Shown one piece after another: positions 1 to 33,220 of a stretch of 33,220 nucleotides of DNA. The translations under genes were made by a program, and so were the position numbers. Every line of letters begins with the position of its first letter. Position 1 is the stretch's first letter. Below the pieces are notes generated by a model that did no database searches, was not told where the DNA came from, and saw only the letters and a program-made list of their open reading frames with translations. This DNA is from Bacteroidota bacterium (GTDB taxonomy: Bacteria; Bacteroidota; Bacteroidia; Chitinophagales; Chitinophagaceae). The DNA is taken from contig JAFAAT010000108.1 of assembly GCA_023426425.1 (NCBI GenBank), positions 1-33,220 on the forward strand, in the 5' to 3' direction.

Positions 1-167
1 GGGGAGGCATTAGGGTTATTTTTGCGATGCTTTTGTGTAACTTTTGCGTAACTGTTGCTAAATGGTGAGGAGGCGTATGTTTTGATGAATTTTGGAGCTG
101 ATTGCTGCCAAAATGGCTGAGATTCACATCCTGGAAATTGCGAAATTAATCAGCTAGTTTTAAGGGG

Positions 168-926
168 ATGATCATTGCGCTATGTCTGTTTGCGTTTATG
201 GCCGGTTTTGTGGATGCGATGGTGGGAGGTGGGGGGCTGGTTCAGTTGCCGGCTTTTTTCATTTTGCAACCGCAGCTGAGTCTGGTGCAGACATTGGCAA
301 CGAACAAGACTGCTTCATTTTTTGGGACGAGTGTGGCCGCTGTGAAGTATGTGCGGAAGGTGCCGATCAGGTGGGGGCAGCTGGGAGTTACGTTGGTGGC
401 GGCATTTGTGGGTTCGATGGGGGGTGCGTTGCTGGTGAGCCAGGTGCGGAAGGAGCAGTTTATGCCTGTGATCATTGCGGCGTTGGTGCTGGTGCTGTTG
501 TATACATTATTTAAGAAGGAGCTGGGGCTGCACCATACGGAAAAGCAGTTGACGCGGAGGCAGTGGGTGATGAATGCGTTATTTACGGGAGGGGTGATTG
601 GGTTTTATGATGGGTTGATTGGTCCTGGTACGGGGAGCTTTTTGATATTTGCGTTTGTGGTGTTGTTTGGGTATAACTTTCTGCATGCTTCGGCGAATGC
701 GAAGGTGGTGAATGTGGTGACGAATATTTCGGCGTTGCTGTTCTTCCTTTGGCAGGGCCATATAGTCTGGTCGCTGGCGATGCCGGTTGGGCTGGCGAAC
801 ATGGCGGGTAATTACCTTGGCAGCCATATGGCCCTGCGGAAAGGAAGCGGGTTTATAAGGGTGTTTTTTTTAGTTGTGGGAGTGGTGTTGATATTGAAGC
901 TGGGCTGGGATTATTCCTGGAGGTGA
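168..926 (+). CDS. TSUP (TauE/SafE, DUF81) family membrane transporter
   Basis: 252-aa ORF with ATG at 168. Polytopic hydrophobic protein with duplicated glycine motifs (GFVDAMVGGGGLVQLP near the N-terminus, GFYDGLIGPGTGSF in the second half), typical of 4+4 TM TauE/SafE-type exporters. Confidence 0.8.
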   Translation: MIIALCLFAFMAGFVDAMVGGGGLVQLPAFFILQPQLSLVQTLATNKTASFFGTSVAAVKYVRKVPIRWGQLGVTLVAAFVGSMGGALLVSQVRKEQFMPVIIAALVLVLLYTLFKKELGLHHTEKQLTRRQWVMNALFTGGVIGFYDGLIGPGTGSFLIFAFVVLFGYNFLHASANAKVVNVVTNISALLFFLWQGHIVWSLAMPVGLANMAGNYLGSHMALRKGSGFIRVFFLVVGVVLILKLGWDYSWR

Positions 927-1552
927 TATCGGAGCAATCTGCGTTCGATATGACCTGGTAGATGAACGTAGGAGTAGGGGATTTGGTAGACGATACCTAC
1001 GTCTTTTGCATAGCGGGTAGGTTCATTTCGGGTGGTCCAGACAGTGGCGAACTGCGGGGTGAGTGTAATGGTGCGGTTGAATGCGGAGGTGACGAAAATT
1101 CCGGCGGGCACCTGGACTGCCAAGTCTTTGTCGGTCATTTTGGTTTCGACTACTCCGATAGTGTCTTGTGCAGATGTGATAAAGGATGTGTCGAAGGCAT
1201 TGTCGAAGTTGAGGTAGGAAAAGACGACCTTACCCAAGTGGTTTACGATGTAGTGAAGACTATCGCGGAGGATGGTTCGGTCTTTGGCCATGGGCGTGCT
1301 TTCTTCGACCATCAGGATGTGATATTTGTTGTTCCGGATGGTGGTGTCTTTTTCTACCCAGATGCTGTCGAGACCTAGGGGTTGTTCGGTGCCGTTGGTG
1401 TCAACCAAGGCTTTTTCATAGACCCAGTAGTTGCCGACCTGGAGAGGCAGGTAGGAGTCGTAGGTGGTAAAGTGCTCCGTGGTGTTGTCTTTTTTGCAGG
1501 AGCTGAAAACAATGAGGAAGAGAGTCGCGAAAAGAAAGGTTTTTCTTGTCAT
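911..1552 (-). CDS. hypothetical lipoprotein
   Basis: 213-aa ORF with ATG at 1552. N-terminal signal peptide ending in a lipobox-like FSSC (MTRKTFLFATLFLIVFSSCKKDN). No recognisable catalytic motif. 3' end overlaps the convergent TSUP gene by 16 nt. Confidence 0.6.
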   Translation of the reverse strand: MTRKTFLFATLFLIVFSSCKKDNTTEHFTTYDSYLPLQVGNYWVYEKALVDTNGTEQPLGLDSIWVEKDTTIRNNKYHILMVEESTPMAKDRTILRDSLHYIVNHLGKVVFSYLNFDNAFDTSFITSAQDTIGVVETKMTDKDLAVQVPAGIFVTSAFNRTITLTPQFATVWTTRNEPTRYAKDVGIVYQIPYSYVHLPGHIERRLLRYHLQE

Positions 1553-1908
1553 GATTAAATGGATTTATATTGTAAAACGAAAAAACTGATGATTTATTTC
1601 ATTAGTGTAGACGTCTATTTACAAAGGCAAATCCATTTTGGGGTTAATCATGAGAGGCAAAAATAAAAATGTTTTAAAAAAACGACAACAGGGTACGACA
1701 AAAAATGAAAGCTGGGAATGTGGAGGGATATCTAGTGGATCTGGAGCATCCGATGAAGCCTTTGGTGGAAGAGATCAGGCGGGTGATGCTGGCGGTGCGG
1801 TAGTGGGGGAGCAGATGGGAGCGTATTTCATTTGTGATTTCATTGCTCTCCTCTATGTTTTCAGCAAATCTTTTTTTACCTTACCGCTAATTTATTGACA
1901 GTGCCATT

Positions 1909-2421
1909 ATGAAGAAGCTTTTGATTGCTGCATTACTGCCATTATTGATTTTTGCCTGTGCGAAGGAGGAGGATATTAATCCGCCTCTGACGACTCCGAC
2001 CTGCGAGGATAGTACAGATGATGGGGTGTTCAGGGAGTTTAACCTGCCTGAGACTTCGTTATTGTTGTTGCCGGATTCGCTGGAGATACCTGATACTGAG
2101 ACTCCGGGGATTGTGGATACGATGTATATGACCAGCCGTGTGTTGAGGAAGAACAGTATAATATATGATCCAAAGTTTGTGTTCAGGCCTAACAGACCTA
2201 TGCACGTGTCGATGTATTTATCGTATTATAAGAGCAGCAACAAGTTATACACCTGGTACCAGTTTGTGAATGATACGAGTAAGAATGTGGAGTATAATAT
2301 TTACAATGCGCGGGAGTTAAATCTTGAGGATGGCTGCTACAGGATGTATTATGTGTTTGAAGACAGTGCGCGCAGACAAGTGCTTACGAAGGGTCATTAC
2401 GATCTTACAGTTAAGAAGTAA
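1909..2421 (+). CDS. hypothetical lipoprotein
   Basis: 170-aa ORF with ATG at 1909. Signal peptide plus lipobox-like LIFAC. Followed by a canonical terminator at 2441-2466. Confidence 0.6.
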   Translation: MKKLLIAALLPLLIFACAKEEDINPPLTTPTCEDSTDDGVFREFNLPETSLLLLPDSLEIPDTETPGIVDTMYMTSRVLRKNSIIYDPKFVFRPNRPMHVSMYLSYYKSSNKLYTWYQFVNDTSKNVEYNIYNARELNLEDGCYRMYYVFEDSARRQVLTKGHYDLTVKK

Positions 2422-2440
2422 GGACTTTATCACCATCAGG

Positions 2441-2466
2441 AGCCCCGCATTGGCGGGGCTTTTTTA
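2441..2466 (+). terminator. Rho-independent terminator
   Basis: agccccgc-attg-gcggggct: 8-bp GC-rich stem with a 4-nt loop, followed by ttttt, 20 nt after the stop of the 1909-2421 gene. Confidence 0.75.
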
Positions 2467-2527
2467 ATGTGCGGGTGTAGGGGGAAAGGAGGTAGGCGGA
2501 AGTTGACAGGGAGGAAATGGTGACAGC

Positions 2528-2559
2528 AAAAAAAAGCTCCCTGCTGTAGACAGGGAGCT
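2528..2559 (-). terminator. Rho-independent terminator of the RRM gene
   Basis: agctccctg-ctgtaga-cagggagct: 9-bp stem preceded on the plus strand by an A8 run, which is a U-tract on the minus strand. Lies about 20 nt downstream of the RRM gene stop. Confidence 0.7.
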
Positions 2560-2579
2560 GTAAACAATTGTGTGTATTG

Positions 2580-3092
2580 TTATTGATTTGTATTGTAGTT
2601 CTTTTCTTCGCCGCCATAAGTGCGGTTAGCATTGTTGTCTCCGTAGGAGCGGTTGCCGTAGGAGCGGTTACCACCGCCTTCACCATAGGAGCGATTGCCG
2701 CTGTTGTCGCCGTAGGAACGGTTGGGGTTATATCCGCTGCCACCGCTTTTATTGTATCCACCGCCGCCGCTTCTGTTGTAATTGCCGCCACCGCCGCCGG
2801 GACGTTTCTGGAAGCCTCTGTTTCCGCCACCGCGGTTGTTATTGCTGGTCTTGTTTCCTTTAGCTTCCTTAACGGAGATGATTCCGCCCATGAAGTAGGT
2901 GTAGTCGAGGTTATCGATGGCCTCGTAGGCGCTGAACTTCTCTTCCATTTCCACAAAACCAAAACCTTTAGGGAAGCCGGTTTGCGGGTCGATGATAAGT
3001 TTTACGGATTTGATTTCGCCAAATTCAGAGAAGAGATCTCTGAGTTGTTGCTCGTTTGTTTCGGGGCTGAGATTGCCTACATAGAGGTTCAT
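2580..3092 (-). CDS. RRM-type RNA-binding protein with Gly/Asn/Ser/Tyr-rich C-terminal tail
   Basis: 170 aa with ATG at 3092. RNP-2 LYVGNL and RNP-1 KGFGFVEM motifs in the first ~80 aa. The remaining ~90 aa are low complexity (GGGGNYNRSGGGGYNKSGGSGYN...NRSYG repeats). Confidence 0.9.
   Translation of the reverse strand: MNLYVGNLSPETNEQQLRDLFSEFGEIKSVKLIIDPQTGFPKGFGFVEMEEKFSAYEAIDNLDYTYFMGGIISVKEAKGNKTSNNNRGGGNRGFQKRPGGGGGNYNRSGGGGYNKSGGSGYNPNRSYGDNSGNRSYGEGGGNRSYGNRSYGDNNANRTYGGEEKNYNTNQ
2613..2723 (-). repeat. imperfect in-frame repeats (15-nt unit, partly tandem) encoding N-R-[ST]-Y-G
   Basis: Five copies of rCCrTArGnrCGrTT on the plus strand, starting at 2613, 2641, 2655, 2682 and 2709. 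On the minus strand they encode NRSYG/NRTYG units in the tail of the RRM protein. Confidence 0.7.
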
Positions 3093-3265
3093 GTTGTTGC
3101 TATTTAATACACCGGTATAGCTATGGGGCGATTCCCCGAAGCGTGCTCCGGATAGAACTTCAAGGTATGTATATAAAACGAATTGACCAAACGGCAGTAA
3201 GCGGAGGGATAAAAAACAGTTGTGTCGGCAAGGAATTTATGTTCATTTTTGCTAAAATCGACCTC

Positions 3266-3751
3266 ATGAAGGAAAATCTAAAGGAGATCATACCTGGCAA
3301 GGGGCTGGGGACGCTCCGGTTTGGTCTCAGCAGAGATGAAGTGAAAGCAATGCTTGGCGCTCCGACAGATACGGAGCGGTATACACTTTCTGATGAAGAC
3401 TGCGACACTACAGAAGCCTGGCATTATGACGAGTTGCAACTTTCCCTTTCTTTTGACGAGGAATACGATTGGAAACTTAGCAGTATTGCCGTTAGCTCTG
3501 AGGAGTATACGCTGGAGGGTCAGTCGCTGATTGGCAGGAAGAAAGGTGATATCCTGCAGGAATTTGAGAAAAGGCAGTGGGGGGAACCGGAGGAAGATGA
3601 AGAAGTAAGGGAAGATAATCCTGACAATTGTCTGATTCACATTGACAAGGGGAGTATGAGTCTTTGGTTTGAAAATGATGAGCTGACTGAACTGCAGATA
3701 GGACCTTTCTTTAAGAATGAAGAGATACTCTGGCCTGGCCAGGAAAACTAA
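3266..3751 (+). CDS. hypothetical acidic cytoplasmic protein
   Basis: The ORF track starts at 3143, but the first 41 codons look non-coding. ATG at 3266 (MKENLKEIIPGKGLGTLRFGLSRDEVKAMLG...) gives a 161-aa acidic protein. No family recognised. Confidence 0.5.
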   Translation: MKENLKEIIPGKGLGTLRFGLSRDEVKAMLGAPTDTERYTLSDEDCDTTEAWHYDELQLSLSFDEEYDWKLSSIAVSSEEYTLEGQSLIGRKKGDILQEFEKRQWGEPEEDEEVREDNPDNCLIHIDKGSMSLWFENDELTELQIGPFFKNEEILWPGQEN

Positions 3752-3752
3752 T

Positions 3753-4496
3753 TCACAATTTGAGATAACCCATTAGCGTACGGGCGTTGTTGATGGCGTA
3801 GCCATACCAGTCGTTGTTGAAATAGACATATACATTGTGGCCTGCGCGGGACCATTTCCTGATCTTTTTGGCATAGTCCTGAAGCATGTCGTCGGGATAG
3901 GGGGAGGCGAATAATTTCCCTGGGCCGTGGAAGCGAAGGTAGATATTGGGTGCGGTGATGTGTTCCGCATAAGGCCAACCTACTCCCTGTTGTGAAATGG
4001 TGAAAGCGATGCCATATTCTTCCATGAGGCTGATGCTTTCTTTTACCATCCAGCTTTCGTGGCGGACTTCGATGGCAAAGCGGAACCGGGAGTAGTGAGT
4101 TTTAATTAGTTCGAAGACATGCCTGACCCGCTCCGGGATGAAGCCTAGCTGGGGAGGCAGTTGCAGGAGAATGATACCAAGCATTGGCTCCATGGGTGAG
4201 AAGACCTTAAAGAATCTTTCAAAAGGTTCTTCGGGGTCTTTTAGTTTTTTCATTTGGGTGAGGAAGCGGCTGAATTTGGGTGAGAAGGTGAAGTCGGGAG
4301 GGACCTTGCTCATCCAGGCGTGGACAGTCTCCAGTGTGGGAAGGCGATAAAAGCTGCTGTTGATTTCTGTGGTGCGGAAGTCGTTGGAATAGTAGGGTAG
4401 CCATTGGCTTGCTTTGAGGGTCTTCGGGTAGTAAATCTCCCGCCAGTCTTTGTAGTGCCAGCCTGAGGTGCCTATGAATATGCTGCCGGAAGCCAT
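3753..4496 (-). CDS. DUF72 (YecE/UPF0759) family protein
   Basis: Signature IGTSGWHYKDWREIYYP...EINSSFYRLP near the N-terminus. Start trimmed to ATG at 4496 (MASGSIFIGTSGW); ATG at 4517 is an alternative. The 4706 start would run across the divergent OmpA gene start. Confidence 0.85.
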   Translation of the reverse strand: MASGSIFIGTSGWHYKDWREIYYPKTLKASQWLPYYSNDFRTTEINSSFYRLPTLETVHAWMSKVPPDFTFSPKFSRFLTQMKKLKDPEEPFERFFKVFSPMEPMLGIILLQLPPQLGFIPERVRHVFELIKTHYSRFRFAIEVRHESWMVKESISLMEEYGIAFTISQQGVGWPYAEHITAPNIYLRFHGPGKLFASPYPDDMLQDYAKKIRKWSRAGHNVYVYFNNDWYGYAINNARTLMGYLKL

Positions 4497-4569
4497 AGAA
4501 TTCAGGGATGAAAACATCAGGCCGACTTTGATCTGAGAGTCAGATTCAATAACTTGTTGAGGATAACCT

Positions 4570-5496
4570 ATGCGCATGAGGACGCTTGTCTGGCTGATTA
4601 TTGTTGCTTTTGGGTGCACTGCAGCGCAGGCGCAGAAGAAGAATGATACGTTTTCTGTCTTCTTCGACCTGAACGTGGCAGAGCTGAATGTGGGTGCCAG
4701 GAACACTATAGACTCACTTTTTTATGTAGAAAAGCTGAAGAATGGCGTGGGTATATCGATAATCGGATACGCTGATTACCTGGCTACGGATGAGTATAAT
4801 CTGGAGCTTTCGAGGAACAGGGCGGAGCATGTGCGGGACTATCTGGTGCAGTCAGGAATCCGGGCAAACCTGATCAAACTGCTATTGGGCAAGGGGGAGG
4901 TAAGACGCCGGGATACCCTACGGAGCGAGAGAGGTGTTGCTGAGGACAGGAGGGTAGATATTGTGATGGAGTATGTGAAGCCCAGACAGGATGTGGTGAG
5001 AACGGATATGTCCATAACCGTTAAGCAATCGGGCGATACGGATATTGTCATGCGGCCGAGTGAGAAGCTGATCATACCACCGTCGAGTGATGATCCCGGT
5101 TTTGATATTGATCAGGTGCCCGCAGGGAAGACGTTTATTCTTAAGAATATATATTTTCCGATGGGGAGGCATTTTCCGCGGGAGACCTCGTATGATGAGC
5201 TGAACATGCTGCTGCAAGCAATGAAAGAAAATCCAAGGCTGGCTATACAGGTGGAGGGTCATGTCTGCTGCATTACCAATGACATTCCTGATGCGCTGGA
5301 TCTTGATTCAAGGTCGCTGGACCTTTCGGTTAACAGAGCGCGGTTTATTTATGAGTGGCTTAAGGCGCGGGGTATTGCTTCGCACAGGTTGAAGTATATA
5401 GGATTTGGCAAAAGCCGACCAATATTTCCCAATGAACAGACACAGGAGGAGGCAGCGACCAACCGGAGGGTAGAGATCAGGATAATGAGCAGGTAG
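4570..5496 (+). CDS. OmpA-family protein with two OmpA_C-like peptidoglycan-binding domains
   Basis: 308 aa with a signal peptide (AFGCTAAQAQ). Two OmpA-like modules: NLELSRNRAEHVRDYL, and LSVNRARFIYEWL...NRRVEIRI. Confidence 0.85.
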   Translation: MRMRTLVWLIIVAFGCTAAQAQKKNDTFSVFFDLNVAELNVGARNTIDSLFYVEKLKNGVGISIIGYADYLATDEYNLELSRNRAEHVRDYLVQSGIRANLIKLLLGKGEVRRRDTLRSERGVAEDRRVDIVMEYVKPRQDVVRTDMSITVKQSGDTDIVMRPSEKLIIPPSSDDPGFDIDQVPAGKTFILKNIYFPMGRHFPRETSYDELNMLLQAMKENPRLAIQVEGHVCCITNDIPDALDLDSRSLDLSVNRARFIYEWLKARGIASHRLKYIGFGKSRPIFPNEQTQEEAATNRRVEIRIMSR

Positions 5497-5992
5497 AAGA
5501 CAAGCTACAGAGCGTCTCCAGAGCACCTCCAGAACACTTAATCCGGAGGTGAGTTTATTTACAAGCCGTGTACAGTCCTTACATTTAAGGGGTCAAAGCC
5601 CTTCGATACCCACTCTTCACCTACCCCACCTGGCTGTCCTCAAAATGACTACCGGAATTCGCACCGCGGAACGAATTCATGATGCAAAGATGGGGGTGAG
5701 GAAGGAGCACTTCGTGTTACACACGTTACACCGTAGGGTTCAAAGCCGCTCCAGGAGCGGGAAGAATTCCTGAAGAAAGTGTTTTTGACGCTAAAAAACA
5801 CAGCAAAACGGGTGATTTTGGAGTGGAGGAATAAAACCGGAGGAAAATTGGGTGTTGGTTACCGCTATTAAGCACTATTACACTACTGTTACACCGCTTT
5901 CACACTACTTTCTTAGGTTAAGTGGTGCTAGCAAAGCGTCGGGAAAAGTCATGACTAAGGCGCGGTATATTAGCATGAGCCGGGGGTAGTAG

Positions 5993-6020
5993 GATGGCGA
6001 CCCCGTCGGGAGTCGCCATC
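5993..6020 (-). terminator. hairpin downstream of the TonB-dependent receptor gene
   Basis: gatggcgac-cccgtcgggA-gtcgccatc: 9-bp stem, 20 nt past the stop at 6040. No U-tract follows, so intrinsic terminator function is uncertain. Confidence 0.45.
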
Positions 6021-6039
6021 ATTGAAGGGAAAGGGACTA

Positions 6040-8289
6040 TTATCTCAGCTTCCACCTCAGTCCTGCGTATATGTTAGTACCCATTACAGGTCCCCAGATC
6101 ATTGATGCATCGAAGCCTTGAGCGTAGGGGTTGTCTGCTCCCATGACAGGCTCGTGCATCATGTAGTTGGTAAGGTTTTCGCCGCCTACATACACTTCGA
6201 AGTTTTCATTGTTCCAGCTCTTGCTGATCTGTGCATTCATCAGCGTGAAGTCGGGTGAACGGGACTCTCCGCTGCTGTGGTGTGCATGCAGTGCGGGTAG
6301 GCGCTTGGAGCTTATCCATTGAATGGTATAATCAAATTTCCAGTTGTTCTTCGTTTCATAGCCAACATTGGCGAAGGCTCTGTGAGTGGCAATGAGTGGT
6401 TTTTCCTTTAGCTCCTGGCCATAGGTGGTGCGTACATCGTACCAACGATAGGCAAGGCGAAGGTCGAGCTTGCGGATGATCTCATAGTCTAACTGAGCCT
6501 GGAAGCTGTTGGCAAACGAGCTGCCATCCAGGTTGTAGAAGCGGACGGTATGCGCGTCTTCCACATCGACCACTACCTGGCTTTCGAAGTCGGTGTAGTA
6601 GTAGTCCATACTAAACGAGCCATCACGATAGTTGAGCATAAATTTCTGGGTAAGGTTCAGGCCAGTATTCCAGGCTACCTCCGGCTCCAGTCCATAGGCT
6701 TTGCCTGCTTCGCCTTTAAGTATTTGAAAGCTTCTGTTGCTAGCGAGGTAACCGGTGTTCTCAGCGAAGATATTTGCTGTGCGTTGCGCCCTGCCTACAG
6801 AACCTCTGATTGCAGTATTCCTGAAAGGTGCATAGCGAACGTGCAGGCGCGGGGTCATAAAGGCACCGAACAGGTTGTGATGGTCTGCGCGGATACCTGC
6901 CACCATGTTCAACTTTTCTGAGTGTGTATAGCTATACTCTGCAAAAGCGCCGGGTACTATTTCCTTTCGGTTGTAAGGGTTGTTGCCGAAGGTTTCATTG
7001 TACTCGTCTATGGTTGTGCTCAATCCCAGTTTTAGTACGTGATTGGTATTGCCGAGGATGGTCTGGTAGATCAGGTTGGAATAGAATGTTTTCTGTAGTG
7101 CGTCATAGTTCCGGCTGCCATAGCGGGCATTCTGGTCATGATAGATCCCTGCCAGCTGTAGTCCGACAGAGGTGCCGGGCTTATTGGCAAACACATGCCC
7201 GATCTTGGCCCAGCCTTCCATCCTTCGGATATTCATTTCAAAGCCCCAGGGCTTGCCTGGCCCTTGCTCCGCACCGGCATTATAGTCCATTTGTCCGCCC
7301 AGGTTATCTACATAGATGCCTTTGACGCCGCCCTGGATTTCCCAGCCTGTAGGACCGAACCAGAACCATCTGTTAGCCACCACAAACTGTTTGTCTACAG
7401 GCTGGTCCATAAAGCCATCGTTGTTCTGGTCGAGCTTCAGCCACTGTGATTTTCCATGGAGGAAAAGGTTTGATGAGAGGTTTTCATTGAACACCCTGCG
7501 GTGGATAATATTTCCCTCAGTGCGCGCCTGGGTACTCTGGTAAAGGTTGAAATGCCATTTCTCTTCTTCCTCTTCAAACGGTTTACGCCATTCTACATTG
7601 ATCTGGCCGGCTACGCTTTCATAGCCATTCACCACACTGCCTGTGCCTTTGCTCAGCTGCATGCCTTCTATCCAGGTGCCGGGCGTGAACGTCAGACCGG
7701 TGATAGAGGCAAGGCCTCGTGAGTCAGGAATATTTTCCCGTGTGATCATTGTGTATGGACCTGCGAGCCCCAGCATCTGGATCTGCTTGTAGCCTGAGAT
7801 GGCATCAGTAAACGCCACATCCACAGAGGGAGTGGTCTCAAAGCTTTCGCTCAGGTTGCAACATGCAGCCTTCAGTAGTTCCCGCGCACCGATGCGTTCT
7901 GTTTTTATCGGGTCGAGCATGCTGATGGTGGTGCTCTTCTGCCGGCTCACAATCTCCACCTCGTTCAGCGTCTTTGGTTGTTGCAGGACAATTTCAATTC
8001 GTCCTGATCCAGGTTTAAGCGCAATTGTATCCGAGGTGTAGCCAATATAGGAAGCTACCAGCGTGTGAAGTGAGTCCGGTACCTGAAGGGAGAACTTGCC
8101 TTCAGCATCTGCCTGTGTGCCCACTTCATGACCCGGTGTCTCGATGGTTACGCCCGGTAGAGGTATCAACTTGCCGGCGGTAGTTTTTTCAGTCACGGAG
8201 CCCTCGATCAGGCGTAGCTCCTGAGCCTGAGAGGCAAAGGCAAGGGGAAGCAATCCGCCCAGCAGCAGCGATTTTAATTTTCGTCTCAT
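6040..8289 (-). CDS. TonB-dependent receptor with CarboxypepD_reg-like N-terminal domain
   Basis: 749 aa with a signal peptide. N-terminal Ig-like segment (GSVTEKTTAGKLIPLPGVTIE...AEGKFSLQV), a plug region, and a long beta-barrel with alternating aromatic/glycine pattern. Last gene of a three-gene minus-strand operon. Confidence 0.9.
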   Translation of the reverse strand: MRRKLKSLLLGGLLPLAFASQAQELRLIEGSVTEKTTAGKLIPLPGVTIETPGHEVGTQADAEGKFSLQVPDSLHTLVASYIGYTSDTIALKPGSGRIEIVLQQPKTLNEVEIVSRQKSTTISMLDPIKTERIGARELLKAACCNLSESFETTPSVDVAFTDAISGYKQIQMLGLAGPYTMITRENIPDSRGLASITGLTFTPGTWIEGMQLSKGTGSVVNGYESVAGQINVEWRKPFEEEEEKWHFNLYQSTQARTEGNIIHRRVFNENLSSNLFLHGKSQWLKLDQNNDGFMDQPVDKQFVVANRWFWFGPTGWEIQGGVKGIYVDNLGGQMDYNAGAEQGPGKPWGFEMNIRRMEGWAKIGHVFANKPGTSVGLQLAGIYHDQNARYGSRNYDALQKTFYSNLIYQTILGNTNHVLKLGLSTTIDEYNETFGNNPYNRKEIVPGAFAEYSYTHSEKLNMVAGIRADHHNLFGAFMTPRLHVRYAPFRNTAIRGSVGRAQRTANIFAENTGYLASNRSFQILKGEAGKAYGLEPEVAWNTGLNLTQKFMLNYRDGSFSMDYYYTDFESQVVVDVEDAHTVRFYNLDGSSFANSFQAQLDYEIIRKLDLRLAYRWYDVRTTYGQELKEKPLIATHRAFANVGYETKNNWKFDYTIQWISSKRLPALHAHHSSGESRSPDFTLMNAQISKSWNNENFEVYVGGENLTNYMMHEPVMGADNPYAQGFDASMIWGPVMGTNIYAGLRWKLR

Positions 8290-8300
8290 GCAGGAGCGGA

Positions 8301-8648
8301 TTAATCGTTACAGCTATTAGTTTTGTACTGACAGCATCCGGGCAGCTTGTTGTAGACGACTTCCGTAGTTGCTACCTTCTCCGAAGAATGGCCTGCGTCA
8401 GCAACGCTTTTCAACACTTCATCTGAGGAAGTCTTGGAAGGGCGGTAGGTAACGATCAGCTGTTTGGTGTCTTTGTTCCATTCAGCTCTTTTGACACCTT
8501 TTACGTAGGCTGCGTTCTCAATGCGTTTTTTACACATGCTGCAGTTTCCGTCTACTTTGAAAGTGTCGGTTTGGATATCCTTGCTATTCTGCGCAAAGGC
8601 GGTTAAGGATGAAAATACGATTGTGAGAAATACTATGAAATGCTTCAT
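8301..8648 (-). CDS. heavy-metal-associated (HMA) domain protein, secreted
   Basis: 115 aa with a signal peptide. CopZ-like metal loop GNCSMCKKRIE (CxxC) and a Cys-rich C-terminus (PGCCQYKTNSC). Ends 12 nt upstream of the receptor gene. Confidence 0.85.
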   Translation of the reverse strand: MKHFIVFLTIVFSSLTAFAQNSKDIQTDTFKVDGNCSMCKKRIENAAYVKGVKRAEWNKDTKQLIVTYRPSKTSSDEVLKSVADAGHSSEKVATTEVVYNKLPGCCQYKTNSCND

Positions 8649-8686
8649 TTGTTTATTTATTACGGTTTAGAAATATAGACAGCGTG

Positions 8687-8700
8687 CTGACAGAAGTCAG
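8687..8700. promoter_or_regulatory. TGAC-N4-GTCA palindrome (ctgacagaagtcag)
   Basis: Perfect palindrome about 40 nt upstream of the HMA gene ATG. Its 12-nt core tgacagaagtca is identical to the site at 12390-12401. Confidence 0.5.
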
Positions 8701-8714
8701 TTGAAAACAGCTGG

Positions 8715-9128
8715 CTAACCGTAATAAGTGAAGCAGGAGTGGAGTTTGTAAAGGGGTATGTCTTCCCAAAGTCCAGGCGGAGCGTTGGATCTGCTTTCCC
8801 TGCATAAGGGCAGACTGGTAAAGCGGATTTCCTGCTGATGGGCATAGTGGGGTAAAATGGCCAGATCAGTAAAGGAAAGCGGAGCTTTTATCTTTACCTG
8901 GTCTGTGTGCTGCTGGTCCTGTGAAATTTTGGAGACTACTACTTTATTCTCACAACAGCTATCACTCTGGTCTTCTTCATCGCTGCAATCACCACCCTCA
9001 CAACCAGCGCCTTTCAGGTAGACATTCCAAGATTCAAGGTTGTCGCCACAATAATGTGCGTGTACCATGACCCCTGATACTGCCAGCAGGTAAAGGATCA
9101 ACACAGGTATGACGAGCAGCTTCTTCAT
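8715..9128 (-). CDS. HYC_CC_PP-motif small secreted/membrane protein
   Basis: The ORF track start at 9143 is TTG; ATG at 9128 gives MKKLLVIPVLILYLLAVSGV. Contains the HAHYCGD, DSCCENK and APPGLW motifs, which I recall as the HYC_CC_PP family that sits upstream of HMA/TonB-receptor genes in Bacteroidota. Confidence 0.65.
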   Translation of the reverse strand: MKKLLVIPVLILYLLAVSGVMVHAHYCGDNLESWNVYLKGAGCEGGDCSDEEDQSDSCCENKVVVSKISQDQQHTDQVKIKAPLSFTDLAILPHYAHQQEIRFTSLPLCRESRSNAPPGLWEDIPLYKLHSCFTYYG

Positions 9129-9289
9129 GAGAATGTACGGCAAAAATACGAGTATTCGTCTTAACAGTTCGTTATATGATAACAGGAACCTTTTACATTA
9201 TTTTGTTCAAGGGACCCGTTGAGACGTAGCACGCTACGTCAGACGCTACCATGAACTCAATTGAACAAGCTAAAACATAGATTTGTACC

Positions 9290-9691
9290 ATGTTACAACT
9301 TTTTCCTCCCGGAGCCACCAGGGAATATCGTCATACAGTGACTGATGCTGATACCGCGGTATTCGAAAGCGGCCAGGTTCATGCGGTGTATTCCACATTT
9401 GCGCTGGCAAGGGATGCAGAATGGAGCGGACGTCTCTTTGTACTGGAAATGAAGGAGGATGGTGAAGAAGGTATTGGTACAGGCATCCACATCAGGCACC
9501 TTGCACCAGCACTGGTTGGGGAGGAGGTGGTCTTTATTGCCACACTCGCTTCCGTCGAAAAGAATGAGGTGATGACAGATTTTAAGGCTATGGTCGGAAG
9601 CCGAGTTGTCGCTACGGGTACGCAATGGCAAAAAATAGTCAGAAAGGACAAGCTCGACCGTCTGTTTGAAAGTCTTCGTGCAGGTTCCTGA
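9290..9691 (+). CDS. hotdog-fold thioesterase family protein (FlK-like)
   Basis: 133 aa. The pattern GATREYRHTVTDADTA...VYSTFALARDAEW...GTGIHIRHLAPALVGEEV...G resembles small acyl-CoA thioesterases of the fluoroacetyl-CoA-thioesterase-like hotdog group. Confidence 0.65.
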   Translation: MLQLFPPGATREYRHTVTDADTAVFESGQVHAVYSTFALARDAEWSGRLFVLEMKEDGEEGIGTGIHIRHLAPALVGEEVVFIATLASVEKNEVMTDFKAMVGSRVVATGTQWQKIVRKDKLDRLFESLRAGS

Positions 9692-9757
9692 ACGTGAGCG
9701 GATATGCTGCCATTCGTCCATCTCCCGGGTTGAGGTTTGTCCTTCAGCTTGCAGCTT

Positions 9758-11041
9758 TTATCGCTGCTTTCTGAATCTATCGTAAAACTCCCGCTCCAGA
9801 TTCTCGCGATGGTCAGGATGGGCAATGCTGATGAGCTTTTTAGCCCTTTGCTCCAGGTTTTGGCCATAAAGGTTTACCACACCATACTCGGTAACCACAT
9901 AGTGCACGTGCCCCCTGGTAGTCACTACACCCGCGCCTGGTTTCAATGAGGCCACAATCCTCGACATGCCCTTGCTGGTGACAGAGGGTAGGGCAATAAT
10001 TGGTTTGCCACCTTCCGAAAGTGAGGCTCCGCGCATAAAGTCCATCTGTCCTCCTATGCCTGAGTACTGGTAGGTGCCAATCGAGTCTGCACATACCTGA
10101 CCCGTTATGTCTACTTCCAATGCGCTGTTTATCGCCACTACCTTTGGATTCTGCCGGATGATGGATGTGTCATTCACAAATGCCACATCCATAAATGTGA
10201 CATTAGGATTGTCGTCAACAAAATCGTAAACCTTCCTCGTACCCACAGTAAACGTAGTTGCCAGCTTACCTCTCCTGATCTTTTTATGCTCATTGGTAAT
10301 AATTCCTTTTTCCACCAGTGGAACAACCCCATCGGAAAACATCTCTGTATGGACTCCCAGGCCTTTGTGGTTGTGCAGTGATTGCAACACGGCATCAGGA
10401 ATGGCACCTATACCCATTTGAAGGGTGGCGCCGTCTTCTATGAGTTCAGCTACAAACTTTCCGATCCTGGAGGCTGTAGCGTCAATCTTCGCTCCATAGT
10501 TCACTTCCGGCAAGGGAGATTCCTCCCATACCAACGCTGCAAACTTTGAGACATGAACCTGACCGTCACCATGGGTGCGGGGCATTAATGGATTTACCTG
10601 GGCGATCAGTCTTTTAGCGGTCCTTGCTGCACTTAACGCAGCGTCAATAGAGGTTCCCAACGTGCAATAGCCATGTTTGTCTGGTGGCGAGACCTGGAGC
10701 AGAGCTACGTCCAATGGTAAAATGCCCTGTGAAAACAGCCTCGGGATTTCACTCAGAAACACAGGTACATAGCCACCAGCTGCAGAATTTGCCCAGTCGC
10801 GTACATTGGCAGATACAAACAGCGAGTTCAGATAAAAGCTTTTCTGCACTTCAGGTGAGTTCCAGTCCATATCACCCAGTGTGCTGATGGCAACCAATTC
10901 TACGTCAGTGATAGTTCCTGCTCTTCTGAACAATGCTTCTACCAGTGGCTTGGGAGTGGCGGCGCTTCCATGAATAAACACCCGGTTGCCACTACTGACT
11001 AATTCAACTGCTTCATCTGCGGAAATGTACTTTGTCTCCAT
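9758..11041 (-). CDS. acetyl-CoA hydrolase/transferase family protein (4-hydroxybutyrate/succinyl-CoA:acetate CoA-transferase-like)
   Basis: 427 aa. The N-terminal and C-terminal halves carry motifs typical of the family (GSAATPKPL, LQMGIGAIPDAV, HTEMFSDG, GGQMDFMRGA). Confidence 0.9.
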   Translation of the reverse strand: METKYISADEAVELVSSGNRVFIHGSAATPKPLVEALFRRAGTITDVELVAISTLGDMDWNSPEVQKSFYLNSLFVSANVRDWANSAAGGYVPVFLSEIPRLFSQGILPLDVALLQVSPPDKHGYCTLGTSIDAALSAARTAKRLIAQVNPLMPRTHGDGQVHVSKFAALVWEESPLPEVNYGAKIDATASRIGKFVAELIEDGATLQMGIGAIPDAVLQSLHNHKGLGVHTEMFSDGVVPLVEKGIITNEHKKIRRGKLATTFTVGTRKVYDFVDDNPNVTFMDVAFVNDTSIIRQNPKVVAINSALEVDITGQVCADSIGTYQYSGIGGQMDFMRGASLSEGGKPIIALPSVTSKGMSRIVASLKPGAGVVTTRGHVHYVVTEYGVVNLYGQNLEQRAKKLISIAHPDHRENLEREFYDRFRKQR

Positions 11042-11048
11042 TGACTTA

Positions 11049-12290
11049 TTAATTTTTTGCTTTCGATTTCCTGAGGTCTCTTATAAACTCTTCCAGGTGT
11101 TCCAGCTCCACATGGTCCATAATGACAATTTTATACCAACCTGGTTTTCCGGTGTGGCTGTCGGGGACAAGTCCGTACTTCAAAGCTATGGATTCTTCAA
11201 TGTCAGTGGCTCGCAACGTAATGATGTTCATGTTCTCCCGGTTGTAATATCTCACTCCGAGCCTGTCGAGGCGCTCACAACACCATCTCGTACGATAGAT
11301 CAGCTTGTTGATCTTCTCCAGCCAGCCATAGGGTCCATAAGTGAATAATATCATCCACACAGCAATGGCATTCGCACCGGAGCGGCTACCACTCAGCGTA
11401 ATGTCCATTCCCTGAACATACTGTGCCTCTTTTGTAAAGACATATTGCATCAATCCTTTTCTTACCAGGAAAATGCCTGTGCCATAGGGCGCCTGGAGCA
11501 TTTTGTGTGCATCCAGTGCCACGGAAGATACATGCTGGTTAGCAAAGTCTGCCTTACTGGTCTTGTCTTCAGGTCTGATGATGAACCCTCCAAAGGCGCC
11601 ATCGACGTGAATTTTAAATGGCAAACCCAGCCTGATCATGACTTCGGCATACGCGTCCGGATCATCTACACTTCCAAACATGGTGGTGCCTTTGTTGACG
11701 ATGATGATAAAGTACCTGACACCAGATGCTACAGCGTCAGTGATTTTTTCTTCCAAGGCACCGGTGTCAATTGCTCTTGTAGTAAAGTCGACAGGGATCT
11801 TATAACACCTGAGGTTAAGCAGGTTGGCAGCTTTTTCAATTGAATAGTGTGTGTCACTACTGCCAATCAGGGCAATCTGTTCATGTGTAGCACCGTGTTC
11901 CTGTATATAGAAGTTGCGATAGATCCATGCGGCCTGGATGTTAGCTTCTGTTCCTCCAGACGCTACATAGCCATCGCAGGAATAAGGTGTTGCTTTCAGC
12001 AAGTCCACACTCAGCAGTTCTATCACGTGTTTTTCGAGCTCCTGCGTTCCTCTGAAAAACTGTTCAGAGTCTCCCAGAGTATGGCAGCCTATGTGGTTGG
12101 GGTTTTGGACATAGGTCCTTAAAAGCGGCGCATCTTTAAGAAAAGAAGCATGTTCATAGAAAACATTGGGGTCCAGTTTAGAGGCGGGTATGCCCAGGCT
12201 TATACGTGCTGTGTAATCTATATTGCCCTGCAAAGCCTGGGTTATTAGTTTGTCCTGCTCCTGAAGGGAGATTTTTTTCCAGTATTTCAT
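11049..12290 (-). CDS. group II PLP-dependent decarboxylase-like enzyme
   Basis: 413 aa. Motifs SGGTEANI, HVDGAFGGF and the PLP-lysine motif LDAHKMLQAPYGTG. Stop lies 7 nt from the downstream CoA-transferase start, so the two are in one operon. Confidence 0.85.
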   Translation of the reverse strand: MKYWKKISLQEQDKLITQALQGNIDYTARISLGIPASKLDPNVFYEHASFLKDAPLLRTYVQNPNHIGCHTLGDSEQFFRGTQELEKHVIELLSVDLLKATPYSCDGYVASGGTEANIQAAWIYRNFYIQEHGATHEQIALIGSSDTHYSIEKAANLLNLRCYKIPVDFTTRAIDTGALEEKITDAVASGVRYFIIIVNKGTTMFGSVDDPDAYAEVMIRLGLPFKIHVDGAFGGFIIRPEDKTSKADFANQHVSSVALDAHKMLQAPYGTGIFLVRKGLMQYVFTKEAQYVQGMDITLSGSRSGANAIAVWMILFTYGPYGWLEKINKLIYRTRWCCERLDRLGVRYYNRENMNIITLRATDIEESIALKYGLVPDSHTGKPGWYKIVIMDHVELEHLEEFIRDLRKSKAKN

Positions 12291-12388
12291 TGTATAAAAG
12301 TGATTGCAAAACTAATGTGCCCACCATATTGCACTAATGATAAACGTCAGTGCAATCGTCGTTTTTATGTTGATTCTTCCTTCAGGCA

Positions 12389-12402
12389 ATGACAGAAGTC
12401 AT
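12389..12402. promoter_or_regulatory. TGAC-N4-GTCA palindrome (atgacagaagtcat)
   Basis: Perfect palindrome in the divergent spacer. It lies 98 nt from the decarboxylase ATG and 115 nt from the fasciclin ATG. Confidence 0.5.
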
Positions 12403-12517
12403 TCTGAAAATCTGTTTCAATAGCGGGATTTTTCGAACTCCTGAAGTGAATATATGAGCAATATCATTTTATTCAGGTATGCACCGATATAGCTTTATCT
12501 AACTAAACTTACAAAAT

Positions 12518-13078
12518 ATGAAACAGCATGTTCTGGAAATGATCGCCTTTGCCACATTCACCATGTTTTCCGTTAGCTGTGCTGATAGCACACCAGACAG
12601 CACCCCCTCAGTATCTGAACCCACCACCGCCCTAACCGGACAATCCGGTGTGCAGGATGATGTATCACAGAAGAATGTTGTGCAGGTAGCAGTAGCCAGC
12701 AAAGATCATTCTACTCTGGTGAAGGCAGTTCAACAGGCTGAACTGGTTGATGCGCTGAGCAATGCGGGACCCTTTACTGTTTTTGCTCCGGTGAATGAAG
12801 CTTTTGATAAGCTACCCGGTGGTACAATGGAAGACCTTATGAAGCCTGAAAATAAGGACAAGCTGGCCGACATACTTCAGTATCACGTGTCGGTGGGTGT
12901 GTTTAGGGAAGAAATGCTACAGGATGGACAGAAGATTGGTCAGGTGAATGGCAGCAACATTACCGTCACGAAGAACGGTGCCGACCTGTTTATCAATAAT
13001 TCAGCAAAGGTTATTGCCTCTGTCGTCGCTTCAAATGGTATTGTGTACGTAATTGATGGAGTCCTGTTGCCTGAATAA
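12518..13078 (+). CDS. fasciclin (FAS1) domain protein, secreted
   Basis: 186 aa with a signal peptide. FAS1 signatures HSTLVKAV, GPFTVFAPVNEAF and NGIVYVIDGVLLP. Confidence 0.9.
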   Translation: MKQHVLEMIAFATFTMFSVSCADSTPDSTPSVSEPTTALTGQSGVQDDVSQKNVVQVAVASKDHSTLVKAVQQAELVDALSNAGPFTVFAPVNEAFDKLPGGTMEDLMKPENKDKLADILQYHVSVGVFREEMLQDGQKIGQVNGSNITVTKNGADLFINNSAKVIASVVASNGIVYVIDGVLLPE

Positions 13079-13096
13079 AAATATCTAACCTGTTTT

Positions 13097-13130
13097 AAAC
13101 ACGAAAGCTCCCCGGGAGCTTTCGTGTTTT
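13097..13130. terminator. bidirectional terminator hairpin
   Basis: aaacacgaaagctccc/gggagctttcgtgttt: perfect 16-bp inverted repeat around a 2-nt centre, followed by tt and preceded by tttt, which reads aaaa on the minus strand, so the minus-strand U-run comes only from the aaa inside the stem arm. Sits between the convergent fasciclin and crp/fnr genes and overlaps the stop of the latter. Confidence 0.7.
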
Positions 13131-13857
13131 ACAGGAACGACTGAGGCTGATACAGATTAGCTGTCCGTTTAAGTTTGTTCTGATCAATAATTCTGATTTT
13201 CTTTCCTACGAACCCAATAATTTCCTCGCTCTTAAAGTCCGAAAGCAATCTAATAGTCGTCTCCGTGGCAGTACCTACCAGGTCTGCGATTTCTTCCCTT
13301 GTCAGTAACACATTGATTGTATCGCTGTTTTCTTCAAACCCGTACGTCTCTTTGAGAAACAATAAGCCACGTGCCAGTCTTTCACGTACCGGTCTTTGTG
13401 CAAGCTCTGTTAGATGGTTTTCAGCTTGTTTCAGATCATTAGTCAAAAGCTGAATGATGCCCATTGCCAGCTTCATATTGGAGCTGAGAACTTCAAAAAA
13501 TACATCCTTTGGTATGAAAACAAGGTTGCTGTCTTCTATAGCCACCGCACTAGCGTTATACTTTTCGTGACAAAATAGCGCACGATACCCGAGAAGGTCT
13601 CCAGCTTTGGCCATTCTAAGGATTTGCATCTTCCCGTCGTCCCCGCTGTGTTCGACTTTCACTTTGCCTTTATCAATCCCGTAAATGCCGAGAGGATAGC
13701 TTCCTTCATTGAACACTGGTTGTCCCTTCGGGAAGAACAGGCAGTCTTTTCTTTGATTAAATAGTTCCATCTGTTGGTCTGAAAGACAGGAGAATAAGGA
13801 TTGGTGGGTAAGGTCGCAATCTCCGAAGACCCGGTATGGCGCGTGTTTATGTTTCAT
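13129..13857 (-). CDS. Crp/Fnr family transcriptional regulator
   Basis: 242 aa. cNMP-binding-like beta-roll (FFPKGQPVFNEGSYPLGIYGIDKGKVKV...GDLLGYRALF). C-terminal HTH LTREEIADLVGTATETTIRLLSDFKSEEII. Only two N-terminal Cys (GDCDL, FSCL), so it does not carry the classical four-Cys FNR cluster signature. Confidence 0.9.
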   Translation of the reverse strand: MKHKHAPYRVFGDCDLTHQSLFSCLSDQQMELFNQRKDCLFFPKGQPVFNEGSYPLGIYGIDKGKVKVEHSGDDGKMQILRMAKAGDLLGYRALFCHEKYNASAVAIEDSNLVFIPKDVFFEVLSSNMKLAMGIIQLLTNDLKQAENHLTELAQRPVRERLARGLLFLKETYGFEENSDTINVLLTREEIADLVGTATETTIRLLSDFKSEEIIGFVGKKIRIIDQNKLKRTANLYQPQSFL

Positions 13858-13919
13858 AAACGCTGTTTCTTATAAACGCAAAATTACCTGCATCGTGGCT
13901 GCGCACTACGTTAACCCTC

Positions 13920-13933
13920 CTGACACTAGTCAG
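13920..13933. promoter_or_regulatory. TGAC-N4-GTCA palindrome (ctgacactagtcag)
   Basis: Perfect palindrome 62 nt upstream of the crp/fnr ATG. Its centre is 22 bp from the next box. Confidence 0.5.
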
Positions 13934-13941
13934 CTTGATCC

Positions 13942-13955
13942 ATGACATCGGTCAT
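13942..13955. promoter_or_regulatory. TGAC-N4-GTCA palindrome (atgacatcggtcat)
   Basis: Perfect palindrome 47 nt upstream of the TTG start of the cytochrome c/HCO-like operon. Confidence 0.55.
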
Positions 13956-14002
13956 ATTTCAAAGCATGTTCCTGCTGTTTCTTTGGCTTCCAATGATCTC
14001 AT

Positions 14003-14392
14003 TTGAGAAGTGTACTTACCATATTGTCTGTTGTGTTCCTCTGCTATTCGCTGATTGTTTACAAATACAGTGATCCCAGGCAGGGTAGCCTTCGGCCTGG
14101 TGAACAAGTGCTCGCAGGCTGGGACACCTGGCAGCAGAAGAATTGTCAGAGTTGTCACCAGATATACGGCCTGGGTGGTTATGCCGGTCCGGATCTCACT
14201 AATACAGTCCGTCAGCGTTCGCCGGAGTATTTAAAGGCGATAATCAAATCCGGAACAGCAGCCATGCCGGACTTCAGGTTAAGCCCAAAACAGGTTGATG
14301 AACTTGTTGCTTTTCTTGATTGGGTTGATAAAACGGGTGCTTCAAAAGTGCCAGATTCTCTGGTACACTGGACAGGTAGCTATAGACAATGA
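14003..14392 (+). CDS. membrane-anchored mono-haem c-type cytochrome (NorC-position subunit)
   Basis: 129 aa. An in-frame stop at 13994 leaves TTG 14003 as the only start. N-terminal TM helix, single CQSCH haem site followed by GLGGYAGPDLT, and a candidate Met ligand in GTAAMPDF. Stop overlaps the next ATG (ATGA). Confidence 0.8.
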   Translation: MRSVLTILSVVFLCYSLIVYKYSDPRQGSLRPGEQVLAGWDTWQQKNCQSCHQIYGLGGYAGPDLTNTVRQRSPEYLKAIIKSGTAAMPDFRLSPKQVDELVAFLDWVDKTGASKVPDSLVHWTGSYRQ

Positions 14393-15777
14393 ATATGAGC
14401 AAAAGCCTGAAGATATTAACTGGTTTCAGTCTGCTCTTGCTGGCAGCAGCTCTCTTCTTTGGAATGATCAGTGGCTTTGCATTTCTATATCCGGGCAGCT
14501 TTAATGAATACCTCCCTTTTTACCAGCTACGTCCCATGCACGTTTCTGCTGCGTTATTCTGGATTATCTCCGGGGCAACAACAGGTATTCTTTTTTACAA
14601 GCAGCAGGTATTCGGAGCAAAGGAAAACTTTTTGGACAGAACCTTTGTTCTCCTCTGGCTGAGCTCCATTATTGCTGTGTTTGTGTTTTATGCCTTCAAA
14701 CAATTCGGAGGAAGGGAATACTGGGAGTTTCCTCCTTTTTTAGGTATTCCGATTTTGCTTGCATGGTTTTGCCTGATAGGCTCCTACTTTAAGGCGTGGA
14801 GACGGAGACCTGCGCCCACTCCTTTGTATATCTGGATGTGGAGTACCGGAATTATCTTCTTTCTGATCACCTTTCTAGAGCAAAACCTCTATCAGATACC
14901 GTGGTTCAGGGAGTCTTTTCTTCGGGAGCTGACTGTCCAATGGAAGTCTAATGGAGCTATGGTCGGTGCCTGGAATCAAATGATCTATGGCACTTCGTTG
15001 TTTATAGCTGTGAAGTTGTCAGGAGACACAAAAGCTGGGAATAGCAACAAAGCCTTTTTCTTTTACTTCCTGGGGCTTACTAACCTTATGTTCAATTGGG
15101 GTCATCATATTTATAATCTTCCAACCAGCTCATGGATACGCCATATTTCTTATGCCATCAGTATGACTGAATGGATACTGTTCATCAGCATACTCCGCGA
15201 CTTCAGGAAGAAAACTTCGCAACAAAGGCACAGCGGGCGAATTAGCTATAGATTTCTGATAGTTGCGGAGTACTGGGTTTTTGCGAATCTCTGCCTGGCC
15301 CTGATGATGAGTATTCCAGCAATAAACCGTTATACACACGGCACGCATATCACTGTAGCTCATGCCATGGGGGCAACAATAGGAATCAATTCAATGATAC
15401 TGCTTGCTTCCCTGGCAACAATGCTGAAGGTTGACAGGCTTGCTTTAAGGCGCAGACAGAATATCAGGTTCGCCTTCAGGATTTTTCAGTTTGCATTTGT
15501 TGTCTTCTGGCTAGCACTGATTGTTGCTGGTGTTCTTAAAGGATACAGGGAAGTAGCGCTGGGGATTGCCGATTTCCAGATCGTCATGAAACCCATTTGG
15601 CCGGTATTGCTGGTTTTTGTCCTTGCAGGAGTGGTCATGTTTGTCAGTATGGTCTCCATTGTCTTTCAGTTTATCTCAGCACTGCGACTGCCTCCTTTGT
15701 CTGCTACAGCAGGCCTACCTGTCGCCACCACAACTCAGATACCAGCGAGTGCAGAAAAGCCAAAACAACTTATATGA
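14389..15777 (+). CDS. haem-copper oxidase superfamily subunit I-like protein (cNOR/cbb3-like, atypical ligand set)
   Basis: 462 aa with about 12 TM helices. Motifs LRPMH51 (helix-II-like), NWGH239H240IY (helix-VII-like HH) and THGTHITVAH325AM327GATIG (helix-X-like). There is no His between residues 52 and 238. Confidence 0.8.
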   Translation: MNMSKSLKILTGFSLLLLAAALFFGMISGFAFLYPGSFNEYLPFYQLRPMHVSAALFWIISGATTGILFYKQQVFGAKENFLDRTFVLLWLSSIIAVFVFYAFKQFGGREYWEFPPFLGIPILLAWFCLIGSYFKAWRRRPAPTPLYIWMWSTGIIFFLITFLEQNLYQIPWFRESFLRELTVQWKSNGAMVGAWNQMIYGTSLFIAVKLSGDTKAGNSNKAFFFYFLGLTNLMFNWGHHIYNLPTSSWIRHISYAISMTEWILFISILRDFRKKTSQQRHSGRISYRFLIVAEYWVFANLCLALMMSIPAINRYTHGTHITVAHAMGATIGINSMILLASLATMLKVDRLALRRRQNIRFAFRIFQFAFVVFWLALIVAGVLKGYREVALGIADFQIVMKPIWPVLLVFVLAGVVMFVSMVSIVFQFISALRLPPLSATAGLPVATTTQIPASAEKPKQLI

Positions 15778-16487
15778 GAAATCAGATGCTCTATTTTTTC
15801 GTATTGATACTAACTCTTTCCTCCTGCCAGAAGAAGGATCAGCTGGCATCATCCGGAACTTTAAGCCTGAGTATTCTTCATCACGTAGATGGAAAATCAC
15901 TGAGTTTTGATTCTGTTTTGTTCCTAAATGCTTCAGGAGAGCTCTATAGTGTTACAAGGTTGGAATATTATCTAAGCAGCTTCCGGCTCTACCACAAGGG
16001 TGAAGTCGAATATAGCGCGGACAGCGTTTATTATATCAATGCCCGGGACAGCGCCCTAACAATCGTACTGTCACAGGTGCCCGTCGGACATTATGATTCC
16101 ATGAGCTTCTTCATTGGCCTTAGTCCGGCATTAAACATGCATGGACAACTGCACCCGACGCCTGCTAACGTAGCTATGCAATGGCCGGAAGTAATGGGTG
16201 GTGGTTATCATTTTCTGAAGTTTGAAGGCCATTGGGTAGATGGTGTTGCGCAGTCTGGTTTTGCTATCCACGTGGGTACCGATCCTTTTTTGATCTATGC
16301 CGGTTGTAATAGTGATATGACTATTGCAGATGGCAAGACAACAGCCTCGCTGCGAATGAATGTGAATGAATGGCTGCGGAATCCTCATCAGTTTAGTTTC
16401 AAAACAGATGGAGTATATACTATGGATAGTGGCCCACTTATGGACAAGATCAGGAAGAATGGGGGCGATGTTTTCACTTTAAACTAA
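15774..16487 (+). CDS. MbnP-like lipoprotein
   Basis: Start trimmed to ATG 15774, which forms an ATGA overlap with the upstream stop. Lipoprotein signal LTLSSC. Motif MQWPEVMGGGYHFLKFEGHW resembles the MbnP family, which is paired with a di-haem peroxidase. Confidence 0.7.
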   Translation: MRNQMLYFFVLILTLSSCQKKDQLASSGTLSLSILHHVDGKSLSFDSVLFLNASGELYSVTRLEYYLSSFRLYHKGEVEYSADSVYYINARDSALTIVLSQVPVGHYDSMSFFIGLSPALNMHGQLHPTPANVAMQWPEVMGGGYHFLKFEGHWVDGVAQSGFAIHVGTDPFLIYAGCNSDMTIADGKTTASLRMNVNEWLRNPHQFSFKTDGVYTMDSGPLMDKIRKNGGDVFTLN

Positions 16488-17539
16488 TGTTTATGCGCAC
16501 AGTGCTGTTCGTCGTGACAATGCTTTCTTTATCTGTCTTTTCCTGCAAAAGTGATCAGGCAAACAAGGATGACAACCCAGAGCCCGAGCCGCCAGTGGAT
16601 ACGTCCATTGTCCTGACGCCCTATGAGATTATTCCTCCTGCCCACTTTCCGGAAATGGCCATTCCAGCAGATAATCAACCGTACGTGGAGCGTATAAAGC
16701 TCGGTAGAATGCTTTACTATGATCCTGTGTTGTCCAACGATGGCAGGGCCTGTGCCAGTTGCCACCACCAGTCTAAAGGGTTTACAATAGATGGGATGGT
16801 TGGAGGCATGCCTGTCCTGCCTCACGTGAATCTTGGCTGGTCAAATAAGTTTATGTGGAATGGTTCTGAGCAGGGTACGCTGGAGGACGTGATGCATTTT
16901 GAGGTAGCAAGTTTCTTTGGTACCGACCTTAATAAAATTAACCAGGATACTGCCTATAGAAGATTGTTCAGAAAACACTTCGGTGTCAACTACATAACGT
17001 ACAAGGAGCTTTCCTATGCGTTGGCACAATTTGTACGAACTATGATCTCCAGGGATTCGAAGTACGACAGGTACATTTCGGGACAGGCGCAACTGGAGTA
17101 TAATGAAATGAAAGGTCGAAATATCTTCTTTTCTGAAAAAGGCGATTGTTTTCACTGTCATATCAACCCTGTGATGACTGATAATGACTTACACAACACG
17201 GGCCTTGACAGCATTTATTCCAAAGAAATAGACAAGGGGTACTTCAATGTTACAGGGAAGATTTCAGATCTGGGAAAATTCAGGACACCAAACCTTCGCA
17301 ACGTAGCCTTGAGAAAGAACTTCATGCACGACGGACGATTTAAAAGCCTCGAAGAAGTGGTGGAATTTTATAACAGTGGGGTCCGCCGGGTCGACAACCT
17401 CGATCCTATCATGACCAAGCCAGGCAAGGAGAAAGGTTTGAACCTTACCCCAGAGGAAAAATTCCAGTTGGTATCGTTCCTGAAAACACTAACTGATGAA
17501 CAATTCCTGAATGATTCAACTTTAACAAAACTGGATTAA
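16487..17539 (+). CDS. di-haem cytochrome c peroxidase / MauG / MbnH-like enzyme
   Basis: 350 aa with a signal peptide. Two haem c sites (CASCHH and CFHCH). CCP-family motifs (FRTPNLRNVA, MHDGRF). Start forms a TAATG overlap with the MbnP-like stop. Confidence 0.9.
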   Translation: MFMRTVLFVVTMLSLSVFSCKSDQANKDDNPEPEPPVDTSIVLTPYEIIPPAHFPEMAIPADNQPYVERIKLGRMLYYDPVLSNDGRACASCHHQSKGFTIDGMVGGMPVLPHVNLGWSNKFMWNGSEQGTLEDVMHFEVASFFGTDLNKINQDTAYRRLFRKHFGVNYITYKELSYALAQFVRTMISRDSKYDRYISGQAQLEYNEMKGRNIFFSEKGDCFHCHINPVMTDNDLHNTGLDSIYSKEIDKGYFNVTGKISDLGKFRTPNLRNVALRKNFMHDGRFKSLEEVVEFYNSGVRRVDNLDPIMTKPGKEKGLNLTPEEKFQLVSFLKTLTDEQFLNDSTLTKLD

Positions 17540-17557
17540 GGACAAAAATGTCCGTAA
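17536..17557 (+). promoter_or_regulatory. operator-like near-palindrome ttaAGGACAaaaaTGTCCGtaa containing RGACAA-N4-GTCCGT
   Basis: 22-bp element with 8 of 9 symmetric half-sites, 25 nt upstream of the hemerythrin ATG. Near-identical copy at 18547-18564. A Bacteroidota -7-like box taactttg follows at 17570-17577. Confidence 0.5.
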
Positions 17558-17582
17558 TGGTATTTTGTATAACTTTGTAGCA

Positions 17583-18077
17583 ATGAAAGAGCCCAAACCA
17601 ATCAAAAGAAGTAAGGAGCTGATGCAACTGTCGCGGGATCATCACCTGGGACTTTTGCTATGCTGGAAGATCAGGACTGGCCTTTCAAACAATATTGATG
17701 AGGAACGGATAAAAGCCTACGTAGTGGCGGCGTATGCTCAGGAACTAAAAGAGCATTTTTATCAGGAGGAACAGCTGCTTTTCAATCCTATGCCTGAGGA
17801 TGACCTGATGGTTTGTAAAGCTATCGAGCAGCACAGTGCGATTCGTGATCTTGAGCAACAGATTAGTGTAGCACAACAGCCCGCTAAAGAACTGTTAACT
17901 CAATTTGCAGACTTACTGGAACAGCATATAAGATATGAAGAGCGGGAGCTTTTCCCATACCTGGAGGCGGCATTGGATGCAGAAACTTTATCAATAGCTG
18001 GCGCAGCAGTTGATAAGTATCATGAAACCGCTGAGCCATTGAATTGGTCAGATGAATTTTGGATAAGGAAAAGGTAA
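17583..18077 (+). CDS. hemerythrin (HHE cation-binding) domain protein
   Basis: The ORF track start at 17565 is TTG. ATG 17583 gives MKEPKPIKR...; ATG 17622 (MQLSRDHH) is an alternative. Motifs LSRDHH, EEQLLF, EQHSA and HIRYEERELFP. Confidence 0.8.
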   Translation: MKEPKPIKRSKELMQLSRDHHLGLLLCWKIRTGLSNNIDEERIKAYVVAAYAQELKEHFYQEEQLLFNPMPEDDLMVCKAIEQHSAIRDLEQQISVAQQPAKELLTQFADLLEQHIRYEERELFPYLEAALDAETLSIAGAAVDKYHETAEPLNWSDEFWIRKR

Positions 18078-18079
18078 TT

Positions 18080-18511
18080 ATGTTTTCAAAAGCTTGTGAA
18101 TATGCGATAAGAGCTGCAGTCTATATAGCTGCAGAAACAGACGAAACTAAGAAAGTAGGTATCCAGGACATTTGCATACAAATAGAGGCTCCACAACATT
18201 TTACTGCCAAAATTCTTCAGATACTTACCCGAAAGCAGATCGTAAGCTCACAAAAGGGAGTGAACGGCGGATTTTACTTAAACAAAATACAGAAAAACAC
18301 ACCCATACGAGAGATAGTTGTAGCAGTAGACGGTGCCAAAGTATTTACAGGGTGCGGACTTGGGTTGAAGCAATGTTCAGAAGAAAAGCCCTGTCCCATT
18401 CACAACCAGTTTAAAGAATTGAGATCCAGGCTAAATAAGATGATGGAGCAAACCACTATAGAAATGCTGGGCAGGCGACTGAAGAATGGCGAGTCGGTAC
18501 TGGTACAATAA
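18080..18511 (+). CDS. Rrf2 family transcriptional regulator (NsrR/IscR-like, Fe-S type)
   Basis: Start trimmed to ATG 18080 (MFSKACEYAIRAAVY), 2 nt after the hemerythrin stop. Winged HTH followed by C-x6-C-x5-C-x2-H (GCGLGLKQCSEEKPCPIH), a cluster-ligand spacing close to IscR/NsrR. Confidence 0.9.
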   Translation: MFSKACEYAIRAAVYIAAETDETKKVGIQDICIQIEAPQHFTAKILQILTRKQIVSSQKGVNGGFYLNKIQKNTPIREIVVAVDGAKVFTGCGLGLKQCSEEKPCPIHNQFKELRSRLNKMMEQTTIEMLGRRLKNGESVLVQ

Positions 18512-18546
18512 TTATCGGTTAAATAAAAAAATTTACTCTAATAAAA

Positions 18547-18564
18547 GACAAAAACGTCCGTAAT
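18547..18564 (+). promoter_or_regulatory. operator-like element gacaaaaacgtccgtaat (RGACAA-N4-GTCCGT)
   Basis: 17 of 18 nt identical to 17541-17558. Ends 11 nt before the ATG of the NnrS-like gene. Confidence 0.5.
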
Positions 18565-18574
18565 AGAGATTCTT

Positions 18575-19828
18575 ATGAAGCAGTTGGAAAGATGGGTTGG
18601 TATTTCCCTGGTTAACCTGGCGATTGTGGCTTTACTTGGCATGACGCTACGTGCAAAGCTTATTTTCTCAATACCATTTGTGAACTTCAAGAACACACTT
18701 CATGCTCACTCACATTTTGCTTTTGGGGGCTGGATAACTCTGGCACTGCTTGCACTCATCACTTATCAATTTCTTCCGCGACGGGAATCTGACAAACCGG
18801 TTTATAAATGGTTGCTGGGTGGCATATTGTTCAATGCAGTAGGCATGCTGGTCAGCTTTCCTTTCCAGGGGTATGCATTTTTCTCCATTCTTTTCTCAAC
18901 ACTATTCATCTTTGTTACCTATGCTTTTAGCTGGGTCTTCATCCGAGACCTGCGGACATCAAAAGTGACAAGAAGTGTCAGGGTGCTGGTTATTTCAGCT
19001 ATGATAAGTATGGTGCTCTCTTCTGTCGGTGCATTTACTCTTGCTTATTTACTCGCCACGGAGTCTACCAATGTATTTCTCTATAAGGATGCGATTTACA
19101 CTTATCTGCATTTACAATACAGTGGATTCTTCACCTTAACGGTGTTTGCATTGCTTTTCCACCAGTTGAAAATTGACCACAGATCTATCTGGCGATTCTC
19201 CGTGGTCCTGGTAATGTCTGTGATTCCTGCTTTGTTTATGTCCTACCTGTGGCACAATCCGAACCTGGGCTTTCGTATAGTTGCCTTTTTAGGAAGCGCC
19301 CTAACAGTAGCGGCTCTCCTGTTGTTCTTTGGAACTTTAAAGATCTTACGGCCAAGCATTCCAACTCTTAAGCCAATTGTGCGAAGAGTTGGAATGATAG
19401 CACTGATAGCATTTGTCTTCAAAATGGTATTTCAGGCCCTGACTATTGTGCCTTCATTAGGTACGCTGGTATTTGCAAATCGCCCGGTAATCATCGGTTT
19501 TCTGCATCTGGTGTTGCTGGCATTCATTTCACTTTATCTGCTTGCGCATTTTATTCAATCCGGATTACTGTCCGTAAACCGGTTGAGCAGTTTTGCTATC
19601 TGGCTATTCATCACCGGCGTGCTAATCAATGAAATTGTACTCTTTACTCAGGGTCTTGGATTTATGTTGATGATGACGAACACGATTACCCAGTGGCTGT
19701 TGTTAGTTGCGGCAGTTGCTTTGTTTGTCGGTGCCTTGCTGATAGCCTATAGTAAACTCACGCTGAACCGGCCATTCCAATTTAATTATTCACACACAAG
19801 ATTATCAAATAACTATTCACAATCTTAA
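18575..19828 (+). CDS. 12-TM membrane protein, NnrS-like (tentative)
   Basis: 417 aa with about 12 predicted TM helices. Conserved-looking His motifs LHAHSHFAFGGW (TM2), YLHLQYSGFF and GFLHLVLLAF. Position directly after the Rrf2 gene and before RIC fits NO-regulon membrane proteins. The family call is from memory of the NnrS HxHxxxFG motif. Confidence 0.55.
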   Translation: MKQLERWVGISLVNLAIVALLGMTLRAKLIFSIPFVNFKNTLHAHSHFAFGGWITLALLALITYQFLPRRESDKPVYKWLLGGILFNAVGMLVSFPFQGYAFFSILFSTLFIFVTYAFSWVFIRDLRTSKVTRSVRVLVISAMISMVLSSVGAFTLAYLLATESTNVFLYKDAIYTYLHLQYSGFFTLTVFALLFHQLKIDHRSIWRFSVVLVMSVIPALFMSYLWHNPNLGFRIVAFLGSALTVAALLLFFGTLKILRPSIPTLKPIVRRVGMIALIAFVFKMVFQALTIVPSLGTLVFANRPVIIGFLHLVLLAFISLYLLAHFIQSGLLSVNRLSSFAIWLFITGVLINEIVLFTQGLGFMLMMTNTITQWLLLVAAVALFVGALLIAYSKLTLNRPFQFNYSHTRLSNNYSQS

Positions 19829-19840
19829 ATCAACTGAAAA

Positions 19841-20767
19841 ATGAACAACGTAACAATCGACGTGACGGCTCTGGAACCCAGAATGAAGCACCCAACTATC
19901 TTTGATGCCTTCGACTCAATAGGTGCAGGTGGCACTGTCTTAATCCACAATGATCACGATCCTAAGCCACTATATTATCAGCTACTGGGTGAGAGAGGAA
20001 ATTGCTTTTCCTGGACCTATCTGGCTAATGGTCCGGAAGTTTGGGAAGTGGAAATCAGGAAGAATGGCGCAAATGGAGAGACAGTAGGGGAGATAGCGGC
20101 AAAGGATATGCGTAAGGCTGAGTTGCTGAAGAAACTGGGTATTGACTTCTGCTGTGGTGGAAAGAAATCCCTGGAAGATGCCTGTGCTGAAAAGGGACTA
20201 GATGTGAACAAGGTGAAGGCTGAATTGGAGCAATCGGAGAAAATGCCTGCCACTGGTCCACAACTTGACTTCAACACATTTTCTGCATCTTTTCTTGCAG
20301 ACTATATTCAGAACGTGCACCACGGCTATGTGAACAAGAATGCACCGATGATTGAGGATCTGGCGCAAAAGGTAGCTGCGCATCATGGGCAGCACGTACC
20401 CTTATTGGTTGCTGTGTATAGAAAGGTCAATGAGCTTTGTTCGGAATTGCTCACACACATGAAGAAGGAAGAACAGGTGCTGTTTCCAACTATCAAGCTG
20501 CTGGAGAGTGGTGGCATGGTGAAGATTGGATTTGATTCTATTAATGATCCGATTTTCGTAATGGAAAGAGACCATGACATAGCGGGCGAACTGATGCGCG
20601 ATATCCGTCAGCTTACGCATGACTTCCAGGTGCCTGAAGGTGCCTGCAACAGCATTAGAATGCTGTATTTTAAGCTGGAAGAGTTTGAGTCTGATTTGCT
20701 GCAGCATATCCACCTTGAGAATAATATCCTTTTTCCGAAGGCTGCTGCGCTGGAACAGAAGAATTAG
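19841..20767 (+). CDS. iron-sulfur cluster repair di-iron protein (RIC/YtfE/ScdA) with N-terminal DUF2249-like module
   Basis: 308 aa. Residues 1-75 carry the DUF2249-like signature (RMKHPTIFDAF...LIHNDHDPKPLYYQL...GPEVWEVEI). Then an ScdA_N motif (LGIDFCCGGKKSLEDAC). Then a hemerythrin-like di-iron domain (HHGYV...EEQVLFP...ERDHD...HIHLENNILFP). Confidence 0.85.
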   Translation: MNNVTIDVTALEPRMKHPTIFDAFDSIGAGGTVLIHNDHDPKPLYYQLLGERGNCFSWTYLANGPEVWEVEIRKNGANGETVGEIAAKDMRKAELLKKLGIDFCCGGKKSLEDACAEKGLDVNKVKAELEQSEKMPATGPQLDFNTFSASFLADYIQNVHHGYVNKNAPMIEDLAQKVAAHHGQHVPLLVAVYRKVNELCSELLTHMKKEEQVLFPTIKLLESGGMVKIGFDSINDPIFVMERDHDIAGELMRDIRQLTHDFQVPEGACNSIRMLYFKLEEFESDLLQHIHLENNILFPKAAALEQKN

Positions 20768-20775
20768 TCACACTG

Positions 20776-20798
20776 AAAGGCGCAGCAATTGCGCCTTT
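20776..20798 (+). terminator. intra-cluster hairpin (terminator/attenuator-like)
   Basis: aaaggcgca-gcaat-tgcgccttt: 9-bp stem with a 5-nt loop, whose 3' arm ends in ttt, followed by ctaattt. Sits in the 45-nt gap between RIC and the DUF1858/DUF2249 gene. Confidence 0.5.
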
Positions 20799-20812
20799 CT
20801 AATTTCCTTGTC

Positions 20813-21613
20813 ATGACCATTATTAATTCCCGTACAAAGATATCCGCACTTATTAAAGCCAATCCTGGTGCCATAGAGGCGCTTGCGAGTATCAACAGTC
20901 ATTTCCATAAGCTTCGTAGCCCTTTTCTAAGAAAGATTCTTGCAGCCAGAGTAACCATAGCTGAGGCTGCAAAAATGGGAGGTGTCACAATTGCTGCTTT
21001 TTATGAAAGGCTGATACCGTTGGGATTTCAGGTTCAGGGCGACGAACAGGAAGTCGCGGAACGCGCCGTATCTATTGAAGGAGACCATCTTCAGGCATTT
21101 GACCGGCAACTGGATGTTACGGAAGACCTAAACCAGGGTAAAGACCCGTTCAGGGTGATTATGAAAGAGGTGAATGAACTAAGGCAGGGTGAAGTGCTTC
21201 AACTGGTCAGTCCGTTTGAACCTGTGCCGCTGATAAGAGTGCTTACAGAAAGAGGACTTGAAGCAAAGTCGTTTTCGAAGTCCGCAGATGAATGGTTTAC
21301 CTACATCAGGATGAATGGCGCAATTGAAGACGGCAAACCTGCTGCTCCTGGGAGCGGGGATTTTGAAGCGGTGCTTTCGAGATTTGAAGGTAAGGCTCAG
21401 ACTGTGGATGTAAGGCAGCTACCTATGCCTCAGCCAATGATGACTATTTTGAGCAGGCTTGAGGAGCTGCGTGAGGGGGAAGCATTATTTGTGCATCATA
21501 AAAAGGTGCCCATGTTTCTTCTTCCACAACTGACAGAAAAAGGATGGGCTTATACCTATCGCAGTGCTGGGGAGGGAGTGGAAATGATAATCTACAGAGA
21601 AGTAGCCGAATGA
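20813..21613 (+). CDS. DUF1858 + 2x DUF2249-like domain protein
   Basis: The ORF track start at 20789 is TTG; ATG 20813 gives MTIINSRTKISALIK. N-terminal DUF1858-like segment (ISALIKANPGAIEAL...TIAEAAKMGGV). Then two modules with the DUF2249-like pattern (LDVTEDL...LRQGEVLQLVSPFEPVPL; VDVRQLPMPQPMM...LREGEALFVHHKKVPMFL). Confidence 0.7.
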   Translation: MTIINSRTKISALIKANPGAIEALASINSHFHKLRSPFLRKILAARVTIAEAAKMGGVTIAAFYERLIPLGFQVQGDEQEVAERAVSIEGDHLQAFDRQLDVTEDLNQGKDPFRVIMKEVNELRQGEVLQLVSPFEPVPLIRVLTERGLEAKSFSKSADEWFTYIRMNGAIEDGKPAAPGSGDFEAVLSRFEGKAQTVDVRQLPMPQPMMTILSRLEELREGEALFVHHKKVPMFLLPQLTEKGWAYTYRSAGEGVEMIIYREVAE

Positions 21614-22881
21614 AACCAGCGGAGGAACATATACCCCCCAGGATAACCATACTTCCTTACTATGTCGCGGGAGGGTTTAGCTTCCTGCTGGTTTCCCTGA
21701 TGTGTGTTTCCTCAAGTGAGTCGTTGCTTGGTCACTACTTCACACCCAGACTGCTTGCCATCACTCATTTGGCTGTACTTGGCTGGGCCACCATGGTTAT
21801 CTTCGGGGCGAGCAACCAGCTTGCGCCTGTGATTGCTGAAAGGAGATTGTACAGTGAGCGGATACCCGTAGTCGTTTTTTTGTTTAAGGTGGTGGGGATC
21901 GCGATACTCGTATTTTCATTCTGGGTGTTTCAGCTGGGGGTACTCAGCTATGCAGGTGCGGGGCTATTGATTGCTGCCATATTACTTCATGCTATCAACC
22001 TTTACAAGACAGCCGCCAGGGGAAAGGAGGATATTGTAAAAGATCTATTCATTGTCTCGCATTTCTGGCTGGTGTTAACCGCATTGATTGGTCTGACATT
22101 GCTGCTGAACCTTCGTTTTGCATTTCTTTCCGAAGATCATCTGCATTACCTGAGGGTGCATTCATTGATCGGCATGGGTGGTTGGTTTCTTCAGTTGGTC
22201 ATAGGTGTGAGCTCAAGACTTATACCCATGTTTTTGTTAAGCGCCAATGAGGAGCGTAAGTCGTTGCAGGCATCATTCTACCTGCTGAACGGGGCTATGT
22301 TGCTTTTCTTTCTTGAGGGGATGGTGCTGGGTACAAGAGCGGGTGGACCTCTATGCCTGCTGATGGTTGGAGCAGCCATAGTGCTGTATGCAAGGTATGT
22401 CAACAGGTGTCGTAAGACGGCTATGAGAAAGCAAGCGGACGCGGGTATGCAGCAGAGTTTTCTTGCTATTGTACTGCTGATGGCTGCTATAGTACTATTG
22501 AGCTTTCTTTTGTCTATCGCAGGTCAGGAGCAACCTCGCCTGATGGTGGCTTTTGGGTTTTCATTTTTCACTGGTTTTATCTCCCTTCTTATTCTAGGGC
22601 AAACATTCAAGACACTGCCATTTATAGTCTGGATGCATCTGGTGAGCCATGAATCCCTGCCCGGTGTCATGCCGAAGGACCTCTATAGCGAGAGGTGGGT
22701 TCGTATTCAGATGATCCTGTTCCTGCTGTCCTTCCTGGTGTCGGTGTCCTCAATAATTTTAGGACTGCAACTTTTGCTAGTGGTTGGATTAAGCCTTTTA
22801 AGCCTTACTGCTGCTCTTTATTTTGGTCATGTGCTATATATCATTTCAAAACTGAAGAACTATGAACCTCACCATATCTGA
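21610..22881 (+). CDS. polytopic His-rich membrane protein, function unknown
   Basis: Start trimmed to ATG 21610, which forms an ATGA overlap with the upstream stop. 423 aa with about 12 TM helices. Recurrent motif [HG]-x3-4-G-[WF]-x5-6-G-x4-L-x-P (ITHLAVLGWATMVIFGASNQLAP; VHSLIGMGGWFLQLVIGVSSRLIP; FFTGFISLLILGQTFKTLP). Confidence 0.7.
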   Translation: MKPAEEHIPPRITILPYYVAGGFSFLLVSLMCVSSSESLLGHYFTPRLLAITHLAVLGWATMVIFGASNQLAPVIAERRLYSERIPVVVFLFKVVGIAILVFSFWVFQLGVLSYAGAGLLIAAILLHAINLYKTAARGKEDIVKDLFIVSHFWLVLTALIGLTLLLNLRFAFLSEDHLHYLRVHSLIGMGGWFLQLVIGVSSRLIPMFLLSANEERKSLQASFYLLNGAMLLFFLEGMVLGTRAGGPLCLLMVGAAIVLYARYVNRCRKTAMRKQADAGMQQSFLAIVLLMAAIVLLSFLLSIAGQEQPRLMVAFGFSFFTGFISLLILGQTFKTLPFIVWMHLVSHESLPGVMPKDLYSERWVRIQMILFLLSFLVSVSSIILGLQLLLVVGLSLLSLTAALYFGHVLYIISKLKNYEPHHI

Positions 22882-23194
22882 TTCAAGTTATAACCTGGAG
22901 CTACAGGTGCTGAATGCACTTTATGAAGTAAATGACCCGGAGCTGAACATCAATATCGTAGATCTTGGACTGGTATATGAGGTAAGAGTGGATGAGGTGG
23001 CCGGACAGATCATGATAGAAATGACCCTTTCGACCCGTTCCTGTCCGCTTGGAGGATTAATTACCAGTCATGTGAAGGTTGCTGCAGAGGGGGCGTTGCC
23101 GGGGTATACTGCAGAAGTGAACCTGGTTTGGAGTCCGAAATGGACTTCGGACCGAATCTCCGAAGCCGGGAGAGCAGCGCTTGGGTGGGAGTAG
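22862..23194 (+). CDS. DUF59/MIP18-family metal-sulfur cluster assembly factor (SufT/PaaD-like)
   Basis: 110 aa. Motifs VNDPELNINIVDLGLVYEV and MTLSTRSCPL with the conserved Cys. Start overlaps the upstream gene by 20 nt. Confidence 0.85.
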   Translation: MNLTISDSSYNLELQVLNALYEVNDPELNINIVDLGLVYEVRVDEVAGQIMIEMTLSTRSCPLGGLITSHVKVAAEGALPGYTAEVNLVWSPKWTSDRISEAGRAALGWE

Positions 23195-23568
23195 ATACAT
23201 TGACTGGGGAGTAACAGTTGATGATAATAACACATAAAAACATTGATGGTTTGAACGGTTTTTATGCGGCTTACCGCCTGTTTAGATATAGTTTAGGGAA
23301 GTCTGGCAGACGAGGTATTACCGGGGTAAGGGCGGAATAAAAAGGATGTAAAAACAAGGTAGATCCCCGGGTAATCACGAGGTAAGTACAGGGTGGGTCG
23401 CAGGTCAGGAAACGGGTGAGGGGGATATGCTTAGTTTATCGATTCCGGTATGACGGGTTTTTGGGCTTGTCGTCAGACTCCGTTTCGCTGCGTATGCTAA
23501 CCGATAATTTTGAGCTTGAAGTTTAGATAGTGTAATGAAACTTCATGTAAGCTCGATTGCAAATATAG

Positions 23569-24336
23569 CTATAGATCCTTTTTCCGGAAAATTCTGACAG
23601 AAAGGATCAGCGGAATAAGGATCCAAAACAGCATGCAGCATACAGAGAATATACTTCCTGTGGCGGATCCCAGGAACTGCTTGAACAATGCACCGGAATA
23701 GCCCATCAATACAGCTACATCGAGTTGCAGGAGCATCAGAACTCTTGCAAGGTCGATGGGGTTGAAGGCGATGATGCCAATCACTGCCTGGTCGATGGGG
23801 TAGTCGCTGAAGGAATAGATGAAGGCGATGAGCAGGCCGTCGAAGAGCAAAGTGAAGAACAGGGCTGTAATGAGTGCAATGCCTATGCCTTTGGTTTTGT
23901 CTTTCGACCTGACGAAGATGAGCAGTGCAAGAGACGAGAAGATGAGCGTCAGAAGAATTCCGGTAAGAACCAGAATCAGAGACTCAGTGCCTGAAACAAG
24001 AAATAGTAGCGGAATTCCTACGCCTACTGCGTATGCTGCTGAAAGTGAAAATGCTACGCCGATAAATTCTGAGAGCAGCACCTTTTGTCTTTTGATGGGT
24101 TGTGACAGCAGTAGTTCTGTGAATTCCACTGAGTTGAAGAAGTAGATGGTGGAGAACAGGATGGTGATGATGGGTACGAAGAGCAGTGTGACGTTTAAAA
24201 GGCTGAGCAGACCTTTGGCAGGGTTTTCATCGATATTGAGCACGCCGAGAGAGAGAACAATCAGCAGAATGGTATAGACGAGGATTGTCCTGTTGCGGAA
24301 AAGGTCGAGAAGTACGTATTTAACTATGGTTTTCAT
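23569..24336 (-). CDS. nosY: NosY, ABC-2 type permease of the Nos maturation transporter
   Basis: 255 aa with 6 TM helices. ATGA overlap with the nosF stop. Last gene of the nos operon. Confidence 0.85.
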   Translation of the reverse strand: MKTIVKYVLLDLFRNRTILVYTILLIVLSLGVLNIDENPAKGLLSLLNVTLLFVPIITILFSTIYFFNSVEFTELLLSQPIKRQKVLLSEFIGVAFSLSAAYAVGVGIPLLFLVSGTESLILVLTGILLTLIFSSLALLIFVRSKDKTKGIGIALITALFFTLLFDGLLIAFIYSFSDYPIDQAVIGIIAFNPIDLARVLMLLQLDVAVLMGYSGALFKQFLGSATGSIFSVCCMLFWILIPLILSVRIFRKKDL

Positions 24337-25064
24337 TGCTGGCTAAGTCTTGATTCGGGCAGTTGAGTTTGTATGACCTGTGCGATAACCCTGTTCAGGC
24401 GTTCTTCACCGGTAGTGCGTTTAAGTTCGTCAACTGATTTATAGAACATGAGGTTTCCGTCCTGCAGGTAGATGATATCGCTGGCGATACCTTCCAGGTC
24501 GCTGAGGACGTGAGAGGTAATCAGGATCAGTTTGCCTGCTGCGCGCTCTTTGATCATTTTATCTTTCAGGAGCTCACTGGAGACAGGGTCGAGGCCTGCG
24601 GTTGGTTCATCGAGGATGTATATTTCCGGAGAAAAGAGGAAGGCCAGGGATGCGCTTACTTTCTGTCTTGTGCCACCGGAAAGGCTTCGCATGGTTTTGT
24701 GTTTCATTTTGTTGAGGCCAAACCCATGGATCAGCTCTTCGTCATAGGAAGTATGTAAGGGTCTCAGCTCTTTGATCAGGTTGATTACCTGCTCAATGGA
24801 CATGTTATCAGGATAGCGGCCAATCTGGGGCATGTAGCCGATTTTAGACCGGTAGCCCCAATCTGATTTGACTACGTGGCCATTGATGGTAATGGTGCCT
24901 TTTTGTGGAATGACGAGACCAAGGATTGACTTGATCAGAGTTGTTTTGCCGGAGCCATTGGGGCCAAGCAGTGAAATCGCCTGCCCCTGTGACATTTCGA
25001 GGTTGATATTGTCAAGGGCGGTGAACTTGCCGAACTTTTTTGTTAGTTGCTCAATTTTGATCAT
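24333..25064 (-). CDS. nosF: NosF, ABC transporter ATP-binding protein
   Basis: Walker A GPNGSGKTT, signature LSGGTRQK, Walker B ILDEPTAGLD. Start set to ATG 25064, which forms an ATGA overlap with the nosD stop. The ORF track start at 25073 is GTG. Confidence 0.9.
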   Translation of the reverse strand: MIKIEQLTKKFGKFTALDNINLEMSQGQAISLLGPNGSGKTTLIKSILGLVIPQKGTITINGHVVKSDWGYRSKIGYMPQIGRYPDNMSIEQVINLIKELRPLHTSYDEELIHGFGLNKMKHKTMRSLSGGTRQKVSASLAFLFSPEIYILDEPTAGLDPVSSELLKDKMIKERAAGKLILITSHVLSDLEGIASDIIYLQDGNLMFYKSVDELKRTTGEERLNRVIAQVIQTQLPESRLSQQ

Positions 25065-26293
25065 AGTTTCCACATTTTCATCTTCGGCTTCTCATCCTTT
25101 AGCTCATCGGGTATGACGCTTGGCATTACTTTCTCAACCTGGTCCATGATGTTGGTAAGAAAGCTGCGGTAGAGAATCATTGCAGTGGGAATGCGCTCGG
25201 AAATTACAGAATATATGCTGACGGGGTAGTAGGGGATGTCGCCTGTGCCATCACGGTTAAGGTCATATCCGTCGTATTTATCCCAATAGTTATTGGTGAA
25301 AGTGTTGAGCATCATGGTTCCGTTTGTGGCTACGTCGAATGAGTTTCCCAGGAAGTTGTTTTTCTCAAAAGTGTTATCTGAGCAACTGGCCTGAATTCTC
25401 ATTGCCCAGCCGTTTTCACTGAATGTGTTCCAGGCGACATGAATCCTGTTGGTGCCTTCCATGAAGATAGCCACAGTGTTCTTTTGAAAGGTGTTGTACT
25501 CAATTCTGCTGTCCGAAATTTCCTTAAGCAATATGGCGTATGATGCATCTCCCCAGTTGTTGAAGAAATTATTGCGGTACATGGTGATGCCTTTCGTGTA
25601 CATTACGGAAACGCCGGCGCCGTTATTTCTGAAAGTGTTGTAGCTATAGGTGTCATTGTGAGAGAACATAAAGTGCAGACCGTACCGGATGTTGTCGAAT
25701 GAGTTGTTTCTGTGTACCAGAGACTCTGTCACGAACTCAAAATAGATTCCGTCGCGATGTTTAGAGACTGAGTTATTCCTGATGAGGAGGCTGTTGCATT
25801 TCCAGGCGTGTATGCCATTGCCTGCTTTTAGTTCCGTTACTGCGTCTGAAGTGATCGTATTTCCTTCTATGGTACAATGGGTGCTGTTTTGCAGGTAGAC
25901 GCCGTACGTGGTTTCGAATATCCTGCAATCTTTAACGGTTACGTAGGAGACGTTCTGAATTTTGATGCCAGCCATGTCTACCATGCCACTGTGTCCGGTC
26001 CTTCTGATTTCCAGTCCGCTGATCAGAACATTTCGTGCTGTGACAAAGAAGATCTCGTGTTTTTTCTGCCCGTCAAACACGGGATATTCTTCGCCCAGGA
26101 TGGTGATACTTTTGTTGATGTTGATGTCGTACTGGTTGTAAATTCCCTTAGTGATTTTAATTGTGTCGCCATTGCTGGTTTTGTTGATCAGGTTTTGAAG
26201 ATTGTCTTTAGGGGTGGCGATCAGTGTGGCAGCCGAGGCATGCGTACATGCCTGCGTCAGTAGCAGGGAAAGAAGAGTGAAGAGTCTATACAT
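25061..26293 (-). CDS. nosD: NosD, periplasmic parallel beta-helix copper-maturation protein
   Basis: Start trimmed to ATG 26293 (MYRLFTLLSLLLTQAC signal), 1 nt after the nosL stop. Repeated beta-helix units (IxxNxI/F..N motifs such as IEGNTITS, IRNNSVSK, HRNNSFDN, YRNNFFNN, EYNTFQKN). Confidence 0.9.
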   Translation of the reverse strand: MYRLFTLLSLLLTQACTHASAATLIATPKDNLQNLINKTSNGDTIKITKGIYNQYDININKSITILGEEYPVFDGQKKHEIFFVTARNVLISGLEIRRTGHSGMVDMAGIKIQNVSYVTVKDCRIFETTYGVYLQNSTHCTIEGNTITSDAVTELKAGNGIHAWKCNSLLIRNNSVSKHRDGIYFEFVTESLVHRNNSFDNIRYGLHFMFSHNDTYSYNTFRNNGAGVSVMYTKGITMYRNNFFNNWGDASYAILLKEISDSRIEYNTFQKNTVAIFMEGTNRIHVAWNTFSENGWAMRIQASCSDNTFEKNNFLGNSFDVATNGTMMLNTFTNNYWDKYDGYDLNRDGTGDIPYYPVSIYSVISERIPTAMILYRSFLTNIMDQVEKVMPSVIPDELKDEKPKMKMWKL

Positions 26294-26294
26294 G

Positions 26295-26714
26295 TTATTG
26301 AATATTTTCCCAGCTGGTAAAGCTGATTCCCAGGCTGTCTGCAATAGGAGCTCCATCTTCTTCGGAGGAAAAGGCGGCATAGTTGCCGTTCATTGGACTG
26401 CGGAAGAAGTCGTGCTTGAGGAATTTGGCGGTCTTTGCGTCAAGCATGCCATCTGTTTTGTTATGGTAGTCTTCTACAAAGAGCAGGTCATTTGGTGATG
26501 GTTCGAGTGTTGATATAAACTGCCTGAGGCAGGTGATATCATCAAACTTGTAGACTTTGCCTTTGGCGTCTACCATTTCAGCGCCATATCTTTCGTCCAT
26601 GATCGTCATCCGGCAATGTGCGCAGGCGTCCTTACCATAGTTGACCGGTTCAAATTTTCTGGAGCAGGAGACTAGCAAAAGGCATGCGGTAGCAACGATA
26701 AATAGATTTTTCAT
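26295..26714 (-). CDS. nosL: NosL, copper-chaperone lipoprotein
   Basis: 139 aa. Lipoprotein signal LLVSCS, motif CAHCRMTI, and a size and position typical of NosL. Confidence 0.85.
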   Translation of the reverse strand: MKNLFIVATACLLLVSCSRKFEPVNYGKDACAHCRMTIMDERYGAEMVDAKGKVYKFDDITCLRQFISTLEPSPNDLLFVEDYHNKTDGMLDAKTAKFLKHDFFRSPMNGNYAAFSSEEDGAPIADSLGISFTSWENIQ

Positions 26715-26738
26715 TCGAGCTGGTTTTAGATGAGCAGG

Positions 26739-27338
26739 TCAGGTTGCAATAGTACGAGACTTTGCGATTCTTCCTCTTCGCCATTCGTAGAAGCTGATGC
26801 CGACCAGGATAATACCGGCGATGATGAAGAACCAACCGCCGATGTCTGGCTGGGAAAGTGCTTCAAAATTCAGCATTTTTTTATAGCCGATGAGTGGAGG
26901 CTGGTATGCCATGCCGGGTACTTTGATTGGTGCAGTGGGATCGAGGTTGTGACCGTATTCATATTCCCACCTCCAGAAGTCGTACATAGAGGCGCCGGCA
27001 ATGATCAGGAACAAGGCGGTCCAGATATAGTAGCCAATTTTCCGGTTCCAAAGAAATACACCTAATCCAAGCACGCAGAAGGAAATGAAAGCGATGGGCA
27101 GATAAATGAATTCTTTGAAGTCAGATTCTTTGATGGTGGCCATGCCGATGTAGTGGTTAAGGCCGTTGATGATTTCCACGTCGCCGGAGAGGTGGTCAAT
27201 CCAGATGTTCATATAGATGCCTTCGGGATACTGAGGTGCGGCAAGGTCTATTCGCCACATTGGGAAGAACCATAGCATTGCGATACAGGCGATCACAAAG
27301 AACACGCTCAGCCGACCCGGCATACTTAGTTTAGTCAT
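26739..27338 (-). CDS. NosB-like integral membrane protein
   Basis: About 199 aa from ATG 27338; the ORF track start at 27365 is GTG and ATG 27323 is an alternative. About 5 TM helices. Sits immediately downstream of nosZ, as described for clade II nos clusters. Confidence 0.7.
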   Translation of the reverse strand: MTKLSMPGRLSVFFVIACIAMLWFFPMWRIDLAAPQYPEGIYMNIWIDHLSGDVEIINGLNHYIGMATIKESDFKEFIYLPIAFISFCVLGLGVFLWNRKIGYYIWTALFLIIAGASMYDFWRWEYEYGHNLDPTAPIKVPGMAYQPPLIGYKKMLNFEALSQPDIGGWFFIIAGIILVGISFYEWRRGRIAKSRTIAT

Positions 27339-27399
27339 GGGAGTAAAATAATAATGGCAGTACACCTAAAGGAATAGTGTACTGCCATTGGGTTAAATA

Positions 27400-29382
27400 T
27401 TAGCGCTGTGCGACTGCTGCTGCTCCTTTAGTGGTATCAACACCCCATCTGAGAGGTACGTTACTGCCTTGAGGAGAGACCCTCATGTAGCCTTGCATTT
27501 CCTGATGAAGTGCAGAGCAGAAGTCTGTACAGTAGTATGGGTAGATACCAGCTTTTTTGGGTACGAACTTGAGGGTGACAGTTTCACCGGGCATGATCAG
27601 CAATTCAGCATTGTCGGCATGTTTGATGGCAAATCCGTGCGGGATGTCCCAATCCTGTTCGAGGTTGGTAACGTGGAAGAAAACAGAGTCTCCCACTTTG
27701 ATGCCTTCTATGATATCGGGTGTCAGGTGAGAGCGGATAGCTGTCATGTAAACGTGAACTCTATTGCCCTGGCGTTCTACCTTGGTTTCTTTTTCACCCA
27801 TTGCTACGTAAGGGTGTTTGTTTTTTGCGATATCGTAGATCTTGACACTCTTATCTTTAATCTTGTCCGCAAGAATCGCTTGTGCATAGTGCGGTTCTCC
27901 GAGGGTGGGGAAGTCAAGTAGAAGCTGCATTTTATCACCGTCGATAGCGTAAAGCTGGGCGCTTTGTGCAAGTTCCGGACCAGTGGGGAGGTAGCGGTCT
28001 TTGGTGATTTTGTTGTAGGCCATTACGTATTTGCCATAGGGAGCTTTGGTATCACCTCCCGGTACCATCAGGTGGCCGATGGAATAGTAGGTAGGCACCC
28101 TGTCAAGTACTTCGAGAGTTTTGATATTCCATTTTACGATTTCTGATGATACGAACATGGAAGTGTAGGCGTTCCCTTTGCCATCGAATTCTGTATGCAG
28201 AGGTCCGAGACCGGGTTTCTTAACCTCGCCATGTAATGCAGCTTCGTATTTGATTACCGGGATGCCGTGGTATTCACCTTCGAAAGCTTTGCTGGCAATT
28301 GCCTGAGTGAACTTCTGATAGGAGAATACTGGTATCAGGGCCGCCAGTTTACCGCTGCCTACGATGTATTCACCGGAAGGATCCACGTCGCATCCATGCG
28401 GGGACTTGGGGCAGGGGATGAGGTAGACGAAGTCTTTAAGCTCATTAGGGTCGAGTGTGAGTACTTCCCTGAGCACTTCGCTTGTTGCGGTGTGGGTTTC
28501 TTCATGCAGTGTATTGCGATAGTACTCGGTAGCCATCTTTTTTCCTCTGCCGGCTTTGATGTATTCTTCTGCTTTCTTCCAGTTGATAGCGACGATGAAG
28601 TCTTTATCTTTTTGAGAAGCGTTTACCTCCAGAAGATGGCTAGCCTGTTCTGTGTTGTAGGTTGAGAAGAAGAACCAGCCATGTGAAGGGCCCTTACCAG
28701 CACGGCTAAGGTCAAGATCCATTCCGGGGAGGATTACCTGGAAGGCGATGTCCATGTTGCCGTTGGTTTGATCTACGCTGATGAAAGAAACGGTGCTTTT
28801 GAAGTTTACTTTGAAAGAAGAGTCATTAATGGGAGCTTCTTTGTTGTCAATAGGGACAGCAAAGCGTGTACCAGCGATGACGTATTCTGTGTTTTCAGTC
28901 AGAAAAGGTGAGGAGTGGTTACCGGCGCTGTTTGGCAGCTCAAGGATTTGTGCAGTTCTGAAAGTGTTCAGGTCAATCCTCGCAACGCGTGGTGTATTGT
29001 TTGCATTGGCGAAGAGCCACCGGCCATCATGCTCGCCGTTGGTCTGAGACAAGGCGAGGTGGTGCTGATCGTCCCAGGGAATAAAGCCATGGGTGGATTG
29101 CAACATGGGCTTTGTCTCTTCATTGTAGCCCCAGCCGTTCTCAGGGTGTTGAGAGAAGACGGGTATTACTTTAAGTAATCTACCGGAAGGAATTCCGTAA
29201 ACCGAGACCTGGCCGTTGAAGCCCCCTGAGACAAAATTGTAAAATTCGTCGTACTTGCCGGGAGCGACATAAACTCTATCCGCGGCGTCGCCGCTTACCG
29301 CAGCTTCAGTCGTTTTCATCTTACAGCTCTGAATGGTACCTGCCATGACCAAAGCTGCAAGCAATAATGGAAACTTTTTCAT
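27400..29382 (-). CDS. nosZ: nitrous-oxide reductase NosZ, Sec-dependent (clade II type)
   Basis: 660 aa. N-terminus MKKFPLLLAALVMAGTIQSC has no twin-arginine motif. Beta-propeller region includes DGRWLFANANNTPRVARIDL. C-terminal cupredoxin carries CuA ligands in IPHGF...CTDFCSALHQEM. Confidence 0.95.
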   Translation of the reverse strand: MKKFPLLLAALVMAGTIQSCKMKTTEAAVSGDAADRVYVAPGKYDEFYNFVSGGFNGQVSVYGIPSGRLLKVIPVFSQHPENGWGYNEETKPMLQSTHGFIPWDDQHHLALSQTNGEHDGRWLFANANNTPRVARIDLNTFRTAQILELPNSAGNHSSPFLTENTEYVIAGTRFAVPIDNKEAPINDSSFKVNFKSTVSFISVDQTNGNMDIAFQVILPGMDLDLSRAGKGPSHGWFFFSTYNTEQASHLLEVNASQKDKDFIVAINWKKAEEYIKAGRGKKMATEYYRNTLHEETHTATSEVLREVLTLDPNELKDFVYLIPCPKSPHGCDVDPSGEYIVGSGKLAALIPVFSYQKFTQAIASKAFEGEYHGIPVIKYEAALHGEVKKPGLGPLHTEFDGKGNAYTSMFVSSEIVKWNIKTLEVLDRVPTYYSIGHLMVPGGDTKAPYGKYVMAYNKITKDRYLPTGPELAQSAQLYAIDGDKMQLLLDFPTLGEPHYAQAILADKIKDKSVKIYDIAKNKHPYVAMGEKETKVERQGNRVHVYMTAIRSHLTPDIIEGIKVGDSVFFHVTNLEQDWDIPHGFAIKHADNAELLIMPGETVTLKFVPKKAGIYPYYCTDFCSALHQEMQGYMRVSPQGSNVPLRWGVDTTKGAAAVAQR

Positions 29383-29406
29383 AGAAAATTGTGTGTGTGT
29401 GATTTA

Positions 29407-29901
29407 TTAGTTTTTACCGTCGTTAAATCTCATGAATTCGAGTACTGCTCTTGCTTCATCGTCGGATAGGTTTTGATTTGGCATACGTACCATACATACC
29501 TCCAGCATAGCCTGAGCTTCAGGATCTTTATCCAGCATTTCGTCTACATTAGTTACAAAGTTCATGATCCACTCTGGTGTTCTTCTGTCTGTTACACCTT
29601 TCCAGCCGGGACCGACGATGCGCTCTTCAGAGAGTTTGTGACAGGAGAGACATTTTACTTCCGATATCTGTTTTCCTTTAGCTACCATTTCCTGGTCTAA
29701 AGGATGGGTGAGCTCTACATTCTGGAATTTGCCGATGCCTTTCGGGTTAGCTTCCTGTTCCACAGGAACGCCGCTCACATCTCCAGGTTCTTTGAGAATT
29801 TCTGAGTTGCCTGCAGACTGCTCGTTTTCGTTTGAGCCTCCACAACTTCCGAAAGTGAATGCTGCCGTTAGTGTAATGAGTACGATTCCTTTAATGTTCA
29901 T
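29407..29901 (-). CDS. c-type cytochrome lipoprotein preceding nosZ (NosC-like electron donor)
   Basis: 164 aa. Signal plus FGSC lipobox, single CLSCH haem site, Met candidate in MVRMPNQ. Stop lies 24 nt upstream of the nosZ start. Confidence 0.85.
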   Translation of the reverse strand: MNIKGIVLITLTAAFTFGSCGGSNENEQSAGNSEILKEPGDVSGVPVEQEANPKGIGKFQNVELTHPLDQEMVAKGKQISEVKCLSCHKLSEERIVGPGWKGVTDRRTPEWIMNFVTNVDEMLDKDPEAQAMLEVCMVRMPNQNLSDDEARAVLEFMRFNDGKN

Positions 29902-29975
29902 AACAGGTGTTTTAATGAGTGAATAACTGTTTTGGTTTTATGATGTAAAATTCGTTTCTGGTATTCTGAGAAAAC

Positions 29976-29989
29976 ATGACTTGAGTCAT
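29976..29989. promoter_or_regulatory. TGAC-N4-GTCA palindrome (atgacttgagtcat)
   Basis: Perfect palindrome 74 nt upstream of the first gene of the nos operon. Confidence 0.55.
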
Positions 29990-29994
29990 AACCA

Positions 29995-30010
29995 ACGGAC
30001 AAAGTTGTCT
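29995..30010 (-). promoter_or_regulatory. RGACAA-N4-GTCCGT element (agacaactttgtccgt on the minus strand)
   Basis: Matches the 16-mers at 17540-17555 and 18546-18561 at all 12 outer positions. Same orientation relative to the downstream (nos) operon. Confidence 0.4.
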
Positions 30011-30221
30011 TTTTTGCGCCCTAATTTGATGATCTTTATCATTGACTCTCCTTCAACAAAATATTGCAAAACCTACAAAAAAACTATACCTGTGTTTGCT
30101 TAATGCTGCAGTCTGTGTTTCGTTAACTGACAGTCAATGCATTACAGGCATTAACGGCTTAGAGAAAGTTTTGTAACGGGTAACTGAGAATGGTTTTTAT
30201 GTCGCATCTGAAAACTCTTTC

Positions 30222-30461
30222 ATGAAGGTCAAGGTGTTATTTGCTGGTTTAGCAGTGTGCTGCATTACATCATGTGCAACTAATGATGCGAATACGGAAA
30301 GAAGCAATGAAGACTCAGCGAGCAGTTCTGTGATTAACGCTGAGGGTGCAGAGAATAATCCGTATAATCTTCCGGGTTCTGACACGGGAGCCATTCACGA
30401 GAATACAACTGAGCCAGGTGTACTGGATAAGGATGCGAGAGACAGTTCGGTTAGCCAGTGA
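30222..30461 (+). CDS. small hypothetical lipoprotein
   Basis: 79 aa. Signal MKVKVLFAGLAVCCITSC followed by a polar, disordered-looking tail. Divergent from the nos operon. Short length keeps confidence modest. Confidence 0.45.
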   Translation: MKVKVLFAGLAVCCITSCATNDANTERSNEDSASSSVINAEGAENNPYNLPGSDTGAIHENTTEPGVLDKDARDSSVSQ

Positions 30462-32208
30462 CCAACTGGGCGAGCTGGGAGTCCAGGCGTATCAGCTGCA
30501 TCTTAGATTGTGCAGTCGCTGGCAGTGATTTGTAGTATTCAATTCCTTGTTGGAGATTCGTCTTGAACAAGGCAAAGTGTTTTTTTTGTTTTTCCGTTAA
30601 TGGTGCACCACATTCTGCTATCTGGTTTCTCAGGTAGTCTATGTATAGCCCGAGCTCGTTGATGAACATATGCGCGCGCTCTAAGCTGTTACGGATGGAT
30701 GTTCTGCCATAAATATGATCCACCATCTGCTTCAGCGTAAATACTCCTGAAAAGTAGGCGAGGTTGGGGCCTGGGCAGATGGCGACAGCAGACATCTTAT
30801 GAGGTATGGGTATTTCGTTTTTGAGCCTGACAGATGCGGTAAGTCCTTCACAAAGACAATCCTTTTCCCCGATTTTTTCCAATGCTATTTCTAACTGGGC
30901 TCCGTTCAGGCCAGAATCCCTGAGCTGTTTTTCTTTAAGGTTCTGATACTGACGTGAGGCAGTACAAATAGGTAGTTCTGTGAACTCTGTATTGCTGGAG
31001 AGATATTTTTTGTAGCATGGACTTCCCGGCCTCTTCTTTTCTATCCTGGTTTTTCTTTGCGCTTCTGAGGAGCTGTGTCTGAAGTTGTGGAAAGGCACCC
31101 CAAGGGGGGAAGCATTGCTGAGGAAGAAGTCTTCCTTTTTCGCGCTTGCGAGCTGTGCGAGTGTAGCTTCATCTACATTAGTAGCTTCAGGCACGAGGAG
31201 AAACGGGCTCCCCCATCCAACACTATCGAGCTGGTACCAATCGAGCAGGAACCTGTGTTCCTGTGCAGTGCCGACACCACCCTGCGCGGTAAGCTTTTGT
31301 TGCGGCACCTGCCTGAAGGGACGGCGGCCTTTGTGAGTTAATGCTTCATTGCAGATCGTGTATAGTTCTTTGGTAAGGGCGGTGCGGTTTTCCCGGAAGT
31401 TTTCAAGTATTGGCCCCATAAGCAGGCCGTCGGTGGCGAATGCATGACCACCACAGTTTAGTCCTGATTCGATTCTGAATTCTGAGATCCACAAGCCCTT
31501 TTTAGCAAAGATCTTTCCCTGTACCAGTGCGGAGCGGTAGTCACTAACTTTCAGAATGATCTTTTTCTTCACCAGGCCGTTTTCATCAGGGTAGAAGTCG
31601 TCGAACTGTTCAGCATAGTTATACAGCCGTGGATTGTAGCCGGCGGAGAAGACAACTGAGGAGGTAAGTTCACTATTGGCAAATCCCCGCAACGCTGAAA
31701 GGGCATCTGAGAACTCATCCGGGAGTCTCTCACCTGTCCTGGTATAGCGAGGATTATCCACTTTAGCCATGATGTTTACATCTATGCTGCCAGCTACAAT
31801 ATATTTTCTAAGATGAAGCTGAAGGTCCTGTTTTTCGGTTAATTCGGGTAGTGCAAGCATCCGCAGGTACATCTTTTTTCCTGGTGCGTCTTCAGGCAAC
31901 AGTTCGAAGTACCTGGTAAGATCACTGTCTGGTTCGAAAGGCATAAGTTTCAAATCCAGCAGCTGTGCCTGGACAATGTCATTTACCAGGTTCAGGTAGG
32001 CAGTGATCCTTCTGGCGCGCGCGTCCGTCGCATCTTCCCTGATAGGCGTAAAAGGTACTCCATATACCCCGGAGTAGTGGCGACGCAGGTCATCAAGAAG
32101 TTCATCCTCAATAATCGAGATTACGGAAGAGATGCCGAACCGGGCGACTTTGATCGGAGTATCGATGCTAAAGCCAAGTCCGAGGACAGGTATATGAAAT
32201 GAATGCAT
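30451..32208 (-). CDS. conserved-looking 585-aa protein of unknown function, possible NPD/FMN TIM-barrel-like oxidoreductase with Cys cluster
   Basis: ATG at 32208. Segments ESGLNCGGHAF and TAQGGVGT...VGWGSPFLLVPEA loosely recall the (E/D)xGGH and GG-x-GT...GT-x-F-L-x-x-E motifs of nitronate-monooxygenase/FabK/PfaD-type enzymes. Five Cys in the C-terminal third (SPC, PIC, DCLCEG, AICPGP). Confidence 0.6.
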   Translation of the reverse strand: MHSFHIPVLGLGFSIDTPIKVARFGISSVISIIEDELLDDLRRHYSGVYGVPFTPIREDATDARARRITAYLNLVNDIVQAQLLDLKLMPFEPDSDLTRYFELLPEDAPGKKMYLRMLALPELTEKQDLQLHLRKYIVAGSIDVNIMAKVDNPRYTRTGERLPDEFSDALSALRGFANSELTSSVVFSAGYNPRLYNYAEQFDDFYPDENGLVKKKIILKVSDYRSALVQGKIFAKKGLWISEFRIESGLNCGGHAFATDGLLMGPILENFRENRTALTKELYTICNEALTHKGRRPFRQVPQQKLTAQGGVGTAQEHRFLLDWYQLDSVGWGSPFLLVPEATNVDEATLAQLASAKKEDFFLSNASPLGVPFHNFRHSSSEAQRKTRIEKKRPGSPCYKKYLSSNTEFTELPICTASRQYQNLKEKQLRDSGLNGAQLEIALEKIGEKDCLCEGLTASVRLKNEIPIPHKMSAVAICPGPNLAYFSGVFTLKQMVDHIYGRTSIRNSLERAHMFINELGLYIDYLRNQIAECGAPLTEKQKKHFALFKTNLQQGIEYYKSLPATAQSKMQLIRLDSQLAQLVTG

Positions 32209-32336
32209 AGTGTGCTTTGAAATTATTCACCGGAAAGGTGCTAAGTTCAAGGCTGCGACATCCACAAAACATGACGACGATCAGTAAAAAGATGAACTGT
32301 CGTTAGTCATTTGTTTTCGAAGTAGAATGTCAATGC

Positions 32337-33220
32337 TTATTCCGGGGTTTGCTGTCGTTCGGCAAGTCCAAGTTTCTGAATCTTTTTTCTATCGCCGACG
32401 ATCCATACGGCGTCCTGCCATTCAAAGACCATGGAAGATTCCGGGTTCAGTATGCGCTGGTTCTTACGTTCGATGCCGACGACCAGTCCGTCTGTGCGCT
32501 CCCTGATCTTTGAGTCGCCAATGCTGAGACCTTTAAGCTTGTTGAATTCGTCTACTACAATTTTTTGTAGTACGATATCTTCAACGTGAGGTTGGGTGGA
32601 TTCAATACTTTCCACAGAATCGAATACCGGTTTGAATGCCTTCATCTGTTCTTCTGTAGCTATAATGCCTGCGTGGTCATAAGGGAGCAGGCGATTGAAC
32701 CTGCCGGGGGCATGAATTAACTTATCTCCTCTTTTGATATAGGCGATGTTTATACCATAGGTTTCCCGCCACTGCAACTCCATCAGTGTTTTGCCTATGT
32801 ATTCTGCGTGGGGGTTTACTTCAAGGTCAGAAATATAGGCGGACCAGGGAGCAAGCTCCAGCTGGATGTCTGCATTTTTCTGAATTACATCCAGGCGCAA
32901 CTTGTCTTTTACAGCTTCTTCGTCTTCGCGTGCATTGAGGTTGGAGATAAAGCGAGATTCGATGCGATGATAGAAAGCCTGTATCCTGCGGGAGAATAGG
33001 TAGAAAATCACTATCGATGTAGGTATCGCAATAAATACTGCAGTTCTGGTGCTGAACATCTGGTCCACCCAGAAGCCCAGAAGCAGAATTCCAATTACAT
33101 AGCGGGCAATTTCGATAACAAGCAAGGGTCCGTGGTTGAATTTTTTGTCAAGCCATAGTTCTTTATATGCGAGCTTATCAGGCTTGTTTGCAACCAGTGC
33201 CCAGAAGAATGGGGCTGCAG
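32337..33220 (-). CDS. membrane transporter, C-terminal part with tandem RCK_C (TrkA-C) domains; 5' end outside window
   Basis: The reading frame stays open from 33125 to the window edge (…AAPFFWALVANKPDKLAYKELWLDKKFNHGPLLVIEIARYV…). TM segments are followed by two TrkA-C-like modules (EYIGKTLMELQWRETYGINIAYIKRGDKLI; LKGLSIGDSKIRERTDGLVVGIERKNQRIL). Likely a cation:proton antiporter-type protein. Confidence 0.6.
   Translation of the reverse strand, partial: AAPFFWALVANKPDKLAYKELWLDKKFNHGPLLVIEIARYVIGILLLGFWVDQMFSTRTAVFIAIPTSIVIFYLFSRRIQAFYHRIESRFISNLNAREDEEAVKDKLRLDVIQKNADIQLELAPWSAYISDLEVNPHAEYIGKTLMELQWRETYGINIAYIKRGDKLIHAPGRFNRLLPYDHAGIIATEEQMKAFKPVFDSVESIESTQPHVEDIVLQKIVVDEFNKLKGLSIGDSKIRERTDGLVVGIERKNQRILNPESSMVFEWQDAVWIVGDRKKIQKLGLAERQQTPE

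Follow-up and report, generated by a model that had tools for sequence, protein, structure and literature searches.

Predicted Crp/Fnr-type operators upstream of nitrous oxide and nitric oxide genes in a Bacteroidota contig

The 33,220-nt stretch of DNA analysed here (the window) contains five perfect TGAC-N4-GTCA palindromes. At least four of them (12390, 13921, 13943 and 29977), together with the imperfect sites at 12338, 30030 and 32272, are read here as predicted operators of dimeric Crp/Fnr-family regulators, a reading to which I give a probability of roughly 0.7. The regulon would comprise, within the contig, the crp gene, the cytochrome c/NorB-like/MbnPH/hemerythrin/Rrf2/RIC operon, the nosCZ-LDFY genes, the PLP-decarboxylase/CoA-transferase operon, the fasciclin gene and the 585-aa gene. 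Crp/Fnr boxes at N2O and NO genes are a familiar type of switch; a published description of such a switch in Bacteroidota was not found.

Results

Five exact palindromes in non-coding DNA

A previous reading of the window, made from the sequence only, had claimed five perfect TGAC-N4-GTCA palindromes. The pattern TGACNNNNGTCA has exactly five exact matches, which correspond to the 14-mers of that reading minus one base on each side:

8688-8699, unstranded: exact match TGACagaaGTCA, in the spacer that separates the HYC_CC_PP/DUF8199 and HMA genes
12390-12401, unstranded: exact match TGACagaaGTCA, 52 bp from the relaxed box at 12338
13921-13932, unstranded: exact match TGACactaGTCA, crp-proximal member of a 22-bp tandem pair
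13943-13954, unstranded: exact match TGACatcgGTCA, member proximal to the cytochrome c/NOR-like operon
29977-29988, unstranded: exact match TGACttgaGTCA, upstream of nosC-nosZ, centre 81 nt from the nosC ATG

Dinucleotide-preserving shuffles gave a mean of 0.50 matches, in agreement with the 0.5 or so per 33.2 kb put forward earlier, and a maximum of 3, so that five matches were reached in none of 100 shuffles. According to the gene map, 3,114 bp of the window are non-coding (9.4%, previously given as about a tenth), and this DNA holds all five exact sites, against 0.04 predicted there from base composition; were the sites placed at random, the probability of finding five out of five in non-coding DNA would be 7e-6. 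Relaxed matches at 5103, 18011 and 23772 lie in coding DNA, which is about the chance number. The description of the five locations as promoter-bearing spacers holds in that all are non-coding; it does not extend to 8649-8714, which is not clearly promoter-bearing because it lies between the co-directional HYC_CC_PP/DUF8199 and HMA genes.

A relaxed motif conserved upstream of target genes

The working consensus, (A/C)TGA(C/T)-N4-(A/G)TCA(T/G), is looser than TGAC-N4-GTCA. It has the geometry of an FNR box (5-4-5, with a TGA-N6-TCA core) without the outer T, the outer base being A in 28, C in 12, G in 2 and T in 2 of 44 half-sites, which bears out the proposal of an FNR/DNR-type 5-4-5 geometry with a different half-site. 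The proposed half-site, TGAC, needs amending: it is exact in the five sites of the window, but across homologues the half-site is TGAY, not strictly TGAC. Around homologues, the exact palindrome has 20 matches in 1.37 Mb, which is the chance level, indicating that the perfect inner C/G is a trait of this genome and not of the family.

The relaxed motif is densest in target spacers: its frequency per kb is 0.12-0.16 in coding DNA, 0.7-0.95 in other spacers and 3.0-5.8 in the spacers 5' of homologues of the predicted targets, the corresponding values at nos loci being 0.16, 0.72 and 5.8. It is kept in orthologous promoters, 5' of nosC, the cytochrome c operon, the decarboxylase gene, the 585-aa gene and the fasciclin gene. 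First genes of operons have a box upstream, and internal nos genes almost never do (nosZ 2/80, nosD 0/56, nosF 0/48). The earlier reading had named similar density in coding regions or random spacers, and absence from orthologous promoters, as findings that would speak against it; neither was observed in the loci compared.

Fixed geometry of boxes and promoters

In the surroundings of Crp homologues, 36 adjacent box pairs are spaced by exactly 22 bp, versus 5 in total for the remaining spacings of up to 120 bp, the chance expectation being about 0.05 per spacing. In 33 of these 36 tandem pairs, a -7 box with at most one mismatch is found at +29 from the centre of the proximal box. Among 90 boxes of nos promoters, 38 have a -7 box at +29 or +30, with +29 as the main peak and no other offset giving a comparable one. 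The promoter-proximal box would therefore precede the Bacteroidota -7 element TAnnTTTG by 29 nt, counted from the centre of the box to the T of the element, and hence be centred at about -43, the start site being placed by the assumed position of the -7 element. A dimer bound there, beside the would-be -33 element, would be expected to activate rather than repress, in a class-II-like manner, at promoters whose own elements are weak.

The divergent spacer between crp and the cytochrome c operon

The tandem pair of the window lies between the following features:

13129-13857, minus strand: Crp/Fnr-family regulator of 242 aa, recognition helix TETTIRLL (Pfam cNMP_binding and HTH_Crp_2)
13879-13886, minus strand: candidate -7 element for crp, TAATTTTG, exact match to the consensus TAnnTTTG
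13978-13985, plus strand: candidate -7 element for the cytochrome c/HCO-like operon, TTTCTTTG, one mismatch to TAnnTTTG
14003-23194, plus strand: predicted target operon (Pfam)

The operon encodes, in its first part, a cytochrome c, an HCO/NorB-like protein (nearest solved relative NorB 4xyd, at an E value of only 0.0017), MbnP, an MbnH-like protein, hemerythrin and Rrf2 and, in the rest, a 417-aa membrane protein, RIC/ScdA, DUF1858/DUF2249, a 445-aa membrane protein and FeS_assembly_P. None of its intergenic gaps, each of at most 63 nt, contains a box. The gene order is kept in L001, L081, L083 and L085, orthologous loci in which the box starts are 22 bp apart as they are in the window, and the motif is present upstream of the operon in 4/4 orthologous loci, which supports its earlier designation as a target. 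The regulator gene, likewise designated, is supported by an alignment of the crp-upstream spacers of five loci, whose regulators are 62-75% identical: the two boxes and the -7 box are the only invariant blocks. The invariant columns are TGAC and TCA in the 13921 box and TA..TTTG in the -7 candidate.

The crp -7 box lies at +40 from the centre of the 13921 box in the window, L081, L083 and L001, and at +41 in L085. On the plus strand, TTTCTTTG lies at +29 from the centre of the 13943 box, and L081 has the same box at the same offset. The window and its orthologues have in common the offsets +29/+51 and +40/+62, apart from the +41 on the crp side of L085. One pair, its members two helical turns apart, would thus serve both divergent promoters, from about -43 and -65 for the NOR-like operon and from about -54 and -76 for crp, where the -7 box matches the consensus perfectly. 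Such a placement at the crp promoter would imply autoregulation or control by a paralogue.

The nos operon

23569-29901, minus strand: nos operon, comprising cytochrome c (nosC), Sec-type clade II nosZ, membrane protein, nosL, nosD, nosF and nosY (Pfam)
30030-30041, unstranded: relaxed second box TGATctttATCA, 134 nt upstream of the nosC ATG

Against the NCBIfam model for Sec-dependent NosZ, TIGR04246 (cut-off 625), the NosZ protein reaches 937 bits. A box is found at most 250 nt upstream of nosC in 51 of 59 orthologous nos loci, and at most 220 nt upstream in 64 of 72, the other 8 having none inside 220 nt; the choice of the nos operon as a target is thereby supported. The -7-like element at +29 from the 29977 box, GAATTTTA, is weak, with two mismatches. 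The distance of the 30030 box fits the second mode of other nos loci, which is at about 134-136 nt, and CAACTTTG lies at +28 from this box.

Decarboxylase, fasciclin and 585-aa genes

9758-12290, minus strand: PLP-dependent decarboxylase and acetyl-CoA hydrolase/transferase, predicted target (Pfam, NCBIfam)
12338-12349, unstranded: relaxed box TGATaaacGTCA, promoter-proximal for the PLP decarboxylase/CoA-transferase operon
12518-13078, plus strand: fasciclin-domain gene, probable target (Pfam)
30451-32208, minus strand: gene of the 585-aa protein, probable regulon member (orthologue context, boxes)
32272-32283, unstranded: relaxed box TGACgacgATCA, upstream of the 585-aa gene

The 12338 box has, at +29 from its centre, an exact -7 box, TAGTTTTG (12307-12314, minus strand). 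Orthologues of the PLP decarboxylase have a box upstream in 4/4 cases and adjoin Crp homologues in L003, L004, L009 and L010. Stand-alone fasciclin orthologues have boxes upstream in 6/6 loci, and in many loci fasciclin homologues adjoin crp or sit within nos clusters. The 12390 box may belong to the decarboxylase promoter as its upstream box, to the fasciclin gene, or to both; in the direction of the fasciclin gene, the window has no good -7 box at +29. The suggestion that one or both of these transcription units are targets is retained on the strength of the motif, with the correction that the decarboxylase-proximal box is the imperfect one at 12338 and not the perfect one at 12390.

The 585-aa protein is without a match in Pfam, NCBIfam and PDB. 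The weaker copy that had been noticed near 32271-32284 is the 32272 box. A box is present upstream of 3/4 orthologues of this gene, with a -7-like box at +29 in L046 and L142, and the orthologues adjoin crp (L046) or nos clusters (L104, L142, L159).

The site upstream of the HMA gene

The HMA/TonB operon, which had also been listed as a target, finds no support in conservation: the motif is found in 0/3 orthologous spacers (L167, L168 and L169, picked irrespective of nos content). The status of the 8688 site is uncertain, a lineage-specific box and an intercistronic hairpin being the two candidates. For this site alone, the chances are about even that 8688-8699 forms the stem of an RNA hairpin between the two cistrons, CUGAC-UUCU-GUCAG, and matches the pattern by coincidence. 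Besides lacking the box, all three orthologous spacers have hairpins of unrelated sequence right after the upstream stop codon (-8.4 to -14.5 kcal/mol), with a T-rich run after that of L167; the flanking genes point the same way and are kept together as a unit; and 45 nt separate the centre of the site from the HMA ATG, the sole -7-like box being at +16, not +29. Two points weigh on the other side: a hairpin would have TGAC/GTCA as its 4-bp stem core around a 4-nt loop by chance in only about 1 case in 256, and a copper-uptake module (HMA protein plus TonB-dependent receptor) would go well with NosZ, a copper enzyme.

The resident regulator and its paralogues

The resident regulator reaches the cut-off of no named NCBIfam family; its highest score is for Fnr, 77.5 bits versus 228. 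Direct BLASTP alignment verified the recognition helices quoted earlier, TETTIRLL for the window and VETISRLL for E. coli K-12 FNR: the residues matching the Glu and Arg of FNR are kept, and an Ile occupies the residue aligned with Ser212. The helix GTATET[AT]IRLL is invariant in 21 homologues, and nos-adjacent regulators of other Bacteroidota have RVETVIR. The best match among solved structures is the Crp/Fnr-family protein of PDB 2gau (E = 4e-37, residues 19-233), but its helix is TVSNAIRTL versus TATETTIRLL, so that 2gau should read another box.

In 71 of 99 homologues, Cys is invariant or nearly so at window positions 11, 14, 23, 39 and 113. Val113 of the resident protein aligns with FNR Cys122, and its clade is without the Cys residues at positions 11 and 23 that nearly all FNR-like paralogues have. 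Syntenic orthologues of the resident regulator are all encoded beside cytochrome c/COX1-like/hemerythrin/Rrf2/RIC genes. Cys-bearing Chitinophaga paralogues have the box pair before genes for hemerythrin-like proteins or CcoI/FixI-type ATPases, and Taibaiella soli has two paralogues on one contig (P0057, P0082). Since the FNR-type Cys set is mostly missing and the orthologues always lie beside NO-detoxification/NOR-like genes, the resident regulator is probably a DNR/NnrR-like, N-oxide-responsive partner of an FNR-like O2-sensing paralogue that reads the same box. Because the paralogues have the same recognition helix, the boxes are not assignable to the resident protein alone. Of the claim that they form the regulon of this protein, the box family, the geometry and the helix stand; the exclusive assignment does not follow from them, helix and box being common to the paralogues.

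Discussion

Which protein occupies the boxes bears on the role of the resident gene. One possibility, which I consider rather unlikely, is that the boxes are bound mainly by a Cys-bearing, FNR-like O2-sensing paralogue encoded elsewhere, the resident protein being one of its targets or a binder of a subset, a situation likened to that of ANR versus DNR in Pseudomonas. The Cys-bearing paralogues have the identical recognition helix and their genes, too, adjoin box pairs with the 22-bp spacing and the +29 offset, the box-bearing decarboxylase orthologues adjoin Crp homologues of 54-57% identity, which is the range of these paralogues, and the Taibaiella soli contig encodes two paralogues together. 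However, an FNR-like paralogue is hypothetical for this genome, of which the contig covers 33 kb only, and the resident gene always adjoins a box pair and the NOR-like operon (five loci), as is typical of a dedicated local regulator. This possibility is compatible with the main reading; the two are not mutually exclusive.

That the sites are instead operators of the Rrf2-family (NsrR-like) regulator encoded at 18059-18511 is very improbable. The Rrf2 gene is conserved within the target operon, and in the nos loci L118, L129, L144, L160 and L161 an Rrf2 gene, instead of crp, is found beside the boxes. Yet a 12-bp TGA-N6-TCA palindrome fits Crp/Fnr geometry and the Glu and Arg that contact bases are retained in the resident helix (PMC1274295), some 25 loci with box pairs beside Crp homologues have no Rrf2 match by tblastn, and the Rrf2 protein is best matched by generic, SUF and IscR models, NsrR reaching only 28.9 bits. 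Least credible of all is a functionless compositional or repeat-element artefact: the sample is small and the three relaxed matches in coding DNA are about the chance number, but the shuffles, the intergenic position of all five sites and nucleotide-level conservation and geometry across dozens of genomes argue against it. Predicted binding by Crp/Fnr-family dimers is the reading I retain.

The FNR/ANR and DNR (FnrP/NNR, FixK2/NnrR) boxes of proteobacterial denitrifiers have the form TTGAT-N4-ATCAA. Common to those systems and the predicted one are a Crp/Fnr-family dimer, a 5-4-5 palindrome with a TGA-N6-TCA core, a box some four helical turns upstream of the start site (class II), nos and nor targets, and paralogues with a common box, namely an O2 sensor with the Cys set and a partner without it. 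The present boxes differ in their outer base, A or C and not T, and in their inner base, C or T; the promoters are of the Bacteroidota -33/-7 type, and the tandem 22-bp pair is common and conserved. In addition, the protein is far under the curated cut-offs for Fnr, FixK and FnrL, and nosZ is of the Sec-dependent clade II. Among proposed regulators of clade II nos genes are NssA, NssB and NssC of Wolinella succinogenes, which are Crp/Fnr-family proteins. A Crp/Fnr candidate of Nitrosophilus labii has been proposed to control a clade II nos cluster (PMC11539149). All of these belong to another phylum, Campylobacterota, and are likened here by family and target only.

For the half-site, the closest system is HcpR1, a Crp/Fnr protein that is associated with NO stress, has no FNR Cys motif and is often encoded divergently from its target (PMC1274295). 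It belongs to another phylum and acts at another promoter type; its targets are hcp, frdX and norB (PMC1274295), and the window is without an hcp gene. Its boxes retain the outer TT, unlike those described here, and tandem Crp/Fnr-type boxes are not reported in the HcpR1 paper (PMC1274295). The HcpR1 boxes of delta-proteobacteria and cyanobacteria, TTGACnnnnGTCAA or wyTTGACnnnnGTCAArw (Rodionov et al. 2005, PMC1274295), nevertheless have the identical TGAC-N4-GTCA core, and provide a precedent for the half-site found in this window.

Palindromic boxes in the spacers of the window

The exact palindrome TGACNNNNGTCA occurs five times in the window, starting at 8688, 12390, 13921, 13943 and 29977. 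Dinucleotide-preserving shuffles (n = 100) gave a mean of 0.50 such sites and a maximum of 3, and none of the 100 reached five. A gene map built from ORFs and from Pfam and NCBIfam scans leaves a non-coding remainder of 3,114 bp (9.4% of the window). All five exact sites fall inside this remainder, where base composition predicts 0.04. The sequence-only reading had proposed these sites as the regulon of the resident Crp/Fnr protein; its five coordinates, its statistics, its estimate of the spacer fraction and a weaker copy at 32272 were all correct on recount. The genes and operons concerned are the following.

Candidate target genes and operons (coordinates, strand, content)
6040-9143, minus: HYC_CC_PP(DUF8199)-HMA-TonB receptor unit
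9758-12290, minus: PLP decarboxylase/CoA-transferase operon
12518-13078, plus: fasciclin gene
13129-13857, minus: Crp/Fnr regulator (crp), divergent from the long operon
14003-23194, plus: long operon; cytochrome c, divergent haem-copper oxidase (HCO), MbnP, MbnH-like dihaem peroxidase, hemerythrin, Rrf2 regulator, 417-aa membrane protein, RIC/ScdA, DUF1858/DUF2249, 445-aa membrane protein and Fe-S assembly protein
23569-29901, minus: Sec-dependent clade II nos cluster; cytochrome c 'nosC', nosZ, membrane protein, nosL, nosD, nosF, nosY
30451-32208, minus: 585-aa protein, no family match

The nos cluster belongs to clade II, with NosZ scoring 937.5 bits against TIGR04246 (cut-off 625) and NosD, NosL and the ABC components recognized by Pfam. 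The HCO-like protein (14389-15777) is very divergent (79 bits to COX1 of Pfam; 34 bits to ccoN of NCBIfam, cut-off 583), and its only PDB match is NorB (4xyd, E = 0.0017). MbnP/MbnH pairs are usually linked to copper acquisition; the MbnP/MbnH-like pair at 15777-17539 lies inside the NOR-like operon in the window and in the comparison locus L081, and is absent from loci L083, L085 and L001. Pfam and NCBIfam gave no match for the 417-aa (18575-19828) and 445-aa (21544-22881) membrane proteins or for the soluble 585-aa protein (30451-32208), the PDB gave none for the 417-aa and 585-aa proteins, and across the three databases no match puts a name to any of them. Many Bacteroidota loci have a homologue of the 417-aa protein beside a nos-adjacent Crp/Fnr gene, often preceded by a box, and the 585-aa gene recurs beside crp or nos clusters.

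The half-site had been read as TGAC. In 80 fetched genomic loci around regulator homologues (1.37 Mb in total) the exact palindrome matched 20 times, which is the chance level. Strict TGAC therefore does not hold as the motif of the family, and the relaxed form TGAY-N4-RTCA was adopted. Counterparts of these spacers in the syntenic Taibaiella locus (L001) contain the pairs TGACaaaaATCA/TGATggatGTCA and TGACaaccATCA/TGACgaacATCA; within each pair the starts are 22 bp apart, the very spacing of 13921 and 13943 in the window. The relaxed form matches the window 11 times versus 2.3 expected, a number reached by none of 100 shuffles. Eight of these matches lie in spacers, namely the five exact sites and those at 12338, 30030 and 32272. 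The three in coding DNA (5103-5114 in the OmpA gene, 18011-18022 in the hemerythrin gene and 23772-23783 in nosY) are about the chance number and are not regarded as functional. A one-mismatch copy, TGTCgttaGTCA (32298-32309), also precedes the 585-aa gene; it begins 26 bp from the start of 32272, versus the canonical 22 bp.

A frequency matrix built from 22 sites of the window and the four closest orthologous loci has the consensus (A/C)TGA(C/T)-N4. Among the 44 half-sites, the outer position is mostly A (28) or C (12), with G and T twice each, and the inner position is either C (28) or T (16). The boxes hence share with the FNR/DNR box TTGAT-N4-ATCAA the 5-4-5 geometry and the TGA-N6-TCA core, but its outer T is found in only 2 of the 44 half-sites.

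Conservation of the boxes in orthologous promoters

The neighbourhood of crp is kept in loci L081 (regulator 74-75% identical), L083 (63-64%), L085 (65-67%) and L001 (61-62%), and in each of them a 22-bp pair of boxes lies 72-101 nt upstream of the crp ATG. When the 150 nt upstream of crp from these four loci and the window were aligned with MAFFT, invariant blocks were confined to TGAC and TCA in each of the two boxes and to TA..TTTG in a -7 promoter element. A metagenome scan with NosZ yielded a second set of 80 nos loci (69-81% identity). In 51 of the 59 nos loci whose sequence extends 250 nt or more upstream of nosC, that upstream stretch contains at least one box; box density in it is 4.8 per kb versus 0.20 per kb in the rest of the loci. 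The extended consensus in this set is tATGAYnnnnRTCATa, and the preferred distances to the nosC ATG are about 65 and 135 nt; the two nos boxes of the window lie at 81 and 134 nt. Over all loci, boxes are found within 220 nt upstream of operon-first genes, not of internal genes.

Loci with a box upstream of the gene
nosC: 64/72
cytochrome c: 4/4
PLP decarboxylase: 4/4
585-aa gene: 3/4
stand-alone fasciclin: 6/6
nosZ (internal): 2/80
nosD (internal): 0/56
nosF (internal): 0/48
HCO-like gene (internal): 0/4

As a control, with ORFs crudely masked, density in the nos loci drops from 5.8 per kb in target spacers to 0.72 in the remaining spacers and 0.16 in coding DNA. The motif is therefore neither similarly dense in coding DNA or random spacers nor absent from orthologous promoters such as those of nosC and cytochrome c, the two computational grounds on which the sequence-only reading was to be given up. 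The fasciclin-domain gene, which in the window stands alone beside crp, is often found inside Bacteroidota nos clusters, after nosZ or nosC (L015, L108, L118, L129, L131-L134, L136, L141, L143, L144, L147, L154, L160-L162), and may, from these positions, be a nos accessory gene.

Site 8688 behaves differently. Three orthologous HYC_CC_PP-HMA-TonB units were fetched, and none of them has a box between the first two genes; the proposal that the HMA/TonB operon is a target is thus left unsupported. Each orthologous spacer instead holds a hairpin right after the upstream stop codon, of differing sequence, the window hairpin being CUGAC-UUCU-GUCAG plus outer pairs. The hairpin-folding spacers between HYC_CC_PP/DUF8199 and HMA, unrelated in sequence, are 8649-8714 in the window, 3941-4000 in L167, 3918-4000 in L168 and 3995-4086 in L169. 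The recurring hairpin is possibly a conserved RNA structure, or an attenuator, between the two cistrons. The only -7-like element near 8688 is at +16 rather than +29. The odds are roughly even between a lineage-specific addition, possibly repressive and plausibly tied to the copper demand of NosZ, and a coincidental match within a structural hairpin.

A fixed distance between box and promoter

Promoters of Bacteroidota, as known from Bacteroides fragilis and Flavobacterium, carry a -7 element TAnnTTTG and a -33 element TTTG. Class II activators occupy a site whose centre is about 41.5 bp ahead of the transcription start, adjoining the upstream promoter element. A -7 box was scored at up to one mismatch to TAnnTTTG, and its offset was taken from the box centre to the T. 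In nos promoters, 38 of 90 boxes have a -7 box at +29 or +30, and no other offset shows a comparable peak. For tandem pairs around Crp homologues, the -7 box lies at +29 from the proximal centre in 33 of 36. If the T lies near -14, as in Bacteroides and Flavobacterium promoters, the box would be centred near -43, a class-II-like position beside the -33 region.

In the window, TTTCTTTG stands at +29 from site 13943 on the side of the cytochrome c operon. The decarboxylase side of 12338 has an exact TAGTTTTG, again at +29, and the crp side of 13921 an exact TAATTTTG at +40. Offsets of +29/+51 for the divergent operon, with a weak -7 box, and of +40/+62 for crp, with a perfect one, both recur in L081, L083, L085 and L001, which indicates that a single pair serves both divergent promoters, each with its own geometry. 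A -7-like box at +29 is also seen in orthologues of the 585-aa gene, and the window has GAACTTAG at the same offset. At the nos cluster, the perfect box 29977 has only a two-mismatch -7 element, at +29, and the upstream box 30030 has CAACTTTG at +28.

The 22-bp pair

Among adjacent boxes in the 83 non-redundant Crp loci, 36 pairs have a spacing of exactly 22 bp, versus 5 for all other spacings up to 120 bp together; chance predicts about 0.05 per spacing. The nos loci add 12 pairs spaced 21-23 bp. In some 21 loci of the Chitinophaga type the pair directly follows the 3' end of the regulator gene, and after it come a consensus -7 box and then by a gene for a hemerythrin-like protein or a CcoI/FixI-type copper ATPase, an arrangement that suggests an O2-responsive regulon for cbb3-oxidase maturation. 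It lies about +717 to +1183 from the regulator start, with the -7 box at +29; the hemerythrin-like gene encodes about 184 aa and the ATPase is of the P type. The arrangement directly follows a Cys-bearing (FNR-like) paralogue in L019, L026, L030, L037, L043, L047, L053, L054, L062, L063, L066-L068, L071, L072, L074 and L076-L079.

A spacing of two helical turns places both dimers on the same face of the DNA. One tentative reading, to which I would give a probability of about 0.3, is that two dimers bind the pair cooperatively and that it forms an obligate unit, the dimers being arranged either as a dimer of dimers or as an O2-sensing and an N-oxide-sensing paralogue side by side on one face. 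It would then work as a bidirectional switch, setting the regulator's own level from about -54/-76 and activating the NO-reductase-like operon from about -43/-65, and with the single boxes would make up a Bacteroidota-wide regulon for clade II N2O reduction. No account of such a tandem arrangement for Crp/Fnr proteins was found in the literature searched, and the strict 22-bp pair is the least expected element of the system.

Other origins of the boxes were considered and rejected. In FLP-type boxes (CCTGA-N4-TCAGG) the TGA-to-TCA distance is 4 nt, versus 6 here. Against a repeat or mobile element, conservation is confined to the boxes and the -7 element, the spacers having otherwise diverged. 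Finally, the Rrf2 protein of the long operon might be taken, as an Rrf2/NsrR regulator, for the box-binding protein; the motif geometry, and pairs beside Crp homologues in loci without an Rrf2 match by tblastn, argue against it.

The resident regulator

The regulator is a member of the Crp/Fnr superfamily, with a cNMP-binding-type beta-roll at the N terminus and a Crp-type helix-turn-helix at the C terminus (PF00027, 7.5e-20; PF13545, 2.1e-15; PF00325, 2e-5). It has 69 Crp/Fnr-type matches in the PDB, and its best solved relative, 2gau, is a Crp/Fnr-family entry of unstated function. The closest homologues are from Taibaiella, Flavipsychrobacter and Chitinophagaceae, from which the contig seems to belong to a member of Chitinophagales (Bacteroidota).

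FNR proper ligates its [4Fe-4S] cluster with a set of cysteines, Cys20, 23, 29 and 122 in E. coli. This set was not found in the window protein, in which Val113 is opposite FNR Cys122 and, among the N-terminal cysteines, only Cys14 aligns with a Cys (Cys23) by BLASTP. In 71 of 99 full-length homologues, window positions 11, 14, 23, 39 and 113 are occupied by a Cys with few or no exceptions; the 28 closest to the window protein are without Cys at positions 11 and 23. None of the curated NCBIfam cut-offs is reached, the best score being 77.5 bits to NF008365 (Fnr, cut-off 228), with CRP, FixK, FnrL and NtcA also below theirs. Cysteine set and family score together set the protein apart from FNR proper; on these sequence grounds it is not an FNR-type Fe-S sensor.

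The sequence-only reading had set the recognition helix TETTIRLL against VETISRLL of FNR, and alignment with E. coli K-12 FNR bears this out. The segment GTATET[AT]IRLL is invariant in 21 homologues and aligns with FNR GLTVETISRLL, the residues opposite the Glu and Arg of FNR being kept. The equivalent positions of CRP (180, 181 and 185) have been described as interacting with the DNA target site (Rodionov et al., PMC1274295). Aligned with FNR Ser212 is an Ile, in the window regulator and likewise in unrelated (25-35% identical) nos-adjacent Bacteroidota regulators that read RVETVIR. Ser212 is the reader of the outer T of the FNR box. If this role holds, the Ser-to-Ile change would fit the loss of the outer T.

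DNR/NnrR-type regulators have no FNR Cys motif, are activated in a haem- or NO-dependent manner and control nir, nor and nos genes. The window protein, without the Cys set and associated with nos and NOR-like genes, would fit this type, the match to DNR (3dkw) being only E = 7e-11. ANR/DNR, FnrP/NNR and FixK2/NnrR are established regulator pairs; analogy with them, together with the NO-detoxification and NOR-like genes that constantly accompany the regulator, points to a probable N-oxide-responsive role.

Members of the regulator family (P0005, P0010, P0014, P0033, P0051 and others) bear the JGI label 'polysaccharide utilization system transcription regulator', a name at odds with their boxes and with the nor/nos/cbb3 genes conserved around them. 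In many Bacteroidota the gene divergent from nosC belongs to a second, distant Crp/Fnr clade of about 200 aa (25-30% identical), at about 2600-3250 in most of its loci (L094, L097, L099, L101, L104, L107, L109, L115, L133, L137, L139, L141, L145, L146, L153, L163, L164, L166); its helix reads RVETVIR, and most members have a CxxC just before the helix-turn-helix.

Relation to known systems

Bacteroidota with clade II nosZ count among the important environmental sinks of the greenhouse gas N2O. The full-text literature searched yielded no prior description of the motif or regulon in Bacteroidota, and nothing on how nosZ-bearing Bacteroidota switch nos on. The nearest account found is a microbiome study in which carbon sensing is the role given to Crp/Fnr homologues of Flavobacteriales and Saprospiraceae (PMC8510549). 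With the box defined, the promoter geometry fixed and a conserved target list, the regulation of N2O reduction in Bacteroidota can be tested directly. The list covers nos, the NorB-like oxidase operon, the copper-handling MbnP/H genes and several proteins of unknown function, and the box offers a means of predicting N2O-reduction regulons in metagenome-assembled genomes.

A precedent for the TGAC half-site is the HcpR1 consensus wyTTGACnnnnGTCAArw (Rodionov et al. 2005, PMC1274295). The HcpR1 regulon is recognized by the box TTGACnnnnGTCAA upstream of hcp or frdX (PMC1274295). Its core matches the window boxes, but these lack the outer TT and the window has no hcp gene; since both outer bases and targets differ, this is not an HcpR1 regulon.

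The type of mechanism, an FNR/DNR-type box, is familiar and expected, and a Bacteroidota regulon of this kind is useful rather than startling. As predicted from sequence, the system shares with FNR/DNR-type regulons a Crp/Fnr dimer, the TGA-N6-TCA box, a presumed class-II-like position, nos and nor targets and paralogues with a common box. It differs from them in the outer base, the Bacteroidota promoter context, the clade II nos target, several conserved targets without known function and the strict 22-bp pair.

Follow-up and report, generated by a model that had tools for sequence, protein, structure and literature searches.

A predicted membrane enzyme with two subunits from Bacteroidota, a relative of bacterial nitric-oxide reductase with an apparently rebuilt active site

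The DNA analysed here, referred to below as the window, is a stretch of 33,220 nucleotides from a member of the Chitinophagaceae (Bacteroidota; GenBank assembly GCA_023426425.1, contig JAFAAT010000108.1). It contains a pair of genes on the forward strand, coding for a cytochrome c of 129 residues (TTG start) and a haem-copper oxidoreductase (HCO) subunit I of 462 residues. Both reading frames are intact, and they are joined by an ATGA overlap in which the start of the second gene (ATG, 14389-14391) shares two letters with the stop of the first (TGA, 14390-14392). The pair, its candidate ligand residues and the surrounding features are listed in Table 1.

Table 1. Position of the gene pair, its key residues and the neighbouring features in the window.
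Feature	Position	Strand	Basis or remark
Crp/Fnr-family transcription factor, divergent from the pair	13129..13857	-	Pfam cNMP_binding 7.5e-20, HTH_Crp_2 2.1e-15
TGAY-N4-RTCA palindrome, two copies	13921-13932, 13943-13954		82 and 60 nt upstream of cytochrome c start
NorC-like membrane-anchored mono-haem cytochrome c	14003..14392	+	129 aa; Pfam, PDB profile, conservation
Small subunit, haem c motif C48-x-x-C51-H52	14144-14158	+	
Small subunit, axial M88	14264-14266	+	
NorB/CcoN-like HCO subunit I	14389..15777	+	462 aa, 12 TM; Pfam, AF2, Foldseek, alignments
Large subunit, H51	14539-14541	+	codon
Large subunit, Q184-W185-K186	14938-14946	+	codons
Large subunit, N188	14950-14952	+	codon
Large subunit, H239-H240	15103-15108	+	codons
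Large subunit, E261	15169-15171	+	codon
Large subunit, H325	15361-15363	+	codon
Large subunit, M327	15367-15369	+	codon
MbnP-family periplasmic copper-binding lipoprotein	15774..16487	+	Pfam MbnP 5.5e-25
MbnH-family di-haem peroxidase-like MbnP partner	16487..17539	+	Pfam CCP_MauG 1.5e-31
Hemerythrin-domain protein	17565..18077	+	Pfam Hemerythrin 5.4e-14; conserved His/Glu motifs
Rrf2-family regulator, IscR/NsrR-like	18059..18511	+	Pfam Rrf2 2.8e-23; NCBIfam rrf2_super 88 bits
orf417, polytopic membrane protein	18575..19828	+	invariant His (HAHSHF, H179, H311), alignment
DUF2249 + RIC/ScdA di-iron protein (iron-centre repair)	19841..20767	+	Pfam ScdA_N, Hemerythrin; TIGR03652
DUF1858-DUF2249 protein, membrane protein orf445, FeS_assembly_P protein	20789..23194	+	tail of same gene string
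Clade II-type nos cluster: cytochrome c, NosZ, membrane protein, NosL, NosD, NosF, NosY	23569..29901	-	Pfam
TGAY-N4-RTCA palindrome, two copies	within 29977..30041		just upstream of nos operon (cytochrome c start 29901, -)

The original prediction had described the two genes as shaped like norCB, and the homology searches agreed. The best PDB match of the small subunit was P. aeruginosa NorC, over the full length of the protein (3o0r_C, E=2.7e-12, residues 11-117), and the best structural matches of the large subunit were NorB of the cytochrome-c-dependent NO reductase (cNOR) and CcoN of the cbb3 oxidases. The small subunit has an N-terminal hydrophobic anchor, matches Pfam Cytochrome_CBB3 (1.2e-13) and has in common with NorC the CxxCH motif, the axial Met and, by alignment, the Gly and Tyr at the Ca2+-ligand positions (G58 and Y60). 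Across 71 small-subunit sequences the haem c motif was invariant, and N47, C48, C51, H52, G58, G59, M88 and P89 were at least 97% conserved. The genes for the cytochrome c and the HCO subunit occurred as a pair in 78 of the 80 loci that made up our synteny sample.

The large subunit was recognised by Pfam COX1 (E=3.2e-22), and its AF2 model (pLDDT 87, pTM 0.89) contains 12 long helices, in line with the 12 TM helices of cNOR. In Foldseek searches with this model the best matches were the cNOR NorB chains 4xyd_A and 3o0r_B (E ~1e-9, TM 0.73-0.79), followed by cbb3 CcoN (TM 0.74-0.78), and matches to qNOR were weaker (TM normalised to query 0.58-0.65). A profile search against PDB sequences gave 46 bits for cNOR and 43 bits for cbb3. 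Identity to cNOR is only 17-18%. The helix-II His, the helix-VII His pair, the proximal His of helix X and a GRE...E motif of the Ca2+/propionate site are all present: E110 and E113 lie in GGREYWE, compared with GREFLEQ in cNOR, and E261 corresponds to the Glu of cNOR SALEVV. For P. aeruginosa cNOR we take the relevant numbering to be His207, Glu211, His258, His259, Glu135 and Glu280 in NorB, and Gly71 and Tyr73 in NorC. On these properties, the pair is predicted to form a two-subunit membrane enzyme related to bacterial nitric-oxide reductase, in which the active site appears to have been rebuilt.

The rebuilding concerns two histidines. The full His set of the large subunit consists of residues 51, 239, 240, 252, 281, 317, 320 and 325; there are none at residues 52-238, which bears out the claim that the helix-VI metal ligand is absent. 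The motifs LRPMH51, GH239H240 and VAH325AM327G (cat gcc atg, 15361-15369) also read as first described, so that the second His of the helix-X H-x-H, a ligand of the low-spin haem, is replaced by Met. Whereas the low-spin haem b of cNOR has two His ligands, its counterpart here would have His and Met. What did not survive was the helix-VI register originally proposed, in which Q184 stood for cNOR His207 and N188 for Glu211. It is off by about four residues, or about one helical turn, and was dropped: when the helices are aligned without gaps from the K-L-(S/T)-G that both have at +21, N188 falls in the His207 column, and G189 does so in HMMER against cbb3 and in MAFFT. In either register the helix-VI His column is without His. 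At Glu211 the alignments place V192 or a gap, and at Glu215 they place N196. The missing His207 and Glu211, the canonical FeB ligands of cNOR, count against reading the protein as an NO reductase. A further difference from cNOR is an invariant Q-W-K186 motif before helix VI.

To follow these residues across the family, we used the 120 closest homologues (54-69% identity). H51, Q184, W185, K186, N188, G189, H239, H240, E261, H317, H320, H325 and M327 were present in 120 of 120, E261 standing at the Glu280 position; E110, at the Ca2+ site, was found in 119. In total, 128 of the 462 positions were at least 95% conserved. The substitutions are thus conserved in orthologues, as the original prediction had proposed to check, and with both reading frames intact this rules out a frameshift and a degenerate pseudo-enzyme. 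Judging from the alignments, the pair is under strong purifying selection. Among more distant relatives, M327 is kept in ~95% of representatives. K186 and E261 persist at 33-45% identity and, judging from the alignments, may lie near the haem pocket, whereas N188 is replaced by Y, M or L at that distance, which weakened our case for it as the key replacement ligand. The most distant relatives have Asp in the G189 column, and the gene context of one such member, of a His186/Asp189 type, was uninformative.

The same conservation bears on the idea that the protein has kept the fold and lost its chemistry, as a non-catalytic relic, a haem-based sensor or a scaffold. Of the six histidines canonical for HCOs, two are indeed gone, and genes for FeB insertion were not seen among the neighbour clusters that several loci have in common. 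However, the replaced positions and every remaining cofactor ligand are very strongly conserved across hundreds of species, the electron-donor subunit is likewise conserved, with its gene translationally coupled to that of the large subunit, and there is no output domain. We therefore regard this explanation as very improbable. The sensor or non-redox role that had been raised for the locus is unlikely, because conservation extends to the haem c site, both axial haem ligands, the helix-VII His pair and the residues of the Ca2+ site.

The affinity to cbb3 oxidases (C-family HCO; PDB 3mk7 and 9g6b) raises the question of oxygen. The family could represent a divergent cbb3-like, high-affinity O2 reductase expressed at low oxygen: NCBI names the large subunit 'cbb3-type cytochrome c oxidase subunit I', it has V-Q-W before helix VI in common with CcoN, FixO-like and further cytochrome c domains are fused in a few distant relatives, and an FNR-like operator lies upstream. 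CcoN also resembles the protein in an (S/G)-x-E-Y motif at the Ca2+ site, and its fold and profile scores come close to those for NorB. Against this, TIGR00780 (ccoN) scored 33.7 bits, far below its cut-off of 583, and the partner is NorC-like instead of CcoO (FixO) or CcoP. Unlike CcoN, the protein has a presumed His/Met haem b, and of the three His that bind CuB in cbb3 it lacks the one on helix VI. The column of the helix-VII Tyr that is cross-linked to His in cbb3 (Tyr251) is occupied by M234, and neither there nor on helix VI is a Tyr conserved. Since characterised O2-reducing HCOs all have three CuB His and the cross-linked Tyr (PMC11214002), the protein would not be an O2 reductase by the usual criterion, and we consider such a function very improbable.

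Replacement of one of the 'invariant' metal-ligand His has precedents in the superfamily, in the putative NO dismutase (NOD; Asn; PMC3413370) and in gNOR (Asp; PMC11214002). Both of these lack the Q-W-K motif and a NorC-type partner subunit. The putative NO reductase nNOR, from B-family oxidases, has a His/Met low-spin haem (PMC11214002) like that suggested here by M327. It also has a CuA-type subunit and a cNOR-like site of 3 His + Glu. Because nNOR is derived from the B family, whereas the present protein belongs to the C/cNOR branch, with a NorC subunit and without the 3 His + Glu site, the His/Met feature would be convergent. More generally, nNOR, gNOR, eNOR and sNOR are B-family enzymes with a cupredoxin (CuA-type) subunit II, gNOR being B-family-derived with a cupredoxin subunit; the partner here is a cytochrome c, and in structure and sequence the best-matching relatives are cNOR and cbb3.

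The helix VI-VII region contains many Asn and Gln that are invariant in the 120 homologues. With carboxamides in place of carboxylates (N188, N196 and Q197), the region recalls the proton-poor site that has been proposed for NO dismutase (PMC3413370), an observation that we counted against NO reduction. A proton-poor pocket could support another N-oxide reaction, either NO dismutation (2 NO -> N2 + O2) or NO oxidation or scavenging, by analogy with the putative qNOR-derived NODs. As in these, the metal-ligand His is replaced, with Asn at or next to its column (PMC3413370), and the catalytic Glu has given way to amide or non-polar residues (V192/G193 at Glu211, N196 at Glu215). However, NOD derives from qNOR and consists of one polypeptide whose cytochrome c domain carries no haem; it has lost electron entry through haem c as well as a quinol site (PMC3413370), whereas here a separate NorC-like subunit with haem c is fully conserved and some relatives add cytochrome c domains; this argues for a net redox reaction. 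Glu261, at the cNOR Glu280 position, is also retained, and N188 varies among more distant members. Dismutation, oxidation or scavenging of NO is therefore improbable.

The surroundings of the pair were compared across the 80 loci. In the window, the start of the MbnP gene overlaps the stop of the HCO gene, again as ATGA; MbnP follows directly in two more loci (L061 and L074) and lies nearby in ~11 of the 80. The MbnH-family product scored 199 bits with TIGR04039 (1.2e-58), a model whose cut-off is 363 bits. The genes are usually arranged as cytochrome c - HCO - hemerythrin - Rrf2 - orf417 - RIC/ScdA, each occurring in ~20-31 loci: hemerythrin directly 3' of the HCO gene in ~20, Rrf2 in 31, orf417 after Rrf2 in ~30 and RIC/ScdA in ~30. 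The Rrf2 protein has an Fe-S-type ligand set, C99-x6-C106-x5-C112-x2-H115, whose Cys and His are conserved in 34 sequences, and RIC/ScdA matched TIGR03652 (FeS_repair_RIC) with 236.5 bits, above the cut-off of 204.7. No match to orf417 was found in Pfam, NCBIfam or PDB, and profile searches of orf417 and orf445 against PDB sequences found nothing. The tail of the gene string (DUF1858-DUF2249, orf445 and FeS_assembly_P) co-occurs in 8-9 loci. Pfam identified the nos cluster through nos_propeller (6e-34), NosD (2.5e-36), NosL, ABC_tran and ABC2_membrane_2, and nos genes lie at most 8 kb from the pair in ~25-28 loci. By gene order, then, the pair is predicted to head an operon with hemerythrin, the Fe-S Rrf2 regulator and RIC/ScdA, adjoining a clade II nos cluster. 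In about half of the 80 loci, including those of cultured Amniculibacterium and Pedobacter, the pair stands alone among housekeeping genes, so the NO/N2O context is lineage-specific.

Genes for FeB insertion, norQ and norD, are common but not universal in cNOR clusters. None of this type (AAA+/VWA) was seen among the clusters common to at least three of the 80 loci within +-7 kb, which were inspected by sequence and in part scanned with HMMs, and no nitrite reductase gene was found beside the pair. These absences, along with the lineage-specific context, were counted against an NO reductase.

Upstream of the cytochrome c gene, the palindrome TGAY-N4-RTCA occurs twice, as it does upstream of the nos operon. 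The whole window contains 11 matches where 2.3 are expected, a number reached by none of 100 shuffles. Among 70 related loci, 43 have the motif ahead of the cytochrome c gene, where chance would give 0.05 per 230 nt, and it is also found 5' of the stand-alone pairs of the Amniculibacterium and Pedobacter isolates. Boxes with the FNR consensus TTGAT-N4-ATCAA were found in three loci only, the enriched motif being the looser one. We consider it a putative Crp/Fnr-type operator common to the pair and the nos operon. The divergent gene codes for a regulator of this family, although its matches to NCBIfam Fnr/FixK-type models were all below their cut-offs.

A homologue search returned more than 3000 matches, in at least 533 GTDB species of Bacteroidota and 342 clusters at 50% identity. 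The family is largely confined to this phylum, in which its carriers inhabit soil, freshwater and wastewater; cultured carriers include Chitinophaga sancti, Filimonas effusa, Pedobacter sp. AW31-3R, Pararcticibacter amylolyticus and Amniculibacterium. It is probably the 'N2O red' family of Murali et al. 2024 (PMC11214002), described as a cNOR-related, Tyr-less branch of the C family with unprecedented active-site features, present in 293 GTDB genomes and tied through references to the Bacteroidetes organism Flexibacter canadensis. The present family agrees with this description in its placement beside cNOR, absent Tyr, novel active-site ligands and occurrence in hundreds of genomes.

In that paper the family 'might serve' as an N2O reductase, which would explain the membrane-bound, acetylene- and sulfide-insensitive activity of F. 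canadensis (PMC11214002). A haem-based, NosZ-independent enzyme of this kind would catalyse N2O + 2 e- + 2 H+ -> N2 + H2O. Consistent with the proposal, the present family fits the description, being of the cNOR/cbb3 branch, largely of Bacteroidota and, in a larger GTDB release, in at least 533 species; the pair often adjoins nos genes and has its operator motif in common with the nos operon, and MbnP/MbnH copper-acquisition genes lie within the operon in the window. However, the paper's idea is a suggestion without an assay (PMC11214002), and a complete NosZ system lies alongside in the window and in about one-third of loci, where a second N2O reductase would be redundant. The linked RIC/ScdA, hemerythrin and Fe-S Rrf2 regulator point to NO more than to N2O. 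Solitalea (Flexibacter) canadensis was not among the top 120 matches listed in a homologue search seeded with a Sphingobacteriales member. By our reasoning, the old F. canadensis phenotype could also be due to a clade II NosZ associated with the membrane. Taken together, we judge N2O reduction unlikely.

The original prediction had singled out the pair as the strongest candidate in the window for an uncharacterised enzyme. This stands in so far as our search of the literature for a characterised member found no biochemistry for any; it needs qualification in that the family has probably already been noticed as the putative 'N2O red' (PMC11214002). In Cloacibacterium CB-01, to which a 'cNor' has been attributed, NO reductase activity was only minor (PMC11168931). 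Should this 'cNor' belong with the present family, it would argue against an efficient NO reductase; the lead was set aside, as it could not be tied to the family and the Weeksellaceae-like MAG loci in our sample (L010 and L024) look high-GC and not like Cloacibacterium.

Overall, we favour the reading that the pair is a variant of cytochrome-c-dependent NO reductase, to which we assign a probability of roughly 45%. Within the haem-copper oxidoreductase superfamily, the enzyme would belong to the cNOR-cbb3 branch, as a haem/non-haem reductase of two subunits that depends on cytochrome c. A periplasmic c-type cytochrome would pass electrons to the NorC-like subunit, whose haem c is held by C48xxC51H52 and M88, and from there they would reach a large-subunit low-spin haem with His51 and Met327 as ligands; compared with bis-His, His/Met ligation is expected to raise the potential of this haem. 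The next acceptor would be a high-spin haem on His325, facing the second site. In the latter, H239 and H240 of helix VII are kept and the helix-VI His/Glu pair of cNOR is lost; in its place Lys186 of Q-W-K and Glu261 may contribute, with Asn188 in the sub-clade of the window protein. A haem-bridging Ca2+ site is probably retained through E110 and small-subunit G58 and Y60. The most likely reaction would be 2 NO + 2 e- + 2 H+ -> N2O + H2O, serving NO detoxification or NO respiration at low oxygen, and the N2O would be passed to NosZ where a nos cluster adjoins. Expression is probably controlled through the Crp/Fnr-type operator that the pair has in common with the nos operon, and in the lineage of the window the pair would be co-transcribed with NO-damage functions (hemerythrin, the Fe-S Rrf2 regulator and RIC/ScdA).

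A more radical interpretation of the same residues is that the Lys186/Glu261/His239/His240 pocket, beside a His-ligated high-spin haem, is a new type of HCO active site, either with copper supplied by the co-transcribed MbnP/MbnH system or with no second metal, whose chemistry is new to the superfamily, such as NosZ-independent N2O reduction or another N-oxide conversion. We consider this unlikely; if true, Bacteroidota would include unrecognised N2O sinks or sources.

NO reductases are a biological source of N2O, and to our knowledge NosZ is its sole established sink. The family is widespread, in genomes of at least 533 species and often beside clade II nosZ, and in databases it goes under the name of 'cbb3 oxidase' or 'norB', so that predicting N2O makers and consumers from genomes rests on putative annotation. 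The pair may affect how Bacteroidota make or consume this greenhouse gas. Should it reduce NO, many 'non-denitrifying N2O reducers' could also produce N2O from NO; should it reduce N2O, it would be a second biological N2O sink. Having lost two of its superfamily's six 'signature' histidines under what appears to be strong selection, the family would be a natural experiment on the requirements of the second metal site, and since cultured carriers exist, its function is directly testable.

The two reading frames proposed for the small cytochrome c and the large haem-copper oxidase (HCO) subunit were both found as described, with an ATGA overlap joining the stop of the former to the start of the latter. 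The small subunit contains an N-terminal hydrophobic anchor, a single CxxCH motif (C48, C51, H52) and a conserved Met88, and matched the Pfam families Cytochrome_CBB3 and Cytochrom_C. Its best solved relative was Pseudomonas aeruginosa NorC (3o0r_C; E = 2.7e-12, residues 11-117 aligned), with which the CxxCH, the axial Met and the Ca2+-ligand Gly and Tyr (G58 and Y60 in the window protein) align; all of these are conserved among 71 family members. In the large subunit the COX1 match covered residues 10-414 (E = 3.2e-22), and the AlphaFold2 model, built with 43 homologues (mean pLDDT 87.2, pTM 0.89), displayed twelve long helices. This model was closest to NorB of the cytochrome-c-dependent NO reductases (cNOR; 4xyd_A and 3o0r_B, TM 0.73-0.79, 17-18% identity), followed by CcoN of cbb3 oxidases (TM 0.74-0.78) and, more weakly, by qNOR. 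The family profile scored 46 bits on NorB vs 43 bits on CcoN. In the NCBIfam scan, the ccoN model reached 33.7 bits (cut-off 583) and no NorB model matched. Based on these structure, profile and partner-subunit comparisons, the family is placed in the C-family/cNOR branch, about equidistant from cNOR and cbb3 and with a NorC-type partner. Public annotations conflict: NCBI names the protein 'cbb3-type cytochrome c oxidase subunit I', JGI 'nitric oxide reductase subunit B'. In a few distantly related proteins of about 800 aa (P0139, P0150, P0159, P0187), the HCO subunit is fused to a FixO (CcoO)-like segment and to one or two additional cytochrome c domains.

Alignments to NorB and CcoN were used to map the ligands. 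The low-spin haem is ligated from helix II by H51 and the high-spin haem, on its proximal side, by H325; H239 and H240 correspond to the two helix-VII ligands at the FeB/CuB site. E110 and E113 in GGREYWE align with GREFLEQ of cNOR and SKEYAE of cbb3 at the Ca2+/propionate site, and E261 aligns with the Glu of the cNOR motif S-A-L-E-V-V, which we take to be Glu280 in P. aeruginosa numbering. Helix X reads V-A-H325-A-M327-G, bearing the H-A-M of the original prediction, and M327 occupies the column of the second low-spin haem ligand, normally His. The helix-VI His is missing; since histidines occur only at 51, 239, 240, 252, 281, 317, 320 and 325, the predicted absence of His between 52 and 238 also holds. 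The helix-VI register first given was about one turn off. When the sequences were aligned without gaps from the Lys that both have at +21 (K-L-T-G in cNOR, K-L-S-G here), His207 was matched by N188, Glu211 by V192 and Glu215 by N196. HMMER against cbb3 and MAFFT instead matched the His with G189, with Glu211 falling in a one-residue deletion, so that the two alignments bracket the His column at N188/G189. The column of the cross-linked Tyr of cbb3 is occupied by M234. The large subunit thus carries the defining ligand set of neither the cbb3 oxidases nor cNOR. Because the Tyr and the third His are missing, O2 reduction is argued against, and a cbb3-like oxidase is very unlikely. The carboxamide-rich, His-depleted site might by analogy with NOD (PMC3413370) serve NO dismutation or another N-oxide reaction, which we regard as decidedly unlikely with an electron-entry subunit conserved.

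A search of 5.8 billion proteins returned more than 3000 matches for the large subunit, the best outside the window at 54-69% identity. All 120 best homologues keep H51, Q184, W185, K186, N188, G189, G193, W195, N196, H239, H240, E261, H317, H320, H325 and M327, and among them conservation reaches 95% or more at 128 of the 462 positions. When one genome per GTDB species was scanned, relatives were present in at least 533 species, and the named records were nearly all Bacteroidota (Chitinophagales, Flavobacteriales, Sphingobacteriales). When 1.84 billion representatives clustered at 50% identity were searched exhaustively with phmmer, only 342 clusters were recovered at E<=0.001; hence the family is sharply set apart from the very large cNOR, qNOR and cbb3 families. 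A frameshift or a degenerate pseudo-enzyme, both raised with the original prediction, are ruled out by the invariance of the unusual residues in the 120 best homologues and by their wide spread, which make these residues a family-wide trait. As the haem c entry, both haem sites, the Ca2+ site and Glu261 are conserved, the pair would be a working cNOR-type redox enzyme, and a non-catalytic relic or sensor is extremely improbable.

The wider family was compared using 86 full-length representatives with identities down to 23%, in which H51, E110, H239, H240, H325 and M327 were nearly universal. About 64 of them, the window protein included, share Q-W-K186, G189 and E261; about 20 have Q-W-H186, D189 and A261, often with a third His at 241. 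This swap of Lys186 and Glu261 for His186 and Asp189, essentially one phylogenetic split, suggests that these residues may stand in for the lost helix-VI His and Glu. N188 is fixed among close relatives only, being mostly Tyr at 33-45% identity and Met in the cultured Amniculibacterium, so Asn188 is a feature of a sub-clade rather than a family-defining ligand. The Q-W-H186/D189 type, found in MAGs of Opitutales, Parvularculaceae and Saprospirales, makes up a small sister group that comprises about 100 clusters when grouped at 90% identity (P0209, P0222-P0270, P0333-P0415; for example at 8001-9230 of locus L081). It has Q-W-H-x-x-D ahead of helix VI, a G-H-H-H motif in helix VII and Ala in place of E261, and keeps the H-x-M; here, too, a small cytochrome c is the partner.

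In the window, the pair opens a plus-strand string of closely spaced genes, in the order cytochrome c, HCO subunit, MbnP, MbnH, hemerythrin-domain protein, Rrf2 regulator, orf417, DUF2249-RIC/ScdA (above its NCBIfam cut-off), DUF1858-DUF2249 protein, orf445 and FeS_assembly_P protein (orf names give the length in aa). The Rrf2 protein shows the arrangement of Fe-S ligands known from IscR/NsrR-type regulators, C99-x6-C106-x5-C112-x2-H115. A Crp/Fnr-family regulator (13129-13857) is encoded divergently upstream, and the minus strand downstream carries a nos cluster of clade II type, with genes for a cytochrome c, NosZ, NosL, NosD, NosF and NosY. Among 80 related loci, the cytochrome c and HCO genes occurred together in 78. 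About 30 contained Rrf2, orf417 and RIC/ScdA, most often arranged as HCO - hemerythrin - Rrf2 - orf417 - ScdA; nos genes lay within 8 kb in about 25-28, and MbnP/MbnH were found in 11. In about half, complete Amniculibacterium and Pedobacter isolate genomes included, the pair stood alone amid housekeeping genes. The nirK, nirS, norQ and norD families were absent from the recurrent neighbours of the 80 loci.

Features of the window discussed in the text
Feature	Position	Strand	Remarks
HMA-domain/TonB-dependent-receptor pair	6040-8648		TGAY-N4-RTCA upstream
Fasciclin-domain gene	12518-13078		TGAY-N4-RTCA upstream
Small subunit, 129 aa	14003-14392	+	TTG start
Large subunit, 462 aa	14389-15777	+	Pfam COX1 match
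MbnP and MbnH, copper-acquisition pair	15774-17539	+	Coupled to HCO gene by overlapping stop/start codons
orf417, 417-aa polytopic membrane protein	18575-19828	+	Invariant H43-A-H45-S-H47-F, H179, H311
orf445, polytopic membrane protein	21544-22881	+	Invariant H64, H75, H206
208-aa membrane protein	26739-27365	-	Between nosZ and nosL; no family match
orf585, 585-aa soluble protein	30451-32208	-	No family match

Several of these neighbours deserve mention in their own right. MbnP/MbnH also directly follow the HCO gene in related loci L061 and L074, and elsewhere lie a few kb off or divergently upstream; their coupling in the window suggests a copper demand tied to the putative regulon, for NosZ or the HCO itself. 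The His-rich orf417, which follows the Rrf2 gene in about 30 of the 80 loci, had no match in Pfam, NCBIfam or PDB sequences; it may represent a membrane protein of the NO-stress cluster that binds metal or haem and has so far escaped recognition. The sole match of orf445 was a cbb3 subunit I/II model at 18.5 bits; it co-occurs with both of its flanking genes, for the DUF1858-DUF2249 and FeS_assembly_P proteins, in 8 of the 80 loci. orf585 lies within a few kb of the HCO pair in 17-20 of the 80 loci. The 208-aa protein is kept at the same place in about 20 related loci and could represent a NosB-like part of the clade II nos clusters of Bacteroidota.

The stretch that separates the Crp/Fnr and cytochrome c genes contains two copies of the palindrome TGAY-N4-RTCA (13921, 13943). 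The window contains 11 copies vs 2.3 expected, a count reached in none of 100 shuffles, and at least 8 are intergenic and ahead of operons (8688, 12338, 12390, 13921, 13943, 29977, 30030, 32272): two precede the nos operon (29977, 30030), two the fasciclin gene, one orf585 and one the HMA/TonB pair. In related loci, the motif occurred within 150 nt upstream of 61% of cytochrome c, 81% of fasciclin, 60% of MbnP and 59% of orf585 genes, compared with 11% of other genes and 0-5% of operon-internal genes, and it also precedes the stand-alone pairs of the Amniculibacterium and Pedobacter isolates. Its TGA-N6-TCA core is that of Crp/Fnr-family sites. The neighbouring Crp/Fnr regulator would act at the motif, which marks a putative Crp/Fnr-type regulon of the cytochrome c-HCO operon, the nos operon, the fasciclin gene, orf585 and the HMA/TonB pair.

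The co-transcribed NO-damage genes and the operator shared with nos point to an NO-related role at low oxygen. The family has probably already been flagged by a phylogenomic survey: Murali et al. (2024) put forward a family that is related to cNOR, lacks the Tyr and has unprecedented features at its active site as a possible N2O reductase insensitive to acetylene and sulfide, with reference to Flexibacter canadensis (PMC11214002). That family agrees with the present one in its description, its position in the branch, its host phylum and its abundance, and the two are probably the same. An N2O reductase is nevertheless unlikely, as that proposal is a suggestion made without an assay, a complete NosZ system adjoins the pair in the window, and the linked genes point to NO.

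Given the cNOR-type redox features, the missing Tyr and third His and the NO-linked context, our preferred reading, at a probability of roughly 45%, is a cytochrome-c-dependent NO reductase whose second site has been rebuilt. The second site would comprise H239, H240, K186 and E261, plus N188 in the clade of the window protein, and His/Met ligation would give the low-spin haem a higher potential, as Murali et al. argued for the His/Met haem of nNOR (PMC11214002). This reading is held tentatively because the canonical FeB His and Glu211 are gone, metal-insertion genes are absent nearby, and the NO context applies to only part of the family. The papers searched contained no work on the family's biochemistry, structure or genetics. 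One lead is the 'cNor' of Cloacibacterium CB-01, a possible member of the family, for which only minor NO reductase activity was reported (PMC11168931). The family has cultured carriers, among them Chitinophaga sancti and Filimonas effusa, which makes the decisive assays feasible.

Follow-up and report, generated by a model that had tools for sequence, protein, structure and literature searches.

NsrR, a nitric oxide (NO)-sensing [4Fe-4S] repressor of the Rrf2 family in Proteobacteria, Bacillus and Streptomyces, acts through palindromic operators of about 23-26 bp at the promoters of NO-detoxification genes (ytfE/RIC, hmp, nor) and, in Streptomyces, is autoregulated. IscR is a [2Fe-2S] Rrf2 regulator of Fe-S biogenesis, with operators that overlap an upstream promoter element and negative autoregulation; Rrf2 proteins are also capable of activation, as seen for IscR at suf. 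RsrR of Streptomyces venezuelae, a redox-sensing [2Fe-2S] Rrf2 protein with a palindromic operator and autoregulation, uses Cys, Glu and His from two subunits as ligands. The nor and nos gene classes of denitrification are in addition controlled by FNR, DNR, NnrR and HcpR.

Bacteroidota that carry clade II nosZ are abundant, often non-denitrifying, and major sinks for the greenhouse gas N2O. Since, to our knowledge, they lack NosR, the regulation of their nos genes is essentially unknown. In the literature searched, we found no earlier description of the motif or regulator reported here, and the only relevant remark concerned an enrichment of Rrf2 genes in the vicinity of clade II nos clusters (PMC6264515).

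Here we analyse a stretch of 33,220 nucleotides from a member of the Chitinophagaceae (the window), in which an element that flanks an rrf2 gene recurs upstream of a nos operon. The comparisons below point to an undescribed Fe-S Rrf2 repressor with its operator, of a known kind and not an NsrR orthologue, and this operator probably switches NO-defence genes and the nitrous-oxide reductase operon in many Bacteroidota.

Three copies of a 26-bp palindrome

The element occurs at the following positions:

17534 to 17559, plus strand: candidate operator 1, a 26-bp matrix window of 17.9 bits (core 17540-17555), upstream of hemerythrin-rrf2
18540 to 18565, plus strand: candidate operator 2, 22.1 bits, the best in the window (core 18546-18561), between the rrf2 stop codon and the ATG at 18575
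29991 to 30016, minus strand: candidate operator 3, 11.8 bits, third in the window (core 29995-30010)

An earlier note on this DNA had drawn attention to a near-identical 18-mer on either side of rrf2. We confirmed that gacaaaaatgtccgtaat (17541-17558) and gacaaaaacgtccgtaat (18547-18564) agree at 17 of 18 positions, that 29995-30010 reads agacaactttgtccgt on the minus strand and that each site faces its downstream gene in the same orientation. The distances to the start codons given previously were right to within 1 nt, the exact values being 24 nt (ATG 17583) and 10 nt (ATG 18575). The pattern RGACAANNNNGTCCGT has three exact matches in the window (17540-17555 and 18546-18561 on the plus strand, 29995-30010 on the minus strand) compared with 0.00 expected from 100 dinucleotide-preserving shuffles, which bears out the claim that it is rare by chance. 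Since this pattern was taken from the same three sites, a separate matrix test was made as an independent check, using a weight matrix trained on 36 orthologous sites from other genomes only, with the window sequence left out. The three operators have the top three scores in the window, where three sites of at least 11.5 bits compare with 0.025 expected from 200 first-order Markov simulations.

The family consensus is a 26-bp palindrome with A/T-rich ends, AATAAARGAYA-N4-TRTCYTTTATT (11-4-11). The motif proposed previously, RGACAA-N4-GTCCGT, proves to be the core of a real element, of which it captures an asymmetric 16-mer rather than the full 26-bp palindrome; the G of GTCCGT is a peculiarity of this genome, the family consensus having T there. 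Similarly, the near-palindrome noticed at site 1 is present, but as ATTAAGGACA-AAAA-TGTCCGTAAT it extends over 24 bp (17535-17558), not 22, within the 26-bp family motif. The short palindrome GGACANNNNTGTCC, with 2 mismatches allowed, is not enriched in the window (18 matches, 13 expected), and the information resides in the longer motif. The 5-N4-5 geometry of the core is also compatible with Crp/Fnr proteins.

Candidate operators on either side of rrf2

The features around the first two sites are:

17570 to 17577, plus strand: predicted Bacteroidota -7 box TAACTTTG, 10 nt past operator 1 and 5 nt before the hemerythrin ATG
17583 to 18077, plus strand: hemerythrin-domain gene (PF01814, E 4e-14), first gene of a predicted autoregulated operon
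18080 to 18511, plus strand: rrf2, the candidate cognate regulator of 143 aa (PF02082, E 2e-23), between sites 1 and 2
18520 to 18535, plus strand: conserved A/T box taaataaaaaaattta, 4 nt upstream of operator 2
18575 to 23194, plus strand: predicted target operon encoding MembA, DUF2249-RIC/YtfE, DUF1858-DUF2249, MembB and FeS_assembly_P (DUF59), from Pfam and NCBIfam

The hemerythrin stop codon lies 2 nt ahead of the rrf2 ATG, and in most Chitinophagaceae and Cyclobacteriaceae loci rrf2 is immediately preceded by the hemerythrin gene. Sites equivalent in position to operator 1 lie upstream of hemerythrin in 29 relatives. Published studies of Bacteroides and Flavobacterium promoters have established the -7 consensus TAnnTTTG, and in most relatives a box of this kind follows the operator by 9-16 nt. 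From the box at 17570-17577 a start near 17583 is predicted, which would leave the hemerythrin transcript leaderless. The centre of operator 1 falls near -37 from this predicted start, and site 1 is predicted to lie within the promoter, overlapping the -33 region, rather than in the 5'-UTR. Scanning for sigma-70 style promoters is not informative in Bacteroidota, and the public sequencing runs found to contain this sequence comprise one DNA run, from a sludge metagenome, and zero RNA runs.

A site in the position of operator 2 precedes MembA in 31 relatives and RIC in others, follows a stop codon in most loci and coincides with the invariant columns of the alignment; the gene order of the MembA-RIC operon is likewise shared by relatives. 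The AAAAATTT columns of the A/T box are invariant or nearly invariant in relatives, and an internal promoter may have its -7 element here in degenerate form. If there is such a promoter, the MembA transcript would be expected to start inside operator 2 (18540-18565) or slightly ahead of it. No canonical -7 box was found at site 2, and its mode of action is uncertain for that reason. The gene that follows site 2 had been labelled NnrS-like; however, we detected no relationship to NnrS, with no Pfam match for MembA even at E up to 5. MembA has about 1000 homologues, all of them named 'hypothetical'.

The nos promoter carries a second palindrome

Three further features are relevant to operator 3:

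29976 to 29989, unstranded: FNR/DNR-type palindrome ATGAC-TTGA-GTCAT, a candidate Crp/Fnr site at nos
13920 to 13955, unstranded: two perfect FNR-type palindromes between the crp/fnr gene and a nor-like operon
13129 to 13857, minus strand: gene for a Crp/Fnr-family regulator (Pfam cNMP_binding and HTH_Crp_2)

Operator 3 precedes the cytochrome c-nosZ-nosBLDFY operon, which runs on the minus strand from 29901 to 23569. Its score is weak and its flanks are poor. Sites of this type precede cytochrome c-nosZ at eight other loci (L075, L078, L084, L140, L159, L169, L177 and L190), and in L140 and L177 the operator lies 3 nt past a canonical -7 box. A gap of 1 bp separates the FNR-type palindrome from operator 3, the two centres being 21 bp apart, and L190 has the same composite, with an FNR-type site abutting the operator. 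The sequence TGACNNNNGTCA (TGAC-N4-GTCA) is present in five copies in the window against 0.5 expected. The pair next to the crp/fnr gene consists of CTGAC-N4-GTCAG at 13920-13933 and ATGAC-N4-GTCAT at 13942-13955, and comparable TGAy-N4-GTCA pairs are found in L002 and L004. The window's Crp/Fnr regulator is more likely to bind TGAC-N4-GTCA than the 26-bp palindrome. Only FNR-type sites were found at the window's nor promoter, with no site of the Rrf2 type, unlike many relatives in which an Rrf2-type site lies upstream of cytochrome c-nor. The presence of TGAC-N4-GTCA at the nor and nos promoters resembles the control of these gene classes by FNR, DNR, NnrR and HcpR, whereas the Rrf2-type sites form a separate element, which differs in sequence, is linked to rrf2 and has a separate candidate regulator.

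The element is conserved at NO and N2O genes in several orders of Bacteroidota

A set of 80 Bacteroidota loci selected via the Rrf2 protein (1.14 Mb) gave 162 sites of at least 14 bits, 40 of which are matrix training sites, compared with 2.1 expected. The great majority (137 of 162, 85%) fall within the 10.8% of bases outside long ORFs. A site is present beside rrf2 in 60 of the 80 loci, 30 of which have two, and the genes downstream of sites are most often MembA (31) and hemerythrin (29), followed by cytochrome c-nor (14), RIC (12) and rrf2 (11). Within 2.5 kb of the site, a second set, of 120 metagenome loci chosen by the motif alone, has an Rrf2 gene 52 times, RIC 37 times and a Crp/Fnr gene twice, making Rrf2 26 times commoner than Crp/Fnr as the neighbouring regulator; genes downstream of sites in this set are rrf2 (40), RIC (31), cytochrome c-nor (14) and cytochrome c-nos (4). 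The sites thus recur upstream of hemerythrin-rrf2, of MembA and RIC, of cytochrome c with a NorB-like oxidase and of cytochrome c with nosZ, and these orthologous positions are conserved in Chitinophagales, Sphingobacteriales, Cytophagales, Flavobacteriales and Saprospiraceae. Additional predicted targets beside sites are a flavohemoglobin and an ApbC-type Fe-S carrier. The core predicted targets are NO-related genes (RIC/YtfE, the NorB-like oxidase, flavohemoglobin and nos), and neither set has an isc or suf biosynthesis operon beside a site.

Approximately 30 of the 120 motif-selected loci are without a recognisable island gene. Some of these are short contigs with the site at the end and some have plausible targets (Hmp, ApbC, thioredoxin), while the few that seem unrelated (2-oxoglutarate dehydrogenase, TolC-like) may be chance A/T-rich matches. 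The proposal in the earlier note that these sites are candidate operators of an Fe-S Rrf2 protein for rrf2, the RIC operon and nos is supported by this survey, in that the element is retained ahead of orthologous genes in several orders, is linked to rrf2 and, being clustered at NO and N2O genes and largely outside long ORFs, is not a dispersed repeat.

The candidate regulator is distinct from NsrR and IscR

The Rrf2 protein has the ligand pattern C92-x6-C99-x5-C105-x2-H108, in which all four residues, together with E7, are invariant among 22 homologues, H108 and E7 being candidates for the fourth cluster ligand; the recognition-helix segment P38-H40-T42-A43-K44-I45-Q47 is invariant as well. 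The three conserved Cys by which Fe-S cluster ligands are recognised in the NsrR type are thus present in the candidate cluster motif throughout these homologues, and are common to NsrR and the window protein. Orthology to NsrR was not found (29 bits against a cut-off of 182 for NCBIfam NF008240), nor equivalence to IscR (52.5 bits against 207.55 for TIGR02010). The best NCBIfam subfamily scores are those of the SUF regulator and IscR, not NsrR, and all are far under their cut-offs. A profile search of the PDB placed RsrR first (6hsd/6y45, E 4e-7), in a remote and partial match over residues 24-132, with ScNsrR (E 1.4e-4) behind RsrR and IscR.

The description of the element as NsrR-like is consequently apt for function only, the protein score being as low as given above and the motif unrelated to the published NsrR box, gATGyAT-N5-ATrCATc (PMC1274295). 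In function, the likeness would comprise a palindromic candidate operator of similar size at NO-detoxification promoters, predicted autoregulation as in Streptomyces and, as the likely common logic, repression relieved by NO. The family motif AAGGAYA-N4-TRTCCTT differs from that box and is also unrelated to the Streptomyces hmpA1 site AACACGAATATCATCTACCAATT; in addition, this is a family of the Bacteroidota, with a predicted regulon that adds clade II nos, a co-transcribed hemerythrin and two unannotated membrane proteins. The window Rrf2 shares with IscR the Cys3-His pattern and, by prediction, operators that overlap the upstream promoter element, negative autoregulation and some Fe-S related targets (DUF59, ApbC). 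It differs from IscR in the spacing of the first Cys pair (C-x6-C compared with C-x5-C), in that isc/suf operons are not among its targets and, presumably, in its motif, which we take to be unlike both type 1 and type 2 IscR sites. A palindromic operator and autoregulation, both predicted here, are features of RsrR, although the regulon of RsrR is unlike that predicted for the window Rrf2.

Discussion

We consider it likely that the three sites are operators of the Rrf2 factor encoded at 18080-18511, which would repress three units and release them upon cluster damage. An Rrf2 dimer is most likely bound to the 26-bp palindrome, where, we infer, its recognition helices read the GAYA/TRTC cores and its wings the A/T-rich ends. 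Solved Rrf2-DNA complexes have operators of 23-29 bp and wing-to-minor-groove contacts (PMC9338935), with which the size and A/T-rich ends of the element agree. With an intact Fe-S cluster, Rrf2 would most likely repress (i) its own hemerythrin-rrf2 operon, where operator 1 spans about -49 to -24 and would cover the -33 region, (ii) MembA-RIC-DUF1858/2249-MembB-DUF59, where operator 2 would cover the start of an internal promoter or block read-through, and (iii) the clade II nos operon, where operator 3 abuts the putative FNR-type activator site. Once the cluster is damaged, most likely through nitrosylation by NO, Rrf2 would come off the DNA, and NO detoxification, Fe-S repair and N2O reduction would be induced. 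The predicted positions, covering the -33 region upstream of the conserved TAnnTTTG box, are consistent with repression, as is the place of the operator just past a canonical -7 box in L140 and L177; the centre of operator 1 near -37 and the capacity of Rrf2 proteins to activate make the sign less certain.

Assigning the GGACA-N4-TGTCC palindrome to the Crp/Fnr regulator (13129-13857), as a DNR/NnrR/HcpR-like activator, in place of Rrf2, would agree with the core geometry, 5-N4-5 being typical of such sites (PMC1274295), with the presence of the gene in the same island and with the location of operator 1 close to the class II activator position. However, most operator-bearing loci have no Crp/Fnr gene, such a gene is nearby in 2 of the 120 motif-selected loci, against 52 for rrf2, and the regulator has a better motif of its own in TGAC-N4-GTCA, which is present twice in its divergent promoter and once at nos, recurs in L002 and L004 and matches the published FNR/HcpR-type consensus TTGACnnnnGTCAA (PMC1274295), making this assignment very improbable. 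The earlier note had offered as an alternative a GGACA/UGUCC RNA hairpin, which in a 5' leader or between cistrons could affect stability, processing or translation. Sites 1 and 2 do fold better than shuffles (-7.5 kcal/mol, z -2.3 and -5.8 kcal/mol, z -3.0, respectively), and site 2, between cistrons and 10 nt from a start codon, would be transcribed upon read-through from rrf2. Nevertheless, the two arms vary independently, with no compensatory pairing, and hence do not form an RNA stem: core pair 10/17 is Watson-Crick in 45 cases, where independence would give 55, and a C.A mismatch in 25, and all five core positions can pair in just 43 of 114 unique sites. Moreover, shuffles fold as well as site 3 (z 0.18), the predicted position of site 1 is ahead of the transcription start and, in relatives, the spacer occurs in either orientation (AAAAT or ATTTT) relative to the downstream gene. 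We therefore regard a role as RNA as very improbable. The consensus AATAAA-GGACA-N4-TGTCC-TTTATT can also be read as A-tract, stem and T-tract, and, with operator 2 past a stop codon in most loci, as a weak bidirectional intrinsic terminator ending rrf2 and neighbouring transcripts; this has hardly any probability in our estimation, given that a terminator scan of 17300-18800 calls none, that the stem is just 3-5 bp and often mismatched, that the window sites are without a T-tract (GTCCGTAAT) and that many sites lie ahead of first genes or in divergent promoter regions (L018, L066, L183).

A different matter is what the protein senses. Rrf2 could bind these sites and respond to Fe-S status, iron or O2/redox state rather than NO, or could activate some of the promoters. 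Three Cys with a conserved His two residues past the third, as in IscR, the top subfamily scores for the SUF regulator and IscR, the redox sensor RsrR as the nearest solved structures and the presence of DUF59 and ApbC (Fe-S assembly/carrier) among the predicted targets are all in keeping with such an effector. Against this, the core of the regulon is NO-related (RIC/YtfE, NorB-like oxidase, flavohemoglobin, nos), isc or suf biosynthesis operons are beside none of the sites, and every subfamily score is far under its cut-off. We judge an effector other than NO, or activation, to be rather unlikely, while giving it serious weight.

On the reading that we prefer, Rrf2 as a repressor acting through the 26-bp element, a defined operator, a candidate regulator and a predicted regulon (RIC, NorB-like oxidase, Hmp, hemerythrin, two unannotated membrane proteins and nos) make nos control in these bacteria directly testable in culturable relatives that carry the locus, among them Sediminibacterium soli (L016), Cyclobacterium and Fulvivirga. 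The motif provides an annotation marker for NO-responsive genes across thousands of Bacteroidota genomes, and two conserved families of membrane proteins without annotation gain a physiological context. More tentatively, an undescribed, phylum-wide hemerythrin-Rrf2 sensing module, together with an FNR-type activator, might possibly constitute the missing switch for clade II nosZ in the Bacteroidota. If so, the co-transcribed hemerythrin would serve the regulator as a partner, or act as a sensor or in cluster repair, and N2O reduction would be gated by NO, or by damage to the Fe-S cluster, and not by N2O itself.

Three candidate operators in a nitrogen-oxide island

The window is a nitrogen-oxide island of a Chitinophagaceae bacterium, and its sequence occurs in one public run, a sludge metagenome. 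Its Rrf2 regulator has its closest homologues in Flavipsychrobacter and Polluticoccus (75% identity).

Genes and candidate Rrf2 operators of the island
13129-13857 (-), Crp/Fnr regulator
14003-15777, cytochrome c and NorB-like haem-copper oxidase
15777-17539, MbnP-family protein and di-haem cytochrome c peroxidase (MauG family)
17534-17559 (+), site 1, upstream of hemerythrin-rrf2
17583-18077, hemerythrin-domain protein
18080-18511, Rrf2 regulator, 2 nt past the hemerythrin stop codon
18540-18565 (+), site 2, upstream of MembA-RIC
18575-19828, MembA, membrane protein without a Pfam match
19841-20767, DUF2249-RIC/YtfE fusion
20813-21613, DUF1858-DUF2249 protein
21610-22881, MembB, without a Pfam match
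22862-23194, DUF59/FeS_assembly_P protein
29901 down to 23569 (-), clade II nos operon: cytochrome c, Sec-type nosZ, nosB-like, nosL, D, F, Y
29991-30016 (-), site 3, upstream of the nos operon

The three sequences lie where the earlier note had placed them. The pattern RGACAANNNNGTCCGT has three exact matches in the window (17540-17555 and 18546-18561 on the plus strand, 29995-30010 on the minus strand) and none in 100 dinucleotide-preserving shuffles. Since this pattern was derived from the same three sites that it counts, an independent test was sought in a weight matrix from other genomes.

A profile built from 22 Rrf2 homologues gave 80 loci in reference genomes of Chitinophagales, Sphingobacteriales (Mucilaginibacter), Cytophagales (Cyclobacterium, Fulvivirga, Catalinimonas, Roseivirgaceae), Flavobacterium and Saprospiraceae, in which the neighbours of rrf2 are almost always the same set of nor-like, hemerythrin, MembA, RIC and nos genes. 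About 40 of these Rrf2-selected loci have an obvious palindrome right behind the rrf2 stop codon, with the 26-bp consensus AATAAARGAYA-N4-TRTCYTTTATT (11-4-11) and most of its information in AAARGAY and RTCYTTT. A matrix was made from 36 unique sites in related loci, with the window sequence left out. At a threshold of at least 14 bits it finds 162 sites in 1.14 Mb of related loci against 2.1 expected, 40 of them training sites and the remainder independent; 137 of the 162 fall in the 10.8% of bases outside any long ORF. The gene starting within 200 nt downstream of sites of at least 18 bits is MembA in 31 loci, hemerythrin in 29, the cytochrome c of the nor-like operon in 14, RIC in 12 and rrf2 in 11, and more rarely the CCP/MbnP pair or cytc-nosZ. 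The motif is kept upstream of orthologous genes in several orders of Bacteroidota. A site lies beside rrf2 in 60 of the 80, with two sites, the arrangement of the window, in 30, and in alignments with the closest relatives the invariant intergenic columns coincide with the operator position. In Flavobacterium loci L063, L068-L074, L079 and L080 (L numbers denote comparison loci from other genomes or metagenome contigs), the nor-like operon is flanked by a pair of rrf2 paralogues separated by about 4.4 kb, the first of which has a site 22 nt behind it.

In the window, sites 2, 1 and 3 are the three best matches to this matrix (22.1, 17.9 and 11.8 bits), against 0.025 sites expected at 11.5 bits or more. 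Since a matrix from orthologous sites ranks them at the top, the 16-mer first recognised represents only the core of a more extended dyad, the 26-bp family palindrome, which in site 1 reads ATTAAGGACA-AAAA-TGTCCGTAAT with one pair mismatched. In the GTCCGT of the motif first proposed, the G is peculiar to this genome, and the family consensus has T there. The fourth-best match (AATGAAAGGTCGAAATATCTTCTTTT, 17107-17132, 10.2 bits) falls inside the coding sequence of the peroxidase, some 430 bp ahead of operator 1. At 10 bits or more only 0.05 matches per window are expected, and this one may be an auxiliary site or have arisen by chance. In relatives L001-L034 the spacer of 4-6 nt is T-rich (ATTTTG or TTTTTG) before hemerythrin and A-rich (AAAAAT) before MembA, and orientation relative to the gene is therefore consistent. 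Sites 1 and 2 of the window both have an A-rich spacer and are an unusually similar pair (17/18).

MembA and MembB are conserved, polytopic membrane proteins without a Pfam or NCBIfam family. None of the approximately 1000 homologues of MembA has a name other than 'hypothetical'; the protein carries the motif H-A-H-S-H-F-A-F-G-G-W and is the commonest first gene after the operator. Given that it has no Pfam match, the label 'NnrS-like' once attached to this gene is without support. The MbnP-family (PF20243) and MauG-family peroxidase pair resembles the MbnP/MbnH pair, travels with the island (L018, L021, L023, L025, L033, L066, L137, L190) and has its own Rrf2-type site upstream in several relatives. 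A conserved 585-aa protein without a Pfam family (30451-32208, minus strand) recurs next to nor and nos islands in many Bacteroidota (L004, L007, L021, L023, L026, L033-L035, L044, L045, L190).

Loci chosen by motif, and alternative readings of the element

To avoid selection bias towards Rrf2, the exact pattern AATAAARGAYANNNNTRTCYTTTATT was sought in metagenome contigs, which returned 120 loci. Within 2.5 kb of the motif, 52 of these have an Rrf2 homologue, 37 RIC, 12 MembA, 8-10 nor-like genes, 9 cytc-nos and 2 a Crp/Fnr regulator. In three motif-first loci that lack a recognised island gene, the gene behind the motif encodes a flavohemoglobin with globin, FAD and NAD domains (L083), a DUF59-containing ApbC/NUBPL-type Fe-S carrier (L116) or a thioredoxin-like protein (L118); a few neighbours seem unrelated. 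These counts rule out a dispersed repeat, as the motif marks NO- and Fe-S-related genes and travels with rrf2. The RNA hairpin raised earlier as an alternative draws on moderately good folds at sites 1 and 2 (-7.5 and -5.8 kcal/mol), but site 3 folds no better than shuffles, and it is rejected because the two arms vary independently in 114 unique sites: the variable core pair 10/17 has 25 C.A mismatches, and its 45 Watson-Crick pairs fall short of the 55 that independence would give, and all five core positions are pairable in only 43 of the 114. A terminator is likewise rejected, none being called in 17300-18800 and many sites preceding first genes or lying in divergent promoter regions.

A 5-N4-5 core is in principle compatible with a Crp/Fnr site, and a regulator of that family is encoded nearby. 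However, co-localisation in the motif-first loci favours Rrf2 (52/120 versus 2/120), and the crp/fnr divergent promoter carries two perfect palindromes of another kind, CTGAC-N4-GTCAG and ATGAC-N4-GTCAT. The two motifs are also separable, since the window's nor promoter has sites of the FNR type but none of the Rrf2 type. The FNR-type pattern TGACNNNNGTCA occurs five times against 0.5 expected, always between genes when checked against the ORF list, and fits the published FNR/HcpR-type consensus TTGACnnnnGTCAA (PMC1274295).

TGAC-N4-GTCA copies in the window
8688-8699
12390-12401
13921-13932
13943-13954
29977-29988

Two copies lie in the crp/nor divergent promoter and one at the nos promoter, and the five together probably mark the regulon of the Crp/Fnr protein (13129-13857). 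One copy is upstream of an HMA-domain gene and a TonB-dependent receptor (8648 down to 6040), possibly for copper uptake for NosZ, and another precedes a fasciclin gene (12518). Regulon membership is plastic: an Rrf2-type site precedes cytc-nor in many relatives (L005-L007, L011, L014-L020, L024), whereas the window (13857-14003) has FNR-type sites only, and the nor promoters of L002 and L004 show FNR-type sites, with no Rrf2-type site reaching 14 bits.

Promoter position and proposed mode of action

The canonical -7 box of Bacteroidota, from published promoter studies, is TAnnTTTG. Upstream of hemerythrin this box lies 9-16 nt past the operator in most relatives; the window has TAACTTTG at 17570-17577, with 5 nt separating it from the ATG. 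Counted from the start predicted by this box, operator 1 would span about -49 to -24 and cover the -33 region, a promoter location as opposed to one in a 5′-UTR. The hemerythrin ATG is 4-8 nt past the box in the window and several relatives, a proximity from which a leaderless or nearly leaderless hemerythrin-rrf2 mRNA is predicted.

Operator 2 lies 10 nt before the MembA ATG (1-35 nt in relatives) and no -7 box follows it. A conserved AAAAATTT(A/G) box, often taking in the rrf2 stop codon, lies 4-7 nt before the operator behind rrf2 (18520-18535 in the window, same position in L001-L034) and could serve an internal promoter as a degenerate -7 element. In L140 and L177 an operator of this type has a canonical TACTTTTG box 3 nt in front of it. 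From the conserved box and this layout, operator 2 would cover the start of a weak internal promoter; alternatively, it could be a roadblock to read-through from rrf2. Operator 3 is 1 bp from an FNR-type site (29976-29989; centres 21 bp apart), a composite also present in the metagenome locus L190, and other nos promoters combine both motifs at other spacings. Rrf2 binding there could hinder the activator. Each of the three positions would suit repression, and IscR, Streptomyces NsrR and RsrR are as a rule negatively autoregulated; on these grounds we infer a negative sign of regulation.

The regulator, its signal and known systems

C92, C99, C105 and H108 (C-x6-C-x5-C-x2-H), together with E7, are invariant in the 22 Rrf2 homologues, and these ligand residues make an Fe-S cluster likely. 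The recognition-helix segment A-P-x-H-F-T-A-K-I-L-Q and the wing K-G-x-x-G-G-F are invariant across the family, in agreement with an operator conserved across orders. In solved Rrf2-DNA complexes, operators measure 23-29 bp and their ends are read by wings in the minor groove (PMC9338935); by analogy, a 26-bp site with A/T-rich ends would fit wing-read ends. We lean towards NO as the most likely signal because the regulon (RIC/YtfE, NorB-like oxidase, flavohemoglobin, nos and Fe-S carrier proteins) resembles NsrR regulons. O2, redox state or Fe-S status is a possible signal instead, the ligand pattern being like that of IscR and the nearest solved relative being the redox sensor RsrR.

The proposed logic is like that of NsrR, and the term 'NsrR-like' in the earlier note is apt for function only, the protein being an analogue and not an orthologue: it scores 29 bits against a cut-off of 182 for the NsrR model, and higher with the SUF regulator and IscR models, still far below their cut-offs. 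Similarity to all solved Rrf2 proteins is only remote (E 4e-7 to 1e-3), and the NsrR box gATGyAT-N5-ATrCATc (PMC1274295) has nothing in common with the candidate operator. We found no account of this regulator, motif or regulon in the searchable literature; one paper notes an enrichment of Rrf2 genes in clade II nos clusters (PMC6264515), and regulators go unmentioned in a 2026 paper on N2O consumption by flavobacteria. Matrix, conservation and linkage to rrf2 support the sites, refined to the longer palindrome, as candidate operators of an Fe-S Rrf2 repressor, a known type of system. The finding is of moderate interest because the predicted operator and regulator make the control of clade II nosZ in Bacteroidota accessible to experiment.
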